From the IMG/VR virus record IMGVR_UViG_3300033182_000674, positions 1 to 64,000 of that record: a stretch of 64,000 bases of DNA; one strand, written 5' to 3'. Below the pieces are notes generated by a model that was not told where the DNA came from, made no database searches, and saw nothing but the letters and a program-made list of their open reading frames with translations. Both the position numbers and the translations under genes were made by a program. Positions within the stretch are counted from its first letter, which is position 1; every line of letters starts with the position of its first letter. Below are positions 1 through 64,000 of the stretch, one piece after another.

Positions 1-1
1 A

Positions 2-787
2 GAAGCATTAAAAGAATTGGCTAAGGTGCCAAGTAATGCAATGGATGCTATTAATGATTTCCCTTGGTTAAGAGCAACTGCATTTGTTGCAGCTGGTGGA
101 TCAATGGAAGTAAGTGGTGCTAAAGTATATGCTAAGAGTAATGATGCGCCACCAAGTGCAGAAAAAACAGTTACAAAAGCAGAAGCAGTTAAACAAATTG
201 CAGCTAAGACACCAAGTGGTTCAACCGAATGGACACCAATGTCTCATAAAGATCCTAATTATAAAGGACCTCAAAAAGCTACTATTTTAGGTAAAGGTGC
301 TTTAACAAAAGAACAAATTCGTGAAGGTATTAAAGACGGATCTATAAAAAGATCACTTGGTAATAAAGCGCTTAAAGTAATTGATATGAAAGAAAAAGCG
401 CATAAGGTTGCTGTTGCACAAGCTGCAAAAGGTGAAAAAGGTCCAGTGAAAGCAACACTACAAGGTGGCGAAGTTACTGAAGTTAAAACTCTACCTGAAA
501 AAGGTCCAGTTGATGTAACAAATAAACCTAGCGTTTTGGATACCTTTATTAAGACTGCCGAAGATAGTAATTTAGATATTGCTAGAATTAAAGATACCAG
601 AAGAGCTGATTTTATGCAAGCTCGTAATATAGAAAATCAGGAGATGAATAGACCATCATCTCCTGTTCTCAATCATGTAATGTCTGGCGGGAATACCACC
701 AATAATACCAGTAATACAACTGTTCTTAATCAGGGTGGTACTCCTAGCGCCAGTGATACAAGCGATAAGCCTTACTTTGTTTGGTAA
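2..787 (+). CDS. 3' part of a large structural protein, possibly baseplate hub/tail-length type; 5'-truncated by the window
   Basis: Frame is open from position 2; low-complexity N/T/S-rich C-terminus; converges on gp32. Function inferred from context only. Confidence 0.35.
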   Translation, partial: EALKELAKVPSNAMDAINDFPWLRATAFVAAGGSMEVSGAKVYAKSNDAPPSAEKTVTKAEAVKQIAAKTPSGSTEWTPMSHKDPNYKGPQKATILGKGALTKEQIREGIKDGSIKRSLGNKALKVIDMKEKAHKVAVAQAAKGEKGPVKATLQGGEVTEVKTLPEKGPVDVTNKPSVLDTFIKTAEDSNLDIARIKDTRRADFMQARNIENQEMNRPSSPVLNHVMSGGNTTNNTSNTTVLNQGGTPSASDTSDKPYFVW

Positions 788-1717
788 TTAATCGTCATTA
801 ACCAATTTAGCAAAGTAGCTCATTGTATCATCTTCGGTTTCATCAACCATTGATGCTGCTTCTGCAGTACGCTCTTCAGCAGTAAAAGGTGCTGGTTCAG
901 CTGCTTTAAAATCATTAGCAGGCATTTCATCAGTCATCTTTACTTCTTCACGAAGAGATGGTGCACCAGCATTAGCTTCTTCACCAAGAACACTTACCAA
1001 TTTAGCTTTAAGCTCATCATATGATTTATAGTTCTTAGGATCAGTGAAGTCACGTAGATCATGCATAGAGTTATAGATCTTCTCCAACTCTTCATCGCTT
1101 TGTGATACTGCTGATACTTCCGCAAATTCAGATTTATCATAGTTACGATAACCTTCCACATCACGAATCTTCAACTTGAAGTTAGCACCTTCCCAGAAAT
1201 CAAATGGATTTACTGGAGTTTCATCATCAAACTCTGGTTGCATAGCATCCATCAACTTATCAAAGATCTTTTTACCATACTGATAAAGGAATACTTTACC
1301 TTCATTAGCAGGATTACCTGGATCATTAACAACCATTATATTCGAAACATAATGTAGACGACGCTTTTGAACACGTGCTTTTTGTTTATCAGATTCTAGA
1401 CCTGTATTCCACAAACGGCTGTTTAATTCACCAACTGGATCATTTTGACCAATAGAAGTCAATGAACGTTCAATGTACCATTTACCGGTAGGACCTTTAA
1501 AACCATGATCCCAATAACGATTCCACGGTAGATCTGAACCTTCTGAGGCGGGGAGGAAACGGATAACGGCATAACCGTTGTTAGACTTATCTACGGTTGG
1601 TTTCCAGAATCGGTCATCACCGTAGCTTTGTTTGTTTTGGTTGCCACCAACAGATTCTGCTGCTTGAACCAACTTACTGATTTGATCGCGATTGCGCTTA
1701 AGATTAGCAAAAGACAT
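788..1717 (-). CDS. 32: T4-like single-stranded DNA-binding protein gp32
   Basis: DDRFWKPTVDK, GYAVIRFLPA, HGFKGPTGKWYIE, FDFWEGANFKLKIR, NYDKSEF motifs and acidic C-terminal tail. Confidence 0.97.
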   Translation of the reverse strand: MSFANLKRNRDQISKLVQAAESVGGNQNKQSYGDDRFWKPTVDKSNNGYAVIRFLPASEGSDLPWNRYWDHGFKGPTGKWYIERSLTSIGQNDPVGELNSRLWNTGLESDKQKARVQKRRLHYVSNIMVVNDPGNPANEGKVFLYQYGKKIFDKLMDAMQPEFDDETPVNPFDFWEGANFKLKIRDVEGYRNYDKSEFAEVSAVSQSDEELEKIYNSMHDLRDFTDPKNYKSYDELKAKLVSVLGEEANAGAPSLREEVKMTDEMPANDFKAAEPAPFTAEERTAEAASMVDETEDDTMSYFAKLVNDD

Positions 1718-1787
1718 ATGTATTCTCCTTGTATTGCTGTATTGTTACTGAAATATTATACACCATATTAACTATAATGTACATAGT

Positions 1788-1795
1788 TATTTATA
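1788..1795 (-). promoter_or_regulatory. T4-type late promoter TATAAATA upstream of gp32
   Basis: tatttata on + strand in the gp33-gp32 spacer; matches the gp55 late promoter consensus. Confidence 0.7.
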
Positions 1796-1800
1796 GCGAT

Positions 1801-2058
1801 TTAATCAAAAAGTAGAGTATTTTGTTTCGGTAAGAAATTTAATTCTTGAGCTTCAACTTCTATTTTTTGTTTTATTGATGGCGAGATATATTTCTTTATA
1901 TCTGCTGGATCAATTTGAGTTTCCTCACACATATGAACAACTGCATCAATATAAGATAATCGAGTATCTCTTACACAGTTCTCAATGAGTTTGGTAAATT
2001 TAGCTTTAGTCATGAAATTAGCATCATCTTCTTTCTTTGGCTTTTCTTCTTCTGTCAT
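1801..2058 (-). CDS. 33: Late transcription coactivator gp33
   Basis: KFTKLIE...SYIDAVVHMCEE..ID....KYISPSIKQKIEVEAQELNFLPK pattern; next to gp32. Confidence 0.9.
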   Translation of the reverse strand: MTEEEKPKKEDDANFMTKAKFTKLIENCVRDTRLSYIDAVVHMCEETQIDPADIKKYISPSIKQKIEVEAQELNFLPKQNTLLFD

Positions 2059-3215
2059 TTGTCAACTACCCTTAATAAGATTGTATCTTCGTTAATTCGC
2101 CCATTAGCTACTGTTGTTTTTGTAGTAAGATTACTCCATTCCTTATTAATTTGCAATGGTGTTTTCTTTAATACAATTTTTAAGAAGTCTTCAGGCTTTC
2201 TAAGTTTAGTTGACCTACTTTGTTCTACATCAATGCCTTGAATAGTTGTACCTTTAACTTCAAGGCCATCTGCTTTAATTGTTACTAATTCAGATAATGT
2301 TCTATTCTTAGTATTGAATACATAGAGTCTAAATGATCCAGGTATCGACATTGGATCAATTGAAGCCAACTTGTATTCGTTATCTTCCTTCTTATATTTA
2401 AGTTTAGCAACTTGTTTATCTGCTGTACGTGGTTTCTTAACACGTGTTTTACGAGTTGCTTTCTTAGCATTAAGGAAGTTATCACAATCATTAATAATTT
2501 CTGTAATGAATGCTAGGAATTTCTTTTGTTGTGGTTTGGACATAAAGGAATAACCTTCAGCCAATTGAGATTGCATATCATCTTGCTGACTTGCAGTTGG
2601 TAGATCAACTAATTCTTGTAAATCAGCTTGTAATGGTGTATATACATCTTTAATGTTTCTTGCCATTTGTGCTGATGCTTCAACTTTTTTCAATTCATTA
2701 AACATTGAAAACTTACCATCATGCTTACCAGCAATAAAGTCATCAATAAGACCTTCTACATTTTCACCAAGATAATCATTTGTTTTCTCTTTTATGATTT
2801 CAGTTGGAGATTTCCGTACTACTTCTGGTGCGTCTTCATCAGAAGTTTCAACATAATTTTCTTCTGCTTTCTTTTTTAGATTTTCTACATACTCATCCCA
2901 AGCACGAGTAAAGTTCCAATTATCAGGTAATGGAAACTCTTTTTTTAACCATAAAATAGAAGAAGCAATCCAAACAGGATGATGGAACATCCACTCAGGA
3001 TTATGTGTGATAAGATATGATGCTTCATTTTTAGGAAAGATCTCCTTAATGTAGTTTTTAATTGTAGTAGAGATTTCTTTATTATCACATTCATTGCGAA
3101 TATAATAATTGAAGTCTTGAAAACTTGTAATAGGCGCTGTTGCCAGACCAGTCTTAGGACGTCTAGCAAAACGCTGTGTTTTCTTTTTCTTAGTTGATAT
3201 AGACTTCAATGACAT
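2055..3215 (-). CDS. Conserved T4-like phage protein of unknown function (386 aa)
   Basis: Long ORF translationally coupled to gp33; C-terminal VFNTKNRTL..KGTTIQG..KLRKPE..GRINEDTILL pattern recalled from marine T4-like phages. Confidence 0.6.
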   Translation of the reverse strand: MSLKSISTKKKKTQRFARRPKTGLATAPITSFQDFNYYIRNECDNKEISTTIKNYIKEIFPKNEASYLITHNPEWMFHHPVWIASSILWLKKEFPLPDNWNFTRAWDEYVENLKKKAEENYVETSDEDAPEVVRKSPTEIIKEKTNDYLGENVEGLIDDFIAGKHDGKFSMFNELKKVEASAQMARNIKDVYTPLQADLQELVDLPTASQQDDMQSQLAEGYSFMSKPQQKKFLAFITEIINDCDNFLNAKKATRKTRVKKPRTADKQVAKLKYKKEDNEYKLASIDPMSIPGSFRLYVFNTKNRTLSELVTIKADGLEVKGTTIQGIDVEQSRSTKLRKPEDFLKIVLKKTPLQINKEWSNLTTKTTVANGRINEDTILLRVVDK

Positions 3216-3275
3216 AAGTATAACTCCACATTCAAAGATATATTATAATATAGTTTCATAACAAAGTAAACAGTT

Positions 3276-3497
3276 TTATACTATTTCGTCTACAATATTT
3301 TCTCGTGACTTAATAATATTAGCATTTTTATCATATAACTCATACTTAGCAGAAGACAATGGCGTAACAATGTGGCCTTTTCCAGTCACATTGGTATGCT
3401 TATGTAATTCCATCTGATTTGTTATGGGATTAATCTTAGTGTATTGACTCAAAACTTGCATATTATATAGATCTGCTGTATTTACATTATCGGTCAT
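3276..3497 (-). CDS. Hypothetical protein (73 aa)
   Basis: ORF in co-oriented gene string, overlaps the upstream gene. Confidence 0.5.
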   Translation of the reverse strand: MTDNVNTADLYNMQVLSQYTKINPITNQMELHKHTNVTGKGHIVTPLSSAKYELYDKNANIIKSRENIVDEIV

Positions 3498-3690
3498 ATT
3501 CGTTTAGTTTAATCAGTTCAACTTCACCGTCCATGTTGATTTGATGTTTAACATATCCTTCATCAATTAACCAATCAATAACGTTACCGATTTTTTCTTC
3601 GTCATTCTTTCGACCGAGATGATAACCGCAAAAGACGAGAACGCCACCATAAATTAGTGTTGAGAATAAAGTATCTAATGGTAAATCCAT
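3487..3690 (-). CDS. Small membrane protein
   Basis: GGAG RBS; one N-terminal hydrophobic helix. Confidence 0.6.
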   Translation of the reverse strand: MDLPLDTLFSTLIYGGVLVFCGYHLGRKNDEEKIGNVIDWLIDEGYVKHQINMDGEVELIKLNEYDR

Positions 3691-3723
3691 GATGAGTTCT
3701 CCTTTTATAGTTATTTTAATTAT

Positions 3724-3999
3724 TTATACAGAATCAGCAATTACTTTTACATCATTAATGCTTGATAATGCAAAACTACGCCAACCTTCTTTTTCTATAT
3801 CCCATACTGGTAGAACATTAACATTAACAACACGGTCTTTGCTTTCTTCTTTTAATGCTTGAGCAACTTTTTCAGGCATACGATTAGTATCCAAAGTACA
3901 ACGCATTACACGTTCAGTACCATCTTTCTTTTGAAAGTTAACTTCCAAAATATTTTCACGAGCCAAGTCAGCTATAAATTCGCGATTAAACTTCATCAT
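3724..3999 (-). CDS. WYL_2/SH3-like small phage protein
   Basis: VNFQKKDGTERVMRCTL ... VWDIEKEGWRSF signature. Confidence 0.75.
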   Translation of the reverse strand: MMKFNREFIADLARENILEVNFQKKDGTERVMRCTLDTNRMPEKVAQALKEESKDRVVNVNVLPVWDIEKEGWRSFALSSINDVKVIADSV

Positions 4000-4339
4000 A
4001 TAATTTATCTCCAATTAACCAATCAATTTCTAAAATGTTTTCTGGCATTTCACATAAACATTGTAATGTACCACTAGAGTTTTCAACATAATCGTTTAAT
4101 ACTCCACCAGCATATGAACCAAGTTCTCCATAACCTTTTTTATGACATGAATACACTGATCCAGATGTGCCTTTAAATAGATAGTTATCACCTTCTAATT
4201 TGACACTTACAATACCAGAATTCATACGCCATGAATCACCGTCAACAAAACTACCACGCCATGAACCAAAAACTCTATAATGTGGATCAGTACCTGTTAT
4301 CTTAACTAGTACCCAACCATCAGGATTATATTCATTCAT
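3986..4339 (-). CDS. Conserved phage hypothetical protein
   Basis: YNPDGWVLVKI..YRVFGSWRG.F.DGDSWRMNSGI motif; start refined to MNEYNPD. Confidence 0.65.
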   Translation of the reverse strand: MNEYNPDGWVLVKITGTDPHYRVFGSWRGSFVDGDSWRMNSGIVSVKLEGDNYLFKGTSGSVYSCHKKGYGELGSYAGGVLNDYVENSSGTLQCLCEMPENILEIDWLIGDKLYDEV

Positions 4340-4529
4340 TATAACCAATCCTCTTTGATAATACTTTATCGATTGAAATAAGTTGATCTTGACCAAGTGA
4401 CTTTGCAACTTTAGCCATTATACCACTAGTTTCTGTAGATGGTAATGCATCAATTAAAGCTTTGATTGTAACTCTACATGCAGCTAGTTCTCCACGTGCT
4501 TCTGAACATTCAAAAAAATAATCGTCCAT
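4332..4529 (-). CDS. Hypothetical protein (65 aa)
   Basis: GAGG RBS; fits the operon. Confidence 0.55.
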   Translation of the reverse strand: MDDYFFECSEARGELAACRVTIKALIDALPSTETSGIMAKVAKSLGQDQLISIDKVLSKRIGYNE

Positions 4530-4530
4530 A

Positions 4531-4926
4531 TTAACCTCTTCTCATTTTAGAAATTTCTTCAGCTTGTTCTTGATTAATAACAGGTACTGCATTTGATTTG
4601 TGCATTGTCGCAATACCTGTTACTAATGTGCCAGTATATTTACTTGATTCAACTTTACCAGTACAACAACCACCTGCGTCTAAGCTAGGATAATTTGGTG
4701 TTTCTCTACGATAGACACTAGCTGGTTTATAATCATTTGTCTTTGGCTGTGTAGTTTTTACTTTACCATGACAATAATCAATATATTCTTGAAGAGTCAA
4801 TCGTTCATTATGACGATGTTGTTGCTTTAATCGTTTATTAAATTTACGATGCTCAACAATATACTTATCAAGTTGTACTTTAGTTATTTTCATTAAACAA
4901 TAATACCTGTCACTGCTTGACGCCAA
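4531..4926 (-). CDS. Conserved T4-like hypothetical protein
   Basis: C-terminal YTGTLVTGIATMHKSNAVPV motif; true start probably MKITKV. Confidence 0.7.
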   Translation of the reverse strand: MASSSDRYYCLMKITKVQLDKYIVEHRKFNKRLKQQHRHNERLTLQEYIDYCHGKVKTTQPKTNDYKPASVYRRETPNYPSLDAGGCCTGKVESSKYTGTLVTGIATMHKSNAVPVINQEQAEEISKMRRG

Positions 4927-5159
4927 GCTGATTCTACGTCATCATTAGTCTTTACCATAAAGACCACTGAACGGAATGCAACCTCACTAGGATTATTTTT
5001 ACCAGTAAGTGCTACACCATTTGCAAAACCCATACCTTGTTCGTTTTGAACTAGCATACGAGGATCTTCTAAGACAACAACACTGTCATTATCTTCTTTA
5101 AGTTTACCAACAAATTCACCTGAAATTGTTAGTACCGTTACGACATCACCTTTTTCCAT
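4893..5159 (-). CDS. Sm-like-fold small protein
   Basis: GDVVTVLTISGEFVGKL...LEDPRML beta-rich pattern; GGAG RBS. Confidence 0.55.
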   Translation of the reverse strand: MEKGDVVTVLTISGEFVGKLKEDNDSVVVLEDPRMLVQNEQGMGFANGVALTGKNNPSEVAFRSVVFMVKTNDDVESAWRQAVTGIIV

Positions 5160-5333
5160 TTTAAGCTCCTATTAAGTTTGTAAGATAAACGACCAAAAAG
5201 ACAAGGAATACAATAGGAGCTAACTTCCATAAAACTTTAACTGTAGCAGCTGCCACACCAAAGAAAAATCCAATTAACAAACCTAGGATACCTAATCCTA
5301 AAATAGCACTATATAATACTTCAAATTCTTGCA

Positions 5334-5732
5334 TTATTTTTCCATTAAAACATCATATATTGGTTTAATAAAGTCTTGCTTATCTGCATTAATATCTTCT
5401 TTTTGTGCAGCAATCCAAGCTTTACGATCTAACGCTTGCAAACCCATCAATTCCTGTTCTAAGTAATCTGCTGCATCACGCAAATCATTTACAATATTAA
5501 ATGTTTTTTTAATATCATCTTTATCATCAAATGGCACGATGTCTGTGTTTGGAACAACTTGCATTTCAATTTCTTCTTTTGCAAGGTCTTCCCAAGTTAA
5601 TAACATCTCTTCGCCATCGTCTTCATCATGAGTCCATACATGAAGATGAATACCTTTATCACTAACAAAAGGCATGAATTCTAATCTATGGTTAACTCTA
5701 AGTTTAAATGTACTTGACATAATTAATCCCAT
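5334..5732 (-). CDS. Hypothetical acidic protein
   Basis: ORF in operon; start probably MSSTFK. Confidence 0.55.
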   Translation of the reverse strand: MGLIMSSTFKLRVNHRLEFMPFVSDKGIHLHVWTHDEDDGEEMLLTWEDLAKEEIEMQVVPNTDIVPFDDKDDIKKTFNIVNDLRDAADYLEQELMGLQALDRKAWIAAQKEDINADKQDFIKPIYDVLMEK

Positions 5733-6007
5733 TCGTTATCAAAACGAGTTGTTTCACGATAAACTTCGCCATAATGCTTTTCAGCATATTTTTCAGAATC
5801 AGTCCAAGCATTGATATTAGTATAATCATCTGCTGGAATATCTTTTTCATATTTAGATTCAACAGTATCTGTCCAACGTTGAGCTCGACGTCCAGCAACT
5901 TTAACTTTATTACTTGCTTTTTTAATAGCTTGTAATTTTTGCTGACGCTGTGCAATGTGTTTGATCATATTGTAACGAGCTTCTTTTTGTTCAGGAGTCA
6001 TATTCAT
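5723..6007 (-). CDS. Hypothetical protein (94 aa)
   Basis: AAGG RBS; C-terminal YGEVYRETTRFDNEWD. Confidence 0.6.
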   Translation of the reverse strand: MNMTPEQKEARYNMIKHIAQRQQKLQAIKKASNKVKVAGRRAQRWTDTVESKYEKDIPADDYTNINAWTDSEKYAEKHYGEVYRETTRFDNEWD

Positions 6008-6043
6008 ACCTTTTTCATTAATGAAGATTAATTATAAACTAGT

Positions 6044-6544
6044 TTACTTGATTTGTAAACCTTTTTGTTTGTTAATTTTGAGACAATTTTCGACTTTGTA
6101 ATTGCAGTATTTGAAACCACGTGTTGACATATAAGAATCACTTAATTCTTTTTCTAAGCGATGAGCTTCTGTTTCCCAAGGACGATTCTTATAAGACATA
6201 TTAGTATAATACTTTTTAGTACGAAAACGAGTGGTTGAAGGATCACGTGCATATTCATATAATTCTTTACGTGCGTATTGACGTACATGAACCATTTCAT
6301 GGCAAAGTGTTGCAACAAATTCTGACATTTTGATATTAGGATCAATACGAATAGTAAATGTACGATCGTCAATATGTTCACAATCGCCAAAGACACCTTC
6401 TTTGTAGAGTAGTCCTGGAACCAACTCGAGGGTCAGATCGAGGTTATTCATGCGAGGGAATAGGTTATCCTTAGTAAAAGAACAAATATCCTCTGCGAGG
6501 TTTCTGACCTTTTTGGTGGCACCTTTAGAATTAAAGAAAATCAT
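6044..6544 (-). CDS. Zincin-like metallopeptidase (HExxH)
   Basis: TLCHEMVHVRQY plus downstream PWETEA; directly downstream of a promoter cassette. Confidence 0.75.
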   Translation of the reverse strand: MIFFNSKGATKKVRNLAEDICSFTKDNLFPRMNNLDLTLELVPGLLYKEGVFGDCEHIDDRTFTIRIDPNIKMSEFVATLCHEMVHVRQYARKELYEYARDPSTTRFRTKKYYTNMSYKNRPWETEAHRLEKELSDSYMSTRGFKYCNYKVENCLKINKQKGLQIK

Positions 6545-6561
6545 TTAAGAGAAACTCCGGC

Positions 6562-6676
6562 TTTTCCAATTTATAGTGCTATTCTACCACAGTTTTCCGG
6601 AAATGTACACTGTTTTTTTCATTATTTTTTCCTTATAAATCAATGGCTTAGAGCACATTTTCGTAAGCCATTGATT
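6562..6676 (-). repeat. Promoter/stem-loop cassette copy 1 (PeSL-like)
   Basis: 13-bp perfect inverted repeat AATCAATGGCTTA (6638-6650)/TAAGCCATTGATT (6664-6676); -35 TGTACA, 17 nt, -10 TAGAAT on minus strand. Confidence 0.85.
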
Positions 6677-6719
6677 CTAAAGGGTTTTTTCTTTATAAAA
6701 GTTTTTTATAGAGATATAA

Positions 6720-7013
6720 TTATTTGTTATAAATGCCTTGGAGGAAGGTCTCAAACTGCTCAACCTTAGCCAACCTATTAGGCCAATGGATATAGTCCTT
6801 CTCAGGGTTCTTCTTGAGGTTATTCAGCAACGGAATGATGGCATTATATAGATTATCCACCTTGTCCTGTAGAGAGGCTGCAGAGGCCTGAGATGCCTCA
6901 GCCTGAGTGGTAATCTCCTGAATCTTTTCAAGCTCATCTTCAGTTACTGCCGTAAATCCAAAATCAAATAAATCGTCTGACATAATTACTCCTTGGCTTT
7001 TGCCGTTCTCCAT
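6720..7013 (-). CDS. Conserved T4-like hypothetical protein
   Basis: MSDDLFDFGFTAV...IIPLLNNLKKNPEKDYIHWPNR; start probably MSDDL. Confidence 0.65.
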   Translation of the reverse strand: MENGKSQGVIMSDDLFDFGFTAVTEDELEKIQEITTQAEASQASAASLQDKVDNLYNAIIPLLNNLKKNPEKDYIHWPNRLAKVEQFETFLQGIYNK

Positions 7014-7150
7014 TTTTCATATTGAAATAAATTCCAGTGATATTTTACCACATTTGGATGATGTTGTATATAGGGAATTTTCATTCCATATTTTTCAGCG
7101 AACTCTAATAAGAGCTCATCATTTGCTTTTGATATATCTATAAAGTTCAT
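6986..7150 (-). CDS. Small hypothetical protein
   Basis: AAGGA RBS immediately after the last propeller gene; MNFIDISK start. Confidence 0.5.
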   Translation of the reverse strand: MNFIDISKANDELLLEFAEKYGMKIPYIQHHPNVVKYHWNLFQYEKWRTAKAKE

Positions 7151-7157
7151 ATATTCC

Positions 7158-8561
7158 TTAGTATTGCATGCCGCCAGAACCATGTCTGCCTGAGGTTAGA
7201 TTGCCTACATTGACTCCATTTGCATCTGATGCAAATGGAAACTTTTCTACAACGCTTGTTGTGCCTGAACCATTTTGGCCACCACTAACATATCCATGTG
7301 TAGTCGACGATTGTCCAGAACACCCTTCTCTTCCCGTTGGTAAACTAAGAACATTTACAGCAGTTCCGACTGATGCAAATGGAAATTTAGTAACTAAACT
7401 CTGAAAACCTGGATTTCCAGCTGATGTATAGCCATAAGTATCAGATTGATTTCCAGCGGCGTAATGTTGATTCACGCCGGTATCACCAACATTAGTTGCG
7501 TTACCATCTGACGAATACGAGAATTGATCAATAACATTTGTGCCATAACCGCTTGTTGAATAACCATTATTAGTTGATGATACTCCGTTTAATAGTCTTC
7601 GTGCAACAGTTAAATCACCTATATCATATCTTCCAGTGTTATTTACAAAGCCAACTTTCTCAATATCACTGTTTACTGGATTACCTCCAGTTGCATAACC
7701 ATAGTATTCAGATGAATGGCCAGCTGCTTGAACTTTATTTGTTAATCCACTTGCTGAAAATACACCAAATGATTCTGAAGGAAAATGGAATTGTATATAG
7801 GCATTAGAATATAATATTGCACCCCATTCCGGAGCTGACATGCCAACAGCAGGATAACTAATCGATGACCAAGTTGATCCAATTAGTGCCGCATTACCGT
7901 CTGAAGCAAATGAAAATCTATCAAGTGTAGAGCCAGATGCTCCCACACCTGGGTTAGATGATCCTCCTGAAACATAACCACTAACAGTTCCTTGCGCTGT
8001 AAAAGGTATGAAAAATGCTATCGTAAATTCTGACAAAGCAGTTGCTAGATTAGCGCCATCAGATGCTCTAAATGTTATACTAAATATACCACCAGAAGAA
8101 TCATAACCTGCTGATAAAATATCTTCAAGTGACTTAGCGATAATGGTGAATGTACCATTTGAATCATTACTTACTGTAGCAAGATCATTACCAGAATCCG
8201 TAATCGAATAACCCCACTGAATTGGTAGTCCATCTGGATCGGTAGCGGATAGTGTAATACTAGTTGCTATGCCACCAATAGAATCTAGTTCATATTCTGC
8301 ATCTGGCTGACCACCTGAATCCCATGTTGGTGTTTGATTAATTAATGCAATATTATACCAACTAGTGCCAGTCCAAATATAAAGACTATTTGTTTCAGCG
8401 ACATAAGCTTGATCACCAACTTGATTATTAGTCGTCGACAAATCATTTACTTCTGAATAATCTTCAGTGCCTAAAGGAACATCTGATGATATTTTTTCCT
8501 TAGTTAGCTTTTCGTTATCACCTAACAAATTTGCTAAATTTCTACCATTTGATTGAGCCAT
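7158..8561 (-). CDS. Array A paralog 5: anchor/cadherin-like N-module plus degenerate kelch-like propeller
   Basis: Shared PLGTEDY..GDQAYV..LYIWTG..WYNIALIN.TPTWDS module; GY.SGG..KFPFASD repeats; ends GMQY. Confidence 0.8.
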   Translation of the reverse strand: MAQSNGRNLANLLGDNEKLTKEKISSDVPLGTEDYSEVNDLSTTNNQVGDQAYVAETNSLYIWTGTSWYNIALINQTPTWDSGGQPDAEYELDSIGGIATSITLSATDPDGLPIQWGYSITDSGNDLATVSNDSNGTFTIIAKSLEDILSAGYDSSGGIFSITFRASDGANLATALSEFTIAFFIPFTAQGTVSGYVSGGSSNPGVGASGSTLDRFSFASDGNAALIGSTWSSISYPAVGMSAPEWGAILYSNAYIQFHFPSESFGVFSASGLTNKVQAAGHSSEYYGYATGGNPVNSDIEKVGFVNNTGRYDIGDLTVARRLLNGVSSTNNGYSTSGYGTNVIDQFSYSSDGNATNVGDTGVNQHYAAGNQSDTYGYTSAGNPGFQSLVTKFPFASVGTAVNVLSLPTGREGCSGQSSTTHGYVSGGQNGSGTTSVVEKFPFASDANGVNVGNLTSGRHGSGGMQY

Positions 8562-8570
8562 TATTATTCC

Positions 8571-9962
8571 TTAGTATTGTTGTCCAGTACCACTCATAGC
8601 GTATGTCAAATCACCAACATCTGTTGCATTAGCATCTGATGCGAATGGAAACTTATCAATAACGTTTGATGCTCCAGCAGGTGTACCACCACCAGAAGTA
8701 TATCCATAATCAGTAGATGATTGTCCTGCTGGAGAACCTCTATCTACAGACAAAGTTCCGACAGATGTTGCGTTAGCATCTGATGCGAATGAGAACTTGT
8801 CGATGGGATCACCACCAGCAGTATATCCATAGTTAGCAGAGTTTTGTCCTGTTGCTCCAAGTTTACCAACTGTTAGATCTCCGACATCTGTTGAGTTCGC
8901 ATTAGTTGCAAATGGAAACTTTTCGATAACATTTTGAATTGGATGACCAGCACCAGCGAATCCGCCTGTATTATATCCATAATCAGCAGATGATTGTCCT
9001 GCTACGCCGTATTTAGCAGAAGTTAGATCACCAACATCTGTTGCGTTCGAATTAGTTGCAAATGGAAACTTGTCGATGATGTTTGTTACTCCATCACCTC
9101 CAGAAGTATATCCATAATCAGTAGATGATTGTCCTGCTGCATCACGTCTATCAAGAGTTAATTCACCAACACCTGTTGCTGTACCGTCTGCTGCGAATGG
9201 GAATTTATCAATCTTTACATACCATACATTGTAAGTATTACCACCAGAGTTATATCCATATTCAGAAGATGATTGGCCTGCTGTTTCTCCTCTAGCAAGT
9301 GATAATGAACCAACATTTGTTGCATTAGTATCTGATGTTAATGAGAACTTACTAATTATGTTTTGGTTTGAAGTATATCCAAAGTTAGATCCCTGTGCGT
9401 GAGTGCTTGATGCTTTAAATGCTATCGTAAATTCTGACAAAGCTGTTGCAAGGTTTACACCATCAGATGCTCTGAAAGTAACATCAAAAGTACCACCAGA
9501 AGAATCATAACCGGCTGATAAAATATCATCAAGCGACTTAGCGGTAATTGTAAACGTACCGTTTGAATCATTACTTATTGTTGCTAAGTCGTTACCAGAA
9601 TCGGTAATCGAATAAGTCCATTCAATTGGTAGGCCATCTGGATCAGTTGCTGATAGTACGATTGAAGTAGCAGTGCCACCAATTGAATCTAAATCATATG
9701 CAGCTTCTGGTAAACCACCTGAATCCCATGTTGGTGTTTCATTAATCAATGCGATATTATACCAACTTACACCAGTCCAAATATAAAGACGATTCGTTGC
9801 TTCAATATAAACTTGATCGCCCACTTGGTTGTTAGTTGCTGGTAAATCATTTACAGTTGAAATATCTTTAGTACCTAAAGGAACATCCGATGATACACTT
9901 TCTGTAGTTAACTTTTCGTTATCACCTAACAAATTTGCTAAATTTCTACCATTTGACGCCAT
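8571..9962 (-). CDS. Array A paralog 4: N-module plus kelch-like propeller
   Basis: Same N-module; ~46-50 aa repeats GYTSGG..IDKFPFA.D.NATDVGDLT..GQSS; ends GQQY. Confidence 0.85.
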   Translation of the reverse strand: MASNGRNLANLLGDNEKLTTESVSSDVPLGTKDISTVNDLPATNNQVGDQVYIEATNRLYIWTGVSWYNIALINETPTWDSGGLPEAAYDLDSIGGTATSIVLSATDPDGLPIEWTYSITDSGNDLATISNDSNGTFTITAKSLDDILSAGYDSSGGTFDVTFRASDGVNLATALSEFTIAFKASSTHAQGSNFGYTSNQNIISKFSLTSDTNATNVGSLSLARGETAGQSSSEYGYNSGGNTYNVWYVKIDKFPFAADGTATGVGELTLDRRDAAGQSSTDYGYTSGGDGVTNIIDKFPFATNSNATDVGDLTSAKYGVAGQSSADYGYNTGGFAGAGHPIQNVIEKFPFATNANSTDVGDLTVGKLGATGQNSANYGYTAGGDPIDKFSFASDANATSVGTLSVDRGSPAGQSSTDYGYTSGGGTPAGASNVIDKFPFASDANATDVGDLTYAMSGTGQQY

Positions 9963-9967
9963 TTTAA

Positions 9968-11044
9968 TTATCCGATAACTATATTTTGATTTGCTGCTAA
10001 TGTAAATGGATCATATGTCCAAAGTGAAGAATTTGTTACAATATGTCCTGGTTGTACATCAGCACTCGATCCATCAGATCTACATAAATAATATGTTCCT
10101 GCTGTTGCGGTATAAGATGAAATATATATTCCATCAAACCAATAATAAACTTCACCTGTTGCAGTATTAAATAACATTGATTGTGTTCTGCCACCAATGT
10201 TATCCCATTCTTTTATGTGATCAGCAGCTGATCCTAAATGGTTAGGCGATAAATATGTGCTTGTTAAACCAAACCCTAAAGTTCCCCAAGGACCAGAACT
10301 CGTTGGTTGAAACTCTACATAGTACCATGCTGGATCACCACTTCCCATTGTATAACCAACACTACTGAACCCTAATGTTCCTAATTGTGGTGTTTGTGTT
10401 ACAGTATAACCATAACTACTAAAAGAACCAGCCCAAGAACTACTAAGAGCAAAATTAGTAGTTGTAGATCCAAGATCAATTGGTATTAATTCTGGACCAG
10501 TTATATAACTAATTTCAAATGATGAAGTCGTTGATATTAAGTTAACTCCATCTGTTGCTTTAAAGATTATATCAAATGTACCGCCTTGTGAATCATATCC
10601 AGCAGCAATAATATCATTTAATGATTTTGTAGTAATTGTCATTAATGATGAATCTTGTGTAATATCAACAAAAGATTGTGCAGAATCAGAAGCAGTATAA
10701 CTATATGTAACAGGTAAACTTTCTGGATCAAAAGCAGAAAATGATATTGTTAATGGATTACCACCATTTGAATCTAAAATATAACTTTCATTTGGCGCGC
10801 TATCCCAACTTGGTGGATCATTAATTACAGCAATACTATACCAACCTTGGCCAGTCCACATAAATAAACGACTTGTTTCTTCAACAAATGCTTTTGCACC
10901 AACTGCATTATTAGCTGCAGGCAAACTCGCAGCATTAGAATATGATTTAGTACCTAATGGAAAATCAGCTACTAAATCATCTGCTGATATAGTAGTTTCA
11001 GTTCCTAATAAATTAGCTAGATTTCTGGCATTTGATTGAGCCAT
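9968..11044 (-). CDS. Array A paralog 3: N-module plus unrelated beta-rich C-terminal domain
   Basis: N-module recognisable; C-terminal ~175 aa lacks propeller repeats (WYYVEF..GTLGFGLT, possibly SPRY/ConA-like). Confidence 0.75.
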   Translation of the reverse strand: MAQSNARNLANLLGTETTISADDLVADFPLGTKSYSNAASLPAANNAVGAKAFVEETSRLFMWTGQGWYSIAVINDPPSWDSAPNESYILDSNGGNPLTISFSAFDPESLPVTYSYTASDSAQSFVDITQDSSLMTITTKSLNDIIAAGYDSQGGTFDIIFKATDGVNLISTTSSFEISYITGPELIPIDLGSTTTNFALSSSWAGSFSSYGYTVTQTPQLGTLGFSSVGYTMGSGDPAWYYVEFQPTSSGPWGTLGFGLTSTYLSPNHLGSAADHIKEWDNIGGRTQSMLFNTATGEVYYWFDGIYISSYTATAGTYYLCRSDGSSADVQPGHIVTNSSLWTYDPFTLAANQNIVIG

Positions 11045-11054
11045 TTATTATTCC

Positions 11055-12518
11055 TTAGTATTGTTGTCCAGATGCATTAAATCTTTTAACTGTTAAATCG
11101 CCAATACTTGTTGCACTAGCATCTGCCGCAAATGGATATTTGTCAATTGTAGTTCTACCAAATGGCGCCAAACCATATCCGCCATCGATAGGGAAGAAAT
11201 ATAAACCGCCAGAAGAATATCCATAACCATCAGAAGATTGGCCAGCACCAAGTTGTCTATTTTGTGTTAATGTACCAACAGATGTTGCAGTACCACCCGA
11301 CGCAAATGGGAATTTATCAATTACATTTGTTGCCCCAGCGTTTGAACCACCAGCAATATAACCATGTGTAGCAGATGAACTTGTAGCAAGGCCTTGTCTA
11401 GCAACTGATAAAGTGGCTGCTGAAGATGCATTAGTATCTGATGCAAATGGGAACTTATCAATCGTATCAAAGTATGTAGTACCAGGACTAGTACCACCAC
11501 TTGAAAAGCCTTCTTCGGCAGATGAATGACCATCAAGGTTTTGTCTTGCTATAGAAAGGTCTGCAGTATAAGATGAATTTCCATCAACAGCAAATGGGAA
11601 TTTATCAATTCTAGAAGTTACGCCTGGAGTCCAACCACCAGCAGCATAGCCATTTTCTGTTGAACTGTGACCAGCTATATTTTGTCTTGCATCTGTTAAA
11701 CTACCAATTTGAGATGCATTACCATCACTAGAAAAAGCAAACTTATCCATTACCGCACTCCATGATGGAGTTACACCACCGGTATCATATCCGTTTTCTG
11801 CAGAAGATTGACCAGCACCACCTTGTCTTACTTGCGTAAGATTACCAACATCAGTTGCGTTTGCATCGGATGCAAATGGAAACTTGTCGATAACATTGAA
11901 AGTTGCATCTACTGGATTTTCATCATAGCCGCCAGATGTATATCCATAGTTTGTTCCACCAAAACCAGCGATTTTAAATGAAATAGAAAATTCAGACAAA
12001 GCGGTTGCTAGATTAACACCATCAGATGCTCTGAAAGTAACATCAAAAGTACCACCAGATGAATCATAACCTGCATTTAATATATCAGTAAGGGACTTAG
12101 CGGTAATAGTGAATGTTCCGTTCGAATCATTTGTAATAGTAGCGAGGTCGTTGCCCGAATCTGCAATCGAATAAGTCCATTGAACTGCTAGTCCATCTGG
12201 ATCTGTTGCTGCGAGTGTAATAGTAGTTGCAGTTCCACCAATAGAATCCAGTTCGTATGCAGCTTCTGGTAAACCACCAGAATCCCAAGTAGGTGTTTGA
12301 TTAATCAATGCAATATTATACCAACCTTGACCTGTCCAAATGTATAAACGATTTGTCTCTGTTACAAATACTTGATCACCTACACTTGCTGTTCCTGGTA
12401 AAGATGCTGCTGTTGCATATTCTTCGGTACCTAATGGAATATCTGATGATAAACTTTCAGCTGGTATAGTAGCACTAGGACCTAAAAGTTTTGCTAAATT
12501 AACTGCGTTTGTTGTCAT
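11055..12518 (-). CDS. Array A paralog 2: N-module plus six-repeat propeller
   Basis: Six DK(F/Y).F repeats; ends GQQY. Confidence 0.85.
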   Translation of the reverse strand: MTTNAVNLAKLLGPSATIPAESLSSDIPLGTEEYATAASLPGTASVGDQVFVTETNRLYIWTGQGWYNIALINQTPTWDSGGLPEAAYELDSIGGTATTITLAATDPDGLAVQWTYSIADSGNDLATITNDSNGTFTITAKSLTDILNAGYDSSGGTFDVTFRASDGVNLATALSEFSISFKIAGFGGTNYGYTSGGYDENPVDATFNVIDKFPFASDANATDVGNLTQVRQGGAGQSSAENGYDTGGVTPSWSAVMDKFAFSSDGNASQIGSLTDARQNIAGHSSTENGYAAGGWTPGVTSRIDKFPFAVDGNSSYTADLSIARQNLDGHSSAEEGFSSGGTSPGTTYFDTIDKFPFASDTNASSAATLSVARQGLATSSSATHGYIAGGSNAGATNVIDKFPFASGGTATSVGTLTQNRQLGAGQSSDGYGYSSGGLYFFPIDGGYGLAPFGRTTIDKYPFAADASATSIGDLTVKRFNASGQQY

Positions 12519-12528
12519 TTCTTATTCC

Positions 12529-13965
12529 TTAGTGTTGTTGTCCTGCTGCACCATGTCTAGCAACGGTTATATCGCCGACGTCAGTCGCATTACCGTCTGC
12601 TGCAAATGGGAACTTATCAATTACATTAGAAACTCCTGGTAAAAAACCACCAGAAGCATATCCATAATCAGTAGATGATTGTCCGACAGCCCATAATCTA
12701 GCAACTGTTAGATTACCAACGTCTGTTGCATTAGCGTCAGTTGCGAATGGAAACTTGTCGATTACATTTGTTGGACCTGGAAATCCACCAGAAGCGTATC
12801 CATATTCAGAAGATGATTGACCTGCTAGAGCATTTTTAACACCAGTTAGATCACCAACATCTGTTGCGTTGCCATCAGATGTAAATGAGAACTTGTCGAT
12901 AACATTCGAATATGCAGTTCCATAACCGCCTGCAGAATATCCGTTTTCAGATGATGATTGTCCTGTTACTCTATATCTAGCAACGGTTAGATCTCCGATA
13001 TCTGTTGCGTTAGTGTCTGTTGCGAACGGGAACTTGTCGATGACGTTGGATGGACCTCCACCACCAGAAGCATACCCATAGTCAGAAGAAGATTGTCCTG
13101 CAGGTGTGTTATTCCTAGCAACGGTTAGATCACCAACATCTGTTGCATTAGCATCGGTTGCGAATGGAAACTTGTCGATAACGTCTGATATTCCTGCATC
13201 ATAACCAGCAGAAGTATATCCAGATTCAGATGATGATTGTCCTGCTGCAGAATATCTAGCACTCGTTAAATCACCAACATCTGTTGCGTTGCCATCAGAT
13301 GTAAATGAGAATTTATCAATTACATTTACAACAGCAGGATCTTGGCCACCAGTAGCATATCCATAGTTAGAACCTTGGAAAGAATACGGTAAAGCAAATG
13401 CTATTGTAAATTCAGATATGGCTGTAGCGATATTGATATCATCGGTTGCTTTAAAGGTAACATCAAATACACCACCATTAGAATCATAACCTGCTGCAAT
13501 AATATCTGCAAGGGATTTTGCAGTAATAGTGAATGTACCATTTGAATCATTAGTAATAGTCGCAAGGTCATTTGCAGAATCTGTAACAGAATATGTCCAC
13601 TTAATAGGTAAACCTTCAGGATCTGTTGCAGATAATTGAATTACTGTAGCAGTACCGCCAATTGAATCTAGTTCGTATGCAGCTTCTGGTAAACCGCCAG
13701 AATCCCACGTTGGGCTTTCATTAACAATTGCAATATTATACCAGCCTGCGCCAGTCCAAATGTATAAACGATTTGTTGCTTGAACAAATGCTTGATCACC
13801 AATTTGATTTCCTGATGCGGGTAAATCATTAGCAGTTGAATAATCTTCAGTACCTAATGGAATATCTGCTGATAATTGAGATGCATCGATTGTACCAATG
13901 GATGAACTGGTGACCGTACCATCGTTATTAATGAGTTTACCTAATAATAGACTTTTTGTTGGCAT
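12529..13965 (-). CDS. Array A paralog 1: N-module plus six-repeat kelch-like propeller
   Basis: Six highly regular VIDKF(P/S)F..D.NATD(V/I)G(D/N)(L/I)T repeats; ends GQQH. Confidence 0.88.
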   Translation of the reverse strand: MPTKSLLLGKLINNDGTVTSSSIGTIDASQLSADIPLGTEDYSTANDLPASGNQIGDQAFVQATNRLYIWTGAGWYNIAIVNESPTWDSGGLPEAAYELDSIGGTATVIQLSATDPEGLPIKWTYSVTDSANDLATITNDSNGTFTITAKSLADIIAAGYDSNGGVFDVTFKATDDINIATAISEFTIAFALPYSFQGSNYGYATGGQDPAVVNVIDKFSFTSDGNATDVGDLTSARYSAAGQSSSESGYTSAGYDAGISDVIDKFPFATDANATDVGDLTVARNNTPAGQSSSDYGYASGGGGPSNVIDKFPFATDTNATDIGDLTVARYRVTGQSSSENGYSAGGYGTAYSNVIDKFSFTSDGNATDVGDLTGVKNALAGQSSSEYGYASGGFPGPTNVIDKFPFATDANATDVGNLTVARLWAVGQSSTDYGYASGGFLPGVSNVIDKFPFAADGNATDVGDITVARHGAAGQQH

Positions 13966-13999
13966 TTAAAATAGCTCCGAACATTTTTCGATATAAAGC

Positions 14000-14007
14000 T
14001 ATTTATA
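14000..14007 (-). promoter_or_regulatory. Late promoter upstream of array A
   Basis: TATAAATA ~35 nt upstream of the 13965 start codon. Confidence 0.8.
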
Positions 14008-14013
14008 TATTTT

Positions 14014-14217
14014 TCACCAACTACCGTCGTCGAATACAAACAATACTCTTAGAAACAAGAGTTGAAAATCTAATTTGTACATATTAGGATTTAAATCATC
14101 TGGTTTTATAACTTCCCAATCAAAACGCCAATGGAAAGGATTAACAATTATATGGATCCATATACCAGAATAATATATCCATTTAAAAATTTTATTCACT
14201 AATGATTCTTGGTTCAT
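14014..14217 (-). CDS. Hypothetical protein (67 aa)
   Basis: YSGIWI.I.VNPFHW..W motif; aromatic-rich. Confidence 0.55.
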   Translation of the reverse strand: MNQESLVNKIFKWIYYSGIWIHIIVNPFHWRFDWEVIKPDDLNPNMYKLDFQLLFLRVLFVFDDGSW

Positions 14218-14328
14218 TTAATAATTTTCCAAAAGTTAAGAAGTAACCTTTTGCTTGTAAATAGTTATCAGCACGCGTAGTTAATACTGTTGGTATTCCC
14301 TTTAGATCAACTTTGCATTCCCACAATT

Positions 14329-14706
14329 TCATGTTATTAACCAATCATCTTCATTTTGTAATACAACAGTTTCCATACCATCAAATTCAGAAATACGAAA
14401 AAGAGTTCCAATTGGAATCCATTTAATTTCAAGTTCTTCAGCACCACCAAGATATTTAAATTCTTTATTAGGGTAATCTTTTAAATAATCTTCAATATTA
14501 TCTAACCAATCCATAAATGAATTATTTGTGGTACTTTTCTTTAGTTCTTCAAGCATATAAATTAAGCTTGGATCATATAGTAACTCTTCTACTTTATGCC
14601 ATGAATACCACCCATAACCATAAGTAGGTTTGTAAATAACACCAACTTTACCATCACGAATTTCTTTTTTCATTTTACTGCTCTCAGTGCCGGAAACCAT
14701 TGCCAT
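14329..14706 (-). CDS. Conserved phage hypothetical protein
   Basis: KVGVIYKP.YG.GWYSW...LLYDP...W.P.GT.FRI.EFDG.E motif; start probably MKKEIRDG. Confidence 0.7.
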   Translation of the reverse strand: MAMVSGTESSKMKKEIRDGKVGVIYKPTYGYGWYSWHKVEELLYDPSLIYMLEELKKSTTNNSFMDWLDNIEDYLKDYPNKEFKYLGGAEELEIKWIPIGTLFRISEFDGMETVVLQNEDDWLIT

Positions 14707-14891
14707 TCTTCATCACCTTGTAATTCATGAGGATATGCAAATCGCATAACCATTTTTTTATCATCCCATATTTCCATACAATCAATAGGACGCATCCATT
14801 CACGAAACTCTAATCCTAATTCCATCAATGGAATCATATCTCCACTATGACCATATAAATTATTATTGATTCTTAGATAATACATTTTCAA
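14670..14891 (-). CDS. Hypothetical protein (73 aa)
   Basis: ORF in operon overlapping its neighbours. Confidence 0.5.
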   Translation of the reverse strand: MKMYYLRINNNLYGHSGDMIPLMELGLEFREWMRPIDCMEIWDDKKMVMRFAYPHELQGDEEWQWFPALRAVK

Positions 14892-15213
14892 GTTCCATTA
14901 TACGTTTCTTTAATGTATATATTTCAGCTTCTTGCTTGCGTATAATATTTACAAGATCATGCTTTTCTTGTTGTTCCATATTTGCACGTCTACCGTTTTT
15001 CCAATTACCACAAGTCGCTTTAACAGCATCAAGATATTCTATTTGTTTATCTGTTGTAGCATCTTCCCATTGCTTTGGATAAAGTATTTTAATCTCATCA
15101 CAATCAACCATACCCGCATCATCTAAATGCAAGTTACCATTACGAATATGTTGCTTAAGCTCTTTAGGTTTTAATCCTAAAAGTTTAGCGACTTTGTGAA
15201 GATATAGAACCAT
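14863..15213 (-). CDS. Putative HTH DNA-binding protein with C-terminal coiled coil
   Basis: LHKVAKLLGLKPKELKQHIRNGNL resembles excisionase/MerR-type HTH; GGAAG RBS before MVLYL. Confidence 0.55.
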   Translation of the reverse strand: MVLYLHKVAKLLGLKPKELKQHIRNGNLHLDDAGMVDCDEIKILYPKQWEDATTDKQIEYLDAVKATCGNWKNGRRANMEQQEKHDLVNIIRKQEAEIYTLKKRIMELENVLSKNQ

Positions 15214-15696
15214 TGTTCTTCCTGTGTGTAGGTGGACGGAAGTGTTTATCGTAACGTTGTAAATGTAAGCAACTAGTTTGTTCAAATGAAAGAGCATATT
15301 GTTCTTGATAAACTTCACACGACTCACGTGTTGGTAATTCCATAATAGGAATCATTCCTCCATGAGTGCTAATGAATAATACAAATACATCAATCATTGG
15401 TATGACCTTTAAACAATTTATGTTCACCAGGCGGAGCAAACTCATCCATCGTACAAATTGCATCTTCCTTACGTCTGAAATACATGCAAACACCAAGTGG
15501 AGTACAAATATACCACATATTTACTTTTTCATCATATTTAATATCTGACTCTTTCATTTTGTTACTGCCATAAACAAACCAATATTAGAGAAAGCATAAC
15601 CAAGATAAGCTAATCCCATGCCGGTATTACCTTTTATAAACTGATCAACGAACACATAGGTATAGATAACACCTGTTACTGCAATTAAATGTCCAC

Positions 15697-15933
15697 TCAT
15701 GCTATAAACCACCTATAAATTCCCCATAAATCTATAAAGATAAAGAAGAAGTTTTGTATAAACATTGGTACATCTTTATGTTTTATAAACAAATAAGATA
15801 ATGCGATATGACCACTCAAGAATATAAAGAAACCATATCGACTAATTTCAATATTAGAAGATAGTAATAGTGCTGCAGTTAAAAAACATGCAGTACCAAA
15901 CCATTTTAAAAATTCTATTCTTTTTTCACTCAT
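15697..15933 (-). CDS. Small multi-pass membrane protein
   Basis: Three hydrophobic segments; KWFGT..FL..A.LL and QN.FF..ID.WGIYRW pattern. Confidence 0.65.
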   Translation of the reverse strand: MSEKRIEFLKWFGTACFLTAALLLSSNIEISRYGFFIFLSGHIALSYLFIKHKDVPMFIQNFFFIFIDLWGIYRWFIA

Positions 15934-16385
15934 TTATAAAACTTCACAGTGCGTGATTGACCTTGATCATCAGTAAATGTAATTGTTGAATGACTATACA
16001 CTCGTTCTTCTCGACGAGAATGTCGTGTTACTTCTGAGCAAGTTTCTTCTTGACGATAACCAACTACACCACCTTCACGTTTAGCACCTTGTCTAGCACC
16101 AATGATAGCGCCTAATGCGGTCATTGCATCTTTACCACTACCACTACCAAATTGATGTCCAATAGCACCACCAATAATTGTACCTGTAATAGCACCAGCT
16201 ACATCATCATTTCGAGTTTGACCATAAATTGGAACCTCTACCGTTCGACATTCATGATGTGTTTGTGGTACTAATGTGGTTACCATTTTATAATGATCAG
16301 TTACATAACCATTCGCGACAGCGCCTTCTGCATTAGCTAATCCAGAAGTTAATGCCAATGCCATTACAATACTAATCTTTTTCAT
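15930..16385 (-). CDS. Glycine-zipper 2TM (YcfJ-like) envelope protein
   Basis: Signal peptide; GAITGTIIGGAIGHQFGSGSGKDAMTALGAIIGA glycine zipper; C...EVPIY and C.EV Cys pair. Confidence 0.85.
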   Translation of the reverse strand: MKKISIVMALALTSGLANAEGAVANGYVTDHYKMVTTLVPQTHHECRTVEVPIYGQTRNDDVAGAITGTIIGGAIGHQFGSGSGKDAMTALGAIIGARQGAKREGGVVGYRQEETCSEVTRHSRREERVYSHSTITFTDDQGQSRTVKFYK

Positions 16386-17007
16386 TAATCTTCTCTCTCA
16401 TTTTTTGCATTTTAACATATGATTCATACCATTCAGATGGAGTCATCATTTCAGTTTTACGATATCCCATCTTTAATCCAACTTCACGATATGATTTCTT
16501 TAATATCTTAGCAGCTTTAGTGCCAAGGAATCGTGATACTAGTTTAATATGAGTTAGTCTAAATGGTAAACCATGATGAGCATTACCAGCTGAATGAGCC
16601 AACTCATGAAGCAGTGTATCCATTTTAAGACCATACCTAGGACACAACTGAATCTTGTTATGCCATGCTAGTCCAGCAGTGCCGCTTCTATAACCCATAT
16701 CTTTCTTTTCTAAGATTTCAACTTCATGACCAGCAATGTCTTTCCAAAGTTTAGATTTAAGAATACGTTTAGTTACCTTACGTGCTTCTTTATAATCCTC
16801 AAACTTTAGAATCTTAATGCCTTCTTCAATCCATTTAGAACGAGCAATACGTTCAGCTTTATAAACCTTGCTTTGTTCTGAATCTTTAAAAGCAGTTCGA
16901 CCTTTACGACGTTGCTTCATAGTATGCTTATGACAATAGTCAGCATACTTATTCGCTAACTCAGTTGAACCAAGAATGTCAGCCCATTTGTCAAATTCAT
17001 ACAACAT
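16372..17007 (-). CDS. Putative zincin metallopeptidase
   Basis: TLLHELAH followed by HG..F motif. Confidence 0.65.
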   Translation of the reverse strand: MLYEFDKWADILGSTELANKYADYCHKHTMKQRRKGRTAFKDSEQSKVYKAERIARSKWIEEGIKILKFEDYKEARKVTKRILKSKLWKDIAGHEVEILEKKDMGYRSGTAGLAWHNKIQLCPRYGLKMDTLLHELAHSAGNAHHGLPFRLTHIKLVSRFLGTKAAKILKKSYREVGLKMGYRKTEMMTPSEWYESYVKMQKMREKINEKD

Positions 17008-17008
17008 G

Positions 17009-17287
17009 TTAAGCAGCTTTAAGAAGTGAAGCAGTTACATTCCATGTGCCATCGAATTCAGTAATAACAACGATGTTTTTAGGATTGACCTTTTTAATAA
17101 TACCTGACATTTTGCCATTCTTACCAGTCCATTTGACTTTATCACCAACTGAAAATTTAGCAGCAGCTTTACGTGAATTCATTTTAGTTTGATAATTGAA
17201 TTGATCAGCAATCAAATTCATATCTGATGCTGATGCTTTAGCGAAAAGATCTGCAATGGTTTTTAATTCGTTTGAAGTAAGACTCAT
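17009..17287 (-). CDS. Small protein with SH3/KOW-like C-terminus
   Basis: FSVGDKVKW.GKNG...G.IKKVN.K.IVV..WNV; first gene after promoter cassette 2. Confidence 0.65.
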   Translation of the reverse strand: MSLTSNELKTIADLFAKASASDMNLIADQFNYQTKMNSRKAAAKFSVGDKVKWTGKNGKMSGIIKKVNPKNIVVITEFDGTWNVTASLLKAA

Positions 17288-17289
17288 AG

Positions 17290-17417
17290 TTTCTATCCTT
17301 TTTCCAATTTATGGTTATATTCTACCATGATTCTTCTCAAATGTACACCTTTTTGTGAAAAAAGTTTTTCCTTTAAAATCAATGGCTTAGGAGATAGTGT
17401 GACGTAAGCCATTGATT
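17290..17417 (-). repeat. Promoter/stem-loop cassette copy 2 (PeSL-like)
   Basis: IR arms 17377-17389 and 17405-17417; TGTACA-17-TAGAAT; leader CCATAAATTGGAAAAAGGATAGAAA with SD. Confidence 0.9.
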
Positions 17418-17477
17418 CTATTAACTATTTTATTTTTTAATAGGGGTATAAATCTTAATTAATTTCTTTAATAATGG

Positions 17478-17687
17478 TCAAATATTCCATTCTTTTTGCT
17501 CATCAATAGCTATCCGAGCACATTGGATATAATCTTTGTCTTCTTCTGACATGACACTCCAGAATTTAGTGACGCTATCAATAACTTCATTGACTACTTC
17601 TGGATTCTTTAAGTGATAGTTACCTTCCATCCAATGTTGTATTGCGTTCATTCGATCGTTAATTTTATCGTAAATATTTGCCATCAC
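17478..17687 (-). CDS. Conserved T4-like hypothetical protein
   Basis: WMEGNYHL..PE.V...I.SV.KFWSV.SEEDKDYIQCA. Confidence 0.65.
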   Translation of the reverse strand: MMANIYDKINDRMNAIQHWMEGNYHLKNPEVVNEVIDSVTKFWSVMSEEDKDYIQCARIAIDEQKEWNI

Positions 17688-17816
17688 TTATCTCCTTAAA
17701 TAAAGTCCAGTTACCGGATCTGGAGTGACCATATCGTTGCCACGGCTCAATGTCATCATAATAATCACGCATGATCTATCGTGTCATGTAACGCTCAGCT
17801 CTCACGGAGAGGCGAG

Positions 17817-18845
17817 TTATAGAGTATATTCATCTAGCTTTTCATTAAGTAAACGAATAGATTTTGCTCCATTTTCTGTTGGACGTCTCATTTCTTGTTC
17901 CAACGTATTTGCTAATTCGAGAATTAACATTTGATAATGTTTTTTCTCATTCCATTCTTCGCTATTATTATATATTCTAGCAAAGCGAGATTTTAAATCA
18001 CAAAATGTGTATGCTAAATCTTCAGCTTCTTCACCAATTTGTTCAATCACTTCTTCACGAGTAATATCTAATTTTCCATCAAAGAATTCAGTACCATAAA
18101 CTGAATGATATAGTGCAGCCTTTACAACTTCAGGACCAACCTGTTTACCACTTTCAGCAATCAACGCAGTACGATGTAAATGTTCAAATAGTGTAATACC
18201 TGAATGTGGAATCTCATCTGTACGGTCTTTAATCCATTTTACAAATGATTGATTATATTCAGGGCCGGCAGTTTTAAATACTAATACTGATCTAAATACT
18301 GGACACGCTCTTGTAAGACCACGTGCTGAATGCCAGATATCTGAATTGAAGATTACACCACGATTTCGTTTAGGAAAAGCTGCACCCTTAAAATTATCAT
18401 TATCATCTAAGAATGTTGTTTCACCACCCCAATCACGATCCCATTCTTCTTCATTCATATAAATCAAAATAGTTTCTGATACTGCGTCAGGACCATATTC
18501 GTCTTTAATCCAAATATCATCTTTGTGATAATAAGCATCAGTGCCATAGGTATAACCATTTACATATGCTCTTACTAATACACGATCTCCAATTACTTTT
18601 TGGATTTGATCCCAAAGCTCTTGAATTTTTGGATGTGCATTAATATAAGGAAGTTCATTATGGTCATAACCTACAACACGGCTACTCTTTAAAAGCATAT
18701 TATTCCAATGGCCATAGTCATATGTGCGGCGTGGATTTGATTTCCAGCCATATGACATACCACGACCATTTGAAATATAGAGATCTCTAATCTCGTCAAT
18801 TAATGGCTCTAAACCATCTAAATTGAATATGCCAATTTCGTCCAT
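17817..18845 (-). CDS. 2OG-Fe(II) oxygenase fused to an HD-like (DUF6817-type) domain
   Basis: YYHKD..WGGET..WHSAR...RSVLVFK oxygenase motifs, then LFEHL...ALYHSVYGTEFF. Confidence 0.75.
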   Translation of the reverse strand: MDEIGIFNLDGLEPLIDEIRDLYISNGRGMSYGWKSNPRRTYDYGHWNNMLLKSSRVVGYDHNELPYINAHPKIQELWDQIQKVIGDRVLVRAYVNGYTYGTDAYYHKDDIWIKDEYGPDAVSETILIYMNEEEWDRDWGGETTFLDDNDNFKGAAFPKRNRGVIFNSDIWHSARGLTRACPVFRSVLVFKTAGPEYNQSFVKWIKDRTDEIPHSGITLFEHLHRTALIAESGKQVGPEVVKAALYHSVYGTEFFDGKLDITREEVIEQIGEEAEDLAYTFCDLKSRFARIYNNSEEWNEKKHYQMLILELANTLEQEMRRPTENGAKSIRLLNEKLDEYTL

Positions 18846-19114
18846 TATGCTACCTCTACTAGATAACCTTCATCTGTTGTAGAGATACGAACAATCTCAC
18901 GATCATCAACTTTAGTGCCAAGAGCAATATAAGGACCGCCAGAAGGATCGAACATCCCTAAGTCGTTCAAATCCAAACCGTCTTGACCTTCTTTACCGCC
19001 TACACGACCATAGCCAAAATCTTCAATAATAAACTTATAGGTATTATCTGTTATAGCATTAAAACTATATTCTTTATTAGAACGGTTTTTATATGTTGTA
19101 TTACTTTCGTACAT
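18845..19114 (-). CDS. Conserved phage hypothetical protein
   Basis: R.G..EG...D.NDLGMFDPSGGPYIA.G motif. Confidence 0.6.
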   Translation of the reverse strand: MYESNTTYKNRSNKEYSFNAITDNTYKFIIEDFGYGRVGGKEGQDGLDLNDLGMFDPSGGPYIALGTKVDDREIVRISTTDEGYLVEVA

Positions 19115-19638
19115 TATAGACCTTCTCCACCAACAATACGATTAGCACCACAAAGCATACCATAATCACCTTTTTGAGTTGAATCAAGTACACGTAGAAC
19201 TTCTGATGCATTACGACCAACATTCAAACCATGCATTGAAACATGTTTGATTACACCATTTGGATCAACAATATAAGTTACACGATATGGAACGTTAGCT
19301 TCTTCAGAAACAATACCCATCATTGTAGCAAGCTTATTACCAGAATCTGCAACCAAAGTATGCTTAAGGTCTTTTAAATCTGGATGTGAATCGCGCCAAC
19401 CTAAATGACAGTATTCATTATCAGGAGATACACCATAAACGGTTGCATCTAATTCAGCAAACTGATCAACATGATTATCAAAGTCTACAATTTCAGTAGG
19501 ACAAACAAAAGTAAAATCTTTTGGATAGAAATAAATTACTTTCCATCCTTCAGCTTTAGCCATATCGACTTTTTCAAATTGACGATCTGCTGTCAATGCT
19601 TCTAATTCCAATTCAGGAAATGGTTTATCTAAATACAT
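19114..19638 (-). CDS. ahpC: Peroxiredoxin (AhpC/TSA family)
   Basis: FYPKDFTFVCPTEI peroxidatic motif; GRNASEVLRVLD; C-terminal LCGANR. Confidence 0.93.
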   Translation of the reverse strand: MYLDKPFPELELEALTADRQFEKVDMAKAEGWKVIYFYPKDFTFVCPTEIVDFDNHVDQFAELDATVYGVSPDNEYCHLGWRDSHPDLKDLKHTLVADSGNKLATMMGIVSEEANVPYRVTYIVDPNGVIKHVSMHGLNVGRNASEVLRVLDSTQKGDYGMLCGANRIVGGEGL

Positions 19639-19660
19639 ATATCACCTATATAAGTTAAAA

Positions 19661-19737
19661 TGGTCTCGGTGGCTGGATTCGAACCAACGACCCCGTGGTC
19701 CCAAACCACGTATTCTACCAGACTGAACTACACCGAG
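19661..19737 (-). tRNA. tRNA-Pro(TGG)
   Basis: Cloverleaf: CTCGGTG/CACCGAG acceptor, CGTGG-TTTGGGA-CCACG anticodon arm, GTTCGAATC, encoded CCA. Confidence 0.96.
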
Positions 19738-19742
19738 TAGAT

Positions 19743-19816
19743 TGGAGCGGGTAGCGAGAATCGAACTCGCAGCATCAGCTTGGAAGGCTGAGGTATTACC
19801 ATTATACGATACCCGC
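19743..19816 (-). tRNA. tRNA-Gly(TCC)
   Basis: GCGGGTA/TACCCGC acceptor, TCAGC-CTTCCAA-GCTGA, encoded CCA. Confidence 0.96.
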
Positions 19817-19817
19817 A

Positions 19818-20363
19818 TTATATTAAGTATGTACAATTCTTATCAGATTTATGATTATAATACATTTGACCTTCATTGTACATAGATTTTTTAATAAATT
19901 TTTTAAAGTCTTTTTCTACTTTAGTAATTAACATCCATGAAACACTATATGTATTATCTACATTATTGATTGTTTCGTAATCACCTACGATAAGTTGCTC
20001 AACATAATCGATGTTTTTCAAAAAAGTCGACACATTTTCAGGTTTATCCCAAGAATACCAACGAACATCTGGCTTACTAAGAAACTTCATACGCTTGACT
20101 TCAGTTCGTTTACCATTCCACATCACATCCCATGCGTAAGTACTACGATCTTTTTCATCAAATTTAGAAGGATTCTTTGTAGCGCCTTGACGCTTTAAGG
20201 CCAGTTCAAGAATAACACCCGCTTTAACAGAGTTATAAACTTGAGCATATCCTCTATTTCGATTACGCTTAGGACAGGCATGAATGTCTTTAGCCATTGT
20301 TTCTATGAAGTCTAACTCTTCGTCAGACATTTTAAAAGTAATATTCTTAAGCTTCATAATCAA
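19818..20363 (-). CDS. Hypothetical protein, possible PD-(D/E)xK nuclease fold, inside the tRNA cluster
   Basis: G..LE helix, then WDV..and TEVKR spaced like a PD-(D/E)xK core; stop abuts tRNA-Gly. Confidence 0.45.
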   Translation of the reverse strand: MIMKLKNITFKMSDEELDFIETMAKDIHACPKRNRNRGYAQVYNSVKAGVILELALKRQGATKNPSKFDEKDRSTYAWDVMWNGKRTEVKRMKFLSKPDVRWYSWDKPENVSTFLKNIDYVEQLIVGDYETINNVDNTYSVSWMLITKVEKDFKKFIKKSMYNEGQMYYNHKSDKNCTYLI

Positions 20364-20373
20364 CTCTAAAAAT

Positions 20374-20449
20374 TGGAGCCAGTGATAGGAATCGAACCTA
20401 CGACATCCACATTACAAGTGTGGTGCTCTGCCTGCTGAGCTACACTGGC
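20374..20449 (-). tRNA. tRNA-Thr(TGT)
   Basis: GCCAGTG/CACTGGC acceptor, CCACA-CTTGTAA-TGTGG, CCA. Confidence 0.96.
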
Positions 20450-20531
20450 AAATTAGACAGTTTCTTAACTTGTCTAGGTTAGCCCAGATGGTGCACCACT
20501 CATTCAATTATGTGGAATGAGACACAAAATT
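20450..20531 (-). ncRNA. Candidate small structured RNA between tRNA-Leu and tRNA-Thr
   Basis: Stems TAGACA/TGTCTA and CTCATTC/GAATGAG plus palindrome TGGTGCACCA cover most of the 82-nt spacer. Confidence 0.3.
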
Positions 20532-20619
20532 TGGTACCAGCGGGCGGACTCGAACCGCCATGACCATTACAGTCGAGGGATTTTAAGTCCCTTGTGTCTA
20601 CCAATTTCACCACGCTGGC
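20532..20619 (-). tRNA. tRNA-Leu(TAA)
   Basis: GCCAGCG/CGCTGGT acceptor, AGGGA-CTTAAAA-TCCCT, long variable arm, CCA. Confidence 0.96.
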
Positions 20620-20657
20620 AAAGCAGCCTCCCCATAAGGAGAGGCCTGTGCATTTAT

Positions 20658-20903
20658 TTATGCAGCGCCATTAGCAGCGTAGTATGCTGCAACCATAGCA
20701 CGAGTAGGAGTGCCAAGACGATAGAAATTCTTGGTTTCACCTTTGCTATTAGTACGAGCATTAGAATAAACGGCGTAACCTTTCATGCGAAGCTGACGAA
20801 CAGCCTCATGTGGGTTACCAACTTTGAAACGAGCAGCGATTTGCTTCGCAGTCATCTCTTCGCCAGCTTTAAATGCTTCTAGTACACGTGCAGTTTTTGA
20901 CAT
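20658..20903 (-). CDS. Winged-helix DNA-binding protein
   Basis: VLEAFKAGEEMTAKQIAARF...VRQLRMKGYAVY...YRLGTPTRAMVAA; GGAG RBS. Confidence 0.75.
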   Translation of the reverse strand: MSKTARVLEAFKAGEEMTAKQIAARFKVGNPHEAVRQLRMKGYAVYSNARTNSKGETKNFYRLGTPTRAMVAAYYAANGAA

Positions 20904-20969
20904 AATAAATTACTCCATTTTGAGTTTAAGTTAAAATTGCATTATAATTTATAATGCGTTATCAGCTCA

Positions 20970-21158
20970 TTATTGAGCAGATTCATCTGAAGGCTTTTTA
21001 AGTTCACCTTCTAATTCCATTAGCATTTCAAAGACACCTTCGAAATGGTTATATGTATCAAGACCATCAGGTAAACCTAAATAGATTTCAACCTGATTGA
21101 TAATTTCATTAAGTAAGTTTTCAGCTCTAACAGTCATCATTAACAAATGCTCCATCAA
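20970..21158 (-). CDS. Hypothetical protein (62 aa)
   Basis: ORF in small-gene string. Confidence 0.45.
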   Translation of the reverse strand: MMEHLLMMTVRAENLLNEIINQVEIYLGLPDGLDTYNHFEGVFEMLMELEGELKKPSDESAQ

Positions 21159-21309
21159 TATAACCTGCGATATATTCTTCAGACACAGGACCTATAGTTG
21201 ATTGCAGCATTGGACGTACATGTTCTTTTTGAAAGTCTGAAGGAATCCAATCTTTTGCTCGATCATCTTGACCAGCACTAACACCTTTAAAATAATCCAT
21301 AAAATTCAT
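21127..21309 (-). CDS. Hypothetical protein
   Basis: GGAG RBS before MNFMDY. Confidence 0.5.
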   Translation of the reverse strand: MNFMDYFKGVSAGQDDRAKDWIPSDFQKEHVRPMLQSTIGPVSEEYIAGYIDGAFVNDDC

Positions 21310-21669
21310 AGTAACTCCTAATCGCAATTATCTGCCATATAATTAGAAACGCTATCATAAATTTGTTTTAAGAAATTTTCTGGAACCATTGAAAGAACGG
21401 TTTCAACATCAATTTCACCAGTATTAACCATACCAGCTAAAAGTTCTTGATAATTTTTATCCATTGAATTTGTCCTCGTAAAGATATATTATAACACAGT
21501 TTTCTGAGAAAGTAAACACTTTATTCAAATTCAATTCGCAAACGTTGCTCATCAATTTGTTTAACCATTTCAGGTGTAACATCTGTCATATCAGCAATTT
21601 GCTCATATGTGTTATAAGGAAACTCGGCAAGAAGTTCACTAATTTCTAAAACTTTATTACCCATTTTAC

Positions 21670-21891
21670 TCATTTTGTACCTTCCTTTTCAAACATATCC
21701 AAAACATAATCCCAACCAAGATCTTTCACTGCAGCATTCACCAACTCTTCATCATTGATGTTGGCTTCCATATATGAAGGTGAATAACCCATGCCACTCA
21801 TAATCATTTGCAAGCGAAAACGCATTACATTATTAAGACCACAAGTACGAACATATGTCATTGTTTCAACTATATCAGATGCTGATACCAT
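21670..21891 (-). CDS. Hypothetical protein (73 aa)
   Basis: GGAG RBS; small-gene string. Confidence 0.5.
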   Translation of the reverse strand: MVSASDIVETMTYVRTCGLNNVMRFRLQMIMSGMGYSPSYMEANINDEELVNAAVKDLGWDYVLDMFEKEGTK

Positions 21892-22166
21892 TAAAATACT
21901 CCAAGAGAAATTAATAAATCACGAGAAAAATGCATTACCAATGCAATAGCAAGTAGAGTTAAACCAATCACTTGAGAACGATTCATATTAACCTTCCATC
22001 CGTTTAATGTATTCTTGATAGACAGGTTCGAACTCTGGATTAGATTTTACTGCTTCTCGAATTGCTTTAGATTCAGCTTCACCTTTAGTATAAACACGAT
22101 GATCATCTGAATAAGAATACCAGAAGTCATGACGCGAAAGCATTGTTTCAAATTCTTCTAAAGTCA

Positions 22167-22349
22167 TTATACATACTCCACAGTGCGATCATATTCAGCA
22201 CGTTTAGCAACATACTCTGCTTGCAATTTTTTAATATGCTCATCAGTGCAGCCATCATTCATATAGATTTCGTGAGTGATACGCCGTGATAGTTTACTCA
22301 TCTCGTCCATCAATAAACGAATTTGCCAAGTTAGTTTAATCTTTTTCAT
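22167..22349 (-). CDS. Hypothetical protein (60 aa)
   Basis: AAGGAG RBS. Confidence 0.55.
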   Translation of the reverse strand: MKKIKLTWQIRLLMDEMSKLSRRITHEIYMNDGCTDEHIKKLQAEYVAKRAEYDRTVEYV

Positions 22350-22360
22350 AATATATCTCC

Positions 22361-22717
22361 TTAGGTGTAGAAAGTTTCACCAGTGAAAACATTAACAACC
22401 TGTTCACCAGGTCCTAATGCTGCACGAGCTTCTAAACGTTCTTCCTCAATTTGTTCAGGTGTACGATTTTTGCGAGCTTCAATATATTTGGCAATCGCTT
22501 CAGCATCTTGTTTATCTTTATAAGAAAGAGTGCGGCGAACATCAATAAATGAAATGAAACCAGCTTCACAAAAATCAGTTAACATATCTTCAAATGGACA
22601 ACGGTCATTTGACTTCCAAAAGATTACACCATCAGACATATAAGTACGTTCATAGTTTTCAGCAATTGTTTTTGCATCATAACCAGTGAAGGTGTTTGTT
22701 AATTTTGATCTAATCAT
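22361..22717 (-). CDS. Conserved phage hypothetical protein
   Basis: WKSNDRCPFEDML...E.RLEARAALGPG.QVVNVFTGE; first gene after cassette 3. Confidence 0.7.
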   Translation of the reverse strand: MIRSKLTNTFTGYDAKTIAENYERTYMSDGVIFWKSNDRCPFEDMLTDFCEAGFISFIDVRRTLSYKDKQDAEAIAKYIEARKNRTPEQIEEERLEARAALGPGEQVVNVFTGETFYT

Positions 22718-22719
22718 GT

Positions 22720-22847
22720 TTTCTATCCTTTTTCCAATTTATGGTTATATTCTACCATGATTCTTCTCAAATGTACACTTTTTTGCGAAAATAATTTTTC
22801 CTTATAAATCAATGGCTTACGCAAAACTCGGCTCTAAGCCATTGATT
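22720..22847 (-). repeat. Promoter/stem-loop cassette copy 3 (PeSL-like)
   Basis: 22720-22778 identical to 17290-17348; IR arms 22807-22819 and 22835-22847. Confidence 0.9.
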
Positions 22848-22888
22848 TTATTAATTATTTTATTTTTTAATAATGGTATAAATTTTCT

Positions 22889-23200
22889 TTATTTTGCTTT
22901 AGATTTACTGATTTCTGTGATTTTTCCATTAGAAACCTTAATATAGACGTCTTGCCACTGTCCAGTGTCTTTATCTGTGTCATAGAAATGGATATCTCCA
23001 CTAATATCTTCTCGAAATACCCAATCCCAGAAGACTTCTTTTATACGTCTGCCATCTTTGACATCCTGCATCCAATCTCTATCGACTTTCTTAAACCATA
23101 ATTCATCCTTTCGAATTTCATATAATTCAAGACATTGTTCAGGTGTATCTTTTGTTTGATACAATTTACCATTATAGTTTATATAATCAAACATACCCAT
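22889..23200 (-). CDS. Conserved phage hypothetical protein
   Basis: MGMFDYI..YQTKD...Y.IRKDELW motif. Confidence 0.65.
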   Translation of the reverse strand: MGMFDYINYNGKLYQTKDTPEQCLELYEIRKDELWFKKVDRDWMQDVKDGRRIKEVFWDWVFREDISGDIHFYDTDKDTGQWQDVYIKVSNGKITEISKSKAK

Positions 23201-23379
23201 TATTTCTTTTCATCAAAATATAATTGATTCCATGCTATAGAATAAGTTCCTTTATTAGTGACTAATTGCCAACCATTAAAGGATTCGATTTTTTCATTTG
23301 TATTTTTTTCTAGGTATTCTCTAAACTGAATTAGTGTATCCCATTTACGGTCAAAAATCGATTTTTCTTTTTTCAAGAT

Positions 23380-23967
23380 TTATTCTCCAGTTATGATATT
23401 ATAGATTTCTTTCCAATTGTTTACACGAATTACTTCGTCTTTTACTTCAACATCTTTGTTATGATCGTGATTCATTAGAATACTTTCTAATCCCATCTTA
23501 ACACCAACATCAGCGTTTTCTGGTTTATCTTCAATCCACCAACAACCTGTATCGGCATAGTGTGATAGCGCTTCATCTTTATCTGCACCAGTGTCTAAGT
23601 AGATATACTTTTCAAAGACAGATGGTCCAAACATTTCAATAAGGTTTTTAGTACGTAGACGTTGGCTATATTCATCATCACTTAATGAACTAATTATGTG
23701 GAAAACATAACCGTGTTCTTCATGTAGTTTTTTAATAAATTTAATTGCATCTTTATATGGTGGAAGTTTACGAATCCATGCAGACTCATTAAACATCCTT
23801 GCATACATTTTACCTTCATGGCGTGGAAGACCATAACGATCAGCGACTTTGTAGATATCGCGACCAACTATATTTTTGCCATGACGTTTCATCCAACCAT
23901 CAAATGCGTATAACCAGTCAAATAGTACACCATCAGCATCGGTTAGAATTACTTTTTCATTGATCAT
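23380..23967 (-). CDS. HAD-superfamily nucleotidase-like protein
   Basis: ILTDADGVLFDW (DxD), IISSL, WWIEDKPENA motifs. Confidence 0.85.
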   Translation of the reverse strand: MINEKVILTDADGVLFDWLYAFDGWMKRHGKNIVGRDIYKVADRYGLPRHEGKMYARMFNESAWIRKLPPYKDAIKFIKKLHEEHGYVFHIISSLSDDEYSQRLRTKNLIEMFGPSVFEKYIYLDTGADKDEALSHYADTGCWWIEDKPENADVGVKMGLESILMNHDHNKDVEVKDEVIRVNNWKEIYNIITGE

Positions 23968-24149
23968 TTATCAGCTTTTCCTTTTTCATACATTTCATTA
24001 CTATAATTAAACAACCAGGTTATAAAGTCGTCTATGTCCATCTTATCAAAAAAGATTTGTTCATAAACGGCGCCAGCCATTTGGCCAAACTCCCGGTCAT
24101 TCTTAGGCTTATTTTCATTGCTCATAAGAACCTCCATAATTTTACTAAT

Positions 24150-24222
24150 ATATTATATAACAGTCTTTTGGAAATGTACACTCTTTTGTGAAATTAAAAT
24201 TGCTTTAAAATCAATGGCTTAG
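24150..24222 (-). repeat. Partial promoter/stem-loop cassette copy 4
   Basis: aaatgtacac plus aatcaatggcttag present; the second IR arm is absent, its place taken by the end of the upstream gene. Confidence 0.7.
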
Positions 24223-24225
24223 AAA

Positions 24226-24555
24226 TTATTTTATTGGAAGGTTAGAAAAAACCTTAAGTTTATCTCTTTTTTGCTGCTTTCTAGACTCTAAATGTTTATC
24301 CATTAATAGATATGGATCAATTGCTTCATATTCTTTCATTAAATCAATGATGCATAACATGTCGCCAATCTCAGCAGCGAGGTGATGTTGATTAGTACTT
24401 GAATCGCCAAAGCGAATAATCTTAGAACATTGCTGTTGGATTTCAGCACATTCTTCCATAAGAATAGTTAGAAGTTCTTGTTGTTGTTCTAAATTTTGTA
24501 AGTCTTTACTTTTAGGCGTATAGTCCAAATTCATTTTAATACCTTTCACAATCAT
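24226..24555 (-). CDS. MazG-like NTP pyrophosphohydrolase
   Basis: LMEECAEIQQQCSKIIRFG...LAAEIGDML. Confidence 0.75.
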   Translation of the reverse strand: MIVKGIKMNLDYTPKSKDLQNLEQQQELLTILMEECAEIQQQCSKIIRFGDSSTNQHHLAAEIGDMLCIIDLMKEYEAIDPYLLMDKHLESRKQQKRDKLKVFSNLPIK

Positions 24556-24745
24556 TACAAGATGATGATGTACAACCAGTACAGTGTGTTGCTAATTCTC
24601 TGTTTATATATCCAATTCTTAACATTGCTACTTCTAATGTACTTGGATATGAGATTATATGGTGTCCGTCGTGTATCTTATAATTATAGTTTACATCATC
24701 ATAAAAGATCGTATATTGACCTTTTCTAATTACTTCTTGATACAC
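24536..24745 (-). CDS. Small protein with Cys-rich tail
   Basis: GGAG RBS; ends HCTGCTSSSCNDC. Confidence 0.5.
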   Translation of the reverse strand: MYQEVIRKGQYTIFYDDVNYNYKIHDGHHIISYPSTLEVAMLRIGYINRELATHCTGCTSSSCNDCERY

Positions 24746-24823
24746 TTGGCATTTCTCCTATCATAACTAGCAATTTTATTTATAAATATTATAACCTATA
24801 AACCAATAAAAGTACACACAATA

Positions 24824-25279
24824 ATGATAAAATTAATAAGTGTAGGTGTCTTGGTTTTCTTTATATATGGCTGTGAAAACTTTAATAGTGTCTTTACTTA
24901 CTCTGAAACTGGAGTAAAATATGGAATTGAAAATAAACCAAATGCTGAACAAATCTCTAATGGAAAGAGATTATTTAAAAATATACTTGAGCCAATTAGT
25001 AATCAATATGGCGGCTTAGTAGTAACTAGTGCTTTTCGTAATGAAAGGATTAATAAACTAGTAGGTGGATCATTAAACTCTCAACACATGACTGGTGAAG
25101 CATTAGACTTTCGTGTACCAGGAAAATCTCATAAAGAAGTTGCGAGATGGATTATTGATAACTTAGAGTTTGATCAATTAATATTAGAACCGACATGGAT
25201 TCATATATCTTATTCTGATAAAAATAGAAATGAAGTTTTAACTTATAAGAATAATAGATTTTATAGGGGTATAAAATAA
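24824..25279 (+). CDS. Peptidase M15A (zinc D-Ala-D-Ala carboxypeptidase-like), probable endolysin
   Basis: VTSAFRNERINKLVGGSLNSQHMTGEALDF...DQLILE..WIHISY; TATAAATA at 24781-24788; N-terminal hydrophobic segment ending IYGC. Confidence 0.88.
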   Translation: MIKLISVGVLVFFIYGCENFNSVFTYSETGVKYGIENKPNAEQISNGKRLFKNILEPISNQYGGLVVTSAFRNERINKLVGGSLNSQHMTGEALDFRVPGKSHKEVARWIIDNLEFDQLILEPTWIHISYSDKNRNEVLTYKNNRFYRGIK

Positions 25280-25281
25280 AA

Positions 25282-25301
25282 AAGGACTCCGAAGAGTCCT
25301 T
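25282..25301. terminator. Intrinsic terminator between convergent M15A and pstS
   Basis: AAGGACTC-CGAA-GAGTCCTT stem with A-tract on the left (U-tract and UUCG loop on minus strand). Confidence 0.8.
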
Positions 25302-25354
25302 ATGTATAGATGCTAGTTACTTATCCCACTGTACGCCACTAGCAAAGCGAGTTC

Positions 25355-26302
25355 TTACTTGTCGATTGTTATTAATCCAAGTTCTTCAAGTTTTCCTTCT
25401 GGTTCTGCCATACGCTTGAACAAGTCATCATATGCTTCGATTCCTGGAATCTTACCAATATGCTCTTTCTTCATATAGTAGTAAAGAGGACGTGAGATTG
25501 GATACGAACCATCCGCAATCGTTTCAAAGTCTATATCAACACCATTGATTGAAGCACCTTGTACCTTATCACGATTGTTATCTAAGAATGAGAAACCAAA
25601 GATACCAAAACGATTCTTTTCGGCAGTTAGTTTCATAATAACAACATTATCATTCTCACCAACTTCAGTTACATGACCATCTTCACGTAATGATGAGCAT
25701 ACTGCTTTATATCCATCTGGACCTTTTTTACCCATTTTGTAATCTTTCTTACAAGTCTTATGCATTACCAATTCAACAAATGCATCACGAGTACCAGATG
25801 TTGGTGGAGGAGAAAGAATATCAATCTTTATATTAGGTAAATCTGGATTAATTTGATTCCATGTTGTATATGGATTTTTAACCCACTTACCGTCAATTAA
25901 TACTATTTTAGAAATTGCTTTGAATAATTCTTCTTTTGTTACAGAGATCTTTTCACCATCTTTACTATTAGCAAATGCAATACCATCAAAACCAATTAAT
26001 CTTTCAATTGGAGTAACACCATTCTTCTTACATGTATCGATTTCTGATTGTTTGATTTGACGTGATGAGTTTGTAACGTCTGGAGTATCAACACCAATGC
26101 CTTTACAGAACAACTTCATGCCACCGCCTGAACCTGTTGATTCAATAACTGGTGCTTTGTATGTACCATATTTTCCGAGAGTTTCTGCCACGACTGTAGC
26201 GAATGGATAAACTGTAGATGAACCTACAATTTGAATTTGATCACGAGCTAATGCTGATGTAGTTATTAATAAAGCGCCTATCGCTAAAAGAGTTTTTTTC
26301 AT
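25355..26302 (-). CDS. pstS: Phosphate ABC transporter substrate-binding protein
   Basis: Signal peptide; IVGSSTVYPF, STGSGGGMKLFC, SGTRDAFVEL, YPISRPLYYY. Confidence 0.95.
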   Translation of the reverse strand: MKKTLLAIGALLITTSALARDQIQIVGSSTVYPFATVVAETLGKYGTYKAPVIESTGSGGGMKLFCKGIGVDTPDVTNSSRQIKQSEIDTCKKNGVTPIERLIGFDGIAFANSKDGEKISVTKEELFKAISKIVLIDGKWVKNPYTTWNQINPDLPNIKIDILSPPPTSGTRDAFVELVMHKTCKKDYKMGKKGPDGYKAVCSSLREDGHVTEVGENDNVVIMKLTAEKNRFGIFGFSFLDNNRDKVQGASINGVDIDFETIADGSYPISRPLYYYMKKEHIGKIPGIEAYDDLFKRMAEPEGKLEELGLITIDK

Positions 26303-26387
26303 TTTTTCTTTTCCTATTAAACATAGTACTACGTGGTACAATACTATCTATTGTTAACATCTAGAAAAATGAAAGTTAATTAACAAT

Positions 26388-26405
26388 CTGTAATATAGCT
26401 GTAAT
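26388..26405. promoter_or_regulatory. Pho-box-like 11-bp-period direct repeat upstream of pstS
   Basis: CTGTAAT-ATAG-CTGTAAT versus the PhoB consensus CTGTCAT-N4-CTGTCAT; lies on the non-coding strand. Confidence 0.45.
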
Positions 26406-26430
26406 AAAAAAGCACCCGAAGGTGCTTTAG
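26406..26430 (-). terminator. Intrinsic terminator after the sulfur-relay operon
   Basis: AAAGCACC-TTCG-GGTGCTTT followed by T-tract on minus strand. Confidence 0.88.
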
Positions 26431-26455
26431 AGTGGTAATATATCAAATACTATTG

Positions 26456-26563
26456 TGGGATATGTTGTAGCAAGATGTGCTACACATTGTAGAGCAAGTT
26501 CATAAGTGGCATATACTCGATCAATAGTAGTGCCTGAACTAGTATGTACTACAACATATCCCA
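26456..26563 (-). ncRNA. Candidate structured RNA in the 3' UTR of the dsrC-like operon
   Basis: Perfect 15-bp closing stem (26456-26470/26549-26563) with nested stems; a 45-codon ORF also overlaps. Confidence 0.4.
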
Positions 26564-26569
26564 TAGCAT

Positions 26570-26911
26570 TTAATAACCGCCTTTACGAGCAACGTATGGC
26601 AATCCTGCAATACGGTTACCCTGCTTTGATGGAGCACCTGGGAACAATTGGTACAAGTCTTTAGAACTTAACTTCTTATTCCAAATCTTACTCATACCTT
26701 TGTTAATAACACGTTCCATTGGTTGCTCATTGTGATCAAAGTACTGCTCACGCAAGTACTCAATCACATCAAAGTGTTCGGTTGTAAGTTCACTCATTGT
26801 GTCATCAGCTGCCGCCATTGCGTGTGCAACTTCTTCTGTCCAATCAGCGATATTAACCAAGTTACCATGCTCGTCAGTTTCGATGGTAACACCATTTACT
26901 TCTAATGCCAT
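26570..26911 (-). CDS. DsrC/TusE-family protein lacking both C-terminal cysteines
   Basis: IETDEHGNLVNIADWTEEVA..LT.EHFDVIEYLRE..LYQLFPGAPSKQGNRIAGLP; ends YVARKGGY with no Cys; AAGGAGG RBS. Confidence 0.85.
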   Translation of the reverse strand: MALEVNGVTIETDEHGNLVNIADWTEEVAHAMAAADDTMSELTTEHFDVIEYLREQYFDHNEQPMERVINKGMSKIWNKKLSSKDLYQLFPGAPSKQGNRIAGLPYVARKGGY

Positions 26912-26921
26912 GATAACCTCC

Positions 26922-27233
26922 TTAGATACAACCAGTCGGCTTTGGTAGTCCTGCAATCTTACAGCCTTGCTTACCAGGACCATATGGGAATAGTTCGTAC
27001 AAGTATTTGTTTGTACCATACTGTTTACCAAACTTCTTACCTACTGCTTTTGTTAATACACGAACTGCTGGAGCAATTTGAAACTCCTCATAGTATTCGC
27101 GTAGGAAGTTAATAATATCCCAGTGACGATCGGTTAATTCGATCTCTTCGTCTTTTGCTAGTTCTTCGGCAATTGCTGGAGTCCAGTCATTAATGTTTGC
27201 CAAGTAACCTTCTTCATCTACATCGTAACTCAT
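26922..27233 (-). CDS. dsrC: DsrC with both conserved cysteines (CX10C)
   Basis: DEEGYL..INDWTP.IA..LA..LYELFPYGPGKQGCKIAGLPKPTGCI. Confidence 0.92.
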   Translation of the reverse strand: MSYDVDEEGYLANINDWTPAIAEELAKDEEIELTDRHWDIINFLREYYEEFQIAPAVRVLTKAVGKKFGKQYGTNKYLYELFPYGPGKQGCKIAGLPKPTGCI

Positions 27234-27249
27234 TGTACATACCTCTTCA

Positions 27250-27333
27250 TTATTTGCCAATCTGTTTCTTCACGAATCGGATTGCTTTCGGAACGGGACA
27301 CTTGTCCCACCATAGTTGGAAGATTGTGTTCAT
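27250..27333 (-). CDS. Unannotated 27-aa peptide MNTIFQLWWDKCPVPKAIRFVKKQIGK
   Basis: Strong AAGGAG RBS; fills the tusA-dsrC spacer; below the ORF-track cutoff. Confidence 0.55.
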   Translation of the reverse strand: MNTIFQLWWDKCPVPKAIRFVKKQIGK

Positions 27334-27343
27334 TTCTTACTCC

Positions 27344-27571
27344 TTAAGTTTTTCTAATAGTAAATTTAAACTGGCCATTTAAATGCCCTGTGCTTTCAAG
27401 TACATCACCAGTTTGATTACAGAACGCTTCAAAATCCTTTACACTACCAGGATCTGTTGCGATAATTTCCAAGATCTGACCGCTTTCCATGCCTTTAAGA
27501 CTTTTCTTTGCGCGTAAGATAGGTAATGGACAATTTAGACCAGTGGCGTCTAATAATACTACATCTGCCAT
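27344..27571 (-). CDS. tusA: TusA sulfurtransferase
   Basis: LDATGLNCPLPILRAKKSL..GQILEIIATDPGSVKDF. Confidence 0.95.
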   Translation of the reverse strand: MADVVLLDATGLNCPLPILRAKKSLKGMESGQILEIIATDPGSVKDFEAFCNQTGDVLESTGHLNGQFKFTIRKT

Positions 27572-27587
27572 ATCTTATACTCCTATG

Positions 27588-27617
27588 GTAAAAAAAGGGG
27601 AGCCCAATTGCTCCCCC
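27588..27617 (-). terminator. Intrinsic terminator after the porin gene
   Basis: GGGGAGC/GCTCCCC stem with T-tract on minus strand. Confidence 0.8.
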
Positions 27618-27653
27618 CATTATTTTATTTATATAGAATTATATTATAAATTC

Positions 27654-28508
27654 TTAAAATACCATGCGCATACCAACAATAGTAGTTGGATCTGTTGCAT
27701 CGTTATCATCAGTGCTATAGTTTACATATGCAGCAGTTGACTTAGAGAAGTTATGTGCCAACTCAGCAATATAAGTTTGATCACCATTCTCTACATCTTC
27801 GATACCACCACGAAGAGTGTTATTGCCAAAATCAGTTGCAGCAACTGCAGTAACAGTTACAGTATCATCATTAGCAATTTCATAAGTAGCACCTACAGAT
27901 AATGCACCAACGTTAGTTGTAGCACCAAATTGCTTAGTTGTTGCTGAAGTAGCTTTGTCTTCAGTATATACACCAGAAACACCTACAGCACCAAAGTCGT
28001 GTGAGATAGCAACTTCATAAGAATCAATCTTATCTTCACCACCATTGTCTTGAACTGTAGCAATAGAAACATCACCAACAGAAATAGCAACTACTGAATC
28101 AGCACGAGTACCACCGTCTGCACCAAATGAAGCGCCTTCAAAGATGTCAACAGTTGAGCTAGTAACTTGCTTAGTTAGATTTGACATACGACCAGCCATA
28201 ACAGTAAAGTCTACCATATCCAATGCAACATATGCATCACGTGTAGCAGAAGAACCTTGGTCAGTATTTTCAGTATCAAGATCTAAAGAAATGTTAGCAG
28301 TAGCTGATGCGCCATTACCCAAATCTTCAGATACAGTAAAACCTACGTATGCATCATCTGCTGATGCGTCAGTGGCGCCATTGCTCATAGTGATTTGCTG
28401 ATCAAGCTGGCCATAAACAACTGCACCTGCTGCTTTTGCATCCTTCTCTGGTGCGCAAGCTGCGATTAATGTTGCTGCTACAGCAACTGCTAATAAAGAC
28501 TTTTTCAT
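27654..28508 (-). CDS. Gram-negative outer-membrane porin (Porin_4-like)
   Basis: Signal peptide; VYGQLD, GFTVSEDLGNG, RDAYVAL..TVMAGR, HNFSKSTAAYVNY; C-terminal Phe (GMRMVF). Confidence 0.88.
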   Translation of the reverse strand: MKKSLLAVAVAATLIAACAPEKDAKAAGAVVYGQLDQQITMSNGATDASADDAYVGFTVSEDLGNGASATANISLDLDTENTDQGSSATRDAYVALDMVDFTVMAGRMSNLTKQVTSSTVDIFEGASFGADGGTRADSVVAISVGDVSIATVQDNGGEDKIDSYEVAISHDFGAVGVSGVYTEDKATSATTKQFGATTNVGALSVGATYEIANDDTVTVTAVAATDFGNNTLRGGIEDVENGDQTYIAELAHNFSKSTAAYVNYSTDDNDATDPTTIVGMRMVF

Positions 28509-28537
28509 ATTAACTCCTTAAGTTTTTAAAAAAGAAA

Positions 28538-28586
28538 CTGTATCATAAAATATACAAATGACACAGCTGTATCATAAAATATACAG
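28538..28586. promoter_or_regulatory. Tandem duplicated dyad-symmetric site upstream of the porin
   Basis: CTGTATCATAAAATATACA at 28538-28556 and 28567-28585; second copy is CTGTAT-N8-ATACAG. Confidence 0.55.
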
Positions 28587-28680
28587 TATTATGTATATCT
28601 TTTTTTCCTAATATATTAGTATAATTACTAATATTCCTATTCAGATTTTTTATAATGGATAAAAATTTTTTATAGGATAT

Positions 28681-28704
28681 AAAAAACCCCTCATGAAGAG
28701 GGGC
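28681..28704 (-). terminator. Intrinsic terminator
   Basis: CCCCTC/GAGGGG stem with T-tract on minus strand. Confidence 0.75.
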
Positions 28705-28732
28705 TGGAATTTATAGCAGAATTGTATAAAGG

Positions 28733-29191
28733 TTATGACTTACCTAGATAGAATGCTCCTGCTGCAAGAATGGATGTTTTTAACCATTCAAAATGTACAA
28801 CTGCATTTTCTAATCTAATAAACTCTGTTTGAGTTTTTGTTGTATCAATTAGACCAAGTAAATTAAAACCTGTAGTACGTTCAACTGGTACGACAACATC
28901 GAGTCCAGTTAAACCTGCTATCATTGCCCAAGCTCCCATACCAAGCATGGATAACACAAAAATTCTACGTGTTAATTTTGCAAATGGGTCATTACCAACT
29001 CGAGCTGCTGCAGCATCAGATGCTTTTGTTGCTCTTTTAGAAGCTTTATCAGCTTCCTCAGATTTAGCTTTCATCATGCCAATCATCATTTCTTGTTGGG
29101 CTTGTTTGGCTTTTTGTGCCTGATCCATGAATTTAAACAGGCCACCCATAGCTGCGCCACCAGCCATTGTTATGAGTTCCATAGGTATCAT
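28733..29191 (-). CDS. Membrane protein, holin-like
   Basis: N-terminal hydrophobic helix, coiled coil, TM after RRIFVL, hydrophobic C-terminus (GAFYLGKS). Confidence 0.45.
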   Translation of the reverse strand: MIPMELITMAGGAAMGGLFKFMDQAQKAKQAQQEMMIGMMKAKSEEADKASKRATKASDAAAARVGNDPFAKLTRRIFVLSMLGMGAWAMIAGLTGLDVVVPVERTTGFNLLGLIDTTKTQTEFIRLENAVVHFEWLKTSILAAGAFYLGKS

Positions 29192-29538
29192 TGTTTTGTT
29201 CTCCTATTTATTATATGGTGCCTAATTTTATTTATAATAAAGAGGATTCCAGATATCAATGGAATAATTACAATAAACCAAGGGAATTCGCGAACGGCTT
29301 CAATTGATTTATTAGGATCAAATTTTATATCAGGCGTTGGAATAGGTAATGGCTCACCATTTTCATCGTGAGTTTTTACACTATCTATTTCTACATTAGG
29401 ATCTTCAATTTCATCTTTTTGAGTATCATCAAAAAATAATGATGATTCACCTTTTAGCGCTTTACCTACTGGCAAAAAGGATAAAGTATTACATCCAACT
29501 AACGTAATACTTAACATCATAATAAAGATCAGTTTCAT
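29188..29538 (-). CDS. Lipoprotein with C-terminal TM helix (u-spanin-like topology)
   Basis: Lipobox LVGC at residues 13-16; Pro-rich linker; TM WFIVIIPLISGILFII; basic tail. Confidence 0.5.
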   Translation of the reverse strand: MKLIFIMMLSITLVGCNTLSFLPVGKALKGESSLFFDDTQKDEIEDPNVEIDSVKTHDENGEPLPIPTPDIKFDPNKSIEAVREFPWFIVIIPLISGILFIINKIRHHIINRRTKQ

Positions 29539-29539
29539 A

Positions 29540-29986
29540 TCATGCTTTTTGAACTACCATAAAAGATTTAAACATCCATCTTAATTTTCTATGATAGTCA
29601 AGTCTTTCTTCCAGAAAGTTCACTAGTCCAAATTGTTGTGCTTCATCAGCCATATTGCGTGTTTCCAAGATTAAAGCTAATAGCTTATCATTATCTTGAT
29701 TAATACGATCAATCATAACTCTTGAAGCTGGAATAGTTGTTTCATCTTCAATGATGCTTAGTTCACTAAATCTACCAAGTGAACCAGGCGCAAATGAATC
29801 TAATGCACGAATTTGTTCTGCATACTTATCTACAGAATTCCAAACGTCTTCATAAATATCACCAAAGAAATCGTGGAATTCATAAAAATCTGAACCTACA
29901 ACATTCCAATGGTAATAGTGCGTTTTTAGATAGAATGCAAAGGTTGTAGCCAATGATTCTTTCATTTTATCAAGTAACTCTTCCAT
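29540..29986 (-). CDS. dps: Dps/ferritin-like DNA-protection protein
   Basis: HYYHWNVVGSDFYEFHDFF..IYE...D.YAEQIRAL; late promoter at 30018-30025. Confidence 0.92.
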   Translation of the reverse strand: MEELLDKMKESLATTFAFYLKTHYYHWNVVGSDFYEFHDFFGDIYEDVWNSVDKYAEQIRALDSFAPGSLGRFSELSIIEDETTIPASRVMIDRINQDNDKLLALILETRNMADEAQQFGLVNFLEERLDYHRKLRWMFKSFMVVQKA

Positions 29987-30025
29987 TTAAATTTCCTTTC
30001 TCGTTGGAATACATTACTATTTATA

Positions 30026-30283
30026 TCACTTTTGCACGGTGTTAATCATTTCTTCGTACAAAATTTCAACTTCATCCATTTCATTACGAACTTCAGATAA
30101 GTTTTGTTTGTGATAAATGTTTGCAATCTTACGGACATATTTCTTTTCAACATCCAATTCTTCTGAGATGTCATTAATAATATCACGTTGAAGATCTTTT
30201 TCAGAGTCAACTCTTGTCATAGAGTTAGACATTTCAACGACTGCATTATATAGTTTCTTGCGATCTTCAGGACTAGATAGCAT
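30026..30283 (-). CDS. dsbA: T4-like dsDNA-binding protein DsbA
   Basis: VEMSNSMTRVDSEKDL..DI......E...KKYVRKIANIYHKQN. Confidence 0.75.
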   Translation of the reverse strand: MLSSPEDRKKLYNAVVEMSNSMTRVDSEKDLQRDIINDISEELDVEKKYVRKIANIYHKQNLSEVRNEMDEVEILYEEMINTVQK

Positions 30284-30462
30284 TTTTTTCTCCTTTTAAA
30301 GATTGAGGCTTTTGCCGATTGTACGATCTAACTCTTCGAGAGTAACCATATCTTGTTGTTTTTCAAGAACAGTTCTCTTTGGATTTAGATTGAATTTCTT
30401 TTCGAACCAAAAGTTAATAGTATCAAACTGATCTATTAACCATCTAAAAATTTTACGTTTCA

Positions 30463-30837
30463 TTAAAATAATTCTTTTTCAGTTAATACTTTAAATTCAT
30501 ATGATTGTTGATTACACCATTCTTGTGCATACTTCCATTTAGCCTTATTGATATCCCATCGCTTTTGATAATAAGGTTTAATTTCAACTATTATTTTTCT
30601 ATTGTCATATGTTTTAATCACAAAGTCTGGATAATAGTTATGCCACTTTTTATCCTTAGGTGAAACATATGGGATATGTAATTCTTCTGAACTCCATTCA
30701 AGTACTTTAGGACTACGATCACAATATAACATAAATCGTCTTTCCCATAGACTTCTATATGTTATACGATTGATATTACCAGAATATTTTTCTTTATTCT
30801 TTGGTTTATATCTTCCACGAATTGCTGTATTCTTCAT
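30463..30837 (-). CDS. 4: Head completion nuclease gp4 (TnsA-N-like)
   Basis: GRYKPKNKEKY.G....ITYRSLWERRFM.YCD....V.EWSSEE..IPY.SP...HNYYPDF..VEIKP; start refined past the tRNA remnant. Confidence 0.9.
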   Translation of the reverse strand: MKNTAIRGRYKPKNKEKYSGNINRITYRSLWERRFMLYCDRSPKVLEWSSEELHIPYVSPKDKKWHNYYPDFVIKTYDNRKIIVEIKPYYQKRWDINKAKWKYAQEWCNQQSYEFKVLTEKELF

Positions 30838-30841
30838 AATT

Positions 30842-30865
30842 TGGTGGGCCCACAAGGACTTGAAC
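30842..30865 (-). pseudogene. 3' remnant of a split tRNA (T-loop, acceptor 3' strand, ACCA)
   Basis: GTTCAAGTCCTTGTGGGCCCACCA; TGGGCCC pairs with GGGCCTA of the remnant at 31606-31640. Confidence 0.85.
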
Positions 30866-30873
30866 TTAAAAAA

Positions 30874-30950
30874 TGGTGCGCCGTGTCCGATTCGAACGGA
30901 CGACCCCTCCGTTATGAGCGGAACGCTACTGACCACTGAGCTAACGGCGC
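30874..30950 (-). tRNA. tRNA with CAT anticodon, probably Ile2 (lysidine type) rather than Met
   Basis: GCGCCGT/ACGGCGC acceptor, TTCCG-CTCATAA-CGGAG, CCA; C4:G69 and C5:G68 match E. coli TilS determinants. Confidence 0.88.
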
Positions 30951-31561
30951 AATAAATCTTCTATAGTCATATCATCTAACTTGTTTATCAATTTGGAGTC
31001 TATAACTATAAGTGTTTCTGTAAAGTGAGACCATTTTGCTTCATCACGATCCGTTTTGTATCCTTTTACTTCAATATATACATCTTCTTGCGGCAAATAG
31101 AAATCTGGGAAATAAGTTCTTTCGCTGCCATTCCATGTATAAGAGAATCCTTTCGGTTCATTATACCACTTTATATTTTGTTCGTCAAACCATTTAGCAA
31201 CAGTTAATTCCCATTGACCTTTAAGTTTGCAACCGCTATACTCAACGATTTTTACTCTACCACACACATTATTCTTTGTATAAGATTCCGGATGTTTTTT
31301 AACTGCCTTCTGCATTGCTAAAGAATGACAGGCTCGCCTTTCATCATCCCAAGATTGGTTCTTACTCGCTTCAGAAATCTTCTTACGGGTTTCTTCAGAC
31401 ATTTCAGCACCGTATGTATATTGGTTACTACCTTTCTTACCCTTCATTCCATACGAAGGTTTTTTAATCTTCCTGTTTGGATTTGAATGACAGTATACTT
31501 CATGTGCTACATTGCTAGTCTTGGTCTTTGCTTCTCTTCTACAATATTGACAAATAAACAT
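30941..31561 (-). CDS. Free-standing homing-type endonuclease (Zn-finger, NUMOD3-like, PD-(D/E)xK)
   Basis: CxxC..HxxxC N-terminus; MSEETRKKISEA; KGQWE..YFPDFYLP..YIEVKG; GGAGG RBS; stop codon lies inside the tRNA 5' end. Confidence 0.85.
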   Translation of the reverse strand: MFICQYCRREAKTKTSNVAHEVYCHSNPNRKIKKPSYGMKGKKGSNQYTYGAEMSEETRKKISEASKNQSWDDERRACHSLAMQKAVKKHPESYTKNNVCGRVKIVEYSGCKLKGQWELTVAKWFDEQNIKWYNEPKGFSYTWNGSERTYFPDFYLPQEDVYIEVKGYKTDRDEAKWSHFTETLIVIDSKLINKLDDMTIEDLLRR

Positions 31562-31578
31562 ATTAACACCTCCATGTT

Positions 31579-31586
31579 TATTTATA
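31579..31586 (-). promoter_or_regulatory. Late promoter carried by the endonuclease cassette
   Basis: TATAAATA between the tRNA 5' remnant and the endonuclease RBS. Confidence 0.75.
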
Positions 31587-31605
31587 TGCTTATTTATCAT
31601 TTCCA

Positions 31606-31640
31606 GAGTCCACTGCTCTAACCAACTGAGCTATAGGCCC
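31606..31640 (-). pseudogene. 5' remnant of tRNA-Ile2-like gene broken at the anticodon
   Basis: GGGCCTA-TA-GCTC-AGTTGGTTA-GAGC-A-GTGGA-CT-C, then unrelated sequence. Confidence 0.88.
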
Positions 31641-31892
31641 TTAATAGATTCCGTAAACTGATTCTTCTGAAATCAATGCTGCTTGTGAATTATCAACACT
31701 GACTGCTAAAGCATCTCCCCATTTAACCGCAACTTTATCTCCAACTTGTACATCCTTTACATCAGGTCCAATCGCTAAAACAATTCCTGGTTTAGAACCT
31801 GTTTCTGCAGATCCTGTTAATACAATACCAGATTCTGTTGTGGTCTCTGATTTACCTTCTGCTAATAAGATATAGTCTTTTAATGGTTTCAT
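31641..31892 (-). CDS. groES: GroES-type co-chaperonin
   Basis: MKPLKDYILL..ETTTESGIVL...GIVLAIGPDV..V.VGDKV...ISEESVYGI. Confidence 0.88.
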   Translation of the reverse strand: MKPLKDYILLAEGKSETTTESGIVLTGSAETGSKPGIVLAIGPDVKDVQVGDKVAVKWGDALAVSVDNSQAALISEESVYGIY

Positions 31893-32566
31893 AATGTTTC
31901 CTTAAATTGTTCCTTAAATTGGCGTCCCGTAGGACAAAACTTTTTACATTGTTCTATAGATTCTATTATAACAATATTTTTATATTGTGTCAATAGTCTA
32001 TCTAACTTTTTCTTTTGAACTTTTACTGCTTGAGGATTTTTTGGATCTAAAAATAAATCGTAATCTTCAAGATAAAAGTCAGGAAAATAATTGTGTGTTA
32101 CACCTTCTTCATCTATCCAAGGTATAGGATCTGGTCTTACCCACTTAATTTTTAATTCATCTAATCTTTTAGCTAATTCTAATTCCCAAGACGAATCTAA
32201 TAGAATTCCTTTATACTCAACTGTTCCCTTTTTCAATCTTCTATGAGGAGATGCTAATGCTTTTTCTCTTAGAAGTTGTTTTGTCTCTTTAGTGTGCTTT
32301 TTACCTAAAAATGTTCCTGGTTTACCTTTCATTGGTGATTCAGGAACTTCTTTACCATCTAACCTAGCAACGGTATATTGATTTGTTCGGCCAGATTGTC
32401 GTCTGGCTTCATTCATCGCCTCAACATTATTTCTTCCCAAAGCATCAGCATATTCTTTTCTTTTAGGATTTTTATCGCACCATCTAGAATGGTTCGCCAT
32501 CCAGCCGCTTGGTTTATCGGAAATATCAAATTCAGTTTTACAATGTTTGCACTTTCTTATATTCAT
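31889..32566 (-). CDS. Second homing-type endonuclease (Zn-finger, NUMOD3-like, PD-(D)xK)
   Basis: CKHC..H..WC; GKKHTKETKQLLREKAL; DSSWELELAK..YFPDFYL..FLDPKN. Confidence 0.85.
   Translation of the reverse strand: MNIRKCKHCKTEFDISDKPSGWMANHSRWCDKNPKRKEYADALGRNNVEAMNEARRQSGRTNQYTVARLDGKEVPESPMKGKPGTFLGKKHTKETKQLLREKALASPHRRLKKGTVEYKGILLDSSWELELAKRLDELKIKWVRPDPIPWIDEEGVTHNYFPDFYLEDYDLFLDPKNPQAVKVQKKKLDRLLTQYKNIVIIESIEQCKKFCPTGRQFKEQFKETL
31920..31935 (-). pseudogene. Probable decayed tRNA 3' remnant (GTCCTACGGGACGCCA) now read through by the endonuclease ORF
   Basis: Ends GCCA (G discriminator, Arg-like); two nt short of a full T-stem plus acceptor strand. Confidence 0.45.
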
Positions 32567-32585
32567 AATAGTAACCTTTAGTAAT

Positions 32586-32660
32586 TGGCGGGCATACCAG
32601 GATTCGAACCTGGAACGAGGGTTTAGAAGACCCTTGTGATATCCCTTTCACCATATGCCC
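32586..32660 (-). tRNA. tRNA-Arg(TCT)
   Basis: GGGCATA/TATGCCC acceptor, AGGGT-CTTCTAA-ACCCT, CCAGG-TTCGAAT-CCTGG, GCCA. Confidence 0.95.
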
Positions 32661-32670
32661 TTGTTACTAC

Positions 32671-32678
32671 TATTTATA
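32671..32678 (-). promoter_or_regulatory. Late promoter upstream of tRNA-Arg and the endonuclease
   Basis: TATAAATA between the tRNA 5' remnant and the intact tRNA. Confidence 0.75.
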
Positions 32679-32691
32679 TAAACTAAGTTTT

Positions 32692-32719
32692 CTGCTCTAT
32701 CCTACTGAGCTACTGCGAG
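32692..32719 (-). pseudogene. 5' remnant of an Arg-type tRNA
   Basis: CTCGCAG-TA-GCTC-AGTAGGATA-GAGC-AG: complete D-arm with GGA(20), then sequence diverges. Confidence 0.7.
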
Positions 32720-32760
32720 ATTATGATTAATATTATAATACAGAAAATTGTAAATGTAAA

Positions 32761-33381
32761 CTACTTTTTGCCTTTTTTATTCAAAACAACTTCAACATTA
32801 TCTGGTAGTGGTACATGTGAATGACCAGAAGCTGAAGTACTATATAGTACAAATTTTCTATCTTTGAACTCGTTAAACATACCTTTCCAAATAGGTCTCC
32901 AACGAGATGTGAGTCTCTCAGTATTTAAATTATCACGAGAGGATTTCATATATGAATCAGACGAACTGGTAATATCAAATGCAAATATAGAATCAAATCC
33001 ATACATATGAATTTCATCAGCTTTAAGCTTATTCATGATATAATGTGTAGCCATATGACCGCAGTTAAAGTCAGTATAGTTTGGTGCATACTTAGGTAAT
33101 ACAGTATAGAATTCTTTAATTTGATGAGCATGCTTCATGTAAAATGGTGCACGCATTTCCATATACTTCTTAGGTCTAGCTCCAAGTGTCCAATCACCTG
33201 GTACTTCAATAACGCCATCATCAATAGCTTTCATCATTTTAAAATCAACTAGAACAGATGTGTATAATCCTGGAATAGCAAAAGGAGGAATATTACATGC
33301 AACCTTTAATCCTTTCTTTTCACCTTTTAGAAACATTCCCGCTGATTTACCATTTCCAATTAAATGTACAGTCTTAGCCAT
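32761..33381 (-). CDS. Putative glycosyltransferase of the sialyltransferase/Maf-like fold
   Basis: VHLIGNGKS near the N-terminus; GHMATHY...ADEIHMYGFD. Confidence 0.5.
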   Translation of the reverse strand: MAKTVHLIGNGKSAGMFLKGEKKGLKVACNIPPFAIPGLYTSVLVDFKMMKAIDDGVIEVPGDWTLGARPKKYMEMRAPFYMKHAHQIKEFYTVLPKYAPNYTDFNCGHMATHYIMNKLKADEIHMYGFDSIFAFDITSSSDSYMKSSRDNLNTERLTSRWRPIWKGMFNEFKDRKFVLYSTSASGHSHVPLPDNVEVVLNKKGKK

Positions 33382-33386
33382 TTATT

Positions 33387-33935
33387 TTATTCCTTATGTG
33401 TATACCAAATATTATCTGGTCCAATGTTATATCCTAAAATACTTATACCTGACAAATGAGTACTACCAAACTCTTCATCTATTGCCTTTTTAACTTCTGG
33501 CATATCAATATCATGTCCAGATACTAAACCACCTTTTTTAACTTTTGGATACCATGCATGAATATCCTTTTTAACTCCAGCATAACTATGATCAGCGTCA
33601 ATAAATACAAAGTCTAATGAATTATCTTCGATATCATTTGCTGCTAATGCTGTAAAATTTCTAACTATTTTTGCTCTAGGTTTATAATTGTCAGCAAACT
33701 CTAATAAATCTTTATACCAAGGTGCTGGCTCTTTTTCTAATAGTTTTTCTGTAGTAGTGATTCCTTCTGCTTTCCAAATTCTATCATTAAAGAATACATC
33801 TACGCCATATAGTGTTAAATTAGGACAATTTTCAATAAGATGTTTAAATGTTGGTCCACGTAATACACCAAGTTCAGCACCTATTTTATAATCATTATCT
33901 TTTATAATTTTCTCAAGCCATAATTTTCTATTCAC
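33387..33935 (-). CDS. Class I SAM methyltransferase (Methyltransf_24-like)
   Basis: GAELGVLRG, LYGVD, SLDFVFIDADHSY..VKKDI..W..KVKKGG.VSGHD. Confidence 0.88.
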   Translation of the reverse strand: MNRKLWLEKIIKDNDYKIGAELGVLRGPTFKHLIENCPNLTLYGVDVFFNDRIWKAEGITTTEKLLEKEPAPWYKDLLEFADNYKPRAKIVRNFTALAANDIEDNSLDFVFIDADHSYAGVKKDIHAWYPKVKKGGLVSGHDIDMPEVKKAIDEEFGSTHLSGISILGYNIGPDNIWYTHKE

Positions 33936-34594
33936 AATTTGCTCCTAATATATTCTTTACCTTTTGGTCCAGTCCAATGCACTGCTTTCTTCTTATTGCT
34001 GTCTTGACCATCTAATAATTGAATACGTAACCAATTATATTCGTTTGGTACATCATTAATATACATTAATCTTGTTAGAGGATTATTCATCATTGAGTGT
34101 AGAACCTCTTGATCTCCAACCTGTGGATTTTGTTCTACATTATAAGCCCATTGATGTAAAATCTGTGGTGAATCTTTAAAAGCCACAACTCCTGAATTAT
34201 GCCATGTCATACCACGACGTTTAGTCCAAGGCTTATCTTCCACCATTGCTAACTTATTATCTATACAATAATTAAAAACACCTGAGATATCATCCAATAC
34301 TTCGATATCAGTATCTATCCAACATGTATAATTAGCTTTTTTAGAAGCAGTAATCATTGACTTTGGTTTTTTAAACCAACCTTGTTCAGTTAAATGTGAT
34401 AGATCAATTACTTCTGATACTTTAGATTTTTCTAATTTATTTAATGCTTCTTTTGACATACCAAAGTTAGCAACAATCATTGGTGTATCATTATGTTTAA
34501 AATAACCATCTAAAAACCATTCTAGCATCCATTCAGTATTTGTATCGCATCCTGTTAAGAATACTTTATCATACGATGTCATAACCAGTTCCAC
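33932..34594 (-). CDS. GT-A glycosyltransferase (GT8/GT77-like)
   Basis: WFKKP, CWIDTD (DxD), HNSGVV, GDQEVL, YNWLR, HWTG.KGK. Confidence 0.75.
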   Translation of the reverse strand: MELVMTSYDKVFLTGCDTNTEWMLEWFLDGYFKHNDTPMIVANFGMSKEALNKLEKSKVSEVIDLSHLTEQGWFKKPKSMITASKKANYTCWIDTDIEVLDDISGVFNYCIDNKLAMVEDKPWTKRRGMTWHNSGVVAFKDSPQILHQWAYNVEQNPQVGDQEVLHSMMNNPLTRLMYINDVPNEYNWLRIQLLDGQDSNKKKAVHWTGPKGKEYIRSKL

Positions 34595-35219
34595 CTTTCC
34601 AATTGTGTTTTGCTAAACAACCTTCTTCTTTTTGAATTGTAGTAAATGTATCTCTAGCTTCTACTGCCCAAGGATAATATTCTTCAAGCCAAGGGAAATT
34701 ACTTGTATTTAGAAATACATCTGTTGGTCTAGCATCAGTCTTTGCTTTTTCAATAATAGCTTTTGCGCCTAATCTATTTAGCATATAAGCATGAGCACCA
34801 GGTAAATATGGTTTAGACGTTAAAGGATTAACACCAAACATATTAGGTGTATTATATTTACCATATGATGGGTGACCAAATGAAATAAGTTTATTATAAA
34901 CTACAATTTTTGGAATAGGTCCAACAAAATATGCATCATGCTCTAGTATAAGATAATCATCATTATCTTTTGCTGCCATTTCCCATAATGAATAATGAGA
35001 TAAAAATGCTGCAACACAATTTTCTAAACGAGAATACTTCTCATTGAATCCATCTACGGGAATTCCTTTTTCTTCTAATAGCTTTAATGGATTATCTGAT
35101 GGTGTAATAGCTTTAAATATTTGAACATCAATATCATAAGTCTTAGCTGTATCAATACATCTATTTGCAGCCTTCATAGATAATTCATTATCTTCTATAG
35201 CAATAACAAAAGCTTTCAT
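34569..35219 (-). CDS. Glycosyltransferase family 25
   Basis: FKAITP, AAFLSHYSLWE, LILEHDA, GAHAYML. Confidence 0.85.
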   Translation of the reverse strand: MKAFVIAIEDNELSMKAANRCIDTAKTYDIDVQIFKAITPSDNPLKLLEEKGIPVDGFNEKYSRLENCVAAFLSHYSLWEMAAKDNDDYLILEHDAYFVGPIPKIVVYNKLISFGHPSYGKYNTPNMFGVNPLTSKPYLPGAHAYMLNRLGAKAIIEKAKTDARPTDVFLNTSNFPWLEEYYPWAVEARDTFTTIQKEEGCLAKHNWKGGTGYDIV

Positions 35220-35228
35220 TTCAAAACC

Positions 35229-35924
35229 TCATTCGGTCGTGGTCGATTTTAATTTTTGTGTATCAGTGTAATATGTTTTAGTTACACCTAATTCACCTGG
35301 CATTAATTGTTTACACATTATAGCATCATTAGGCCATAACCCAAATTGATTAACCAACTCTATTAGATGCTTAGCTGCACTAGGTTTAATTATATATGCA
35401 GAGTTTCCAGCCAAACCTTGTGGTACGTTATCAGAATCTATTGATGGTACTGGTTGAAAATCATTATCTTTACTTTGAATTTTACTATCAAACAAATGAG
35501 CTTTACGAGTATTACCAATAGGATTGTTGATACCTATTATACCATATTTTGTATCAGTCGTGTTAAAATTTATTTTCTTTTTAAAAATTGCATCATGTTC
35601 TAATATAAGAATTGGCTCATCATCTTCAACACATTTCTTCCATAGATTATAATGACTCATAGCACAAGCAATTCTACTATCTGGATTCTTTGTAGGATAT
35701 GCTTTCTTTAGTAAGCCAGAAGCCATATCAAGCCCACCACCAGTCCAAGGATAATTCCATTTAACACCATTAATGGCCATATCTTTATTTACATTAATAG
35801 GTGTGATTGCATCAAATCTTTCAATTTGAAAATCATTACTAACTTTTTCAGAGCTTTCTACTAATTTAGAATAAGCAGACTCAGATAATTCGTTATCTTT
35901 TATTACTATACAATATGCTTTCAT
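35229..35924 (-). CDS. Glycosyltransferase family 25
   Basis: RFDAITP, IACAMSHYNLWKK, ILILEHDA, GNSAYIIKP.AAK.L, PND. Confidence 0.88.
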   Translation of the reverse strand: MKAYCIVIKDNELSESAYSKLVESSEKVSNDFQIERFDAITPINVNKDMAINGVKWNYPWTGGGLDMASGLLKKAYPTKNPDSRIACAMSHYNLWKKCVEDDEPILILEHDAIFKKKINFNTTDTKYGIIGINNPIGNTRKAHLFDSKIQSKDNDFQPVPSIDSDNVPQGLAGNSAYIIKPSAAKHLIELVNQFGLWPNDAIMCKQLMPGELGVTKTYYTDTQKLKSTTTE

Positions 35925-36598
35925 ATTTTCTTAGATGAAGAATTTAATTCTTTTTCCTTTATATATTTTACTGGAGATGGATGAATATAATACAAAGAGA
36001 ATAATTCATCGTCAAACAATAAATCGTTTTGTGTCCAGCCGTTTGTTTTACACCAATCAACAATAATTTTACACGCTTCTGGTGTTAGAATATACCCAGT
36101 ACCGCCTGCAAAATATTTTTTACCGTGAGGATGTACATAAAACACTTTATGTAATCCATCACCATTTATATTTAATTGTGTTGTATTCTTTAAATTATTA
36201 TAATGCTTTAAGGCAATAAGCATACTATCAGTTGTTAATTGTATACCTAATGGAGTATTCATATTAAAATTATTTGGAATATTTAAATCACCACAACAAA
36301 CTGTATCATGTTCAACAATAGCAATAGGTTCATTTAATTCTATACATTTTACCCATAATTCATAATGTGAATAGAAACAAGCTTTCTTTGTTAATGCTAA
36401 TTTTTGATTACTATATTTTTTAGTTAATTCACCAGTCTTAATATTATACTTTTTATCGTAATCATTTAATATTGAAGGATAACATCCATCATGTAATTGT
36501 GGTTCCCATCCTTTATATTTTAAAAAGGTATCATAAGATTCTTTGGCAATCTTTTCAGATTGATCATATATTGAATTATATACTATAAATGTTTTCAT
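35921..36598 (-). CDS. Glycosyltransferase family 25
   Basis: ACFYSHYELW.KC...IAIVEHD, GTGYILTPEAC..I. Confidence 0.82.
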   Translation of the reverse strand: MKTFIVYNSIYDQSEKIAKESYDTFLKYKGWEPQLHDGCYPSILNDYDKKYNIKTGELTKKYSNQKLALTKKACFYSHYELWVKCIELNEPIAIVEHDTVCCGDLNIPNNFNMNTPLGIQLTTDSMLIALKHYNNLKNTTQLNINGDGLHKVFYVHPHGKKYFAGGTGYILTPEACKIIVDWCKTNGWTQNDLLFDDELFSLYYIHPSPVKYIKEKELNSSSKKI

Positions 36599-36600
36599 AA

Positions 36601-37263
36601 TTAAAAATCGTAATTAAATGCTTCAATATCTCTTTTATACAAATTAGCAATTAAATCTTTACTCTCGGTTGAAAATAATTCTTTATAAGCTTTATTATTA
36701 TTTTTAGACGGATTAGTCCTTTTGTCAAAAGACTTGTCTTTAAAAAATGGTATTTGTTGCATATCATCTTTTAAATTTTCAATTTTACAAATTTTGTCGA
36801 ATATTGATACATCTTTTATCCATGTCATTTGATCATGTGCTAAGCTAAACCAAGTATTATTCCAAGGGAGGTTAACATTAATGTGTAACCATTCATTAAA
36901 ATCTTTTTCCATTAAATTAAGTTCATTTAATAAAATAGTATCTGGTACTCTTTTAAACTTTCTAATTCGACTAGTTGTTTTTTTATATAATGAATTTGCT
37001 AATATTTCTTTTCTAAAAAAATACCAACTGCATACTCTATCCCAAGGATTTCTAACAACAGTAAACTTATAATATGAATTAAAATCAGGAATTTGTTTTT
37101 GACACATATCAATTGTAGAATGATAATTACCATCTGTTGTTTTATTATTAGTTACTTCATAGATATCTTTATTAATTCTGCCCATTGCAACTCTAACTGA
37201 TTTACCAGCAGTTTTAGGAATATGAACAAAGAGTAATTTTTCTTTTGGTGAATATACACTCAT
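36601..37263 (-). CDS. Sulfotransferase family 2
   Basis: FVHIPKTAGKS (5'-PAPS loop), FTVVRNPWDRVCSWY, YKRDIEAFNYDF. Confidence 0.9.
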   Translation of the reverse strand: MSVYSPKEKLLFVHIPKTAGKSVRVAMGRINKDIYEVTNNKTTDGNYHSTIDMCQKQIPDFNSYYKFTVVRNPWDRVCSWYFFRKEILANSLYKKTTSRIRKFKRVPDTILLNELNLMEKDFNEWLHINVNLPWNNTWFSLAHDQMTWIKDVSIFDKICKIENLKDDMQQIPFFKDKSFDKRTNPSKNNNKAYKELFSTESKDLIANLYKRDIEAFNYDF

Positions 37264-37904
37264 TAAGTAATATCCTTAGTAAAAATAATATTATATTGAT
37301 TAGTATATTCTTCATCTCTAAAAGATGAAGTAAAACCTTGAGAATGTAAAAAGTCTATAATCTTATTATCTATAACCTGATCTTTCCAGAATTGTTTGCT
37401 TTCTACTTCTATCTTTATCAAAGATGTTTTTTCTAAAATTGATTTAGCACCAACTAATACTTCGTAGCCAACACCTTCAACGTCTATCCACATTGCAATA
37501 TTATTATATTCATTAGAAAACATATGATCGATTTTATCTACAGAAACTGTAACATGTTCATAATGAACATTACTTTCTGTTCTTTCAAGTATAGAATTAT
37601 TCTTTTTGGTTTTAGGCATGATTCTGCCATTATTAGTCAATTGAACATAAAATGTAGTTTTACCAACATAATCTGATATTGCTAAATTATTAAATTCAAT
37701 ATTAGAAGGAAGTGTATCTTTAAACATATCATAATTATAAGGATTAGCTTCGTATGCAATTACTCTACATTCAGGAACTAATTTTTTTACTTTACAACTT
37801 GTTTGTGCATTAAATGAACCAATTTCTAAAAATAAGTCAGGTTTAGTATCAGAAATTAAAGAATAAAATTTCTGATCTAACTCATTTACATCTAATGTTT
37901 TCAT
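37263..37904 (-). CDS. FkbM-family methyltransferase
   Basis: FLEIGSFNA, IAYEANP, NLAISD, MWIDVEG.GYEVL.GA. Confidence 0.88.
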   Translation of the reverse strand: MKTLDVNELDQKFYSLISDTKPDLFLEIGSFNAQTSCKVKKLVPECRVIAYEANPYNYDMFKDTLPSNIEFNNLAISDYVGKTTFYVQLTNNGRIMPKTKKNNSILERTESNVHYEHVTVSVDKIDHMFSNEYNNIAMWIDVEGVGYEVLVGAKSILEKTSLIKIEVESKQFWKDQVIDNKIIDFLHSQGFTSSFRDEEYTNQYNIIFTKDIT

Positions 37905-38686
37905 AATATAACCTTTTTTAATTGTTCTATGTTATTACCACGATCTAGTAGTTTATCTCTTAAGAAGAAATGAACAAAGTATGCTTCCTTAATCTTATCA
38001 TCAATAACACCTTTATACAAAGCATTCCATTTCCAATCCATGTTTTTTACTTTCATCTTTTCTCTCTTAACCCATGTATTTAAAAGAGTCTGATCTGTAG
38101 ACCATTTCCACGCACCGATGCCATCAACAAAATCTTTAAATTCTGGACGGCGAATAAATTGTTCTGGCGTATCACCTCTTAGGTAAGTATCTATACTTTT
38201 ATTAAAGACCATTAATCCCATATTAAAGAATTCAGCACCAAGACTATTCCACTTCCAATCAACATCTTTTAATGAATCATATTGCATTCTAGAATAATTA
38301 ATAATCTTTCTTTTATAGTCTTCAGTTAATGGCATTTCACGTTCTACAACTCCGCCAAAATCGTAACTCGAATCCAAATCATCAAAAATATTAGGTGCTG
38401 TATCACGTATATAGATGTCAGCGTCCACAATAGAAATTTGATCGTATTGCCCCAAATAACCAAAAGCATTTTCTTTTTCATAGATTGGCAAAAAGCCTCC
38501 ATGTTTTTCATAAGACTCTTTACTACGATTAGTAGCAAATACATCAGGCTTAATTGCAAGAATAGGATGTCGTTGTACAATATGATCTATATCGTATTTC
38601 TTACAATACGCTGCAACTGATTCTACACAAAAATCATATAGTTTATTTCGTTGGCCAACATAGACCTGATAGATTAATCGTTTCAC
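37901..38686 (-). CDS. GT-A glycosyltransferase (GT8-like)
   Basis: IVDADIYI (DxD), FFNMGLMV, TDQTLLN, KWNAL, FVHFF. Confidence 0.8.
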   Translation of the reverse strand: MKRLIYQVYVGQRNKLYDFCVESVAAYCKKYDIDHIVQRHPILAIKPDVFATNRSKESYEKHGGFLPIYEKENAFGYLGQYDQISIVDADIYIRDTAPNIFDDLDSSYDFGGVVEREMPLTEDYKRKIINYSRMQYDSLKDVDWKWNSLGAEFFNMGLMVFNKSIDTYLRGDTPEQFIRRPEFKDFVDGIGAWKWSTDQTLLNTWVKREKMKVKNMDWKWNALYKGVIDDKIKEAYFVHFFLRDKLLDRGNNIEQLKKVIL

Positions 38687-39522
38687 TTCAATACCTCTGG
38701 ATAAAATGCTTCATAGAACCATTTATTACTATTAATAATATGATTATGAAATCCATCACTTAATTTTCTATTTGGTTCTTTCCACGGTAATAATTGTGGT
38801 TTAGTTACATGTTCTGTTTTTTCTGCGAAGTAAGCATTATCATGTTCAAACATTTCTGATTGAGTAATATTATTTAGATCATGTTTATATGGTTTAAGCT
38901 CTAAGAATTCATATACCTTTTCTATGATATATATTGGATCTTTAAGGAAGTCTTCGTAACGAAGAAACTGAATTCTTTCTGGTTGTTCATTCCACAGGTA
39001 CATAAGCTTTCTAACTTCTTTATTTAAGCCTTCATGTAAACTTGTTTCTTTAAAATCTAAATAATAAGATAGCTTTTCATTTTCTGTCATAGAATTATAA
39101 GGCGTATCATTTTGACCAAGAGTATCATATGCAGCAAAAGAAGAATTTAATTTATCAAAGCTTTCTATTACATCTCGTAGATCACGAATAGTAACAAGTA
39201 TCTTTGACTTTGGAAAGAGGTGATGTAAATCACTCCAGTTTCTGGCTTTTGATATAACACTTGGTTTATTAGTTAAACCTGAATACCAGCCTTGAGCACC
39301 ATAAGTAATTAATCCATGATAAGCCGCATCAGCTTGTCTAACAGACATTGCTTGGACTTGTTCATTATAGCGTGAACGAGTTAATATCTTCTTATGAAGA
39401 ATAAAAGGAAGCGGATCAGTTGTAGTGGTAAATACTTCTGGATTCTGTTGAAGTATATTCATCAATACTGTAGATCCAGAACGTGGTAAACCACTACATA
39501 AATGTAAATTTTTCATATTCAT
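38683..39522 (-). CDS. Sulfotransferase (P-loop type)
   Basis: SGLPRSGSTVL..IL.QNP, KILVTIRDLRDVIES, LRYEDFL.DP. Confidence 0.9.
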   Translation of the reverse strand: MNMKNLHLCSGLPRSGSTVLMNILQQNPEVFTTTTDPLPFILHKKILTRSRYNEQVQAMSVRQADAAYHGLITYGAQGWYSGLTNKPSVISKARNWSDLHHLFPKSKILVTIRDLRDVIESFDKLNSSFAAYDTLGQNDTPYNSMTENEKLSYYLDFKETSLHEGLNKEVRKLMYLWNEQPERIQFLRYEDFLKDPIYIIEKVYEFLELKPYKHDLNNITQSEMFEHDNAYFAEKTEHVTKPQLLPWKEPNRKLSDGFHNHIINSNKWFYEAFYPEVLK

Positions 39523-39565
39523 AGTATATATTATATCACAAAATAATGTTAATGTAAATTATTCT

Positions 39566-40984
39566 TTAGTATTGTTGTCCTGCTGACCTATATCTACCAG
39601 AGGTTATATCACCTACATCTGTTGCATTAGCATCTGATGCGAATGGGAACTTATCTATAACATTAACATAGCCATCAGTTGCATTAAAGCCACCAGATGA
39701 ATAACCATCTGATGTAGATGATTGACCTGTTACACCCCATCTAGAATGAGTCAGATCACCAACATCGGTTGCATTGCCATCGGTTGCAAATGAAAACTTG
39801 TCGATGATCGTCTGAACCGAACCGGCGTCGCCACCAGAAGTATAACCATGCTCAGAAGAAGATTGACCTGCTGCACCATATCTAGTAACGGTTATATCAC
39901 CGACATCTGTTGCATTAGCATCAGTTGCGAATGGGAATTTGTCTATAACATTGCCACCATAATTTAGTCCACCTGAAGTATAACCATGCTCAGAAGAAGA
40001 TTGTCCTGCTGAATAACCTCTAGCAATGGTTAGATCGCCGACATCAGTCGCATTTCCATTTGTTGCAAACGGGAATTTGTCAATTACATTTATATTATAA
40101 GCACCAGAATTGTATCCATACTCAGTTGATGATTGGCCTGATAAATAATATCTACCAACGGTTAGATTACCGACATCTGTTGCATTAGCATCAACTGCGA
40201 ATGGGAATTTGTCTATAACATTTCCAACTGCTGGTACGGGTGAACCACCAGAAGTATATCCATTTTCTGCAGAAGATTGACCTGCTGGATAACTTCGGTT
40301 TGTAGTACTTAAATTAGCAACAAATATTGAGTTCGCATCAGATGCAAATGGGAACTTTTCAATGAGAGTTTCACCACCGGCACCACCACTATTGTATCCA
40401 TAATTAGAACCTTGAGCTTGAGTGCCACCTGCAGCAAATGATATAGTAAATTCAGACAACGCAGTAGCAAGGTTATTACCATCAGATGCTCTGAAAGTAA
40501 CATCAAAAGTACCGCCTTCTGAATCATAACCAGCACTTAATATATCTGCAAGGGACTTAGCAGTAATCGTAAACGTACCATTAGAATCGTTCGTAATAGT
40601 CGCAAGATCATTACCCGAATCTGTTACTAAGTAAGACCATTGAATTGGAAATCCATCTGGATCTGTCGCGGCCAATGTAATAGTAGTTGCAATTCCACCA
40701 ATAGAGTCTAGATCATAAGCAGCTTCTGGTAAACCACCAGAATCCCAAGTAGGAGTAGCATTAATTAAAGCAATACTATACCAACCAGATCCATTCCAGA
40801 TGTATAGTTTATTATTTGATGCTACAAATGCTTGATCACCAATTTGATTGCCGGTTGCTGGTAAATTATCAATAGTAGCATAATCTTCAGTGCCTAAAGG
40901 AACATCTGCTGAAATAGCAGTTTCACCAATTTTACCATCTTGGCCGATGATTTTTGTTAGATAAAAAGATTTAGTAATTGCCAT
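39566..40984 (-). CDS. Array B paralog 4: N-module plus six-repeat propeller
   Basis: Same N-module and IDKFPFA.DANATDVGD repeats as 12529-13965; ends GQQY. Confidence 0.88.
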   Translation of the reverse strand: MAITKSFYLTKIIGQDGKIGETAISADVPLGTEDYATIDNLPATGNQIGDQAFVASNNKLYIWNGSGWYSIALINATPTWDSGGLPEAAYDLDSIGGIATTITLAATDPDGFPIQWSYLVTDSGNDLATITNDSNGTFTITAKSLADILSAGYDSEGGTFDVTFRASDGNNLATALSEFTISFAAGGTQAQGSNYGYNSGGAGGETLIEKFPFASDANSIFVANLSTTNRSYPAGQSSAENGYTSGGSPVPAVGNVIDKFPFAVDANATDVGNLTVGRYYLSGQSSTEYGYNSGAYNINVIDKFPFATNGNATDVGDLTIARGYSAGQSSSEHGYTSGGLNYGGNVIDKFPFATDANATDVGDITVTRYGAAGQSSSEHGYTSGGDAGSVQTIIDKFSFATDGNATDVGDLTHSRWGVTGQSSTSDGYSSGGFNATDGYVNVIDKFPFASDANATDVGDITSGRYRSAGQQY

Positions 40985-40996
40985 TTCTTTTATTCC

Positions 40997-42451
40997 TTAA
41001 ATTTGATAACCACCGGTATGTTCTGGTCCGCCAGTCATTGATAAAACTGATTGTGAAGTAATTTCATTTGCATAAGCAAATTTTATTTTCTGACTGCTGC
41101 TGCCGGTGCTTACATATGCACTTGTTAATTCACATGAAGAAGCGCCATATTGATTACTTTGTGATAAATCTCCAACATTTGAAGTATTCCCTTCATTGGC
41201 AAATGGCATTTTTCTTAATGTTGCGTAGTAAGTACCAAATATTAAATCTCGGCCGCCATATGCATAACCATCAGTTGCACTAGCAGCACCCACAGGACCA
41301 TTACGAGCTCCATCTATGTTACCTATATTACCTAAAGAACCATTACTTGCAAAACTATATTTTTGTATATTACTCAATGCCGCTTGAGATGGGGGAAAAT
41401 ACTGGCCGCCAGCAACATAACCATTCTCTACACCGTTCATTGGTGCTTGATCTACTGATTTTTGTGTTAAACTACCACTGTTTATTGGTGTTTCGGATGC
41501 AAAAGGATATCGTTTAACTGCAGCTTGAACTGGTGGATTCCATGAATATGGGTTATAACCGCCCATTCTATAACCATCTGTTTCGGAAGACATTCCAGCT
41601 CCACCATATAGATTGTAAGCAAAACTACTTTCTATTGAGGTTGTTGGAAAAGTAACAGTTGAGCCACCTGCTGCAAATGGAAATTTTGCAACGTTATTAT
41701 TATTTCCATTTGGTACTCCTGGATAAGTATAACCACTAAATACATATCCAGCTTCTTTTGATGACATACCTACATGATAGCCTCGTACACTTGGCGCTCC
41801 ATTAATTGGGTGATATGCTTCAGTTGTAATAGTTTCAGAAGCATATGGAAATCTTAGTATTTGATTAGCAGTTGTATAATAACCAGTAGTTGATCCTTGA
41901 AATACATATGGAATATATAAACTAATTGTAAATTCAGACAAAGCTGAGGCAATATTAATTCCATCTGTTGCTCTAAAAGTAACATTAAACGTTCCACCTG
42001 TTGAATCATATGATTCAATTTGAGATGTTGGTAATGCTGTAATAGTAAATACACTTGAATCTTGTTGAATAGTTGCCAAATATTGAGCAGAATCAGATGC
42101 TGAATAATCCCACGTAATAGGTAATCCTTCAGGATCAGATGCTGATAATTGTATAATAGTTGAACCAACATTATACGAATCTAATTCGTATTCTGCTGCA
42201 GGTTGACCACCAGAATCCCATGTGGGACTCTGATTGATTAAAGCGATATTATACCAACCGGCTCCAGTCCAAATGTATAAACGATTTGTCGCTTGTACAA
42301 ATGCTTGATCACCTACTTGATTACCAGTTGCAGGTAAGTCATTTGCTGTAGTATAATCTTCAGTACCTAATGGAACATCGGCACTCAACTTTTCAGTATT
42401 AATTGTAGTTGAGGTATTTAATAGTTTTGATAAATTAACTGAATTAGACAT
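40997..42451 (-). CDS. Array B paralog 3: N-module plus divergent propeller
   Basis: N-module intact; repeats diverged (RFPYASE, KFPFAAG, RYPFASE, KYSFASN, KMPFANE). Confidence 0.8.
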   Translation of the reverse strand: MSNSVNLSKLLNTSTTINTEKLSADVPLGTEDYTTANDLPATGNQVGDQAFVQATNRLYIWTGAGWYNIALINQSPTWDSGGQPAAEYELDSYNVGSTIIQLSASDPEGLPITWDYSASDSAQYLATIQQDSSVFTITALPTSQIESYDSTGGTFNVTFRATDGINIASALSEFTISLYIPYVFQGSTTGYYTTANQILRFPYASETITTEAYHPINGAPSVRGYHVGMSSKEAGYVFSGYTYPGVPNGNNNNVAKFPFAAGGSTVTFPTTSIESSFAYNLYGGAGMSSETDGYRMGGYNPYSWNPPVQAAVKRYPFASETPINSGSLTQKSVDQAPMNGVENGYVAGGQYFPPSQAALSNIQKYSFASNGSLGNIGNIDGARNGPVGAASATDGYAYGGRDLIFGTYYATLRKMPFANEGNTSNVGDLSQSNQYGASSCELTSAYVSTGSSSQKIKFAYANEITSQSVLSMTGGPEHTGGYQI

Positions 42452-42461
42452 TTTTTATTTC

Positions 42462-43556
42462 CTATACCGTTATGATACTGCCTTCTGTTATGTTTGACCA
42501 TGTAGGATTACCATTTGTTTGATTTGATCTCAATGTCGCAAAGGTTACCCAATTTGCTGCATCATAAGTACCGTTTAAATTTCCAGTGTAATATTGTAAT
42601 AATGTTTCTTGTGGGCATCTATTAGGTCGTGCACCAATAAATGTTCTCAAATTTAATGAACCACCTTCCATTGCAGTGTATTCAATTGGATCATGTAAAT
42701 ACCATGCGATCCAATGTCCTGTTCCAGATGACCAAGATGTTCTTGCACCATTAAACATATTACCAGGACCAGCATCCCAACCACCATTATACGTTGTTTG
42801 TGTAAATGGATCACTGGCGTTTGAAGTATATATGCCATATTTTCCAGGAACTGGTATTTGCCCATATGTTGCGGACATAGCAGTTCCAGATGTTCCTGAC
42901 GTTGATAATCTAGTACCATCGCCTAAATAAATTCCTCCAGCATTATCAATATCCCAGAGATAATAACTTGGACCAACACTAGCATATAATCTCCACAATT
43001 GGAAAGTATTTGGCGCCCAACCTAATGTAAAGTTTGAACTTGCTGTTGCTGTATTTACTCCATCAGATGCTTTAAATGTAATATCAAATGAACCACCACT
43101 TGAATCATATCCAGCATCTAAAATATTTTGTAATGACTTTGGTGCAATTATAAACGTTCCATTTGAATCATTTGTAACTGTAACAAAATCATCACCTGAA
43201 TCCATTTCGTAAGTCCAATTTAAGACTTGCTCTTCTGGATCAGTTGCGATCAAATTAATTGTTGTTGAAGCAACAGAATCTAATACATACGCTGCTTCAG
43301 GTAATCCTGCAGAATCCCATATTGGAGATTCATTTACTAATGATATATTGTACCAACCTTGTCCATTCCAAAGATATAATCTATTTGTAGAAGCAACATA
43401 GGCTGTATCACCAGTATCATTACCACTTAATGGTAAATCATTTGGCGTTGCATAATCTTCAGTACCTAATGGTACTTCATCGGAAATAGCAGTTTGAACA
43501 ATCTTACCATTATCTCCAATTATTAAACCAAGATTAAAAGACTTTGAAACGGCCAT
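42462..43556 (-). CDS. Array B paralog 2: N-module plus unrelated C-terminal domain (possibly discoidin-like)
   Basis: N-module, then NMFNG..SW..WIAWY..PNRCP..LQY..NWV pattern. Confidence 0.72.
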   Translation of the reverse strand: MAVSKSFNLGLIIGDNGKIVQTAISDEVPLGTEDYATPNDLPLSGNDTGDTAYVASTNRLYLWNGQGWYNISLVNESPIWDSAGLPEAAYVLDSVASTTINLIATDPEEQVLNWTYEMDSGDDFVTVTNDSNGTFIIAPKSLQNILDAGYDSSGGSFDITFKASDGVNTATASSNFTLGWAPNTFQLWRLYASVGPSYYLWDIDNAGGIYLGDGTRLSTSGTSGTAMSATYGQIPVPGKYGIYTSNASDPFTQTTYNGGWDAGPGNMFNGARTSWSSGTGHWIAWYLHDPIEYTAMEGGSLNLRTFIGARPNRCPQETLLQYYTGNLNGTYDAANWVTFATLRSNQTNGNPTWSNITEGSIITV

Positions 43557-43559
43557 ATA

Positions 43560-44714
43560 TTAATCCATTGTTAATGTATCAATATAATCATTAGCATCCA
43601 TCATACGAACAGATGGTGTAGTGCCAGATCTTCTATTACAGCTAGCACCAATGTATGTTACACCACTAACTGTACCATCACCAATTTTAACCCAGTTATT
43701 ACTAGTATGACTAGATTGTCTATACCACCAACGTGATACGCCATTTGCAACTCTTACAGCAAACCACCAATCAGTACAAGTAGAACCTTGATATGCATTA
43801 TATGTAGTGTCAATACCAGTAAAACCAAAGCCATTCGAATCAGTATCATTACTTAATCGACTAACACCTTCAACAACTTGATTACTTGCGTTGTATAAGT
43901 ACATACCACCACCACCTCTATTACTGAAGCTGGTCGCATAACCAGAGAAATAATATACTGCTAAGTATTCATCACCTAATTCCATTGTCCTTGGTTGAAC
44001 ATGCATACCATCAAACATTTTGGTTGTACTTGTAAGAGTCCATGTCCCAGTGTTAGCATCGTATGAATCAGTCCATGTACCACCATCACTATACGCATCT
44101 AATAAAACACGAGTTGAATTAGCCCAAGCATCTCCTTGAGTATCTAAGTTAACTGCAACACCATTGGAAAAGGTAATTGTAAATTCTGATACAGCACCAA
44201 TGATATTAATACCATCAGTCGCTCTAAATGTTACAGCAGCAGTACCACCTGCAGAATCATATCCAGCTGCTAGAATATCTTCAAGTGTTTTCGCAGTAAT
44301 TGTAAACTCATCATTGTTTTGAGAAATTGTAAATAGATCTGCAGCAGAATCAGCTGCTTCATATGTCCATTGTATAGGTAAACCTTCTGGATCAGATGCA
44401 GCCAATTGAATTACAATAGGTGTTCCACTATTTGAATCCAGTTCATATGCAGCTTGAGGTTGGCCATTGGAGTCCCATATTGGACTTTCATTAATTAAAG
44501 CAATATTATACCAGCCAGCTCCAGTCCAGACATAAAGACGATTTGTTTCAGCGACATAAGCTTGATCACCAACTTGATTACCAGTAGATGGTAATTGCGT
44601 GGCTGTACTATAGTCTTCGGTTCCTAGTGGAATATCTTCAGACAAAGCTTGTGTTGATATCTTGTTATCTTGTCCAAGAATTAAGCCTAAATTAAAAGAC
44701 TTAGATACAGCCAT
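43560..44714 (-). CDS. Array B paralog 1: N-module plus unrelated beta-sandwich-like C-terminus
   Basis: N-module, then Trp/Tyr-rich strands (WWFAVRV..VSRWWYR..WVKIG). Confidence 0.72.
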   Translation of the reverse strand: MAVSKSFNLGLILGQDNKISTQALSEDIPLGTEDYSTATQLPSTGNQVGDQAYVAETNRLYVWTGAGWYNIALINESPIWDSNGQPQAAYELDSNSGTPIVIQLAASDPEGLPIQWTYEAADSAADLFTISQNNDEFTITAKTLEDILAAGYDSAGGTAAVTFRATDGINIIGAVSEFTITFSNGVAVNLDTQGDAWANSTRVLLDAYSDGGTWTDSYDANTGTWTLTSTTKMFDGMHVQPRTMELGDEYLAVYYFSGYATSFSNRGGGGMYLYNASNQVVEGVSRLSNDTDSNGFGFTGIDTTYNAYQGSTCTDWWFAVRVANGVSRWWYRQSSHTSNNWVKIGDGTVSGVTYIGASCNRRSGTTPSVRMMDANDYIDTLTMD

Positions 44715-44726
44715 GATTGTTTCCTA

Positions 44727-45668
44727 TTAGTTATCAGTTGTTTCTTCGGTTGGTTCTTTATAACCAATCATCTTATCATAACTAATACCTTCTGTGATAC
44801 CATTCTTGAATCCCATCGTATTCATACGAATTTCATCAACTTTCACCACATCAATCAATTCATTGACTACTGTATCTACGAATTCATGTAGACCACTAGT
44901 GTCCCAGCTACCAGTAGATAACTCTTGCTGAATATAAGCTTTAATTGTTACCAACATTTTAGTTGGATTAACGCCTATTTGCTCAAGGTATTCCTGTTCG
45001 CCTTTGGTAATAGAACCATATTGTCTTACGTCACGAATACATTGAACAACACTTCTTTTCAGATGAGCTTTTGACTCTTGTTTCTCAATGTCTTCTTCAT
45101 TAAATTCGCCCATATTTTCTTGTAATTGTTCATACAAGTCAGTAAGAGCTAGAATGTCTTTCATAGCACCTTCAATATATGTTGTGCCACTTGCCATTCC
45201 TTCTTTTAATTCGAGAAGTTTTACTTTAAGATCAACTTCTCTCCAGTATTCGATTTCAGGATTAGAAAGTTCTTCTTCTATCTTTTTAATCTTAACTTCG
45301 TTTTTAACTTGTCGCCACTTAGCTTCATTCAAAGCTGATTTCTTACTAGAAATCTCAGCAGCAATTTGTCTCATATTCTTTTCAGGACTATGGTAAGATA
45401 AATTAATATGTTTCCACATCCATTGTGTATGGCTTCTATTCCAAATGTTTTGAAGATCTTGAGTCTTCGCTAACGCTTGGTCAACCATAACACTATTCTC
45501 TACAAGACTTCTACCACCAAATGATTCAGTCTTTGCGAGTGTACCATGTCCAAATACTTTTGATACAGGTACATTATATTCAGATCCGTCGGTTACAATT
45601 AAATCTTGTCTAATCTCTTCAAATAGAGTTAATTCAGTATTTAATTCTTTAGTGTCTGTTTCAGCCAT
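44727..45668 (-). CDS. Coiled-coil-rich protein heading array B (313 aa)
   Basis: WNRSHTQWMWK..NMRQIAAEI..KK.AL.E motif; co-transcribed with the array. Confidence 0.65.
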   Translation of the reverse strand: MAETDTKELNTELTLFEEIRQDLIVTDGSEYNVPVSKVFGHGTLAKTESFGGRSLVENSVMVDQALAKTQDLQNIWNRSHTQWMWKHINLSYHSPEKNMRQIAAEISSKKSALNEAKWRQVKNEVKIKKIEEELSNPEIEYWREVDLKVKLLELKEGMASGTTYIEGAMKDILALTDLYEQLQENMGEFNEEDIEKQESKAHLKRSVVQCIRDVRQYGSITKGEQEYLEQIGVNPTKMLVTIKAYIQQELSTGSWDTSGLHEFVDTVVNELIDVVKVDEIRMNTMGFKNGITEGISYDKMIGYKEPTEETTDN

Positions 45669-45811
45669 TATATTTTATCCTCAACTAATTCCTTAAGAAG
45701 ATCATAAGCATCTTTTTCTTGCATGCTTAAAGTTCTTAGGATTTCACTTAGTTCAATTGTTGTTAAATCTAATATAGATTCTGCTAGTTGCATTTCCATA
45801 GTTCTTTCCTA

Positions 45812-45819
45812 TATTTATA
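45812..45819 (-). promoter_or_regulatory. Late promoter upstream of array B
   Basis: TATAAATA just before the AGGAAAG RBS of a 43-aa ORF that precedes the 313-aa gene. Confidence 0.75.
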
Positions 45820-47151
45820 TCATTTAAACCTATCAGGCCCATGAATCCATATAACAAGTGTCCATCTTTCACCTTTTGTTACAGGATGTACTTTGTGTAA
45901 ACAGAATGATGGGAAGGTTGTAATTGCACCACGTTCCATAATTGCATCAACAAGATTACCATTATTATTCACTTCAAGTTTACCACCTTCATATGATGAA
46001 GGATCTGATAATTGAATAACAACAGATAATTTACGAGTAGCAGATTGACCAGCTCCAGCATCAATATGCCAGTCATAATGACCACCTTCTTTATAATGTA
46101 ATAGCTGAAGACTATGAGTAATACCTAATAGATCAAACTTATAAAGCTCTTTATTTAGATGCTCTGCCGCAGCAGCAATCTTAGTATAAATCCATTTATA
46201 TTTCTCTTCTAAAGGAATATTATAAACATCTACTGTTCTTGTTTCAGCAGCATATGTACCTTCGTAATCACCAGCTCCAACAGTACCTTTGACTTCATAA
46301 AGATCATCTTTAGATTCAATAATCGATTGGCATTCTTCTGGTGTTAACATTGCTGATGGCATATTATGAGAACCTAGAGTGGCAATTCCTGGGAAAGTAT
46401 CATCACATCGGCGTATCATAATACCGTCTTCAATAATATTTTTATTCATACCAAAATCAAATGGTTCACGTTCTTGCTCTTCAGGTTGAGGTGCACGCTC
46501 TGGAAAATCTTCCATTTGTGGTATTTCACGCGGTGGAATAACAAATGTTGGTCGTTTAATTTCTTGTACATTAGGAGTAGTTTCTCCTTTAATACGAACT
46601 AAATCACCAGCATGACCAGCATTCTGACCTTCTGCATCTACAAAATGAAAGAATACTTGTGTTTGCCATTTTCCTTTATATGTTGTACGCCAATGTGGTA
46701 ATTCTTCACCACGATACATAACCATATCACCAACATCAATTTGAACTTGTTCACCAATTCTATCATCCATATCTTTACCAAAATAAATTGGCCAAATACG
46801 AGATTCTTCTGCGTGTCCAAGAGTTAATGTACCAGAAATTTCGCATGCTGGTCGATCAGTATGCCATTCTAATGTTTCACCTGGTTTATAAATTCTAGAG
46901 TAACAATAAGCAGGCAAAAGCTTTATACCCAATTGATCGGATAATGGTTCTGCAAGATTGTTTAGAATTTGTTTTAAATAGACATCATTATAAATGCTTT
47001 CAGATAAAGGACACTGATCGTCTTGTTCAAGTTTACCTTCTTTAGAAAGTTCAAATAAATGGTTGGTCAAATCAGAACATGCTTGTTTATCAAGAACACC
47101 ACTAAGATATACCCAACCTTTATCTTTAAAGGCATCTGCCACTGGATTCAT
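45820..47151 (-). CDS. Tandem two-domain 2OG-Fe(II) oxygenase
   Basis: Domain 1 WHTDRPACEISGTL..HWR..VFFHF; domain 2 YDWHID..RKLSVVIQLSDP..GGKL..HKV.PVTKGER.TLV.W. Confidence 0.88.
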   Translation of the reverse strand: MNPVADAFKDKGWVYLSGVLDKQACSDLTNHLFELSKEGKLEQDDQCPLSESIYNDVYLKQILNNLAEPLSDQLGIKLLPAYCYSRIYKPGETLEWHTDRPACEISGTLTLGHAEESRIWPIYFGKDMDDRIGEQVQIDVGDMVMYRGEELPHWRTTYKGKWQTQVFFHFVDAEGQNAGHAGDLVRIKGETTPNVQEIKRPTFVIPPREIPQMEDFPERAPQPEEQEREPFDFGMNKNIIEDGIMIRRCDDTFPGIATLGSHNMPSAMLTPEECQSIIESKDDLYEVKGTVGAGDYEGTYAAETRTVDVYNIPLEEKYKWIYTKIAAAAEHLNKELYKFDLLGITHSLQLLHYKEGGHYDWHIDAGAGQSATRKLSVVIQLSDPSSYEGGKLEVNNNGNLVDAIMERGAITTFPSFCLHKVHPVTKGERWTLVIWIHGPDRFK

Positions 47152-47174
47152 AATCTACTCCAATTATGTAATAA

Positions 47175-47393
47175 TTATTCTGCTGCTTCTTCGATTTCCT
47201 CGTTAGCAACTTCTTGTGCTTCTTTTTGCTTAGCCATAAAATCTTCTACGATTACATTAAGCTTATCAAATACAGCACCAACAGTAGAAAGATCTTCTGC
47301 TTTAAAAATGCCGGCACGGCTTGATACATCTACAATTTGACGCAATACAACCAAATCATTCATATTAATTTCAATATTTGCGTTTTCAGTCAT
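47175..47393 (-). CDS. Small hypothetical protein
   Basis: GGAG RBS; DL..LRQIVD..SRAG.FKAEDL..VG.VFDKL; late promoter at 47437-47444. Confidence 0.65.
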   Translation of the reverse strand: MTENANIEINMNDLVVLRQIVDVSSRAGIFKAEDLSTVGAVFDKLNVIVEDFMAKQKEAQEVANEEIEEAAE

Positions 47394-47780
47394 TATTATC
47401 TCCTATGATAATTTCAAGTAAAAAGGGTTACTTCTCTATTTATATAGATAAACAGAGACATTAATTAAAAAATTATGATATAATATAGACTTAACTTAAT
47501 TATAGAAGTATTCGTCTTCCGAAGATGAGTTTATATCATCAATCGTGTAATTCGTTTTCGATCGTTTCTTAGTATCGATATCATGAATTTTAGAATCTCT
47601 GTTTAGACGATAATTAGTTTTATTTCGATTCTGTTTCTTATTTCTAGGATCAAATCGTGTATACTTAGCCATAATTCCTTCTTATGAGTTATTGTTTAAA
47701 TCAAATAGTGGTATACTCCATCCGGGGTAACCATCTATAATATTATACACCAAAAAAATGGTTTTGTAAACAGTTAATTA

Positions 47781-47788
47781 TATAAATA
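47781..47788 (+). promoter_or_regulatory. Late promoter for the plus-strand envelope operon
   Basis: TATAAATA ~77 nt upstream of 47865. Confidence 0.65.
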
Positions 47789-47864
47789 GTATCATATACA
47801 TTGCTTACAAATATATGTATACTTGATTGATTTTTGACATAATCAATAATATGGAGAATAAAAG

Positions 47865-48461
47865 ATGTTTAGAAAATTAACTACTTTGCTGGTTTGCAGC
47901 ATTTTATCATTTTCTGTTATAGCAGAAGAAGCTGCAACTGATGCGCCAGTGTTGACCGGTGCAGGTACTTTAACAGATCCAATTACTACGCACTCAACTG
48001 GTAATAGCACTGTAACCACAAACGGAAGTATGACCACTAAAGTAGAGTCTCCTCCTCCTTCAGCTATTTCACCGCAATTTAGTGCAGGTAGTAATAGTGA
48101 TTTATGTACAGTTGGAGTTGCTGGTGCAGTACAAACACAAATTTTAGGTATCTCAGCTGGTACAACTTTCACTGAAGATAACTGTATTAGATTAAAGAAT
48201 GCAAAAACATTATATGATATGGGCATGAAGGTTGCTGCAGTATCAGTAATGTGTGGTGACCCCAAAGTATTTGATGCTATGATGATGGCTGGTACGCCAT
48301 GCCCTTATGATGGTATGATTGGAGTTGAAGCTAAAACAGCTTGGGAGAATGATCCTGAGCGTGATCCACGTTTCTTAAAGGAGAAAGAGGATGATGATAT
48401 ACGTAAGACCTTTAGCGCTAGCAGCGTGCTCGGTGCTTTGGGCTGGTTACTCATATTCTGA
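47865..48461 (+). CDS. Secreted Cys-containing protein with C-terminal membrane anchor
   Basis: Signal peptide; PPPSAISP..DLC..DNCIRLK..MC..TPCP; hydrophobic C-terminus. Confidence 0.75.
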   Translation: MFRKLTTLLVCSILSFSVIAEEAATDAPVLTGAGTLTDPITTHSTGNSTVTTNGSMTTKVESPPPSAISPQFSAGSNSDLCTVGVAGAVQTQILGISAGTTFTEDNCIRLKNAKTLYDMGMKVAAVSVMCGDPKVFDAMMMAGTPCPYDGMIGVEAKTAWENDPERDPRFLKEKEDDDIRKTFSASSVLGALGWLLIF

Positions 48462-49281
48462 TCCAGGATATACGTATGGATATACCCCTAACGCTGTTAC
48501 CAACGGTTATAGTTGGTCTATGGATAATGTTTTACCTTCTGCTCCAGGGCTAGATATTAATGGTGTTATTTACAGATATAGAACAGTAAAAGATCCAGAT
48601 GATCCAATGAAAGTTCATGTGCAGAATGAAAATGCAAATGGAAATGGTTATATCTTTAGAGAAACAGATGATTGGTCGGGAGTTCCTGGCAATTCAATCA
48701 ACAAATTAGTTTCAATTGATAATATTCCCAGATCAAACTGGGGTGATGGATCAATTGAAATAGAAGGCATTGGTACTATTGAAGAACCAAGTGTGATTTA
48801 TACTTATAGAGTAGATCCATGTTTTAATCCTCAATTGGATCCAGCGTGTGAAGGCTATATTCCACCACCAGAACCAACTCAACTTACTGTTGATGTGAAT
48901 GATTTATATAATGCTTTAGATGATGATGCAGTAAAAAATGCAATGAAGGAATACGACGACGGTGAGATCTACGACGAAGAAGAAAAAGAAAACAATAAAG
49001 AAGATAATGAAAAAGAAAAAAGTAAAAATCGTTTAGAAAAAGCAATGTCGGCCGTTGATAATAATCAAATGATGGCAGATGCTTTTGCTCAAGCGCAAAT
49101 GTTACAAGCTATGAATAATGTCATACCAATGAACTCTTATTATGTTGGCACTATTGATGGCGGAACATATAGTGAGACTGTCACATTAGATGGCGGTCAA
49201 ATACAGGATAATCCTGCTGGACGTAGAAATAATATGGCTCAGCAGAAACTGCATAAAGATATGGTTGATATGCAATACTAA
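48391..49281 (+). CDS. Secreted protein with beta-rich N-domain, Cys pair and acidic linker
   Basis: Signal peptide ending YSYS-DP; DPCFNPQLDPACEGY; QQKLHKDMVDMQY end. Confidence 0.72.
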   Translation: MMIYVRPLALAACSVLWAGYSYSDPGYTYGYTPNAVTNGYSWSMDNVLPSAPGLDINGVIYRYRTVKDPDDPMKVHVQNENANGNGYIFRETDDWSGVPGNSINKLVSIDNIPRSNWGDGSIEIEGIGTIEEPSVIYTYRVDPCFNPQLDPACEGYIPPPEPTQLTVDVNDLYNALDDDAVKNAMKEYDDGEIYDEEEKENNKEDNEKEKSKNRLEKAMSAVDNNQMMADAFAQAQMLQAMNNVIPMNSYYVGTIDGGTYSETVTLDGGQIQDNPAGRRNNMAQQKLHKDMVDMQY

Positions 49282-49334
49282 TTATTATGTTGTTATTATG
49301 GTAAAAACTAAAACACAACTAGGAGAAATTACAA

Positions 49335-49835
49335 ATGTTTAAGAAAACATTGTTAATCGCTGCTTTAAGTTTTTGTACTGGTTCGGCTTTAGCTGAAGAA
49401 GTACCTATTATTGGAAATGTACAATCTAAGTGTGTCATTAATATTGATACAATTGGTGTATATGGAAACCCTACTGCAGATAAACTAAGTACAACAAGAG
49501 CCGATGGCGGTATTGAACCAATCATTCGTTATGACGTATCTCTTGCTGATGCTTATAAAGCTAAAGTTACACATCCAAATAGCTTTTCAACTTCACCATC
49601 ATTAGATGATAATGTTACATGGGCTGGATCTACTTCTGTTGCTGATACTTCAGATGCAGGAATGTCTGGTTATGATGCAGCAAAAGTAGAATATGATAAT
49701 GTAACTGAATTTGATTTAACTGTTGCTGGATCTACTTGGTTTAAAGTATCATCTACTGCTACATATGGTTATGGTAAAGCATTACCAAGCGGTGAGTATC
49801 GTTCAATTGTACAAGCGGAGTGTATTGCAAAATAA
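49335..49835 (+). CDS. Secreted pilin-like (Csu/SCPU-like) protein
   Basis: Signal ALA-EEVP; GNVQSKCVI start strand and LPSGEYRSIVQAEC end strand recall chaperone-usher pilins; AGGAG RBS. Confidence 0.5.
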   Translation: MFKKTLLIAALSFCTGSALAEEVPIIGNVQSKCVINIDTIGVYGNPTADKLSTTRADGGIEPIIRYDVSLADAYKAKVTHPNSFSTSPSLDDNVTWAGSTSVADTSDAGMSGYDAAKVEYDNVTEFDLTVAGSTWFKVSSTATYGYGKALPSGEYRSIVQAECIAK

Positions 49836-49845
49836 GGTATAAATT

Positions 49846-50220
49846 ATGCGCTATATGATGTTAGCTTTGATGTTGGTTGTCAGTAGTTCTTATGCACATG
49901 AGATGACGCCAACATACCCTAAATTAACACCATCACACGTTGACGGAGTATCTGTAACTACAATGCAGATGTTCAATAAACGAAAAGATGTTGAATATTA
50001 TGAAATTGCTGTATTTGATTCAGAATGGAATCCTATTCCATTTGTTACATCATATAATGTAATTAAGATTAATTATCTCGGTCATGTTACGTTTGATATT
50101 TACATTCGTAATAAAGACCGAGATAAAGCAACATATATTTGTTCTAGATCTAAATTAAAGAGCGATGATTCTGCAGCAACATTAGTATCATCTAAAATAT
50201 GTTCTAAATTGAAGAAATGA
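49846..50220 (+). CDS. Secreted Ig-like protein, possible PapD-like chaperone domain
   Basis: Signal SYA-HEMTP; MFNKR..YYEI.VFD.EW.PIPF; ICSRSK...ICSK Cys pair. Confidence 0.45.
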   Translation: MRYMMLALMLVVSSSYAHEMTPTYPKLTPSHVDGVSVTTMQMFNKRKDVEYYEIAVFDSEWNPIPFVTSYNVIKINYLGHVTFDIYIRNKDRDKATYICSRSKLKSDDSAATLVSSKICSKLKK

Positions 50221-50222
50221 AT

Positions 50223-50627
50223 ATGAAAAAAATTGTTATTATATTATCGTTGCTTAGTGCAACTGCGATGGCTGAGACCAGTTCGTTAAATTTGGCATTA
50301 CCAAATATGGGTTCAACCTATGGATCTGATTCTATCAGAGCAGGCGATTTAGATTGTAAAAACTCTATCGGTGGCGCAACTAATTTAGAGTTTGGTGTAA
50401 CTGGTATTATTGATAATGCTGTAGGTCCTTTTGATAATGAGGATCCATTGAATCCACAATCTAAGGATATAGGCCTCTATGCAAGGATTACAATCCCTCT
50501 GGATGCGCCTAAGGAAAGAATTAACTGCAATACATTATATCAATTAGAACTACAAAAGAAAAGACTAGAAGTAATGAAACTTCAACAAGAATTAAGAAGA
50601 TTGCGTCAAATGCAATTTGAGAACTAA
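50223..50627 (+). CDS. Secreted protein with Cys pair and C-terminal coiled coil
   Basis: Signal AMA-ETSS; LDCKNSIGG..LEFG..GLYARITIPL..RINC..LELQKK. Confidence 0.7.
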   Translation: MKKIVIILSLLSATAMAETSSLNLALPNMGSTYGSDSIRAGDLDCKNSIGGATNLEFGVTGIIDNAVGPFDNEDPLNPQSKDIGLYARITIPLDAPKERINCNTLYQLELQKKRLEVMKLQQELRRLRQMQFEN

Positions 50628-50641
50628 ACCTGGAGCGATAT

Positions 50642-51091
50642 ATGGCAAAGGATCTCGGCGACGAATTAGAAAACATCGAAGAAGGTGTTGAAAATTTAAA
50701 GAACAAAGAATTCGAACTATTTGGTATTAAAATGACACCTATGACGATTGGTGCTGCTTTTGCTGCGCTATCAACAGTTGTTGGTGCATTATATGGTGGA
50801 TTTGTTATGTACCAAAAAGTTGAAGAGATTGCTAGCTTAGATCTAGGTTCATATGAACAACAAATGGTTGAAACCAGCAACCAAATAGAAATTCAAGGTA
50901 AATTGTTAGAATCTATTGAACAGAATCTACGTGATACTAAACAATTAACTTATGATATTGAAAAACGTGTCAACGACAAAGTCGTATATTTTGAAAATAA
51001 AATGGATAAATTTGAAAATAAAGTGGAAAACACGAAAACAGAATTAGAAGAAAAACTTCAAAAAGCTTTAGATAATCCATTGGCTAATTAA
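50642..51091 (+). CDS. Single-pass membrane protein with long coiled coil
   Basis: TM IGAAFAALSTVVGALYGGFVMY; heptad region; ends ALDNPLAN. Confidence 0.7.
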   Translation: MAKDLGDELENIEEGVENLKNKEFELFGIKMTPMTIGAAFAALSTVVGALYGGFVMYQKVEEIASLDLGSYEQQMVETSNQIEIQGKLLESIEQNLRDTKQLTYDIEKRVNDKVVYFENKMDKFENKVENTKTELEEKLQKALDNPLAN

Positions 51092-51104
51092 GGAGACACA
51101 ACTG

Positions 51105-51461
51105 ATGGTAGCAAAAGATGTATTAGATGAAATTGATATCGATGGTGATGGTTCAATTTCAGAACAAGAGATGCAAATCTATCTTGAAGCAAAACGCAGG
51201 GAGATGGAAGATGAAGATGCTAAAAGAGATCAACAACGTAAAATGGTTTGGTTCGCTCTTTTTGGTATGTTGCTTTATCCTTTGTTTGTATTTGGAACTG
51301 AAGCTTTGGGCTTCACTAATGCTTCTGGAGTAATTGGTGATATGGCACCAACTTATTTCATGTCTGTATCATTAGTAGTTGGCGCATTCTTTGGTGCTGA
51401 TGCTTATGTAAAAGGCAAAGACAAAAAAGGTGATAAGAATGATAAAAAAGATAAGAAATAA
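51105..51461 (+). CDS. Two-TM holin-like protein with an EF-hand-like loop
   Basis: DIDGDGSISEQE loop; two TM segments; basic C-terminal tail. Confidence 0.6.
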   Translation: MVAKDVLDEIDIDGDGSISEQEMQIYLEAKRREMEDEDAKRDQQRKMVWFALFGMLLYPLFVFGTEALGFTNASGVIGDMAPTYFMSVSLVVGAFFGADAYVKGKDKKGDKNDKKDKK

Positions 51462-51465
51462 AATT

Positions 51466-51837
51466 ATGTTGGTTGCATTAATCGCTAGTGCTTCTATAGC
51501 ACTAGCACAACCAGACATTCCTGAAATTCCACAGCCACAGCCTGAAAATCATAAGGGTATGGCATTGCCAATGATCCTTAGATGTTTTGATTATCCAGCT
51601 GATGAAGGCTTAAAGAATAGTTTTGGTGAGCTACCATTTGTTGAAGGCAATGGTGATATTGAGTTTACTAATTCTAAAGGATCTGTTCCTATTAAGATGA
51701 AGTTGTATGTTAATCCAGATACTCGCTCATGGACAACTGTATTCATCTTAAGTCCTACACTTAATTGTGTTGCTAGTGGTGGTGGTGCTGATTCATTTGG
51801 GCCAGCGAATGTAGCTGAAGAAGGAATCAGAATGTGA
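51466..51837 (+). CDS. Secreted hypothetical protein
   Basis: Signal MLVALIASASIALA-QPD; LYVNPDTRSWT...C motif. Confidence 0.6.
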   Translation: MLVALIASASIALAQPDIPEIPQPQPENHKGMALPMILRCFDYPADEGLKNSFGELPFVEGNGDIEFTNSKGSVPIKMKLYVNPDTRSWTTVFILSPTLNCVASGGGADSFGPANVAEEGIRM

Positions 51838-52747
51838 AATGGGTATTAATCTATATTACGCTACAAGGTGACTTTGGTAAAATGGCATCTTACGGTGAAT
51901 ATGATACAATGGACGGGTGCTTCGATGCTCGTGATAAATTAATCGAAGTGGTGGGTCGACCGATAGTAAACTATCAAGCTATTTGTGTAATAAAAGATGA
52001 GGAGCACTTTTAATGAGTGCAACAGAATTCGAAACTTTATCTCCTGAATTAAAAAAATTACAGTTAGATATGTTAGAAGGACATTGGTGCATCATAGCAT
52101 ATAATCCGTGGTATATTACATTGCGCAATCATACCACTGGTGAATTAAAGCAAGAAAGATATAGAGATTAACACCAACAACTATTTGGTTTACAGTCTTC
52201 TATTTTCTTTTTTCCAACACACATGTTATATACTGTTATTTTTAGATTTTGAGCATCAGTGGCAAAATCAACGCCACCACATTTAATATAGAGATTAATA
52301 CACTCTTTAAAACCTTTCATTGTTTCAAATTGTATAACCATTATAGATTATGCTCTTGAACAATTTCTCTAAGTTGACGTGCTATTTTATTATATTTGTA
52401 TTCCCAATTTTGTGATACTGCTAATTGATTTTCATACAAAGCTTTATAATCTACTTTCTTTGGAAAGAACTTATTAAATAAATTTTTAAACCACTCAATC
52501 ATTTCCAGTCATCCTCTGATAATCTTTGCTTTAACATATAATTCTCAGCCTCAAGGTGTCTGATTCTATTCAATAATTTCTTAGGATCAAGATTTTCAGT
52601 AGAATCAGAACCTTTTTGGCGAGAAGTTTCTTTTATTGCTTCACAATATTTTAGCATGTCTTTCGACATTATTCAGATATCCATTGAATAATAATCGATG
52701 TCATAAGACCTATAACGAAGCCAATACCAATATTAACAATATCCATT

Positions 52748-52903
52748 TTATAACTCCTCAAGTTCTCGAATAGTTTTCTTTAAGTTGCGTTTGATGATCT
52801 CTTTTGCAACTTCTTTCTTTTGTCCTTTTTGTTTACGGAGTGTTTCCCAAAGGTACGCAATCTTAGCAATCAGACCATTTACTTTTCCAAATACAAAAGG
52901 CAT
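52748..52903 (-). CDS. Small basic protein downstream of the TusE-like gene
   Basis: AAGGAG RBS before MPFVFG; Lys-rich. Confidence 0.5.
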   Translation of the reverse strand: MPFVFGKVNGLIAKIAYLWETLRKQKGQKKEVAKEIIKRNLKKTIRELEEL

Positions 52904-52913
52904 AATATTCTCC

Positions 52914-53210
52914 TTACACACACCCTGTTGGCTTTGGAAGACCACCATACTTAGCAATTTGTTTCATTGGTCCAGACTTCCAAATATCATAAAGTGCTTT
53001 TGCTTTACGATCCATACCAAGTGCTTTACCAAAGTCGCGTACACGAGGTACCATACCATCGTTTTCATACATCTCACGTGCTAAATTAATATGTTCTACC
53101 ATTTCTGGTTTTAAAACTACACCATCGGCGATTGCCATTTCATTCATTACTTCTGGAGTCCAATCATTCATATTGATTAAGAAACCATCACCATCACGTT
53201 CTAAACTCAT
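52914..53210 (-). CDS. tusE: DsrC/TusE-family protein with only the C-terminal cysteine
   Basis: ERDGDGFLINMNDWTPEV..MA..LYDIWKSGPMKQIAKYGGLPKPTGCV. Confidence 0.85.
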   Translation of the reverse strand: MSLERDGDGFLINMNDWTPEVMNEMAIADGVVLKPEMVEHINLAREMYENDGMVPRVRDFGKALGMDRKAKALYDIWKSGPMKQIAKYGGLPKPTGCV

Positions 53211-53513
53211 TTATTTTTCTCCTGTTGATATTTAAATTCACGCTTTAACCACCATTTATATTGGTTAAAGTATTCAGATAATGTGTCATACTTATCTTCT
53301 ATTCTCCATGCATCAGTTTCTAACTTATTGTCATGGAAAAGATTATTTACCCATAAACGAAAATTACTTGCTTTTTTCATGATACACTCTCCATTTAGTT
53401 ATACTAATTATATCATAAAATAGAATCATTGTAAATAGTTTTTTAAGTTTTTTTATCTCTTTGGATTTTATGAAAAACCTTAAGCCATTCTACATATGAT
53501 TTCTGGAAGTCGT

Positions 53514-53792
53514 TCATGGCATCATCATTCCCCAAGGACTCATACGACTACGCATACCACCTAAACGATTATTCATTTCCCACATACGTTTATCCATAGA
53601 ACGTACTGCTGAATCCATATTAGTAGTGTCCTTTTGCATTTTTTCTACAGATTCTGCCATAACTTCCCAGCTATACACCATTCTTTCCATGTGTTGATTT
53701 GCAAGATAGCCAACATATAGTACACAAGCGGCTACAGTTAATTGAGATAATGCAGTTATCCAACCACATATTTTCGTTGAATCACAGTTCAT
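53514..53792 (-). CDS. Single-TM Met-rich coiled-coil protein
   Basis: TM then M..SVE.M..D...MD.AV.SMD..M..M..R.GGMRSRMSPWGMMMP; late promoter at 53819-53826. Confidence 0.65.
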   Translation of the reverse strand: MNCDSTKICGWITALSQLTVAACVLYVGYLANQHMERMVYSWEVMAESVEKMQKDTTNMDSAVRSMDKRMWEMNNRLGGMRSRMSPWGMMMP

Positions 53793-53832
53793 ATGTTTTC
53801 CTTATACTGCCTAAAACATATTTATACAATAG

Positions 53833-53859
53833 AAAAAGGGAGCTTTGCGCTCCCTTTTG
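53833..53859. terminator. Intrinsic terminator
   Basis: AAAAAGGGAGC-TTTGC-GCTCCCTTTT. Confidence 0.82.
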
Positions 53860-53874
53860 TTTTAAACCGAGAAA

Positions 53875-54195
53875 TTATTTAAATAAAGATTTAAACTTAT
53901 CCCAGAGAGATTCCGAAGTTTCAACAACCGTATCGGTTGCTTCGGTAGTAGTTTCAACGATTGTGTCGACTACCTCTTCAGTTTTTTCTACTACAACATC
54001 AGTTGCCTCGGTAGTAGTTTCAACAACTGCATCAACTACAGTTTTTTCTTCTACAACAGGTTGAGCAGGGGATTGCTCAATTGTAGTAGTAACTTCCGTG
54101 TTTTGAGCAACTGATTGCTCAGTAGTAGTTTCTTGATCCTGCGCTAGAGCAGAAGTGGATGCAATAATCATCATTGCAATTAAAGTTTTTTTCAT
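53875..54195 (-). CDS. Secreted acidic T/E/V-rich repeat protein
   Basis: Signal ALA-QDQ; VVETTTEATDVVVE / IVETTTEATDTVVE repeat; amphipathic WDKFKSLFK end; late promoter at 54245-54252. Confidence 0.7.
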   Translation of the reverse strand: MKKTLIAMMIIASTSALAQDQETTTEQSVAQNTEVTTTIEQSPAQPVVEEKTVVDAVVETTTEATDVVVEKTEEVVDTIVETTTEATDTVVETSESLWDKFKSLFK

Positions 54196-54253
54196 TTTAT
54201 ATACCTCAGTTTAAAATTTGAAATGAGTTATAATAACTCACTTTTATTTATAC

Positions 54254-54553
54254 TCATTGTTCTTTAGGTTGATAATTACGGAAGATACGAATTTCGCTTA
54301 CATAAGGATCACATCCTTCGCCTTCGCCTTCCATTTTACCTCCCATCCACATCTGAAAAGAATCTTCATCATGGAATTGTTGAACAATATGTTGAGTTTC
54401 ATCTGGCAATTCACGAGTAATTTCTACTCGCACTTCCCCCGCAATTGCTTCAGATAATGCACTAAATAATACAATAAGTACCATTAGTAATCCAGCAGCA
54501 AGTGCTGGAATCCAACCTGGACAGTTTTTTTCATTACAGCTTGAGCCTATCAC
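54254..54553 (-). CDS. Single-TM hypothetical protein
   Basis: GGAG RBS; TM WIPALAAGLLMVLIVLF. Confidence 0.55.
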   Translation of the reverse strand: MIGSSCNEKNCPGWIPALAAGLLMVLIVLFSALSEAIAGEVRVEITRELPDETQHIVQQFHDEDSFQMWMGGKMEGEGEGCDPYVSEIRIFRNYQPKEQ

Positions 54554-54585
54554 TATAGATCTCCTAAAACCCCCCCTAAGTTAAA

Positions 54586-54606
54586 GAAACCCCTCCGAAG
54601 AGGGGT
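54586..54606 (-). terminator. Intrinsic terminator after the SGP-like gene
   Basis: CCCCTC-TTCG-GAGGGG-TTTCTT on minus strand. Confidence 0.78.
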
Positions 54607-54613
54607 GGTTTTA

Positions 54614-55060
54614 TTATTGTGCAGGTGCGTAGTAATATGGAGTTGAAACAGATGAGAATCCGTTGTTGTTATCCATGTTACCATTGCCTTTGAAGTCACC
54701 TGCAGCTTTACCGCGACCAGAGAAGTTGAAAGAGAACTTAGCAGAACCTGCTGCATCACCTTCACCACGTCCGTTAGCTGCTGCATCAGCAAGACCATTT
54801 ACACGACCATCGGTTGCATCATTGTCTGAAGCCAAACCATTTGCTGCGCCATTAGTAGTACCGTTACCAGTCAATTGACCAGCAGTTTTACCAGTACCTT
54901 CGAAAACCATACCAAAAGTTGCTTCACCTTCACCAGTTGCATTGCCAACTACGTCAGCGTTGCCGTTGTTAACGAAAGAACCTGAAGAGTTGCTGTCGTC
55001 AAAGAAAGCGAAAGTTTGAGTTGAAGCCAAGATTGCTGCGATTGCGATAATTTTTTTCAT
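54614..55060 (-). CDS. Secreted Gly/Asn-rich protein resembling sulfur globule envelope proteins
   Basis: Signal TFA-FFDD; duplicated GEG..F.(M/F).F.G.GK motif; PYYYAP end; SGP resemblance from memory, not from a search. Confidence 0.5.
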   Translation of the reverse strand: MKKIIAIAAILASTQTFAFFDDSNSSGSFVNNGNADVVGNATGEGEATFGMVFEGTGKTAGQLTGNGTTNGAANGLASDNDATDGRVNGLADAAANGRGEGDAAGSAKFSFNFSGRGKAAGDFKGNGNMDNNNGFSSVSTPYYYAPAQ

Positions 55061-55224
55061 GAGAATATCTCCTAATTTTAAATAAAAAGTTGTGGATGTA
55101 CTTATAACATTTTATTATATTATTAAATGTTAATATACTGTTTAATTTTATATATACGATTTTTACTGTAAAACCGTATATTTTGTATTAAAAGTTTTTT
55201 ATACCATATAAAGAAATTTTATGG

Positions 55225-55464
55225 CTAACATCCAGGTTCAAACGGATCAGGTTCGAATTCACGCATAACGATATGTTCTGCTGCTCGTTTAGCGTCTACT
55301 AGGTTTACATATTTTATGGCAGACTCGTCGCCATTAATCAAAACTCGCCATAACTCAACGTCAGTTTCATCTTCAGGATAATCTGGTTTATAAATTTCAC
55401 CAATATGATTATTACCATTATAGACTAAAAAACTCTGATTATGGAGTTTAGAAAATGTCAACAT
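55225..55464 (-). CDS. Hypothetical protein (79 aa)
   Basis: ORF coupled to the upstream gene. Confidence 0.55.
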   Translation of the reverse strand: MLTFSKLHNQSFLVYNGNNHIGEIYKPDYPEDETDVELWRVLINGDESAIKYVNLVDAKRAAEHIVMREFEPDPFEPGC

Positions 55465-55763
55465 TAAGCTACCTCCACATGAGAACCATCTTCATTGTAA
55501 ACTGGACGACCAATACGCTTGATATAATACTTATTCATTGTATCAATGTACCATTTCTTATTATCTTCTTTTAAGATACCAAGAGGTGATTCACCATTAG
55601 ATAAACGTTCAAAATAAGTATCAACATCATGATTCTTAATCAATTCACGCTTAAATTCAGCTTTAGTGATAGGACGACCAGATTTGAAACGACCTACAAA
55701 ACGATTGCCATACTTTAAATATTCGCCGTCGTTACGGAAGTTGTCTCTAATGAAGTTTTTCAT
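55464..55763 (-). CDS. Conserved phage hypothetical protein
   Basis: FVGRFKSGRPITKAEFKRELIKNH.V..YF; first gene after cassette 5. Confidence 0.65.
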   Translation of the reverse strand: MKNFIRDNFRNDGEYLKYGNRFVGRFKSGRPITKAEFKRELIKNHDVDTYFERLSNGESPLGILKEDNKKWYIDTMNKYYIKRIGRPVYNEDGSHVEVA

Positions 55764-55766
55764 TTT

Positions 55767-55926
55767 TTCTATCCTTTTTCCAATTTATGGATATATTATA
55801 AGCTAAGCTCACGAGAAAGTACAATTTAATTTTTTAATCATAAATGAAAAATGATTAATTTCTTTAATAATTCGAAAAAACCTTTATAAATCAATAACTT
55901 AGAGAGGACGGCCTAAGCCATTGATT
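55767..55926 (-). repeat. Promoter/stem-loop cassette copy 5 (PeSL-like)
   Basis: Same 25-nt leader; TGTACT-17-TATAAT; imperfect IR AATCAATAACTTAG/CTAAGCCATTGATT; extra spacer between hairpin and promoter. Confidence 0.82.
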
Positions 55927-55959
55927 TTAAAGGGAAAAACTGACCACCATCACTTTTTA

Positions 55960-56493
55960 TTACATATATAAACTTACCGGCATAGTCAATCTCATATTGC
56001 CATGAAATTCATCTACAGAATGGTACAGAAAGCTCGGAAAGATTAGAAAATCTCCTGTCTTTGGTTTAATAACCATTGGTTCAAACCATTCTCTGAAAGC
56101 ACTAGAGAGGCCTCTATTTGCGTTTACTCTAGGATCATATAGAGTAATTTCACCACCTTTATCTCTTTCTTCACAGAAGAGATAAAACACTCCAACTACG
56201 GATGATCCTAAATGATTGTGTGTTCTAATCTTGTGGTTCTTTTTAACACCAATCCTTAGATTCATATGAGCTGGTGTCTTTACACCACTTAATTCAAGGA
56301 AATCTGTAAATGCTGGAATAATTACATTACGCTTAAATTTTTGAATCTCTGAAATATCACTCATATCGTCATGAATTTCTTTATCGATTTTTTGTGTTAA
56401 AACAAAGTTAGTCACTTCATCTAAAAGCGCTCTTTTTTCACCGTACAATGTATCATATAAAATAGGTGTATTCCACCCTTGAATCAATTTCAT
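55960..56493 (-). CDS. 2OG-Fe(II) oxygenase (TIGR02466-like)
   Basis: HNHLGSSVVGVFYL..GGEITLYDPR..PKTGDFLIFPSFLYHSV..R. Confidence 0.82.
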   Translation of the reverse strand: MKLIQGWNTPILYDTLYGEKRALLDEVTNFVLTQKIDKEIHDDMSDISEIQKFKRNVIIPAFTDFLELSGVKTPAHMNLRIGVKKNHKIRTHNHLGSSVVGVFYLFCEERDKGGEITLYDPRVNANRGLSSAFREWFEPMVIKPKTGDFLIFPSFLYHSVDEFHGNMRLTMPVSLYM

Positions 56494-56495
56494 AA

Positions 56496-57827
56496 TTAAT
56501 ATAATTTACCAAATGGACCAAATTTAGGTCCTTTCTTTTGTGCCATAAAGAATAAATCTCTAATAAATTCTTTTCTTCTTTTTGCAGTCATTTTTGCTAT
56601 GATATATGCGAATGTAAAGATTTGTGATATAACCACATTATCTTTTGCTCTACCATTTGTATCCCAAGACTTTTCAAGATTACTCACAAACTTATTTAAA
56701 TCGCCATTAATATTAAAAATAGTTTTATTTGATTTAATTACTTTTAACTTACTTTCAAAATCTTTTTTATCAAATTTCATAAAGTGTGAATGTTCTGGCA
56801 TTTTTTGATTATCAGTAGATAATTCTAATTTGAGCATATCTTTTGGTACTTTACCAAGGAAAGCTGCTGCACCAGATCCAACAAACTCGTATGTGATATT
56901 ACCAATACTAGCTTGATTACTTTTAATACCCATTGAATATGTTCCACCATGATATTTAACAGATAATTTACTTGTAACCGAAGTAAACTTATTTGTATTG
57001 GTGTCAAATGGGATATTCAAATCAAATCCTAGAAATTCAACCTCTTCTTCTTTTGCGTTAGATTTAAGATTAACCAAATCATAATTAAGATTTTTACCAT
57101 TATTCTTTTTAAGAGATACACCAACAATATCATATTTGTTATATGCTGTTACTAATATAGCATTCACTTCTTGTATTGTTTGTGCATCATTTAATTTTTT
57201 CTGATACTTATCATACGTACTAGATTTAAGTAACCAAATATCTGCTGGATTCCAAGAGTCTTTCTTTGCTATTTCAAATTTAGAATTAACAAGTTTAGTT
57301 ATCCAATCCATAAAACCACCATCACGATTGAATACATCAAAGTTATTATTTGGTAGTTTAGTTATAGCAGATATCTTTTTAAATTGTAATGCAAATGAAT
57401 TATACCATGACTTTTCTTCTGTAATTCCAGGATATATCTTCATTAATGTTGGTAACATTTGTTCAAAGTTAGTATAATTCTGAGTAGAACTAGACAATAA
57501 CTCTTCAAATATTGCAAGTGTACAAAGCTCTTGTTGCTGAGTTGTAGGAGCATTACTTGTTGGTCTTGAACCATTACCAAACTTTAAAGCAATTCCAGGA
57601 TATTTCTTTTTATAAACTTCTATATCAAGTAATTGTTTAAAGTCATCTAATATTTTAACATTACCAAATCCGCTTGATCCAGTTTCAATCGTAATAAATT
57701 CTTCATATGAAGCACCATAATTTGCTTTCATATCTTTAAATAGTTGCAAAACCACCTTAGCTTTAGTGCTAGGTAGTTTCATTTTTGTAATGTCGGCTTG
57801 TTTTCTAGGACGATAGTTATATGCCAT
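56496..57827 (-). CDS. Large hypothetical protein, possible PD-(D/E)xK-like nuclease
   Basis: TQQQEL, KDSWNPADIWL, IVGVSLKK motifs; late promoter at 57855-57862. Confidence 0.45.
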   Translation of the reverse strand: MAYNYRPRKQADITKMKLPSTKAKVVLQLFKDMKANYGASYEEFITIETGSSGFGNVKILDDFKQLLDIEVYKKKYPGIALKFGNGSRPTSNAPTTQQQELCTLAIFEELLSSSTQNYTNFEQMLPTLMKIYPGITEEKSWYNSFALQFKKISAITKLPNNNFDVFNRDGGFMDWITKLVNSKFEIAKKDSWNPADIWLLKSSTYDKYQKKLNDAQTIQEVNAILVTAYNKYDIVGVSLKKNNGKNLNYDLVNLKSNAKEEEVEFLGFDLNIPFDTNTNKFTSVTSKLSVKYHGGTYSMGIKSNQASIGNITYEFVGSGAAAFLGKVPKDMLKLELSTDNQKMPEHSHFMKFDKKDFESKLKVIKSNKTIFNINGDLNKFVSNLEKSWDTNGRAKDNVVISQIFTFAYIIAKMTAKRRKEFIRDLFFMAQKKGPKFGPFGKLY

Positions 57828-57857
57828 TGTTATCCCTACAAATAGTGTTTTTACTAT

Positions 57858-58046
57858 TTATAGAGATTTTAGTTCTTTAAATTTACGGTTGCGACGATCA
57901 AAGAAGATTGGTTTAGAAAACATAATCTTTTCGGTTGTTCCTTCTTTTATATAACCAATGGCTTTAATTCCATTAATCATATAAATGTGATTAGGAACAC
58001 GATATTCACACTTCCAATTATCAGTAACTTCTTGTAGATATTTCAT
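57858..58046 (-). CDS. Conserved phage hypothetical protein
   Basis: LQEVT..W....PNHIY......GY....FDRRNRKF. Confidence 0.6.
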   Translation of the reverse strand: MKYLQEVTDNWKCEYRVPNHIYMINGIKAIGYIKEGTTEKIMFSKPIFFDRRNRKFKELKSL

Positions 58047-58395
58047 TATTAAGGCCTATAAGGTAACTTTCGTATCGCTTCAAGACACGCTAACTTAATT
58101 ATTTCTGCTTCTAAATCTCTAAGTGGAACACTAGGAACACTCATAATAATTCTCCTCTAATAGACAGAAACTGCCTGTCCATTCTCTATAAATTTCTTTG
58201 TAGCTACCTTCAATACGTAACCACTCTAGGCGACCAGCAACCATTCGCTCAACACAATACACAAAAGGTTTCATACAGTGCGAACCTCTTTTGCAAGTTC
58301 ATCAGCAGTCATCCCAAAGTGTTGAGCGACAGTGATTATATCATATGGGGTATTTGCTAACCAGTAAATTGCCAATTTCTTATCTTCAACACTCA

Positions 58396-58791
58396 TTACG
58401 CTACCTCCTCACGTTCATTACGAATAAATGGTAAGAATTCTTTTTCATATCCTTTATTATATGGTAGACCTAAACAATAACAAACGTAACCAGGATCCCA
58501 TTCAAATTCGAATTCATTAGCTTCGATTTGATAACGAATAGCTGTTGCACGATCACAACCCGCAGCTTTCATGGTTATAGCAAGACCATCTTCAAACTCT
58601 TTAACTGCTTGTGCTTCGCGACGCTCATTCTCTTTAATAGCATCCTCGAGGTCTTGGATAGCTACGTCCCACAACCACTGACGATGTTCGTCGGTCGTAT
58701 CCTCATCATAGAATGAACTATTGTGAGGACGGAAGCCATAAGCATCCTTATGAAGGTCAGAATAAAGATCATAATCAAAAGTGAATTCCAT
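58396..58791 (-). CDS. Conserved phage hypothetical protein
   Basis: LYSDLHKDAYGFRP...GCDRATAIR....Y.CY.LGLPY; AAGGAG RBS. Confidence 0.7.
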   Translation of the reverse strand: MEFTFDYDLYSDLHKDAYGFRPHNSSFYDEDTTDEHRQWLWDVAIQDLEDAIKENERREAQAVKEFEDGLAITMKAAGCDRATAIRYQIEANEFEFEWDPGYVCYCLGLPYNKGYEKEFLPFIRNEREEVA

Positions 58792-58971
58792 AATATTCTC
58801 CTTAAGGCTTTCTACCAGTTGTGATTTGTTTACGGCCTACATTCCATATTGAACCATATTCCATCTTAGGTTTTTTATTTCTTGCAGGTTTAAGAGTTTC
58901 AATTTTGCCGCCATTAGATAAGAAGGCTTTAATATCCGCATCGATATTTCTGCGTTCAATACTTCTATTCA

Positions 58972-59151
58972 TTATGCGTCTCCTTTTTTATTATCACAAT
59001 ATTGAGCAAATGCTTCGAACAACTCACTACGTTGATTACGATTGAAACCCCAAGCTTCACCAAAAGCACGAACTGCTTCCATTGGATGCCAACCATCAAC
59101 TTTGACTTTGTTGTAAATATCTTCTAAAAGTACTTTACTAAATTCCATAAT
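58972..59151 (-). CDS. Hypothetical protein
   Basis: GGAG RBS before MEFSKV. Confidence 0.5.
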   Translation of the reverse strand: MMEFSKVLLEDIYNKVKVDGWHPMEAVRAFGEAWGFNRNQRSELFEAFAQYCDNKKGDA

Positions 59152-59252
59152 AATCTCCAATTAAAATGACATGACAAATAACATGCCAAGACCTAAACCA
59201 ATACAAGTAAATGTGAATGTAGAAATAAATACTTTTACGTTATTGCTCATTT

Positions 59253-59376
59253 TTCTATCCTTTTTCCAATTTATGGATATATTATAAGCTAATTCTTCTC
59301 AAATGTACACAGTTTTTTTCATAAAAAAACCCTTTAGAATCAACCACTTAGTGAGGACAAATCTAAGCCATTGATT
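59253..59376 (-). repeat. Promoter/stem-loop cassette copy 6 (PeSL-like)
   Basis: Same leader; TGTACA-17-TATAAT; IR AATCAACCACTTAG/CTAAGCCATTGATT. Confidence 0.85.
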
Positions 59377-59572
59377 TTAAAGGGAAAAAACTATATAAAA
59401 GTTTTTAATTAAGGTGTAAATCTTAATTAATTTTGGTAATAATTAACGACCTTGACCCCGATATTTCTTAAAACTAGCCTTTTTTCCTTTATTCATAGAA
59501 GAAAATTTGACGTTTTTATGACCAATTGAAGTCTTCTTATTCACTGGATCTGGATGCCAAGATGTACCTGAT

Positions 59573-59755
59573 TTAATTGCCATTATTAAGCTCCTTTTGC
59601 ATTGCTTCTATTTTATCTTCAAGTGCTGTAATATAATCCATTATTATATCTCTATTACAACATTCACCACAGCATTTTTCTAGTTCGTCATGCGCAACTA
59701 AAACTATGCCACAAATACTTTTATCTTCCGAACAACTTCCTTTGTTTGTACTCAT
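59573..59755 (-). CDS. Small Cys-rich hypothetical protein
   Basis: MSTNKGSC...IC...CCGECC; GGAG RBS. Confidence 0.5.
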   Translation of the reverse strand: MSTNKGSCSEDKSICGIVLVAHDELEKCCGECCNRDIIMDYITALEDKIEAMQKELNNGN

Positions 59756-60395
59756 TAATAGTCTCCAGTAATTTACTAGTCCAATTGTCACGATGCTCAA
59801 TGAATACTTGAGGCTCTTCGTTATCTACTGCTATAATTGTAACCAATTGTGTTATAGGCATACCAGTGCGTTCTTCCCACATAATAGCATATGCCGATTC
59901 TTGTACAAAGTATCCTTCAATCCATTCTTTCTTTTTAAGTTTACGAGAAGTTTTAAAGTCTATAATACTAGGCTTACCATCGAAGACACCAACACAGTCA
60001 ACGCGGCCAGCCAAACCAAGATGATGAGAATACAAAGGTGCTTCTTGAGCGTACACATCACCAATCCTGTCGTCGAGGATCGGTCGCACGTTTTCAAAGC
60101 TTTCGATGATATGGGGCATAAAGCTTTCTTTAAAATTCTCTTCATTATCGATATACTTCTCTATGATTAAATGAACTGCGGTACCACGAGTAGATGCTTT
60201 ACGAGAAATCTTATTTGCTTCCTCTTCACCGACTCTTGCTCTCCAAGCTTGAATTGCTTCTTCGCTTAGAATAGATAATACTGTTGTAACTGAAGGATAT
60301 TTATCTCCTTCTGGAGTTACATATTTTCGGCCAGATTCATTTTGTTCTGTTGTTAGATCATCATAACCTAGATCAATATTCACATGATTAAACAT
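59721..60395 (-). CDS. Cas4-like/PD-(D/E)xK exonuclease of T4-like phages
   Basis: YPSVTTVL..W..RVGEEEA..RGT..H..AGRVDC..IIDFKTS..YF.Q..AYA.MWEE. Confidence 0.88.
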   Translation of the reverse strand: MFNHVNIDLGYDDLTTEQNESGRKYVTPEGDKYPSVTTVLSILSEEAIQAWRARVGEEEANKISRKASTRGTAVHLIIEKYIDNEENFKESFMPHIIESFENVRPILDDRIGDVYAQEAPLYSHHLGLAGRVDCVGVFDGKPSIIDFKTSRKLKKKEWIEGYFVQESAYAIMWEERTGMPITQLVTIIAVDNEEPQVFIEHRDNWTSKLLETINEYKQRKLFGR

Positions 60396-60396
60396 A

Positions 60397-60687
60397 TCAT
60401 AATACTCTTTCAGATTCCCATCGTATTTTCTTACCATACTCTGCTTCAAATAACATTATTAGAGAGTCATAGGGCATTACAGTTTCGCCCTTTAGTCTGT
60501 CGAGGAAGTTGCTTAGTGCATTCCAGTCTTCAGTATGCATTGGAGCGAGAGCGTATTCATCCCATCCATCGTATCCATCCTTACTTGAGTCACGAATGTC
60601 GATACGACCTGTAGACCAACAATCACCGTGTTCTTCAACCCACTTCTTATTGATTGGACCCATCCAGTTGATTGAGTAAGAGATCAT
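60397..60687 (-). CDS. Hypothetical protein (96 aa), full-length copy
   Basis: MISYSINWMGPINKKW..HGDCWS.GRIDIRD. Confidence 0.65.
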   Translation of the reverse strand: MISYSINWMGPINKKWVEEHGDCWSTGRIDIRDSSKDGYDGWDEYALAPMHTEDWNALSNFLDRLKGETVMPYDSLIMLFEAEYGKKIRWESERVL

Positions 60688-60845
60688 TTTTTTGTTAAAT
60701 CTTCCAAGTTTTTGTTAATATCAGATGGTTCTGCAGATTTTTTATTAACTGGTTACATATATGTGACCAGTAGTCGTCTCAAAGAACTTGCTTTGATATT
60801 TGATTGCTTCCAGATCCTGTTTGGTTTCTTTCACTTCATCTTTAT

Positions 60846-61127
60846 TCATTTTCGCTCTACCAGTTTAGGACCAGTGCAGTGATCATGCAAACATCCTGGG
60901 GTCATTGGACCGCCACCATCACAACAGATTTGTTCAACTCCCTTACCATGTGTTTTAATCCATTCTCGATACTCTTTTCCTGTTGTGTGGTATTTGATTA
61001 CTGTTAGTAAAGCATTTGCTAACTCTAGATCTCCTTCGAGACTATTATTCAATTCATAATCCAACTTCAGTTCACGCAGAACAATCTCATCAACTGCTTC
61101 ATCTGGAATATCAATTTCAACTTTCAT
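60846..61127 (-). CDS. Hypothetical protein
   Basis: Start refined to MKVEIDIP; Cys-rich tail. Confidence 0.5.
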   Translation of the reverse strand: MKVEIDIPDEAVDEIVLRELKLDYELNNSLEGDLELANALLTVIKYHTTGKEYREWIKTHGKGVEQICCDGGGPMTPGCLHDHCTGPKLVERK

Positions 61128-61302
61128 CTTCCACTTCCTCTTCCCACACTCTCCAACAAAAATACTTACCGTGTGCATCAATTACTTCTTGAGGATATCC
61201 TTGCTCTACAAACCAAGCATGGGAAATTTCTACACCTTCAGGCAAGACTCTAGGGAATCCAAACTTCCATCCCATTGGTGGATCAATCATTGTGACTTTC
61301 AT
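61117..61302 (-). CDS. Conserved phage hypothetical protein
   Basis: MIDPPMGWKFGFPR...W..EQGYP motif. Confidence 0.6.
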   Translation of the reverse strand: MKVTMIDPPMGWKFGFPRVLPEGVEISHAWFVEQGYPQEVIDAHGKYFCWRVWEEEVEDES

Positions 61303-61471
61303 TTCTCTCCTCACTACAATCTTTGCAATCGCATTCCAGTGCCTTTACATACTGTAAGCATTTTTTACAGACAAAGTCTGGTTCTAGCAACCGTTTTTTT
61401 AGATCGTCTGCACCTTCGTAATCACGGTCGCTTATTCGTCTACAACTACAAACAATCATTGTTACTTTCAT
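61283..61471 (-). CDS. Small Cys-rich protein ((2Fe-2S)-binding BFD-like N-terminus)
   Basis: MIVCSCRRISD..I/Y...C.KC pattern. Confidence 0.45.
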   Translation of the reverse strand: MKVTMIVCSCRRISDRDYEGADDLKKRLLEPDFVCKKCLQYVKALECDCKDCSEERNESHND

Positions 61472-61493
61472 TCATCTTCACTTACCGTATTTG

Positions 61494-61673
61494 TCATCCA
61501 TGCGTAGAATTTCTTTCAGTGTGCATTGGAGCAAGAGAATATTCATCCCACCCATCATATCCTTCTTTGCTTGAGTCACGAATGTCAATACGGCCTGCTG
61601 ACCAACATTCACCGTGTTCTTCGATCCACTTTTTGTTGATTGGTCCCATCCAGTTGGTGCTGTAGGTGATCAT
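61494..61673 (-). pseudogene. Truncated duplicate of the 60397-60687 gene
   Basis: MITYSTNWMGPINKKWIEEHGECWSAGRIDIRDSSKEGYDGWDEYSLAPMHTE, then divergence and stop after 59 aa. Confidence 0.8.
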
Positions 61674-61885
61674 TTATAATACTCCGCATTCCATTCTCCA
61701 AACACTGTTGGTGCTTGTTCACTTGCTAGTTCCATATCGTATGTGTGTGGATAGTGCTTCAAACATTGGTATGCTCGTTTTCTAATTTCTTTAGGTACAC
61801 GAGGTGTTGCTTTAGGATCCATTAAGTCTTTTAGAAACTGTTCTGTTCGCAGTACTGCTTGTTTTCTTTCAACTGGTAATGTCAT
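61670..61885 (-). CDS. Conserved phage hypothetical protein
   Basis: MTLP.ER..AV..T.QFL.DL.DP..TPRVP..IR.RA..CLKHYP. Confidence 0.75.
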   Translation of the reverse strand: MTLPVERKQAVLRTEQFLKDLMDPKATPRVPKEIRKRAYQCLKHYPHTYDMELASEQAPTVFGEWNAEYYK

Positions 61886-61887
61886 AA

Positions 61888-62124
61888 TTATTTTACTTTA
61901 ATAGTATTGCCTCGGCCTGAGCCAGATTTCATATTTCTAAGTACATCTCTAAAACCATCTGGTGTTCTAGATAATGTATCTTTTGTGCCTGATAGCAAAC
62001 CAGGCGCGCCATAGATTCGTTCATAGTTACTATTTTCATCTAATAGTTTCTTATAATCATCATACGAACAAAATACTTCAAATTCTTCTTCAGTATCTTT
62101 ATTTCTAATTCTATAAGTTGGCAT
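61888..62124 (-). CDS. FmdB-like small T4-type protein
   Basis: MPTY...N..T.EEFEV...DGFRDVL..MK..S.RGNTI; AGGAG RBS. Confidence 0.6.
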   Translation of the reverse strand: MPTYRIRNKDTEEEFEVFCSYDDYKKLLDENSNYERIYGAPGLLSGTKDTLSRTPDGFRDVLRNMKSGSGRGNTIKVK

Positions 62125-62662
62125 TATTGCTCCTAAACCATTCTGGCATTTCTGTGTAATTCCATTTAGCGAATAATTTCTTTTCGTTAATATAATAGTT
62201 ACGGTATGCTTTAATAGTATCATCACCCTTACAGTCATCTGGCATACACTGAGGTGGTTCTACAAATTTACCACAATCAATATTTTCTGGCTCTAATGCA
62301 AGAATATTACGTAACTTCTTATCTGTTTCATGTTTCTTACCATATCGTTTAGTGTATTCATCACAGGTAGCAACAAATAGTTTATATAAGTAATTATAGT
62401 TACCACATGATTTACGTGTCCAGACTGTATCTGGATGATTCACGTGTGCTGCTTTATATAGCTTTTCGTTACGAGCATCATCAATTTTCCACCGTTTAAT
62501 TCTACGATTATTGGCAGTTAATTCAATATATTCTTCACCATCAAGAATGCGATGTGCTGTAGAAAGCATTTGCGCATACTCGATAACCATTTTAACTACG
62601 TGCTTATCGCAATGTTGTGATGCACATACTACTGGATCTTTGTCTAGATAAAAAATATTCAT
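62111..62662 (-). CDS. denV: Pyrimidine-dimer DNA glycosylase/endonuclease V-like protein
   Basis: MNIFYLD.DP..CA..HCDKHVVKM..EYAQMLSTAHR; H.NHP..VW..NY; AYRNYY. Confidence 0.78.
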   Translation of the reverse strand: MNIFYLDKDPVVCASQHCDKHVVKMVIEYAQMLSTAHRILDGEEYIELTANNRRIKRWKIDDARNEKLYKAAHVNHPDTVWTRKSCGNYNYLYKLFVATCDEYTKRYGKKHETDKKLRNILALEPENIDCGKFVEPPQCMPDDCKGDDTIKAYRNYYINEKKLFAKWNYTEMPEWFRSNNANL

Positions 62663-62682
62663 AATGTATATTATACCACAGT

Positions 62683-63102
62683 TTACTCTTTAATTAAACC
62701 AGGAAATGCTTCTGATACCATATTTTTTGTTACATATGGAATCTTTTGTTTACTAATCATTGAAATAACTAAATCAGCATCTTTAGGGTGAATTGATTCC
62801 AATAAAGCAATATAGATCTTTTCTCTTTTTGCTTTCATCATCTTTTCACCTTGTCCACCTTTTACAAAATAAGTAAATTGTTTATTTTGTCGTAGCAATG
62901 AACTAGGACTATTGTGTCCTTCTGCTGGAGTGAATGGTGGTTTACCATTTGGAATCAACCATTGGATAGTATCATCATATGTTCCACGGAGAATATCTTT
63001 TAGAGCCCAGCTTTCATTCTCTCTTAGAATCTTAATTTTATCTTCTTTTAATCGTGCTTTACGTGCAGCATCAATAACTTCGAATACTTGTTTAGTAGAC
63101 AT
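62683..63102 (-). CDS. Conserved T4-like hypothetical protein
   Basis: K.KILRE...LK.IL...YD....W.IP.G.PP...RE.IYI.LLESIHPKDA.L. Confidence 0.75.
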   Translation of the reverse strand: MSTKQVFEVIDAARKARLKEDKIKILRENESWALKDILRGTYDDTIQWLIPNGKPPFTPAEGHNSPSSLLRQNKQFTYFVKGGQGEKMMKAKREKIYIALLESIHPKDADLVISMISKQKIPYVTKNMVSEAFPGLIKE

Positions 63103-63953
63103 TATAAAAACTCCTGTACATTTTCTAATAAAAGCTTACAGCGCTTTTGTACCAAATATGGAAAAACCTTTCCTTTATTAGGATATGGATCTTGACTTTC
63201 ATACATATTTAGGATCTTTTCTATAACTGGTTCTGGTGTTTCAGATAGATCAATTAGTTTCTTATTACGAATAAAGTTACGATATACATCAGCACCCATA
63301 GCTTTTTCCATATCTTCTGATGCTAACCAAGCTTCCATTTTCTTTTTGGTTACAGGTGTTTGACGACGTCCATCAACAAATACATTGTCATCAGACATAA
63401 CATTAGGTACACCATCACCAGCATCACCTTTAAAGATATGCTCCATTAGTGTTAAACGTGGATTATCTGATTTAACAAATTTCTTTGTCATTGGAGAGAA
63501 TTGTTTGATGTTATCGTATTTCTGTAGTTGTACAAAGTCTTTATCCGCAGAAACAATCATAACTTGTTCATGTTTACCAAACTCTTGTGTGCTTAATGCA
63601 ATATGAGCAATAGCATCATCGGCTTCACAACCATGAACTTGTAGAACATGATAAGGGAAGTTTTCTTTGATTTCTTCTCTAATCATATTAATAATACGGA
63701 AAGCTTCATCCCAATCAATAGGAGATTCTTCACGGCCTTCCTTACGTTTAAATTTATATTGAGGGAAATACTCTTTACGCCAGTTATCTTTGCCATCTGC
63801 AACAATAACTACTTCGCCATAGTCTTTATGAAACTTTTGACGATACATACGAATAGAGTTTAGAATCATATGTCGAAGAAGGTTTTCCTCGACTGCGAGC
63901 TTTTGCACCACTAGGTTGCCAACGGCAATACCGTTAAAATCAATTATAATCAT
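63102..63953 (-). CDS. rnh: T4-like RNase H (5'-3' exonuclease)
   Basis: IIDFNGI, LRHMILNSIR, WRK..FPQYK, EADDAI, IVSADKDFVQLQ, GDAGDGVPN. Confidence 0.95.
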   Translation of the reverse strand: MIIIDFNGIAVGNLVVQKLAVEENLLRHMILNSIRMYRQKFHKDYGEVVIVADGKDNWRKEYFPQYKFKRKEGREESPIDWDEAFRIINMIREEIKENFPYHVLQVHGCEADDAIAHIALSTQEFGKHEQVMIVSADKDFVQLQKYDNIKQFSPMTKKFVKSDNPRLTLMEHIFKGDAGDGVPNVMSDDNVFVDGRRQTPVTKKKMEAWLASEDMEKAMGADVYRNFIRNKKLIDLSETPEPVIEKILNMYESQDPYPNKGKVFPYLVQKRCKLLLENVQEFL

Positions 63954-64000
63954 AATATGTTCCTGTGTTAGTATACTAATTATATCACAGCCGAGTGAGA

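What the first reader, a model, noticed from the sequence alone, without database searches (positions are those of the whole stretch)
7158..13965. Array A: five tandem late genes with a constant anchor module and exchangeable propeller or other heads
All five share a ~150-180 aa module (PLGT.DY, LY.WTG.GWY.IA, then a cadherin/Ig-like A.DP..LP..W/Y..TF.A.DG segment). Four carry ~48-aa kelch-like repeats, consistent with a six-bladed propeller, and one carries an unrelated head. The scaffold (IDKFPFA.D.NATDVGDLT, GQSS, GY.SGG) is fixed while the residues after AR and after GG vary in each blade, like a repertoire of binding surfaces. A TATAAATA promoter heads the array and no signal peptides are evident, which suggests virion-displayed adhesins (inference).
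Basis: partly seen in the sequence, partly recalled or inferred. Interest (0 to 1): 0.75.

Follow-up and report, generated by a model that had tools for sequence, protein, structure and literature searches.

The report
Modular phage adhesin genes with swappable heads
An uncultured estuarine/marine T4-like phage carries five tandem late-type genes, part of an 18-gene family, that join one conserved N-terminal module to different binding-type heads, mostly six-bladed kelch-like propellers, and related phages have swapped these heads by recombination; this is most likely a repertoire of host-binding proteins, but display on the virion is not shown.

Summary
Five minus-strand genes (7158-13965), 5-10 nt apart, follow a TATAAATA 35 nt before the first ATG.

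- **Module:** all five share a ~180-aa N-terminal module: a short helix, a small beta-sheet and an Ig/cadherin-like domain (model pLDDT 86.6).
- **Heads:** four carry a six-bladed kelch-type propeller (TM 0.86-0.91 to Keap1/KLHL12/designed SAKe6). One carries a likely SPRY/ConA-like head.
- **Variation:** differences between close homologues fall in the B-C and D-A loops (34-36% of positions against 5-10% in strands), which form the usual kelch binding face.
- **Family size:** the array is one of five clusters. Eighteen paralogues (12% of the 219.7-kb genome) share the module, with further LamG, discoidin-like and Gly-rich heads. Two clusters lie beside baseplate and tail-fibre genes.
- **Exchange:** in near-identical relatives (flanks 92-100% identical, dS ~0.1) the propellers are replaced (dS ~0.95), and one relative has the modules of two neighbouring genes swapped.

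Best reading: late-expressed, virion-displayed modular adhesins that diversify by cassette recombination. Virion location, docking site and ligand are untested. This is a new variant of the known "conserved anchor plus variable receptor-binding head" design.

The parts
14000..14007 (-). TATAAATA, a T4-type late-promoter-like motif heading array A, 35 nt before the ATG at 13965
   Evidence: Across the genome, many of the 44 copies lie 22-50 nt before same-strand ATGs, including baseplate genes and another array of the family.
12529..13965 (-). Gene A5 (478 aa): N-module at 13396-13965, six-bladed propeller at 12529-13395
   Evidence: Propeller pLDDT is ~90, and TM by target is 0.86-0.91 to kelch domains.
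11055..12518 (-). Gene A4 (487 aa): N-module at 11976-12518, six-bladed propeller at 11055-11975
9968..11044 (-). Gene A3 (358 aa): N-module at 10505-11044, non-propeller head at 9968-10504, probably a SPRY/ConA-like beta-sandwich
   Evidence: ESM Atlas gives feature score 0.91 and TM 0.64-0.70 to SPRY clusters. The head has no sequence homologue and no Pfam hit.
8571..9962 (-). Gene A2 (463 aa): N-module at 9417-9962, six-bladed propeller at 8571-9416
   Evidence: The module model has pLDDT 86.6.
7158..8561 (-). Gene A1 (467 aa): N-module at 8013-8561, most divergent propeller at 7158-8012 (five blades detected, the second degenerate)
8562..8570 (-). Example of the 5-10-nt gene junctions. Three of the four keep the pattern ...GQQY stop followed by AAGGAATAAnA(A)ATG, with the Shine-Dalgarno motif right after the stop codon. 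The A3-A2 junction differs.
   Evidence: This points to operon-like co-transcription and translational coupling (inference).
39566..44714 (-). Array B of the same family, in the window but outside the finding: two propeller genes (39566-40984, 40997-42451) and two genes with other heads (42462-43556, 43560-44714). TATAAATA at 45812-45819 lies upstream of the preceding 313-aa gene.
   Evidence: Both propeller cassettes are replaced in relative L008.

Best explanation
Array A is one operon of a large paralogous family of modular surface-binding proteins in an uncultured estuarine/marine T4-like myovirus. Each protein has three parts: a short N-terminal helix with a small beta-sheet (candidate docking or oligomerisation element), an Ig/cadherin-like spacer, and a C-terminal ligand-binding head. 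In four genes the head is an unusually symmetric six-bladed kelch-type propeller. Its strands and C-D hairpins are held near consensus, while its B-C and D-A loops on the usual kelch binding face vary. In the fifth gene the head is probably a SPRY/ConA-like sandwich. The genes are probably transcribed late from one T4-type promoter and mounted on the virion, most likely on baseplate or fibre structures, as accessory adhesins for host-surface glycans or proteins. The repertoire changes by homologous recombination between the conserved module at the 5' side and the conserved last strand plus intergenic junction at the 3' side, so heads and modules are reassorted within and between genomes. Shown: gene structure, folds, distribution of variation, recombinant alleles, promoter motif. 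Inferred: late expression, virion location, docking, binding function, ligand.
For: - Paralogy and shared module.
- Kelch fold: AF2 model and Foldseek against PDB, E 1e-17 to 1e-19, TM by target 0.86-0.91.
- Module fold: pLDDT 86.6; residues 73-182 are Ig/cadherin-like at VIA Z ~9, with weak Cadherin_5/Big_9/PKD matches in 12-22 of 60 members.
- Loop variation: entropy is 2.7-3.0 bits in B-C and 2.1-2.3 in D-A, against 0.7-1.1 in strands. In 13 close pairs the differing positions are B-C 36%, D-A 34%, A-B 22%, C-D 14% and strands 5-10%; B-C+D-A against A-B+C-D gives odds ratio 2.8, p 2e-18.
- Other heads in the family are binding-type domains: LamG x3, F5/8-type-C-like, Gly_rich_2, SPRY-like.
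- Context: array D lies next to baseplate hub, gp48, gp53, gp5 and gp6 homologues and has TATAAATA 28 nt before its ATG. Array C lies near a baseplate-wedge/tail-fibre-connector match and a 978-aa paralogue with tail-fibre PHROG matches.
- The LamG head resembles part of the cyanophage S-RIM50 gp7 'baseplate wedge initiator'.
- In another 201-kb viral contig, three tandem propeller genes directly follow a collagen-like tail-fibre gene.
- A kelch-type protein of jumbo phage CBB was found in virions by mass spectrometry (PMC5259590).
- Exchange in array B: flanks are 92-100% identical with dS 0.07-0.10, while the propeller heads have dS ~0.95 and dN 0.30-0.73. One breakpoint lies at the module/head junction, one in mid-module, and both 3' breakpoints lie at the stop codons.
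- Exchange in array A: the A5 allele is replaced in L164, and the modules of A1 and A2 are reciprocally swapped in L163.
Against: - There is no direct evidence of expression or virion incorporation.
- The N-module has no match in 50,697 cultured-phage records, so no proteomic anchor exists.
- Arrays A and B lie among replication and auxiliary genes, not in the structural module. In 80 distant relatives that carry the flanking 166-aa gene, no family member is nearby.
- TATAAATA is not over-represented by count alone (16 observed against 12.8 expected in the window).
- The phage already encodes canonical-looking tail-fibre and giant structural proteins.
- The oligomeric state is unknown.
- The face assignment of the loops rests on kelch topology and DSSP, not on coordinates.
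- Some of the pairs share sequences, so they are not fully independent.
Confidence: 0.6

Rival explanations
1. The proteins are capsid or neck decoration fibres, Hoc-like in logic, rather than baseplate or tail adhesins. The module would dock on the head, and the heads would mediate weak adherence to particles, mucus-like polymers or cells.
For: The module has an Ig-like domain, as in many phage surface decorations; Foldseek also matches the lambda tail-tube C-terminal Ig-like domain at TM by target 0.71. Arrays A and B lie outside the tail module. Many equivalent capsid sites could hold many paralogues at once.
Against: Arrays C and D adjoin baseplate and fibre genes. In three paralogues the module follows collagen-like triplets, and in the 978-aa paralogue it follows tail-fibre-like repeats. 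Homology to Hoc or Soc was not tested here.
Confidence: 0.15
2. The proteins are not structural. They act inside or outside the infected cell, for example as kelch-type adaptors that bind host or defence proteins, or as soluble lectins released at lysis.
For: Kelch propellers are classic protein-protein interaction domains (Keap1 and KLHL matches). Poxvirus kelch proteins act inside cells (BFVD matches). The array lies among non-structural genes. Rapid allele turnover would also fit an arms race with defence systems.
Against: The partner heads (LamG, discoidin-like, SPRY/ConA-like, Gly-rich) and the collagen-like and fibre-like extensions are typical of extracellular fibres. A late-type promoter motif is present. 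Other clusters of the family sit beside baseplate genes.
Confidence: 0.12
3. The propeller heads are enzymes, such as glycosidases or depolymerases of the sialidase or galactose-oxidase kind, that cut surface polysaccharide rather than only binding it.
For: Six-bladed propellers include sialidases. The conserved C-D hairpin (A/S)(S/T)D(A/G)NAT resembles an Asp-box in sequence and position (recalled from memory, a lead only; consensus). A 'galactose oxidase' name appears among the BFVD matches.
Against: All 50 top PDB matches are kelch interaction domains or designed kelch proteins, and none is a sialidase. No glycosidase family matches in Pfam. The conserved residues repeat equally in all six blades instead of forming one asymmetric active site.
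Confidence: 0.08

Closest known systems
Kelch-repeat beta-propellers (Keap1, KLHL12/3/17; designed symmetric SAKe6 proteins)
   Same: Six four-stranded blades. The GG doublet ends strand B and an Arg precedes strand A. Closure appears to use the C-terminal strand. TM by target is 0.86-0.91 and rmsd 1.9-2.6 A. The variable loops are the B-C and D-A loops, which bind ligands in Keap1 (established knowledge).
   Different: No Pfam Kelch model matches even at E<=1, and identity is only 16-22%. The blades are near consensus and show no positional orthology between paralogues (0.52 against 0.50), which is why designed symmetric proteins are the top matches. The setting is phage, with an N-terminal Ig-like module.
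Kelch-like virion proteins of jumbo phages (CBB_552; PhiPA3, Noxifer and Phabio 'virion structural proteins')
   Same: A kelch-type propeller in phage proteins. CBB_552 was detected in virions by mass spectrometry (PMC5259590). Fold matches appear in BFVD.
   Different: Identity is 13-18%. The shared N-module is absent. No multigene family with interchangeable heads is described, and the authors call such domains unusual in phages.
Receptor-binding fibres with a conserved N-terminal anchor and diverse C-terminal binding domains (eCIS eBAP fibres, PMC12923769; multi-tailspike phages such as CBA120 and phiK64-1, from own knowledge)
   Same: The same logic: a conserved N-terminus and varied C-terminal binding domains, including beta-propeller lectins on collagen-like shafts. 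Several such genes occur per genome.
   Different: The module here is a different, undescribed domain pair, absent from Pfam and PHROG annotation. The family has 18 members, its docking partner is unknown, and the module is internal in some members.
Staphylococcal phage phi11 receptor-binding protein with a five-bladed propeller (PMC4901313, listed)
   Same: A beta-propeller serves as the receptor-binding platform of a baseplate protein that needs cell-wall GlcNAc (paper abstract).
   Different: It has five blades, is not kelch-type, belongs to a siphophage of a Gram-positive host, and is encoded by a single gene.
Hypothetical propeller proteins of Synechococcus phage S-SKS1 and of many uncultured viruses (PHROG 19111)
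   Same: The same propeller family. S-SKS1 is 31.6% identical with 8 places in its genome. PHROG 19111 matches at E 1e-17 to 1e-25. IMG/VR contigs are 57-67% identical, and 51 of 69 fetched loci have adjacent propeller genes.
   Different: Those proteins are mostly ~335 aa with short, different N-termini and lack the 180-aa module. None has a known function.

Membership tests
Kelch-type beta-propeller | Closed propeller of six four-stranded antiparallel blades | tested here: met
   The AF2 model has propeller pLDDT ~90, and DSSP shows 6 x 4 strands. Foldseek against PDB gives E ~1e-17 to 1e-19 and TM by target 0.86-0.91 to Keap1, KLHL12 and SAKe6. 115 of 120 homologues have six blades.
Kelch-type beta-propeller | Match to curated Kelch sequence models (Pfam Kelch_1-6) | tested here: not met
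   No Kelch family is listed for any of the five proteins at E<=1 or for the array B propellers at E<=0.01. The GG doublet and the Arg before strand A are present, but the usual Trp of strand D is not.
Ig/cadherin-like domain (Big_9, Cadherin_5, PKD) | Seven-strand beta-sandwich of Ig type | tested here: met
   In the model (pLDDT 86.6), residues 73-182 align to Sidekick, SraP, cadherins and S-layer Ig domains at VIA Z 8.2-9.4. Foldseek E is 1e-4 to 1e-5.
Ig/cadherin-like domain (Big_9, Cadherin_5, PKD) | Score above the Pfam gathering threshold | tested here: not met
   Matches are below threshold only: Cadherin_5 at 22.6-23.5 bits against a cut-off of 26.5 in two paralogues. 22 of 60 module sequences match Cadherin_5, 15 Big_9 and 12 PKD at E<=1.
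Phage receptor-binding or tail-fibre protein with an N-terminal anchor | Conserved N-terminus with divergent C-terminal binding domains among paralogues or alleles | tested here: met
Phage receptor-binding or tail-fibre protein with an N-terminal anchor | Gene located in the tail or baseplate module | tested here: inconclusive
   Arrays C and D adjoin baseplate and fibre genes. Arrays A and B do not.
Phage receptor-binding or tail-fibre protein with an N-terminal anchor | Physical presence in the virion and binding to a host receptor | not testable with these tools
   This needs virion proteomics, cryo-EM and binding assays. No cultured relative carries the module.
Phage receptor-binding or tail-fibre protein with an N-terminal anchor | Trimeric fibre assembly | not testable with these tools
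   Three paralogues have collagen-like Gly-X-Y triplets before the module, which hints at trimers. No multimer prediction was available. The PTL_trimer and Mtd_N leads for residues 1-78 scored only 0.80-0.85 and were not confirmed by Pfam.
DGR (diversity-generating retroelement) variable protein | Reverse transcriptase encoded in the genome | tested here: not met
   PF00078 has no match in the complete 219,676-base record, and the controls were positive.
SPRY/ConA-like domain (head of A3) | SPRY-type beta-sandwich recognised by fold or sequence | tested here: inconclusive
   ESM Atlas gives feature score 0.91 and TM by query 0.64-0.70 to SPRY clusters. There is no Pfam SPRY match and no sequence homologue.
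Sialidase-type (Asp-box) six-bladed propeller | Closest structural neighbours are sialidases or glycoside hydrolases | tested here: not met
   The 50 best PDB matches are all kelch domains or designed kelch proteins.

The most novel reading that the evidence does not exclude
The phage may run a docking system in which 13 or more paralogues with the same N-terminal element compete for the same virion sites. Each particle would then carry a random mix of kelch, SPRY, LamG, discoidin-like and Gly-rich heads. That would be a built-in bet-hedging adhesin repertoire, renewed in the population by cassette recombination. The symmetric kelch propeller would be a new, very widespread and still unnamed class of multivalent phage lectin.
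Probability: 0.2. Interest if true: 0.8.

Novelty: new variant of a known kind. Interest (0 to 1): 0.6.

Why it matters
Host recognition by uncultured marine and estuarine T4-like phages is largely unknown. This phage gives 12% of its genome to one modular family, and the heads of that family are the parts that differ between otherwise near-identical genomes, so they are prime candidates for host-range determinants. Neither domain is in curated family libraries, yet both are very common. The module matches 3,552 cluster representatives. The propeller matches more than 4,300 proteins and usually occurs in tandem arrays. Naming and characterising these domains would annotate thousands of viral 'hypothetical proteins'. 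The natural, near-symmetric kelch scaffold with variable loops would also be a convenient binder scaffold to study.

Tried and rejected
- **DGR-driven variation:** no reverse transcriptase is present, and the propeller divergence has saturated dS, which means allele replacement rather than targeted mutagenesis.
- **Inversion or shufflon switching:** all genes face the same way, and no invertase was seen in the annotated neighbours.
- **Giant structural proteins as repeated docking scaffolds:** the 4,627-, 2,565-, 1,817-, 1,733- and 1,543-aa proteins show no internal repeats and no similarity to the family.
- **Pfam and PHROG naming:** only PHROG 19111 (function unknown) and chance-level Pfam hits were found.
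- **PDB sequence search with the module profile:** only weak Ig-like hits, E >= 0.012.
- **Trimerisation-domain leads for residues 1-78 (PTL_trimer, Mtd_N, T4_gp9_10_N):** Atlas scores of 0.78-0.85 are within chance range, and Pfam gives no support.
- **Close relatives of array A:** none in IMG/VR (flanking gene <=40% identical; no family genes nearby) and none in JGI metagenome contigs. Two short contigs found by exact protein look-up did help.
- **Laying metagenome contigs on the array:** this gave only 140-1,000-nt pieces and cross-mapping of conserved blade sequence from other organisms. It shows presence in estuary and marine samples, but the joints are unreliable.
- **Literature search:** several 'kelch' hits were the author name Kelch.


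Full report
**Setting**

The window is the first 64 kb of a single 219,676-base IMG/VR virus record that CheckV rates 100% complete. GC content is about 35%. The record carries T4-type genes:
- gp32 single-strand DNA-binding protein, a gp46/47-like exonuclease and a 2OG-Fe(II) oxygenase;
- portal and sheath;
- baseplate hub and wedge proteins.

The closest cultured phages by gp32 are only 54-59% identical: Phage C48C1, Methylophilales phage Melnitz, Pelagibacter phage HTVC008M and cyanomyoviruses. Estuary, marine and seawater metagenomes hold 6-35% of the array's sampled words. This is therefore an uncultured estuarine/marine T4-like myovirus of unknown host.

**The observation**

Five minus-strand ORFs occupy 7158-13965 exactly as described. 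I call them A5 to A1 in the order of transcription.
- Gaps between them are 5-10 nt. Three of the four junctions keep the same pattern...GQQY, a stop codon, AAGGA, a few bases, then ATG. This suggests duplication of whole units and translational coupling.
- The only TATAAATA nearby lies at 14000-14007, 35 nt before the first ATG.
- By count the motif is not enriched (16 against 12.8 expected in the window). However, many of the 44 genomic copies lie 22-50 nt before same-strand start codons, including baseplate genes. That is the position expected for T4-type late promoters (established T4 knowledge).
- No hydrophobic segment exists in any of the five proteins.

**The propeller**

- An AlphaFold model of A5, built on 17 homologues, gives a confident propeller (residues ~195-478, pLDDT ~90).
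- Its best PDB neighbours are designed symmetric kelch proteins (SAKe6), KLHL12 and Keap1, with TM by target 0.86-0.91 and rmsd about 2-2.5 A.
- A blade profile finds six blades in A2, A4 and A5, and in 115 of 120 database homologues. A1 has five blades plus a degenerate second one.
- No Pfam Kelch model matches, so this is a kelch-type fold outside the curated kelch families. PHROG 19111 (function unknown) does match.
- The blades are unusually alike. Mean identity within a gene reaches 0.65, and a blade is no closer to the same-numbered blade of a paralogue than to any other blade (0.52 against 0.50). At DNA level A5 still shows a 141-nt period.

**Where the propeller varies**

Per-position entropy shows fixed strands (0.7-1.1 bits) and a fixed C-D hairpin (1.2-1.4 bits). 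The B-C loop varies most (2.7-3.0 bits, with length changes), followed by D-A (2.1-2.3) and the three-residue A-B turn (2.4-2.6).

In 13 closely related pairs, the share of positions that differ is:

| Element | Positions differing |
|---|---|
| B-C loop | 36% |
| D-A loop | 34% |
| A-B turn | 22% |
| C-D hairpin | 14% |
| Strands | 5-10% |

B-C plus D-A against A-B plus C-D gives an odds ratio of 2.8 (p 2e-18). In kelch topology the B-C and D-A loops lie on one face, which binds ligands in Keap1 (established knowledge). I could not map the positions onto coordinates, so the face assignment is an inference from DSSP and topology.

**The shared module**

- A model built on 60 diverse sequences (pLDDT 86.6) shows a helix at residues 4-12, a small three-stranded sheet at about 50-72, and a beta-sandwich at 73-182.
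- The sandwich matches Ig and cadherin-like domains of adhesins, cadherins and S-layer proteins at Z 8.2-9.4. Foldseek also matches the Ig-like domain of the lambda tail tube at TM by target 0.71.
- Weak Cadherin_5, Big_9 and PKD matches occur in 12-22 of the 60 members.
- The first ~72 residues have no recognised relative.
- An exhaustive profile search finds the module in 3,552 cluster representatives (816 at E<=1e-30). It is mostly N-terminal, in proteins of 149-3,769 aa.
- It is absent from 50,697 cultured-phage records.

**The family is much larger than the finding**

BLASTP within the genome finds 18 genes with the module, in five places:
- array A;
- array B (39566-44714);
- 71608-79015;
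- 86924-89860;
- 212628-217968.

Together they encode 9,036 aa, which is 12% of the genome. Their heads include LamG x3 (two genes), Gly_rich_2, an F5/8-type-C-like domain, further propellers, and SPRY/ConA-like sandwiches. The A3 head scores 0.91 by features and TM 0.64-0.70 to SPRY clusters, with no sequence homologue.

In three paralogues the module follows collagen-like triplets, and in a 978-aa paralogue it follows tail-fibre-like repeats. The module therefore behaves as a connector. Only the extreme N-terminus, conserved among the short paralogues, is a candidate docking element.

**Evidence bearing on virion location**

All of this evidence is indirect.
- The cluster at 212628-217968 has TATAAATA 28 nt upstream and sits beside baseplate hub, gp48, gp53, gp5 and gp6 homologues.
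- The cluster at 71608-79015 sits near a protein that matches 'baseplate wedge tail fiber protein connector'.
- The LamG head resembles part of the giant gp7 'baseplate wedge initiator' of cyanophage S-RIM50.
- In a 201-kb IMG/VR contig, three tandem propeller genes directly follow a collagen-like tail-fibre gene.
- Of 69 fetched loci with propeller genes, 51 have adjacent same-strand copies, up to nine per locus.
- A kelch-type protein of jumbo phage CBB is a mass-spectrometry-confirmed virion component, and its authors call such domains unusual in phages (PMC5259590).

Against this, arrays A and B lie among non-structural genes. Array A is also not syntenic in 80 distant relatives.

**Exchange of heads is directly visible**

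*Array B (contig L008).* A sediment-metagenome contig is collinear with the array B region. Flanking genes are 97-100% identical in protein, with dS 0.07-0.10. Two segments drop to 37-75% nucleotide identity:
- 42200-41000, running from mid-module to the stop codon of the 484-aa gene;
- 40450-39560, running from the module/head junction to the stop codon of the 472-aa gene.

Their heads have dS about 0.95 and dN 0.30-0.73. They are therefore replaced alleles, not fast local mutation.

*Database proteins.* Three proteins share 98-99% identical modules but have propellers only 52-59% identical.

*Array A.* Contig L164, from the same sample as L008, is 95-100% identical upstream, including the promoter. 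Identity falls to 60-77% through most of A5 and returns to 95% at the gene's end. Contig L163, from another sample, keeps the A2 and A1 propellers at 91-98% but has their modules exchanged. The gene with the A2 propeller carries an A1-type module (89% nucleotide identity), and the gene with the A1 propeller carries an A2-type module (93%).

No reverse transcriptase is encoded, so a DGR is excluded.

**Interpretation**

The best-supported reading is a late-expressed family of modular surface-binding proteins. Their heads are reassorted by homologous recombination between conserved flanks, and they are most likely mounted on the virion as accessory adhesins (confidence 0.6).

The near-perfect six-fold sequence symmetry, with a conserved hairpin in every blade, is more typical of multivalent propeller lectins than of kelch adaptors. 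This is an inference and was not tested.

Rival readings are capsid decoration (0.15), non-structural host- or defence-binding proteins (0.12), and enzymatic heads (0.08).

The design of a conserved anchor plus variable receptor-binding domains is well known, for example in the eCIS fibres catalogued in PMC12923769. What is new here:
- both domains are undescribed in curated libraries;
- the family has 18 members in one T4-like genome;
- the kelch scaffold is highly symmetric;
- cassette exchange is clearly documented between natural relatives.

Noticed in passing
window 31889-39522: A run of about 12 genes of ~200-280 aa lies next to array B. Their 97-100% identical counterparts in contig L008 carry Sulfotransfer_1, Glyco_transf_25 (x2), Methyltransf_24 and UDP-glucose dehydrogenase domains. 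Part of the cluster (window ~35956-37900) has no counterpart in L008, so it is also variable between relatives. It could modify the fibres, the host surface or DNA.
   Followed up: partly
G000:C1:78566-79015 (outside the window; L001:14566-15015): This 149-aa family member has a module cut at about residue 136 and then joined in frame to a short tail ending in the propeller's last strand (...AAGQQY). A 488-aa metagenomic protein (P0003) has the same N-terminus with a full propeller, so this copy looks like an internal deletion.
   Followed up: partly
G000:C1:156138-170021 (L081:1138-15021): A 4,627-aa ORF with TATAAATA 50 nt upstream lies in the structural region, together with ORFs of 2,565, 1,817, 1,733 and 1,543 aa. 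It has almost no family matches and no internal repeats detectable by BLAST.
   Followed up: partly
window 7158-8012: The A1 propeller is the most divergent in array A (35-36% identical to that of A2), and its second blade is degenerate. It may be decaying or adapting to a different ligand.
   Followed up: no
window 12529-13395 and all family propellers: The C-D hairpin (A/S)(S/T)D(A/G)NAT is conserved in nearly every blade, in this phage and across 723 metagenomic blades. It resembles an Asp-box in sequence and position. It may be purely structural, or a repeated metal or sugar site.
   Followed up: partly
L018:8699-11890 and 16666-17652 (IMGVR_UViG_3300007609_000003, 201 kb): Another large virus has three tandem propeller genes (367, 358 and 325 aa) with their own shared short N-terminus. 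They directly follow a 795-aa collagen-like fibre gene and a 1,040-aa gene, and are followed by what look like 2OG-oxygenase genes (judged by eye from the translations). A fourth propeller gene lies 5 kb further on.
   Followed up: partly
window 19661-20619, 30874-30950, 32586-32660: Six tRNA genes are present (Pro-TGG, Gly-TCC, Thr-TGT, Leu-TAA, Met-CAT, Arg-TCT), all on the minus strand.
   Followed up: no
window 45820-47151: A 443-aa protein joins a ferrochelatase-like N-terminal half (PHROG 2954) to a 2OG-Fe(II) oxygenase C-terminal half (PHROG 61). It lies just upstream of the TATAAATA that heads array B.
   Followed up: no
window 15930-16385: This 151-aa protein has a clear N-terminal signal-peptide-like segment and a glycine-zipper-like stretch. 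It is the only nearby gene that looks exported, in contrast with the array proteins.
   Followed up: no
window 8610-8809 and 13010-13209: When metagenome contigs were laid on the array, depth rose 10-30-fold at the most conserved blade-coding stretches. Many other organisms or viruses in the same estuary samples therefore carry near-identical blade sequence.
   Followed up: partly

What the first reader, a model, noticed from the sequence alone, without database searches (positions are those of the whole stretch)
26570..53210. Phage sulfur-relay set: TusA plus three DsrC-family proteins covering all three cysteine states
One operon reads tusA, 27-aa peptide, dsrC (CX10C), then a Cys-less dsrC-like gene. 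A third paralog at 52914 has only the terminal Cys (TusE-type). In Allochromatium vinosum, TusA and DsrC relay sulfur to reverse DsrAB, and TusA/TusE also serve tRNA 2-thiolation. Single dsrC or tusE genes are known in SUP05 phages; three differently armed paralogs with tusA suggest a relay plus a catalytically dead regulator or decoy (inference). No dsrAB or dsrEFH is present in this window. Several phage tRNAs have U34 anticodons, but a role in modifying them is untested.
Basis: partly seen in the sequence, partly recalled or inferred. Interest (0 to 1): 0.75.

Follow-up and report, generated by a model that had tools for sequence, protein, structure and literature searches.

The report
Phage sulfur-carrier gene set (TusA, three DsrC)
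A 220-kb T4-like marine phage carries four small sulfur-carrier genes that mirror the set found in sulfur-oxidising bacteria; one is a cysteine-free DsrC relative that in bacteria sits beside the sulfite-reductase genes, and this is a fuller example of a known kind of phage metabolic hijacking.

Summary
One minus-strand operon lies between two terminators. It reads tusA (27571..27344), a 27-codon ORF, dsrC with CX10C (27233..26922), a Cys-free dsrC-like gene (26911..26570) and a 45-codon ORF. A third DsrC-family gene with only the penultimate Cys lies at 53210..52914.

The record is a complete 219.7-kb T4-like myovirus. It has no dsrAB, dsrEFH, rhodanese, nifU, iscA or mnmA.

- **DsrC1** groups with the DsrC of gammaproteobacterial dsr operons (71-79% identity).
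- **TusA** is 68-71% identical to the TusA of the rhd-tusA-dsrE2 locus.
- **The Cys-free gene is not phage decay.** It belongs to a very conserved bacterial family with an invariant tail (RIAGLPY[VI]ARKGGY), found in at least 110 sulfur-oxidiser species. In 68 of 80 loci a Cas6-like gene lies within 2.5 kb. dsrA lies within 6 kb in 46 of 60 loci with enough flank, mostly on the opposite strand.
- **The single-Cys gene** belongs to a 98-aa clade widespread in marine T4-like phages, where it sits next to iscA.

Host-like genomes hold the same three types. Related phage contigs carry all of them plus rhd, dsrA, nifU and iscA in one block.

Phage dsrC, tusE-like and tusA genes are already published. 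This is a new member of a known kind, with two less-described details: the orthology of the Cys-free paralog, and a conserved CPxPK micro-ORF.

The parts
27595..27618 (-). Terminator-like hairpin plus T-run between the porin gene and tusA; upstream boundary of the operon
   Evidence: 9 pairs, 6 GC, T-run; sequence
27626..27633 (-). TATAAATA, an exact match to the T4 late-promoter consensus, 55 nt before the tusA start (role inferred)
   Evidence: 14 of 16 copies in the window lie on the coding strand, several just upstream of gene starts; the total count is not above chance
27344..27571 (-). tusA, 75 aa, with the active-site motif CPLP
   Evidence: Pfam TusA 76.9 bits. 68-71% identical to the tusA of the rhd-tusA-dsrE2 locus in sulfur-oxidiser genomes. 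Matches E. coli TusA structures 1DCJ/3LVJ.
27250..27333 (-). 27-aa micro-ORF MNTIFQLWWDKCPVPKAIRFVKKQIGK with a Shine-Dalgarno site; function unknown
   Evidence: The same small ORF, with core W-x-[DE]-[KN]-C-P-[VA]-P-K-x-x-R-[FW]-V-K, lies directly 5' of dsrC in L144 (93% identity), L008-L011 and L141/L145. It is absent in L109 and L112.
26922..27233 (-). dsrC1, a bona fide DsrC with CysB and CysA (CX10C)
   Evidence: Pfam DsrC 150.9 bits. E=7e-52 to A. vinosum DsrC 1YX3. All 120 best homologues have CX10C. Nested in the clade of dsr-operon DsrC. dN/dS 0.06-0.14.
26570..26911 (-). dsrC2, a Cys-free DsrC-fold protein with an arm two residues longer, ending KGGY
   Evidence: Orthologues found in 110 genome stretches; the 80 loci kept are all gammaproteobacterial sulfur oxidisers. 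Linked to dsrAB. AF2 model has the DsrC fold, TM 0.69. dN/dS 0.02-0.08 among phages.
26427..26564 (-). 45-aa ORF, last gene of the operon, function unknown
   Evidence: Conserved after dsrC2 in L109 (80%) and after dsrC in L144 (71%); dN/dS 0.19. No Pfam match.
26409..26428 (-). Terminator-like hairpin; downstream boundary of the operon
52914..53210 (-). dsrC3, a 98-aa DsrC-family protein with only the penultimate Cys and lacking the 5-7 residue insert of DsrC
   Evidence: Clade of 27 rows with 100/100 support, holding ocean T4-like phage genes and a bacterial sister group. Next to iscA, phoH, gp59 and gp32 in L148/L149.
27654..28508 (-). Phage-encoded Gram-negative porin, immediately upstream of the operon (context only)
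   Evidence: Pfam Porin_4 E=2.3e-14. A porin also follows dsrC2 in L008.
25355..26302 (-). pstS-like phosphate-binding protein, immediately downstream (context only)
   Evidence: Pfam PBP_like_2 E=4.9e-44; 91% identical in L144

Best explanation
The window is the auxiliary-gene region of a complete ~220-kb T4-like myovirus. Its host is most likely a gammaproteobacterium that oxidises stored sulfur through the reverse Dsr pathway.

The phage has gathered small, non-enzymatic sulfur-trafficking genes into one late-type operon. These are TusA, the substrate carrier DsrC and a Cys-free DsrC-fold protein. In bacteria these genes sit at separate places.

During infection, extra TusA and DsrC would raise the pool of stoichiometric carriers. 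That pool feeds persulfide sulfur along the route host Rhd/TusA, then DsrE2/DsrEFH, then DsrC, into the host's own rDsrAB. This would keep sulfur oxidation and energy supply running for phage replication.

The Cys-free protein cannot carry sulfur on a thiol. It keeps an invariant, lengthened C-terminal arm, so it most likely works by binding a partner. Candidates are rDsrAB, DsrEFH/DsrMK, or the dsr promoter. It would do the same job as its host orthologue beside dsrAB.

The third gene (dsrC3) has a different history. It is a long-resident gene of marine T4-like phages that usually sits beside iscA. It probably passes persulfide sulfur for Fe-S or thio-cofactor needs, or draws it from DsrEFH.

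Shown here: gene identities, orthology, synteny and purifying selection. Inferred: every transfer step, the binding role and the timing of expression.
For: **Phage identity**
- Portal, tail sheath, gp15-like protein, T4-type DNA polymerase, gp46-like protein, RNR, gp32 and RNase H.
- CheckV estimates 100% completeness.

**DsrC1**
- CX10C tail. E=7e-52 to A. vinosum DsrC.
- Lies inside the clade of dsr-operon DsrC.

**TusA**
- 68-71% identical to the bacterial tusA that lies between a rhodanese and a dsrE2-like gene.

**Cys-free family**
- 83% mean identity and an invariant tail.
- Found in 110 genome stretches; the 80 loci kept are all gammaproteobacterial sulfur oxidisers.
- Cas6-like neighbour within 2.5 kb in 68 of 80 loci. 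dsrA within 6 kb in 46 of 60 loci.
- DsrC fold with a disordered arm.

**Match to hosts and relatives**
- Host-like genomes G001, G002 and G004 have exactly these three DsrC types.
- Relatives L112-L115 carry dsrC3-type, rhd, dsrA, tusA, dsrC, dsrC2, nifU and iscA contiguously. L109 carries tusA-dsrC-dsrC2-orf45.

**Selection and arrangement**
- dN/dS is 0.02-0.14 for all three DsrC genes among phages, lowest for the Cys-free one.
- In bacteria dsrC and the Cys-free gene lie ~7 kb apart, mostly on opposite strands, and tusA lies 31 kb or more away. The phage adjacency is therefore a new arrangement.

**Published background**
- Phage dsrC, tusE-like and tusA genes (PMC8190135, PMC4164917, 10.1101/053090).
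- DsrEFH-to-DsrC sulfur transfer (PMC3397948).
Against: - No biochemical or expression data. No RNA run holds this DNA.
- The host is not identified. The five host-like genomes give only 53-58% identity for PstS and no porin match. Their GC is 47-60% against 34.5% for the phage.
- This phage lacks the dsrA, rhd, nifU and iscA of its relatives. The set may therefore be a reduced remnant rather than an optimised relay.
- dsrC2 is dispensable in at least one close relative (L144). Assembly joints in two metagenomes hint at the same, weakly.
- The function of the Cys-free family is unknown even in bacteria.
- dsrC3 lies 26 kb away and may have nothing to do with the operon.
Confidence: 0.6

Rival explanations
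1. The set serves tRNA 2-thiouridine synthesis (the TusA to TusE to MnmA route), for host or phage tRNAs.
For: - dsrC3 has the TusE cysteine pattern.
- Host-like genomes have MnmA, and their only candidate TusE is the 98-aa type.
- Kieft et al. favour a TusE role for single-Cys phage copies (PMC8190135).
Against: - No phage tRNA is Lys, Glu or Gln. The phage has no mnmA.
- All three DsrC genes score far below NCBIfam's TusE equivalog cut-off: 43.6-119 bits against 191.
- E. coli TusE falls outside the clade of DsrC plus the 98-aa type, with 99/95 support.
- DsrC1 keeps CysB. TusA is the rhd-tusA-dsrE2 type.
- Relatives place the genes next to dsrA.
- Host-like genomes have no TusBCD apart from DsrEFH.
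Confidence: 0.08
2. The carriers mainly supply sulfur for Fe-S cluster or thio-cofactor assembly needed by phage or host enzymes during infection, not for energy metabolism.
For: - In relatives the block ends in nifU-iscA.
- In ocean T4-like phages the 98-aa gene sits directly after iscA.
- Kieft et al. list NifU, IscA, GrxD and TusA as shared neighbours (PMC8190135).
Against: - This genome has no nifU or iscA.
- DsrC1 and the Cys-free gene are orthologues of dsr-locus genes.
- Relatives carry dsrA itself, 87% identical to a Chromatiaceae DsrA.
- This reading may hold for dsrC3 alone.
Confidence: 0.17
3. The Cys-free protein is a decoy or plug that blocks host DsrAB or DsrEFH and so shuts down or redirects sulfur oxidation.
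For: - It has the DsrC fold with a retained AGLP arm but no thiol.
- It is co-transcribed with dsrC1.
Against: - The same protein is conserved beside dsrAB in more than 100 sulfur-oxidiser species, with dN/dS around 0.05. It is a normal host component, not an anti-host invention.
- Encoding a bona fide DsrC and TusA together with an inhibitor in one operon is hard to reconcile.
[quoted passage not shown] It could be this orthologue by gene numbering, which is a lead only.
Confidence: 0.1
4. The genes are hitch-hiking or decaying cargo without function in the phage.
For: - Content is variable among relatives: dsrC2 is absent in L144, tusA is absent in L008, and dsrA is absent here.
Against: - All frames are intact, with Shine-Dalgarno sites and terminators.
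- dN/dS is 0.02-0.14 at dS 0.4-1.3 among phage copies.
- Phage copies form their own well-supported subclades in all three families.
Confidence: 0.03

Closest known systems
rdsrA/rdsrC auxiliary genes of SUP05 phages (Anantharaman et al. 2014, cited from PMC4164917; Roux et al. 2014, PMC4164917)
   Same: - T4-like and other marine phages of sulfur-oxidising Gammaproteobacteria carrying dsrC-like genes, 2OG-Fe(II) oxygenases and tctA.
- The viral 'dsrC_1' type lacks CysB and a 7-8 residue insert, as dsrC3 does here.
- Lau and Guaymas contigs L141/L145 share the tusA, micro-ORF, dsrC order.
   Different: This genome has no dsrA. It adds a Cys-free paralog. By the runs that hold it, it comes from coastal, estuarine and seawater samples.
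The 191 'sulfur phages' of Kieft et al. 2021 (PMC8190135)
   Same: - dsrC/tusE-like carriers dominate.
- Cysteine states were tallied: 23 with both, 112 with the second only, 5 with neither.
- One to four such genes per contig.
- TusA, NifU and IscA are frequent neighbours.
   Different: - That study treats the copies that lack cysteines as probable TusE or as non-validated.
- Here the Cys-free copy is shown to be the orthologue of a dsrAB-linked bacterial family, and the three copies are matched to three host orthologue groups.
- The record's length does not occur in their supplementary tables.
Cytoplasmic sulfur relay of Allochromatium vinosum: Rhd, TusA, DsrE2, DsrEFH, DsrC, rDsrAB (PMC3397948 for DsrEFH to DsrC; the other steps from my own knowledge of Stockdreher et al. 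2014)
   Same: Phage TusA and DsrC1 are close homologues of these carriers and keep the active cysteines.
   Different: The phage supplies only the carriers and none of the enzymes or DsrEFH. It adds a protein without cysteines, whose role is not part of the published relay.
E. coli TusA-TusBCD-TusE-MnmA tRNA thiolation relay
   Same: The same protein folds, and dsrC3 has the same single-Cys pattern.
   Different: - No orthology is shown: E. coli TusE falls outside the clade, and scores are below the equivalog cut-offs.
- The phage has no TusBCD, MnmA or substrate tRNAs.

Membership tests
DsrC (substrate carrier of dissimilatory sulfite reductase) | DsrC/TusE/DsvC fold (PF04358, TIGR03342) | tested here: met
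   All three genes score over the cut-offs. The AF2 model of dsrC2 matches only DsrC structures.
DsrC (substrate carrier of dissimilatory sulfite reductase) | Penultimate CysA and CysB ten residues upstream on the C-terminal arm | tested here: met
   Met for dsrC1 only (GCKIAGLPKPTGCI). dsrC3 has CysA only. dsrC2 has neither: Asn replaces CysB and Gly replaces CysA.
DsrC (substrate carrier of dissimilatory sulfite reductase) | Orthology with the dsrC of dsrABEFHC operons | tested here: met
   dsrC1 is nested in that clade and is 71-79% identical to the operon copies. dsrC2 and dsrC3 fall in other clades.
DsrC (substrate carrier of dissimilatory sulfite reductase) | Accepts sulfur from DsrEFH and delivers it to DsrAB | not testable with these tools
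   Needs persulfide-transfer assays or complex modelling.
TusE (tRNA 2-thiouridine relay) | Single conserved Cys with CysB replaced | tested here: met
   dsrC3 has Ala at the CysB column and Cys at the CysA column.
TusE (tRNA 2-thiouridine relay) | Equivalog-level similarity or phylogenetic grouping with E. coli TusE | tested here: not met
   NF008562 gives 43.6 bits against a cut-off of 191. E. coli TusE lies outside the clade of DsrC plus the 98-aa type, with 99/95 support, though on a long branch.
TusE (tRNA 2-thiouridine relay) | Partners TusBCD and MnmA, and substrate tRNAs Lys, Glu and Gln | tested here: not met
   None is present in the phage. Host-like genomes have MnmA but only the dsr-operon DsrH/TusB. 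The interaction itself is not testable.
TusA (sulfur carrier) | TusA fold with an active Cys in the CPxP motif | tested here: met
   PF01206 gives 76.9 bits. The motif reads LNCPLP and aligns to the active site of E. coli TusA.
TusA (sulfur carrier) | Orthology with the dissimilatory rhd-tusA-dsrE2 TusA rather than E. coli TusA | tested here: met
   68-71% identical to the tusA flanked by a rhodanese and a dsrE2-like gene. It scores below NCBIfam's E. coli-type equivalog cut-off, 54 bits against 78.
RspA-type (Cys-free, presumed regulatory DsrC relatives; named in PMC8477390) | Lacks both cysteines | tested here: met
   dsrC2 has no Cys.
RspA-type (Cys-free, presumed regulatory DsrC relatives; named in PMC8477390) | Sequence membership in the RspA group as originally defined, and DNA binding | not tested
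   No RspA reference sequence or definition was available in the library. DNA binding needs an experiment.

The most novel reading that the evidence does not exclude
The Cys-free DsrC-fold protein, with its invariant arm ...NRIAGLPY[VI]ARKGGY, may be an unrecognised working part of the reverse-Dsr system of gammaproteobacterial sulfur oxidisers. In bacteria it is encoded with a Cas6/Cmx6-like protein, a TPR-like protein, a 62-aa protein and a TauD-like oxygenase, mostly on the strand opposite dsrAB.

Phages pick out just this one gene and place it behind tusA and dsrC. That suggests it directly tunes DsrAB/DsrC turnover or dsr expression. The conserved CPxPK micro-protein encoded between tusA and dsrC could be a further small player in the relay.

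A more remote idea is that the -GGY end is trimmed to a Gly-Gly terminus that carries sulfur as a thiocarboxylate. Nothing here tests that.
Probability: 0.25. Interest if true: 0.7.

Novelty: new member of a known kind. Interest (0 to 1): 0.42.

Why it matters
Phage-borne sulfur carriers are thought to speed up sulfur oxidation in oceans and estuaries. The many copies that lack cysteines have so far been set aside as 'TusE-like' or non-functional.

Three points from this work sharpen what should be tested:
- A complete phage genome carries one representative of each of the host's three DsrC-type proteins, plus the dissimilatory TusA.
- The Cys-free one is the most strongly conserved of the three.
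- In bacteria that gene is tied to dsrAB.

The result points to a specific, cheap experiment: does the Cys-free protein bind rDsrAB, DsrEFH or the dsr promoter? That experiment would also explain a conserved but unstudied bacterial gene cluster.

Tried and rejected
- **Known phages.** Megablast of 20 kb against GenBank phages found only a 40-base tRNA-Met match to Acinetobacter phages. No named relative exists.
- **IMG/VR, single protein.** The scan with dsrC2 found nothing. With the alignment it found one other contig, L092. That contig is a different element with a helicase, a ParB-methylase and GmrSD.
- **RNA evidence.** No RNA run holds the DNA. The runs offered were found only through a related protein, in salt-marsh and sediment samples. 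Expression could not be checked.
- **Assembly joints.** Logan contigs of four DNA runs show relatives at 85-99% identity. They also show joints that skip dsrC2 and orf45, but the joint sides are only 24-29 bases long, so this is weak.
- **Host.** The five host-like genomes give no porin match and only 53-58% identity for PstS. A low-GC bacterial contig (L110, 35% GC) holds an 84%-identical dsrC2 away from dsrAB.
- **Micro-ORF in metagenomes.** The metagenome-wide pattern scan gave one hit, which showed no match to any cassette protein.
- **Micro-ORF as a tusA remnant.** I considered that the 27-aa ORF is a leftover of a second tusA, because its CPVPK...R..KK resembles the TusA active-site loop and helix. 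Pfam gives no hit, and the ORF is conserved as a small gene, so a remnant is unlikely.
- **ESM Atlas.** The 238-aa neighbour gave only TPR-like structural hints.
- **Literature.** Searches for a described Cys-free dsr-linked DsrC, for RspA and for a Cas6-dsrAB link found nothing specific.

Full report
**1. What is there**

The minus strand between two terminator-like hairpins (27618-27595 and 26428-26409) carries five tightly spaced ORFs, each with a Shine-Dalgarno site.
- tusA, 27571..27344: 75 aa, LNCPLP motif, Pfam TusA E=1e-21.
- A 27-aa ORF, 27333..27250.
- dsrC1, 27233..26922: 103 aa counted from the ATG, tail GCKIAGLPKPTGCI, Pfam DsrC E=1.9e-44.
- dsrC2, 26911..26570: 113 aa, no cysteine, tail RIAGLPYVARKGGY, E=4.6e-30.
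- A 45-aa ORF, 26564..26427.

A porin gene lies just upstream and a pstS-like gene just downstream. A third DsrC-family gene, dsrC3 (53210..52914, 98 aa, tail KYGGLPKPTGCV, E=6.1e-23), lies 26 kb away among small unknown ORFs.

**2. The genome**

The window is the first 64 kb of a 219,676-bp IMG/VR virus record that CheckV rates 100% complete. It is a T4-like myovirus.
- It has a portal, tail sheath, sheath stabiliser, baseplate and long-fibre proteins, a T4-type DNA polymerase, a gp46-like nuclease, a helicase and RNR.
- The window holds gp32, RNase H and a denV-like gene.

The whole genome has exactly three DsrC-family genes and one TusA. It has no dsrAB, no DsrE-family gene and no mnmA. tblastn with phage versions finds no rhodanese, dsrA, nifU or iscA.

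Its six tRNAs are Pro, Gly, Thr, Leu, Met and Arg. None is Lys, Glu or Gln, the only bacterial substrates of 2-thiolation at U34 by established knowledge. Near-identical DNA occurs in marine, estuary, aquaculture and seawater metagenomes.

**3. Three old families, not three recent paralogs**

Searches of 5.8 billion proteins gave three separate homologue sets.
- All 120 best DsrC1 hits have CX10C.
- 119 of 120 DsrC2 hits have no Cys in the tail, and the commonest tails all end in ARKGGY.
- 118 of 120 DsrC3 hits have only the penultimate Cys.

A maximum-likelihood tree of 80 sequences has three starred clades.
- DsrC1 and its phage relatives form a 100/99 subclade inside the gammaproteobacterial dsr-operon DsrC.
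- DsrC2 and its phage relatives form a 99/99 subclade inside the Cys-free clade (100/99).
- DsrC3 lies in a 100/100 clade of 98-aa proteins.
- E. coli TusE, taken from K-12, lies outside the clade of DsrC plus the 98-aa type (99/95), on a long branch.

Five sulfur-oxidiser genomes reached through the loci each contain all three types, and three of the five contain only these three. The phage copies are 71-76%, 67-88% and 54-57% identical to them. The phage set therefore mirrors the host set one for one.

**4. The Cys-free family**

Sixteen members average 83% identity. 59 columns are invariant, including the whole arm LFPGAPSKQGNRIAGLPY[VI]ARKGGY.

Aligned with DsrC, Asn replaces CysB, Gly replaces CysA, and the arm is two residues longer. 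An AlphaFold model (pLDDT 71) has the DsrC fold, with TM 0.69 to 1SAU and 1YX3 and no other significant match. Its last residues are disordered.

A scan of one genome per species found 110 stretches encoding the family. The 80 loci kept are all gammaproteobacterial sulfur oxidisers. They include Sedimenticolaceae, Chromatiaceae, Thiotrichaceae, Ectothiorhodospiraceae, Solemya symbionts, Achromatium and Thiosymbion.

In these genomes the gene closes a conserved cluster:
- a TauD-like oxygenase;
- a 62-aa protein;
- a 238-aa TPR-like protein;
- a Cas6/Cmx6-like protein (PF09559, E=2.6e-59);
- the Cys-free DsrC.

The cluster lies upstream of dsrA, mostly on the opposite strand. The Cas6-like gene is within 2.5 kb in 68 of 80 loci. 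dsrA is within 6 kb in 46 of 60 loci with enough flank, on the opposite strand in 40 of them.

I found no paper describing this. The A. vinosum genome paper only lists four extra DsrC-family genes of unknown role (PMC3368242). The phage took only the DsrC-like gene, not its neighbours.

**5. TusA**

Phage TusA is 68-71% identical to one tusA in each of four of the host-like genomes; in the fifth a partial match reaches 80%. In the one copy whose neighbours were read (L103), it lies between a rhodanese and a dsrE2-like gene. That is the arrangement tied to sulfur oxidation in A. vinosum. It scores below NCBIfam's E. coli-type TusA equivalog cut-off.

**6. Relatives**

- Contigs L112-L115 carry dsrC3-type, rhd, dsrA, tusA, dsrC, dsrC2, nifU and iscA as one block.
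- L109 has tusA-dsrC-dsrC2-orf45.
- The 106-kb contig L008 has a dsrC3-type gene, then 4 kb on the micro-ORF, dsrC, dsrC2, a porin, nifU and iscA, without tusA.
- L144 is close to this phage (PstS 91%). It has tusA, the micro-ORF, dsrC, orf45 and pstS, without dsrC2.
- Lau and Guaymas plume contigs L141/L145 have two dsrA-like genes, nifU, iscA, tusA, the micro-ORF and dsrC.

The cassette is therefore modular. This genome holds a carrier-only version.

In bacteria dsrC and the Cys-free gene are about 7 kb apart, mostly on opposite strands, and tusA is 31 kb or more away. Their adjacency in phages is a phage arrangement.

**7. Selection**

Among phage copies dN/dS is as follows, at dS of 0.4-1.3:

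| Gene | dN/dS |
|---|---|
| dsrC1 | 0.06-0.14 |
| dsrC2 | 0.02-0.08 |
| dsrC3 | 0.02-0.14 |
| orf45 | 0.19 |

The Cys-free gene is the most constrained.

**8. dsrC3**

Its clade, apart from a five-member bacterial sister group, comes from T4-like ocean phage contigs. There the gene follows iscA and sits among phoH, gp59 and gp32. This matches the TusE-like DsrC-1 to DsrC-4 of Roux et al. (10.1101/053090) and the 'dsrC_1' of SUP05 viruses, which lacks CysB and a short insert (PMC4164917).

The bacterial counterparts sit in housekeeping contexts, for example next to ychF. The host-like genomes have MnmA but only one DsrH/TusB homologue, the one in the dsr operon. If the 98-aa type acts as TusE there, it must draw sulfur from DsrEFH or from TusA. 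Its role in the phage stays open.

**9. The small ORFs**

The 27-aa ORF recurs in four sequence versions, always immediately 5' of phage dsrC and always with a Shine-Dalgarno site. Its core is W-x-[DE]-[KN]-C-P-[VA]-P-K-x-x-R-[FW]-V-K. It is absent from the 80 bacterial loci and from L109 and L112. Its CPxP cysteine context recalls the TusA active site, but Pfam sees nothing. It is probably a real micro-gene of unknown role.

**10. Expression signals**

TATAAATA, the T4 late-promoter consensus, occurs 16 times in the window. That is not above chance, but 14 copies are on the coding strand and several sit just before gene starts. One lies 55 nt before tusA, and one lies upstream of the block that ends in dsrC3. 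Late expression is an inference only. No RNA data could be found.

**11. Reading**

The best-supported account is a host-derived carrier set that supports the host's reverse-Dsr sulfur oxidation during infection. An older phage-lineage single-Cys carrier sits elsewhere in the genome. Its 'dead regulator or decoy' needs rewording: the Cys-free protein is a conserved host component of unknown, probably binding, function.

The tRNA idea is weak. Phage dsrC, tusE-like and tusA genes, mixed cysteine states and several copies per contig are already published (PMC8190135). This is a new member of a known kind. The orthology of the Cys-free gene, its bacterial cluster and the micro-ORF are the parts worth following up.

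Noticed in passing
L005:3085-6345, and L012-L091 around position 10001: In gammaproteobacterial sulfur oxidisers a conserved cluster lies upstream of dsrAB, mostly on the opposite strand. It reads TauD-like oxygenase, 62-aa protein, 238-aa TPR-like protein, Cas6/Cmx6-like protein (PF09559, E=2.6e-59) and Cys-free DsrC-like protein. A Cas6 homologue outside any CRISPR context next to dsr genes appears undescribed in the papers searched.
   Followed up: partly
window 27250-27333 (-); L144:7283-7363; L008:7657-7734; L141:8708-8800: A conserved 25-30 aa micro-ORF with the core WxDKCPxPKxxR[FW]VK and its own ribosome-binding site. It is always wedged directly before phage dsrC, and it is also present in Lau and Guaymas plume phage contigs.
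   Followed up: partly
window 27654-28508 (-) and 25355-26302 (-): A phage-encoded Gram-negative porin and a PstS-like phosphate-binding protein flank the sulfur operon. A porin also follows dsrC2 in the related contig L008.
   Followed up: no
L144:5761-7583, and window 26428-26922: A close relative (PstS 91% identical) has tusA, the micro-ORF, dsrC, orf45 and pstS without the Cys-free gene. Metagenome contigs in two runs show joints that skip dsrC2 and orf45, though the joint sides are short and the evidence is weak. The Cys-free gene seems to be gained or lost among near relatives.
   Followed up: partly
L094:13691-14064 (genome 97691-98064, outside the window): ARAGORN calls a tmRNA gene (flagged with an asterisk) with tag peptide ANDDVYGGYALAA in the phage genome.
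   Followed up: no
L141:4420-7060 and L145:3289-5929: Two tandem dsrA-like genes, each about 59% identical to the DsrA of L112, in hydrothermal-plume phage contigs, followed by nifU, two iscA-like genes, tusA, the micro-ORF and dsrC.
   Followed up: no
window 7158-13965 and 39566-44714: Two runs of large ORFs of 358-487 aa. Four of those tested match the same unknown phage family, phrog_19111, which suggests tandem paralog arrays.
   Followed up: no
window 33932-37904, 38683-39522 and 45820-47151: A run of six similar-sized ORFs (213-231 aa), one of which matches glycosyltransferase family 25. A sulfotransferase-family gene. A gene that fuses a ferrochelatase-like N-terminal part to a 2OG-Fe(II) oxygenase part.
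   Followed up: no
L092:1-11813: The only other IMG/VR contig with a Cys-free DsrC-like gene (64% identical) is a different element. It carries a helicase, a PD-(D/E)XK nuclease, a ParB-methylase and a GmrSD-like nuclease. This suggests a second, independent capture of the gene.
   Followed up: partly
L110:7842-8183: A 35%-GC bacterial contig (cbb3 oxidase, Ppx-GppA, photolyase) encodes a Cys-free DsrC 84% identical to the phage's, but not beside dsrAB. Its GC content matches the phage's 34.5%, so it may be closer to the true host lineage.
   Followed up: no

Follow-up and report, generated by a model that had tools for sequence, protein, structure and literature searches.

Gene organization of the locus

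We analyzed a stretch of 64,000 nucleotides of a T4-like phage (positions 1 to 64,000 of IMG/VR record IMGVR_UViG_3300033182_000674, hereafter the window), in which all of the features described below lie on the minus strand. A GroES-like ORF (Pfam Cpn10, 1.8e-13) stops at 31643-31641 and is directly followed by a 35-nt 5' tRNA fragment (31640-31606), which comprises the acceptor 5' strand, the D arm, the anticodon-stem 5' strand, and then C32 U33 C34. Two promoter-like motifs of the T4 late type follow, GATAAATA at 31598-31591 and TATAAATA at 31586-31579, as well as a GGAGG at 31573-31569. The next ORF (31561-30941) encodes a nuclease of 206 aa, a start that is supported over the 219-aa alternative by the alignment of homologs. 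An intact tRNA(CAU) gene was detected with ARAGORN at 30950-30874 and matched the Rfam tRNA family over its full length (55.7 bits). The TAG stop codon of the nuclease ORF (30943-30941) corresponds to positions 8-10 of this tRNA. After an 8-nt spacer, TTTTTTAA (30873-30866), lies a 24-nt 3' tRNA fragment (30865-30842; G53, T loop, T-stem 3' strand, acceptor 3' strand, and ACCA), and a gp4-like ORF starts at 30837. The initial annotation, which had proposed a tRNA gene split at its anticodon by a nuclease gene and a substitute tRNA, was correct to the base.

The two fragments, which flank a 740-bp insert, derive from one tRNA(CAU) gene. Indeed, the 35-nt fragment is identical to the 5' half of intact 77-nt tRNA(CAT) genes in Acinetobacter phage Maestro and in eleven other IMG/VR contigs, all of which continue with ATAA, so the lost anticodon was CAT. 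The acceptor strands of the two fragments pair 7/7, whereas the 3' strand of the intact tRNA pairs only 4/7 with the old 5' strand. The fragments total 59 nt, so 18 nt are missing, as had been noted initially. A search for a 5' tRNA half followed by ATAAATA returned only two occurrences on both strands of the 64 kb, one here and one at a second cassette described below.

The predicted nuclease

The nuclease ORF belongs to a large, unnamed family, with 228 word-sharing relatives and 348 clusters at E<=1e-30 in the representative library. An alignment of 33 homologs revealed several invariant features: an N-terminal CxxC...H...C zinc finger, a PSYGMxGKKG-NQ stretch with a weak NUMOD3 hit, and the catalytic residues E118, D153 (in YFPDFY), E164, and K166 (in EVKG), in the order expected of a PD-(D/E)xK nuclease. 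A profile of the family matched T7 endonuclease I (PDB 1m0d) with an E value of 5.9e-5 over 60 residues, with the catalytic residues aligned. The AlphaFold model had a pLDDT of 84.6, with a strand-rich core above 90 over residues 105-200, and its best fold match was the catalytic domain of the homing endonuclease I-Bth0305I (PDB 3r3p). It should be noted that both matches are weak, the latter having a Foldseek E value of 1.2e-3 and a target TM of 0.59, and that T7 endonuclease I is a junction resolvase without the zinc-finger/NUMOD3-like N-terminal part. PHROGs assigns the family to 'endonuclease' (4.8e-31), but Pfam hits were all below the curated thresholds (PF05367, Phage_endo_I, 17.0 bits against a cut-off of 29.1; DUF7487, 19.6 against 27). 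We therefore refer to this domain as T7-endonuclease-I-like and do not assign it to the Pfam family. No GIY-YIG hit was found in Pfam or PHROGs.

Recurrence of the architecture in other phages

We examined 22 loci with full-length homologs of the nuclease from IMG/VR, ENA, Logan, and GenBank, on unrelated phage contigs. About 20 of these have a 5' tRNA fragment within about 70 nt upstream of the start codon, broken near position 34; where the sequence is clearest, it ends with ...ACTC, i.e., at C34. In several, the fragment is also trimmed at its 5' side by a neighboring tRNA. Most have an ATAAATA motif between the fragment and the ORF, and 16 have a tRNA(CAT) at or overlapping the stop codon, which in several of these is U8-A9-G10 of the tRNA. 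A covariance model of tRNA(CAU) was first used to detect half-tRNAs, but its matches were forced over the whole model and truncation points could not be read; local alignment and curated junctions were used instead.

Separate 3' remnants were found in the window and in five of the homologous loci (L089, L093, L101, L130, and L132), and each pairs 7/7 with its own upstream 5' remnant. Locus L131 also keeps the old 3' end, fused to a largely deleted spare tRNA, and it fits once the first G is restored. In L016, the cassette tRNA is fused to the 3' end of the old tRNA, while in L085 and L092 the cassette tRNA has the resident acceptor stem. These are the products expected from crossing-over inside the tRNA. 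While the 5' break stays near position 34, the 3' junctions vary, from about position 44 in L130 to about 57 in L093, or are absent, so the right-hand boundary is not fixed by a precise mechanism or has been eroded.

Cultured phages provided an empty/filled pair. Salmonella phage moki has an intact tRNA(CAT) exactly where Escherichia phage PhaxI has the cassette. The flanks are 93% and 98% identical, but in PhaxI 43 nt of the middle of the tRNA are replaced by 808 bp that hold a start-codon hairpin, the nuclease gene, a different tRNA(CAT) overlapping its stop, and about 65 further nt. What is left of the old tRNA is 27-29 nt at the 5' side and 5-6 nt at the 3' side. The distribution of the nuclease is sporadic: only 38 of 50,697 phage records carry a homolog, and only 6 of 327 Kuttervirus-like records cover the filled allele. 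Likewise, only 2 of 762 Tequatrovirus-like records cover the filled allele of phage F25, in which a homolog sits upstream of the T4-type tRNA-Arg, in the slot occupied by segB in T4.

For the locus of the window itself, no uninterrupted allele was found among the relatives examined. The 64 IMG/VR loci with gp4 relatives (at most 77% identity) have neither GroES nor tRNA(CAT) next to gp4, and five JGI metagenome loci with GroES relatives (at most 61% identity) lie next to tRNA clusters but have no tRNA(CAT) after GroES; none keeps the synteny. Exact searches for the 3' remnant and for the new tRNA found only the contig of the window.

A second cassette in the window

The window holds a second cassette (32719-31889). 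It starts with another 35-nt 5' tRNA remnant (32719-32685), which ends at T34 and is consistent with a tRNA-Arg(UCU) target, followed by TATAAATA (32678-32671), an intact tRNA-Arg(UCU) gene detected with ARAGORN (32660-32586; Rfam, 63.8 bits), and a nuclease ORF of 225 aa (32566-31889), the stop of which overlaps the GroES start. This second nuclease is 41% identical to the first over the catalytic core. Of its 80 IMG/VR relatives, 41 have tRNA-Arg(tct) 11-70 nt upstream, usually preceded by the same half-tRNA plus TATAAATA. In five loci (L141, L149, L152, L155, and L190), a 3' remnant directly after the nuclease stop pairs 7/7 with the 5' remnant about 800 nt away. In a tree of 81 proteins, the two types form separate 100/100-supported sister clades, and their tRNA partners cluster on the tree (0 of 500 shuffles as low). 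Of note, the gene order differs, with remnant, promoter, tRNA, nuclease, and remnant in the Arg(UCU) type, and remnant, promoter, nuclease, tRNA, and remnant in the CAU type.

Identity of the resident and carried tRNAs

Old-type tRNAs are about 82% identical over their full length to E. coli CAT tRNAs annotated by PGAP as tRNA-Ile. The best E. coli hits of the new tRNA are also PGAP tRNA-Ile genes with CAT anticodons, but the match is weak (E=0.05). As noted in the initial annotation, C4 and C5 are present in both tRNAs; the pairs C4-G69 and C5-G68 are probably TilS determinants in E. coli, and we refer to both tRNAs as tRNA-Ile2-like. T4-like phages with tRNAs have all been reported to carry such a CAU tRNA-Ile (PMC1524935), which makes it a well-conserved target.

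Within a cassette, the remnant and the spare tRNA are only 60-71% identical in the 5' half. Remnants are nearer to the common phage allele (81%) than spare tRNAs are (69%), although this difference is modest. Spare tRNAs track their nucleases more closely than the remnants do: those of the window and L130 are 97% identical in the 5' half, against 89% for the remnants. It is important to note that the anticodon loop, CTCATAA, is identical in the old and new tRNAs, so any immunity of the spare copy must rest on the stems or the D arm.

Discussion

Taken together, the locus is most likely a homing-endonuclease cassette inserted in the anticodon loop of the resident tRNA-Ile2-like (CAU) gene of the phage, which restores its disrupted target with a spare copy instead of by splicing. 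By analogy with SegB and intron-encoded enzymes, we infer that in a mixed infection the nuclease cuts an intact tRNA(CAU) gene of a cassette-free phage near the anticodon, and that the break is repaired from the cassette-bearing genome, with the conserved 5' half of the tRNA as the left homology arm and the T-loop/acceptor end (or flanking genes) as the right arm. The target would be left split, and so immune, while the tRNA function would be supplied by the carried, sequence-divergent copy. Resistance of the spare tRNA to cleavage, late transcription, and damping of nuclease expression by RNase P processing at the 5' end of the tRNA are likewise inferred. The core of the initial interpretation, a mobile nuclease cassette inside a tRNA gene that brings a divergent substitute tRNA, is supported by comparative evidence, although its description of the target as essential is overstated, as the T4 tRNA region is dispensable (PMC2330249).

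The constant 5' junction does not necessarily mark the cut site. It could be inherited from one ancestral insertion, or kept because its terminal CUC forms the 5' arm of an RBS-sequestering hairpin with the promoter motif in the loop, the regulatory design described for T4 homing endonucleases (PMC2330249). Such a hairpin is strong in L016, L093, and F25, and a start-codon hairpin occurs in PhaxI, but the leader in the window has no significant hairpin (z = -0.03).

The closest known system is T4 SegB, a free-standing GIY-YIG homing endonuclease in the tRNA cluster that cuts tRNA genes of relatives lacking it and co-converts neighboring tRNA genes (PMC2330249, PMC13096335). SegB also has a NUMOD3 motif, and the tRNA-Arg gene begins 5 nt after the segB stop in the T4 record; maturation of tRNA-Arg has been proposed to cut the segB mRNA next to its stop codon (PMC2330249). 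However, the catalytic domains are unrelated, SegB recognizes the T-loop motif and cuts at tRNA 3' ends, and no split target gene flanks segB, whereas here the cassette lies inside the target, with both halves left behind and a dedicated spare copy. The contrast with SegB-type co-conversion drawn in the initial annotation is one of architecture and not necessarily of mechanism. As with intron- and intein-encoded homing endonucleases such as I-TevI, or I-Ssp6803I in a tRNA-fMet group I intron, the element lies inside its own target site, and some cassettes have the T4-style late promoter plus an RBS-sequestering hairpin, but there is no ribozyme and no splicing, and function is restored by a second gene copy. 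We found no description of this architecture or of DUF7487 in the full texts searched, which covered few subscription journals.

Alternatively, this could be an ordinary free-standing endonuclease of the SegB type that cuts elsewhere in tRNA genes, for example in the T loop, or nearby, with the neighboring tRNA as a co-converted passenger and the remnants as debris of illegitimate recombination with no bearing on specificity. The position of SegB upstream of tRNA-Arg in T4, its cutting at the conserved T-loop motif and its co-conversion of tRNA genes, the variable 3' junctions, and the F25 homolog at the segB position are in line with this view. It nevertheless seems unlikely, as fragments broken at or near position 34 in about 20 diverged cassettes, and in a second clade with a different target tRNA, are hard to obtain from random debris. 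In addition, remnants always belong to the same tRNA type as the carried tRNA, and T4 segB has no upstream tRNA remnant.

Even less likely is that the cassette is mainly a device for swapping tRNA alleles to the benefit of the phage, supplying a variant tRNA that escapes a host anticodon nuclease or another tRNA-targeting defense, with the nuclease serving recombination or amplification rather than selfish spread. SegB-driven amplification of a tRNA gene does let T6 escape Septu (PMC13096335), and cassette tRNAs differ from the common phage allele in the stems and D arm. However, the anticodon loop is unchanged, nothing here links the cassette to a defense system, and sporadic distribution and target disruption are the usual marks of selfish homing, with which this reading is in any case compatible.

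An assembly chimera of a metagenomic contig is very improbable, as the same architecture occurs in independent assemblies from JGI, ENA, and Logan and in sequenced isolates, namely PhaxI and F25 (tRNA remnant, nuclease, and overlapping tRNA) and AM101 (nuclease within a tRNA cluster). Finally, although the interruption lies where bacterial tRNA introns sit and the nuclease is of the PD-(D/E)xK kind, a group I intron that encodes its endonuclease (as in cyanobacterial tRNA-fMet with I-Ssp6803I) or a split tRNA joined at the RNA level is refuted by the missing 18 nt, without which the halves cannot make a tRNA. The complete second tRNA within the insert, the absence of 3' remnants in several cassettes, and the lack of any intron family at E<=1 in 29500-33500 also speak against it.

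Homing endonucleases are known in two arrangements, either inside a self-splicing intron or intein or free-standing between genes. This cassette would be a third one, as it sits inside its target and compensates with a carried duplicate. It is plausible, and somewhat more likely than not, that such cassettes represent a large, undescribed class of phage homing elements that carry a spare, presumably immune, copy of the target tRNA. This class would have radiated onto at least two targets, tRNA-Ile2(CAU) and tRNA-Arg(UCU), and probably more, and would be a main driver of the turnover, hybridization, and pseudogenization of tRNA genes in T4-like, Kuttervirus-like, and jumbo phages. The finding also points to an uncharacterized nuclease family, the natural targets of which, if the inferred mechanism holds, are short, conserved tRNA-gene sequences. 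The arrangement would explain orphan tRNA halves and tRNA pseudogenes in phage genomes, why phage tRNA clusters are so mosaic, and how variant tRNA alleles move between unrelated phages, which bears on phage escape from tRNA-targeting defenses.

A second cassette, in a tRNA broken at T34

A second cassette of the same kind was identified on the minus strand at 31889-32719. It comprises a 35-nt 5' half of a tRNA broken at T34, TATAAATA, an intact tRNA-Arg(UCU), and then a nuclease of the sister clade. This arrangement is widespread in IMG/VR, with paired remnants. In the window, however, the second nuclease has no 3' tRNA remnant, and its extended C-terminus overlaps the start of the GroES-like gene (ATGA), which sits between the two cassettes (31641-31892). 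The original right junction seems to have been lost. Of note, GroES relatives elsewhere lie beside tRNA clusters.

Other disrupted tRNA genes

In Escherichia phage vB_Eco_F25 (locus L220, 1596-1652), the tRNA-Thr gene has an internal deletion of about 15 nt that removes the anticodon and the 3' side of the anticodon arm, compared with phage teqsoen. This deletion looks like a repair scar at the position where these cassettes break tRNA genes. In loci L017 (669-705) and L018 (4618-4654), the tRNA after the nuclease stop is itself cut off after ...GAACTT (about position 34) and is followed by unrelated sequence, which may represent a second hit on a cassette tRNA. In locus L085 (~745-800), the 5' remnant upstream of the nuclease has an extra stretch of about 24 nt inside its D loop.

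Signals around the nuclease start and stop codons

Strong hairpins (z from -3.5 to -5.9) that sequester the ribosome-binding site or the start codon were found in four loci, L016 (3956-4006), L093 (1464-1509), L220 (1755-1809), and L224 (858-906). In L016, L093, and L220, the ATAAATA-like motif lies in the loop, and the 5' arm starts in the last bases of the tRNA remnant. This is the T4-style control of homing-endonuclease translation.

In several cassettes (those of the window, L016, L085, L087, L089, and phage PhaxI), the nuclease stop codon is the conserved U8-A9-G10 of the tRNA (within 30941-30950 in the window). RNase P processing at the tRNA 5' end would then cut the mRNA just before its stop codon, as proposed for segB and tRNA-Arg. 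It should be noted that two predictions in this region, at 30463-30936 and 30876-30950 (+), are artefacts: a GTG-started ORF extends the gp4-like gene upstream through the tRNA, and an Rfam 'Plastid-ycf2' hit (31.9 bits, below its threshold of 65.7) is the antisense strand of the tRNA.

Proteins sharing only the N-terminal module

The proteins encoded at L019 (4001-4627) and L020 (3995-4630) share only the N-terminal zinc-finger/NUMOD3-like part (39-41% identity over residues 4-66), while their C-terminal domain is different, with a weak DUF559 hit in L020. They also lie directly upstream of a tRNA(CAT). The DNA-binding module seems to have been shuffled between nuclease domains.
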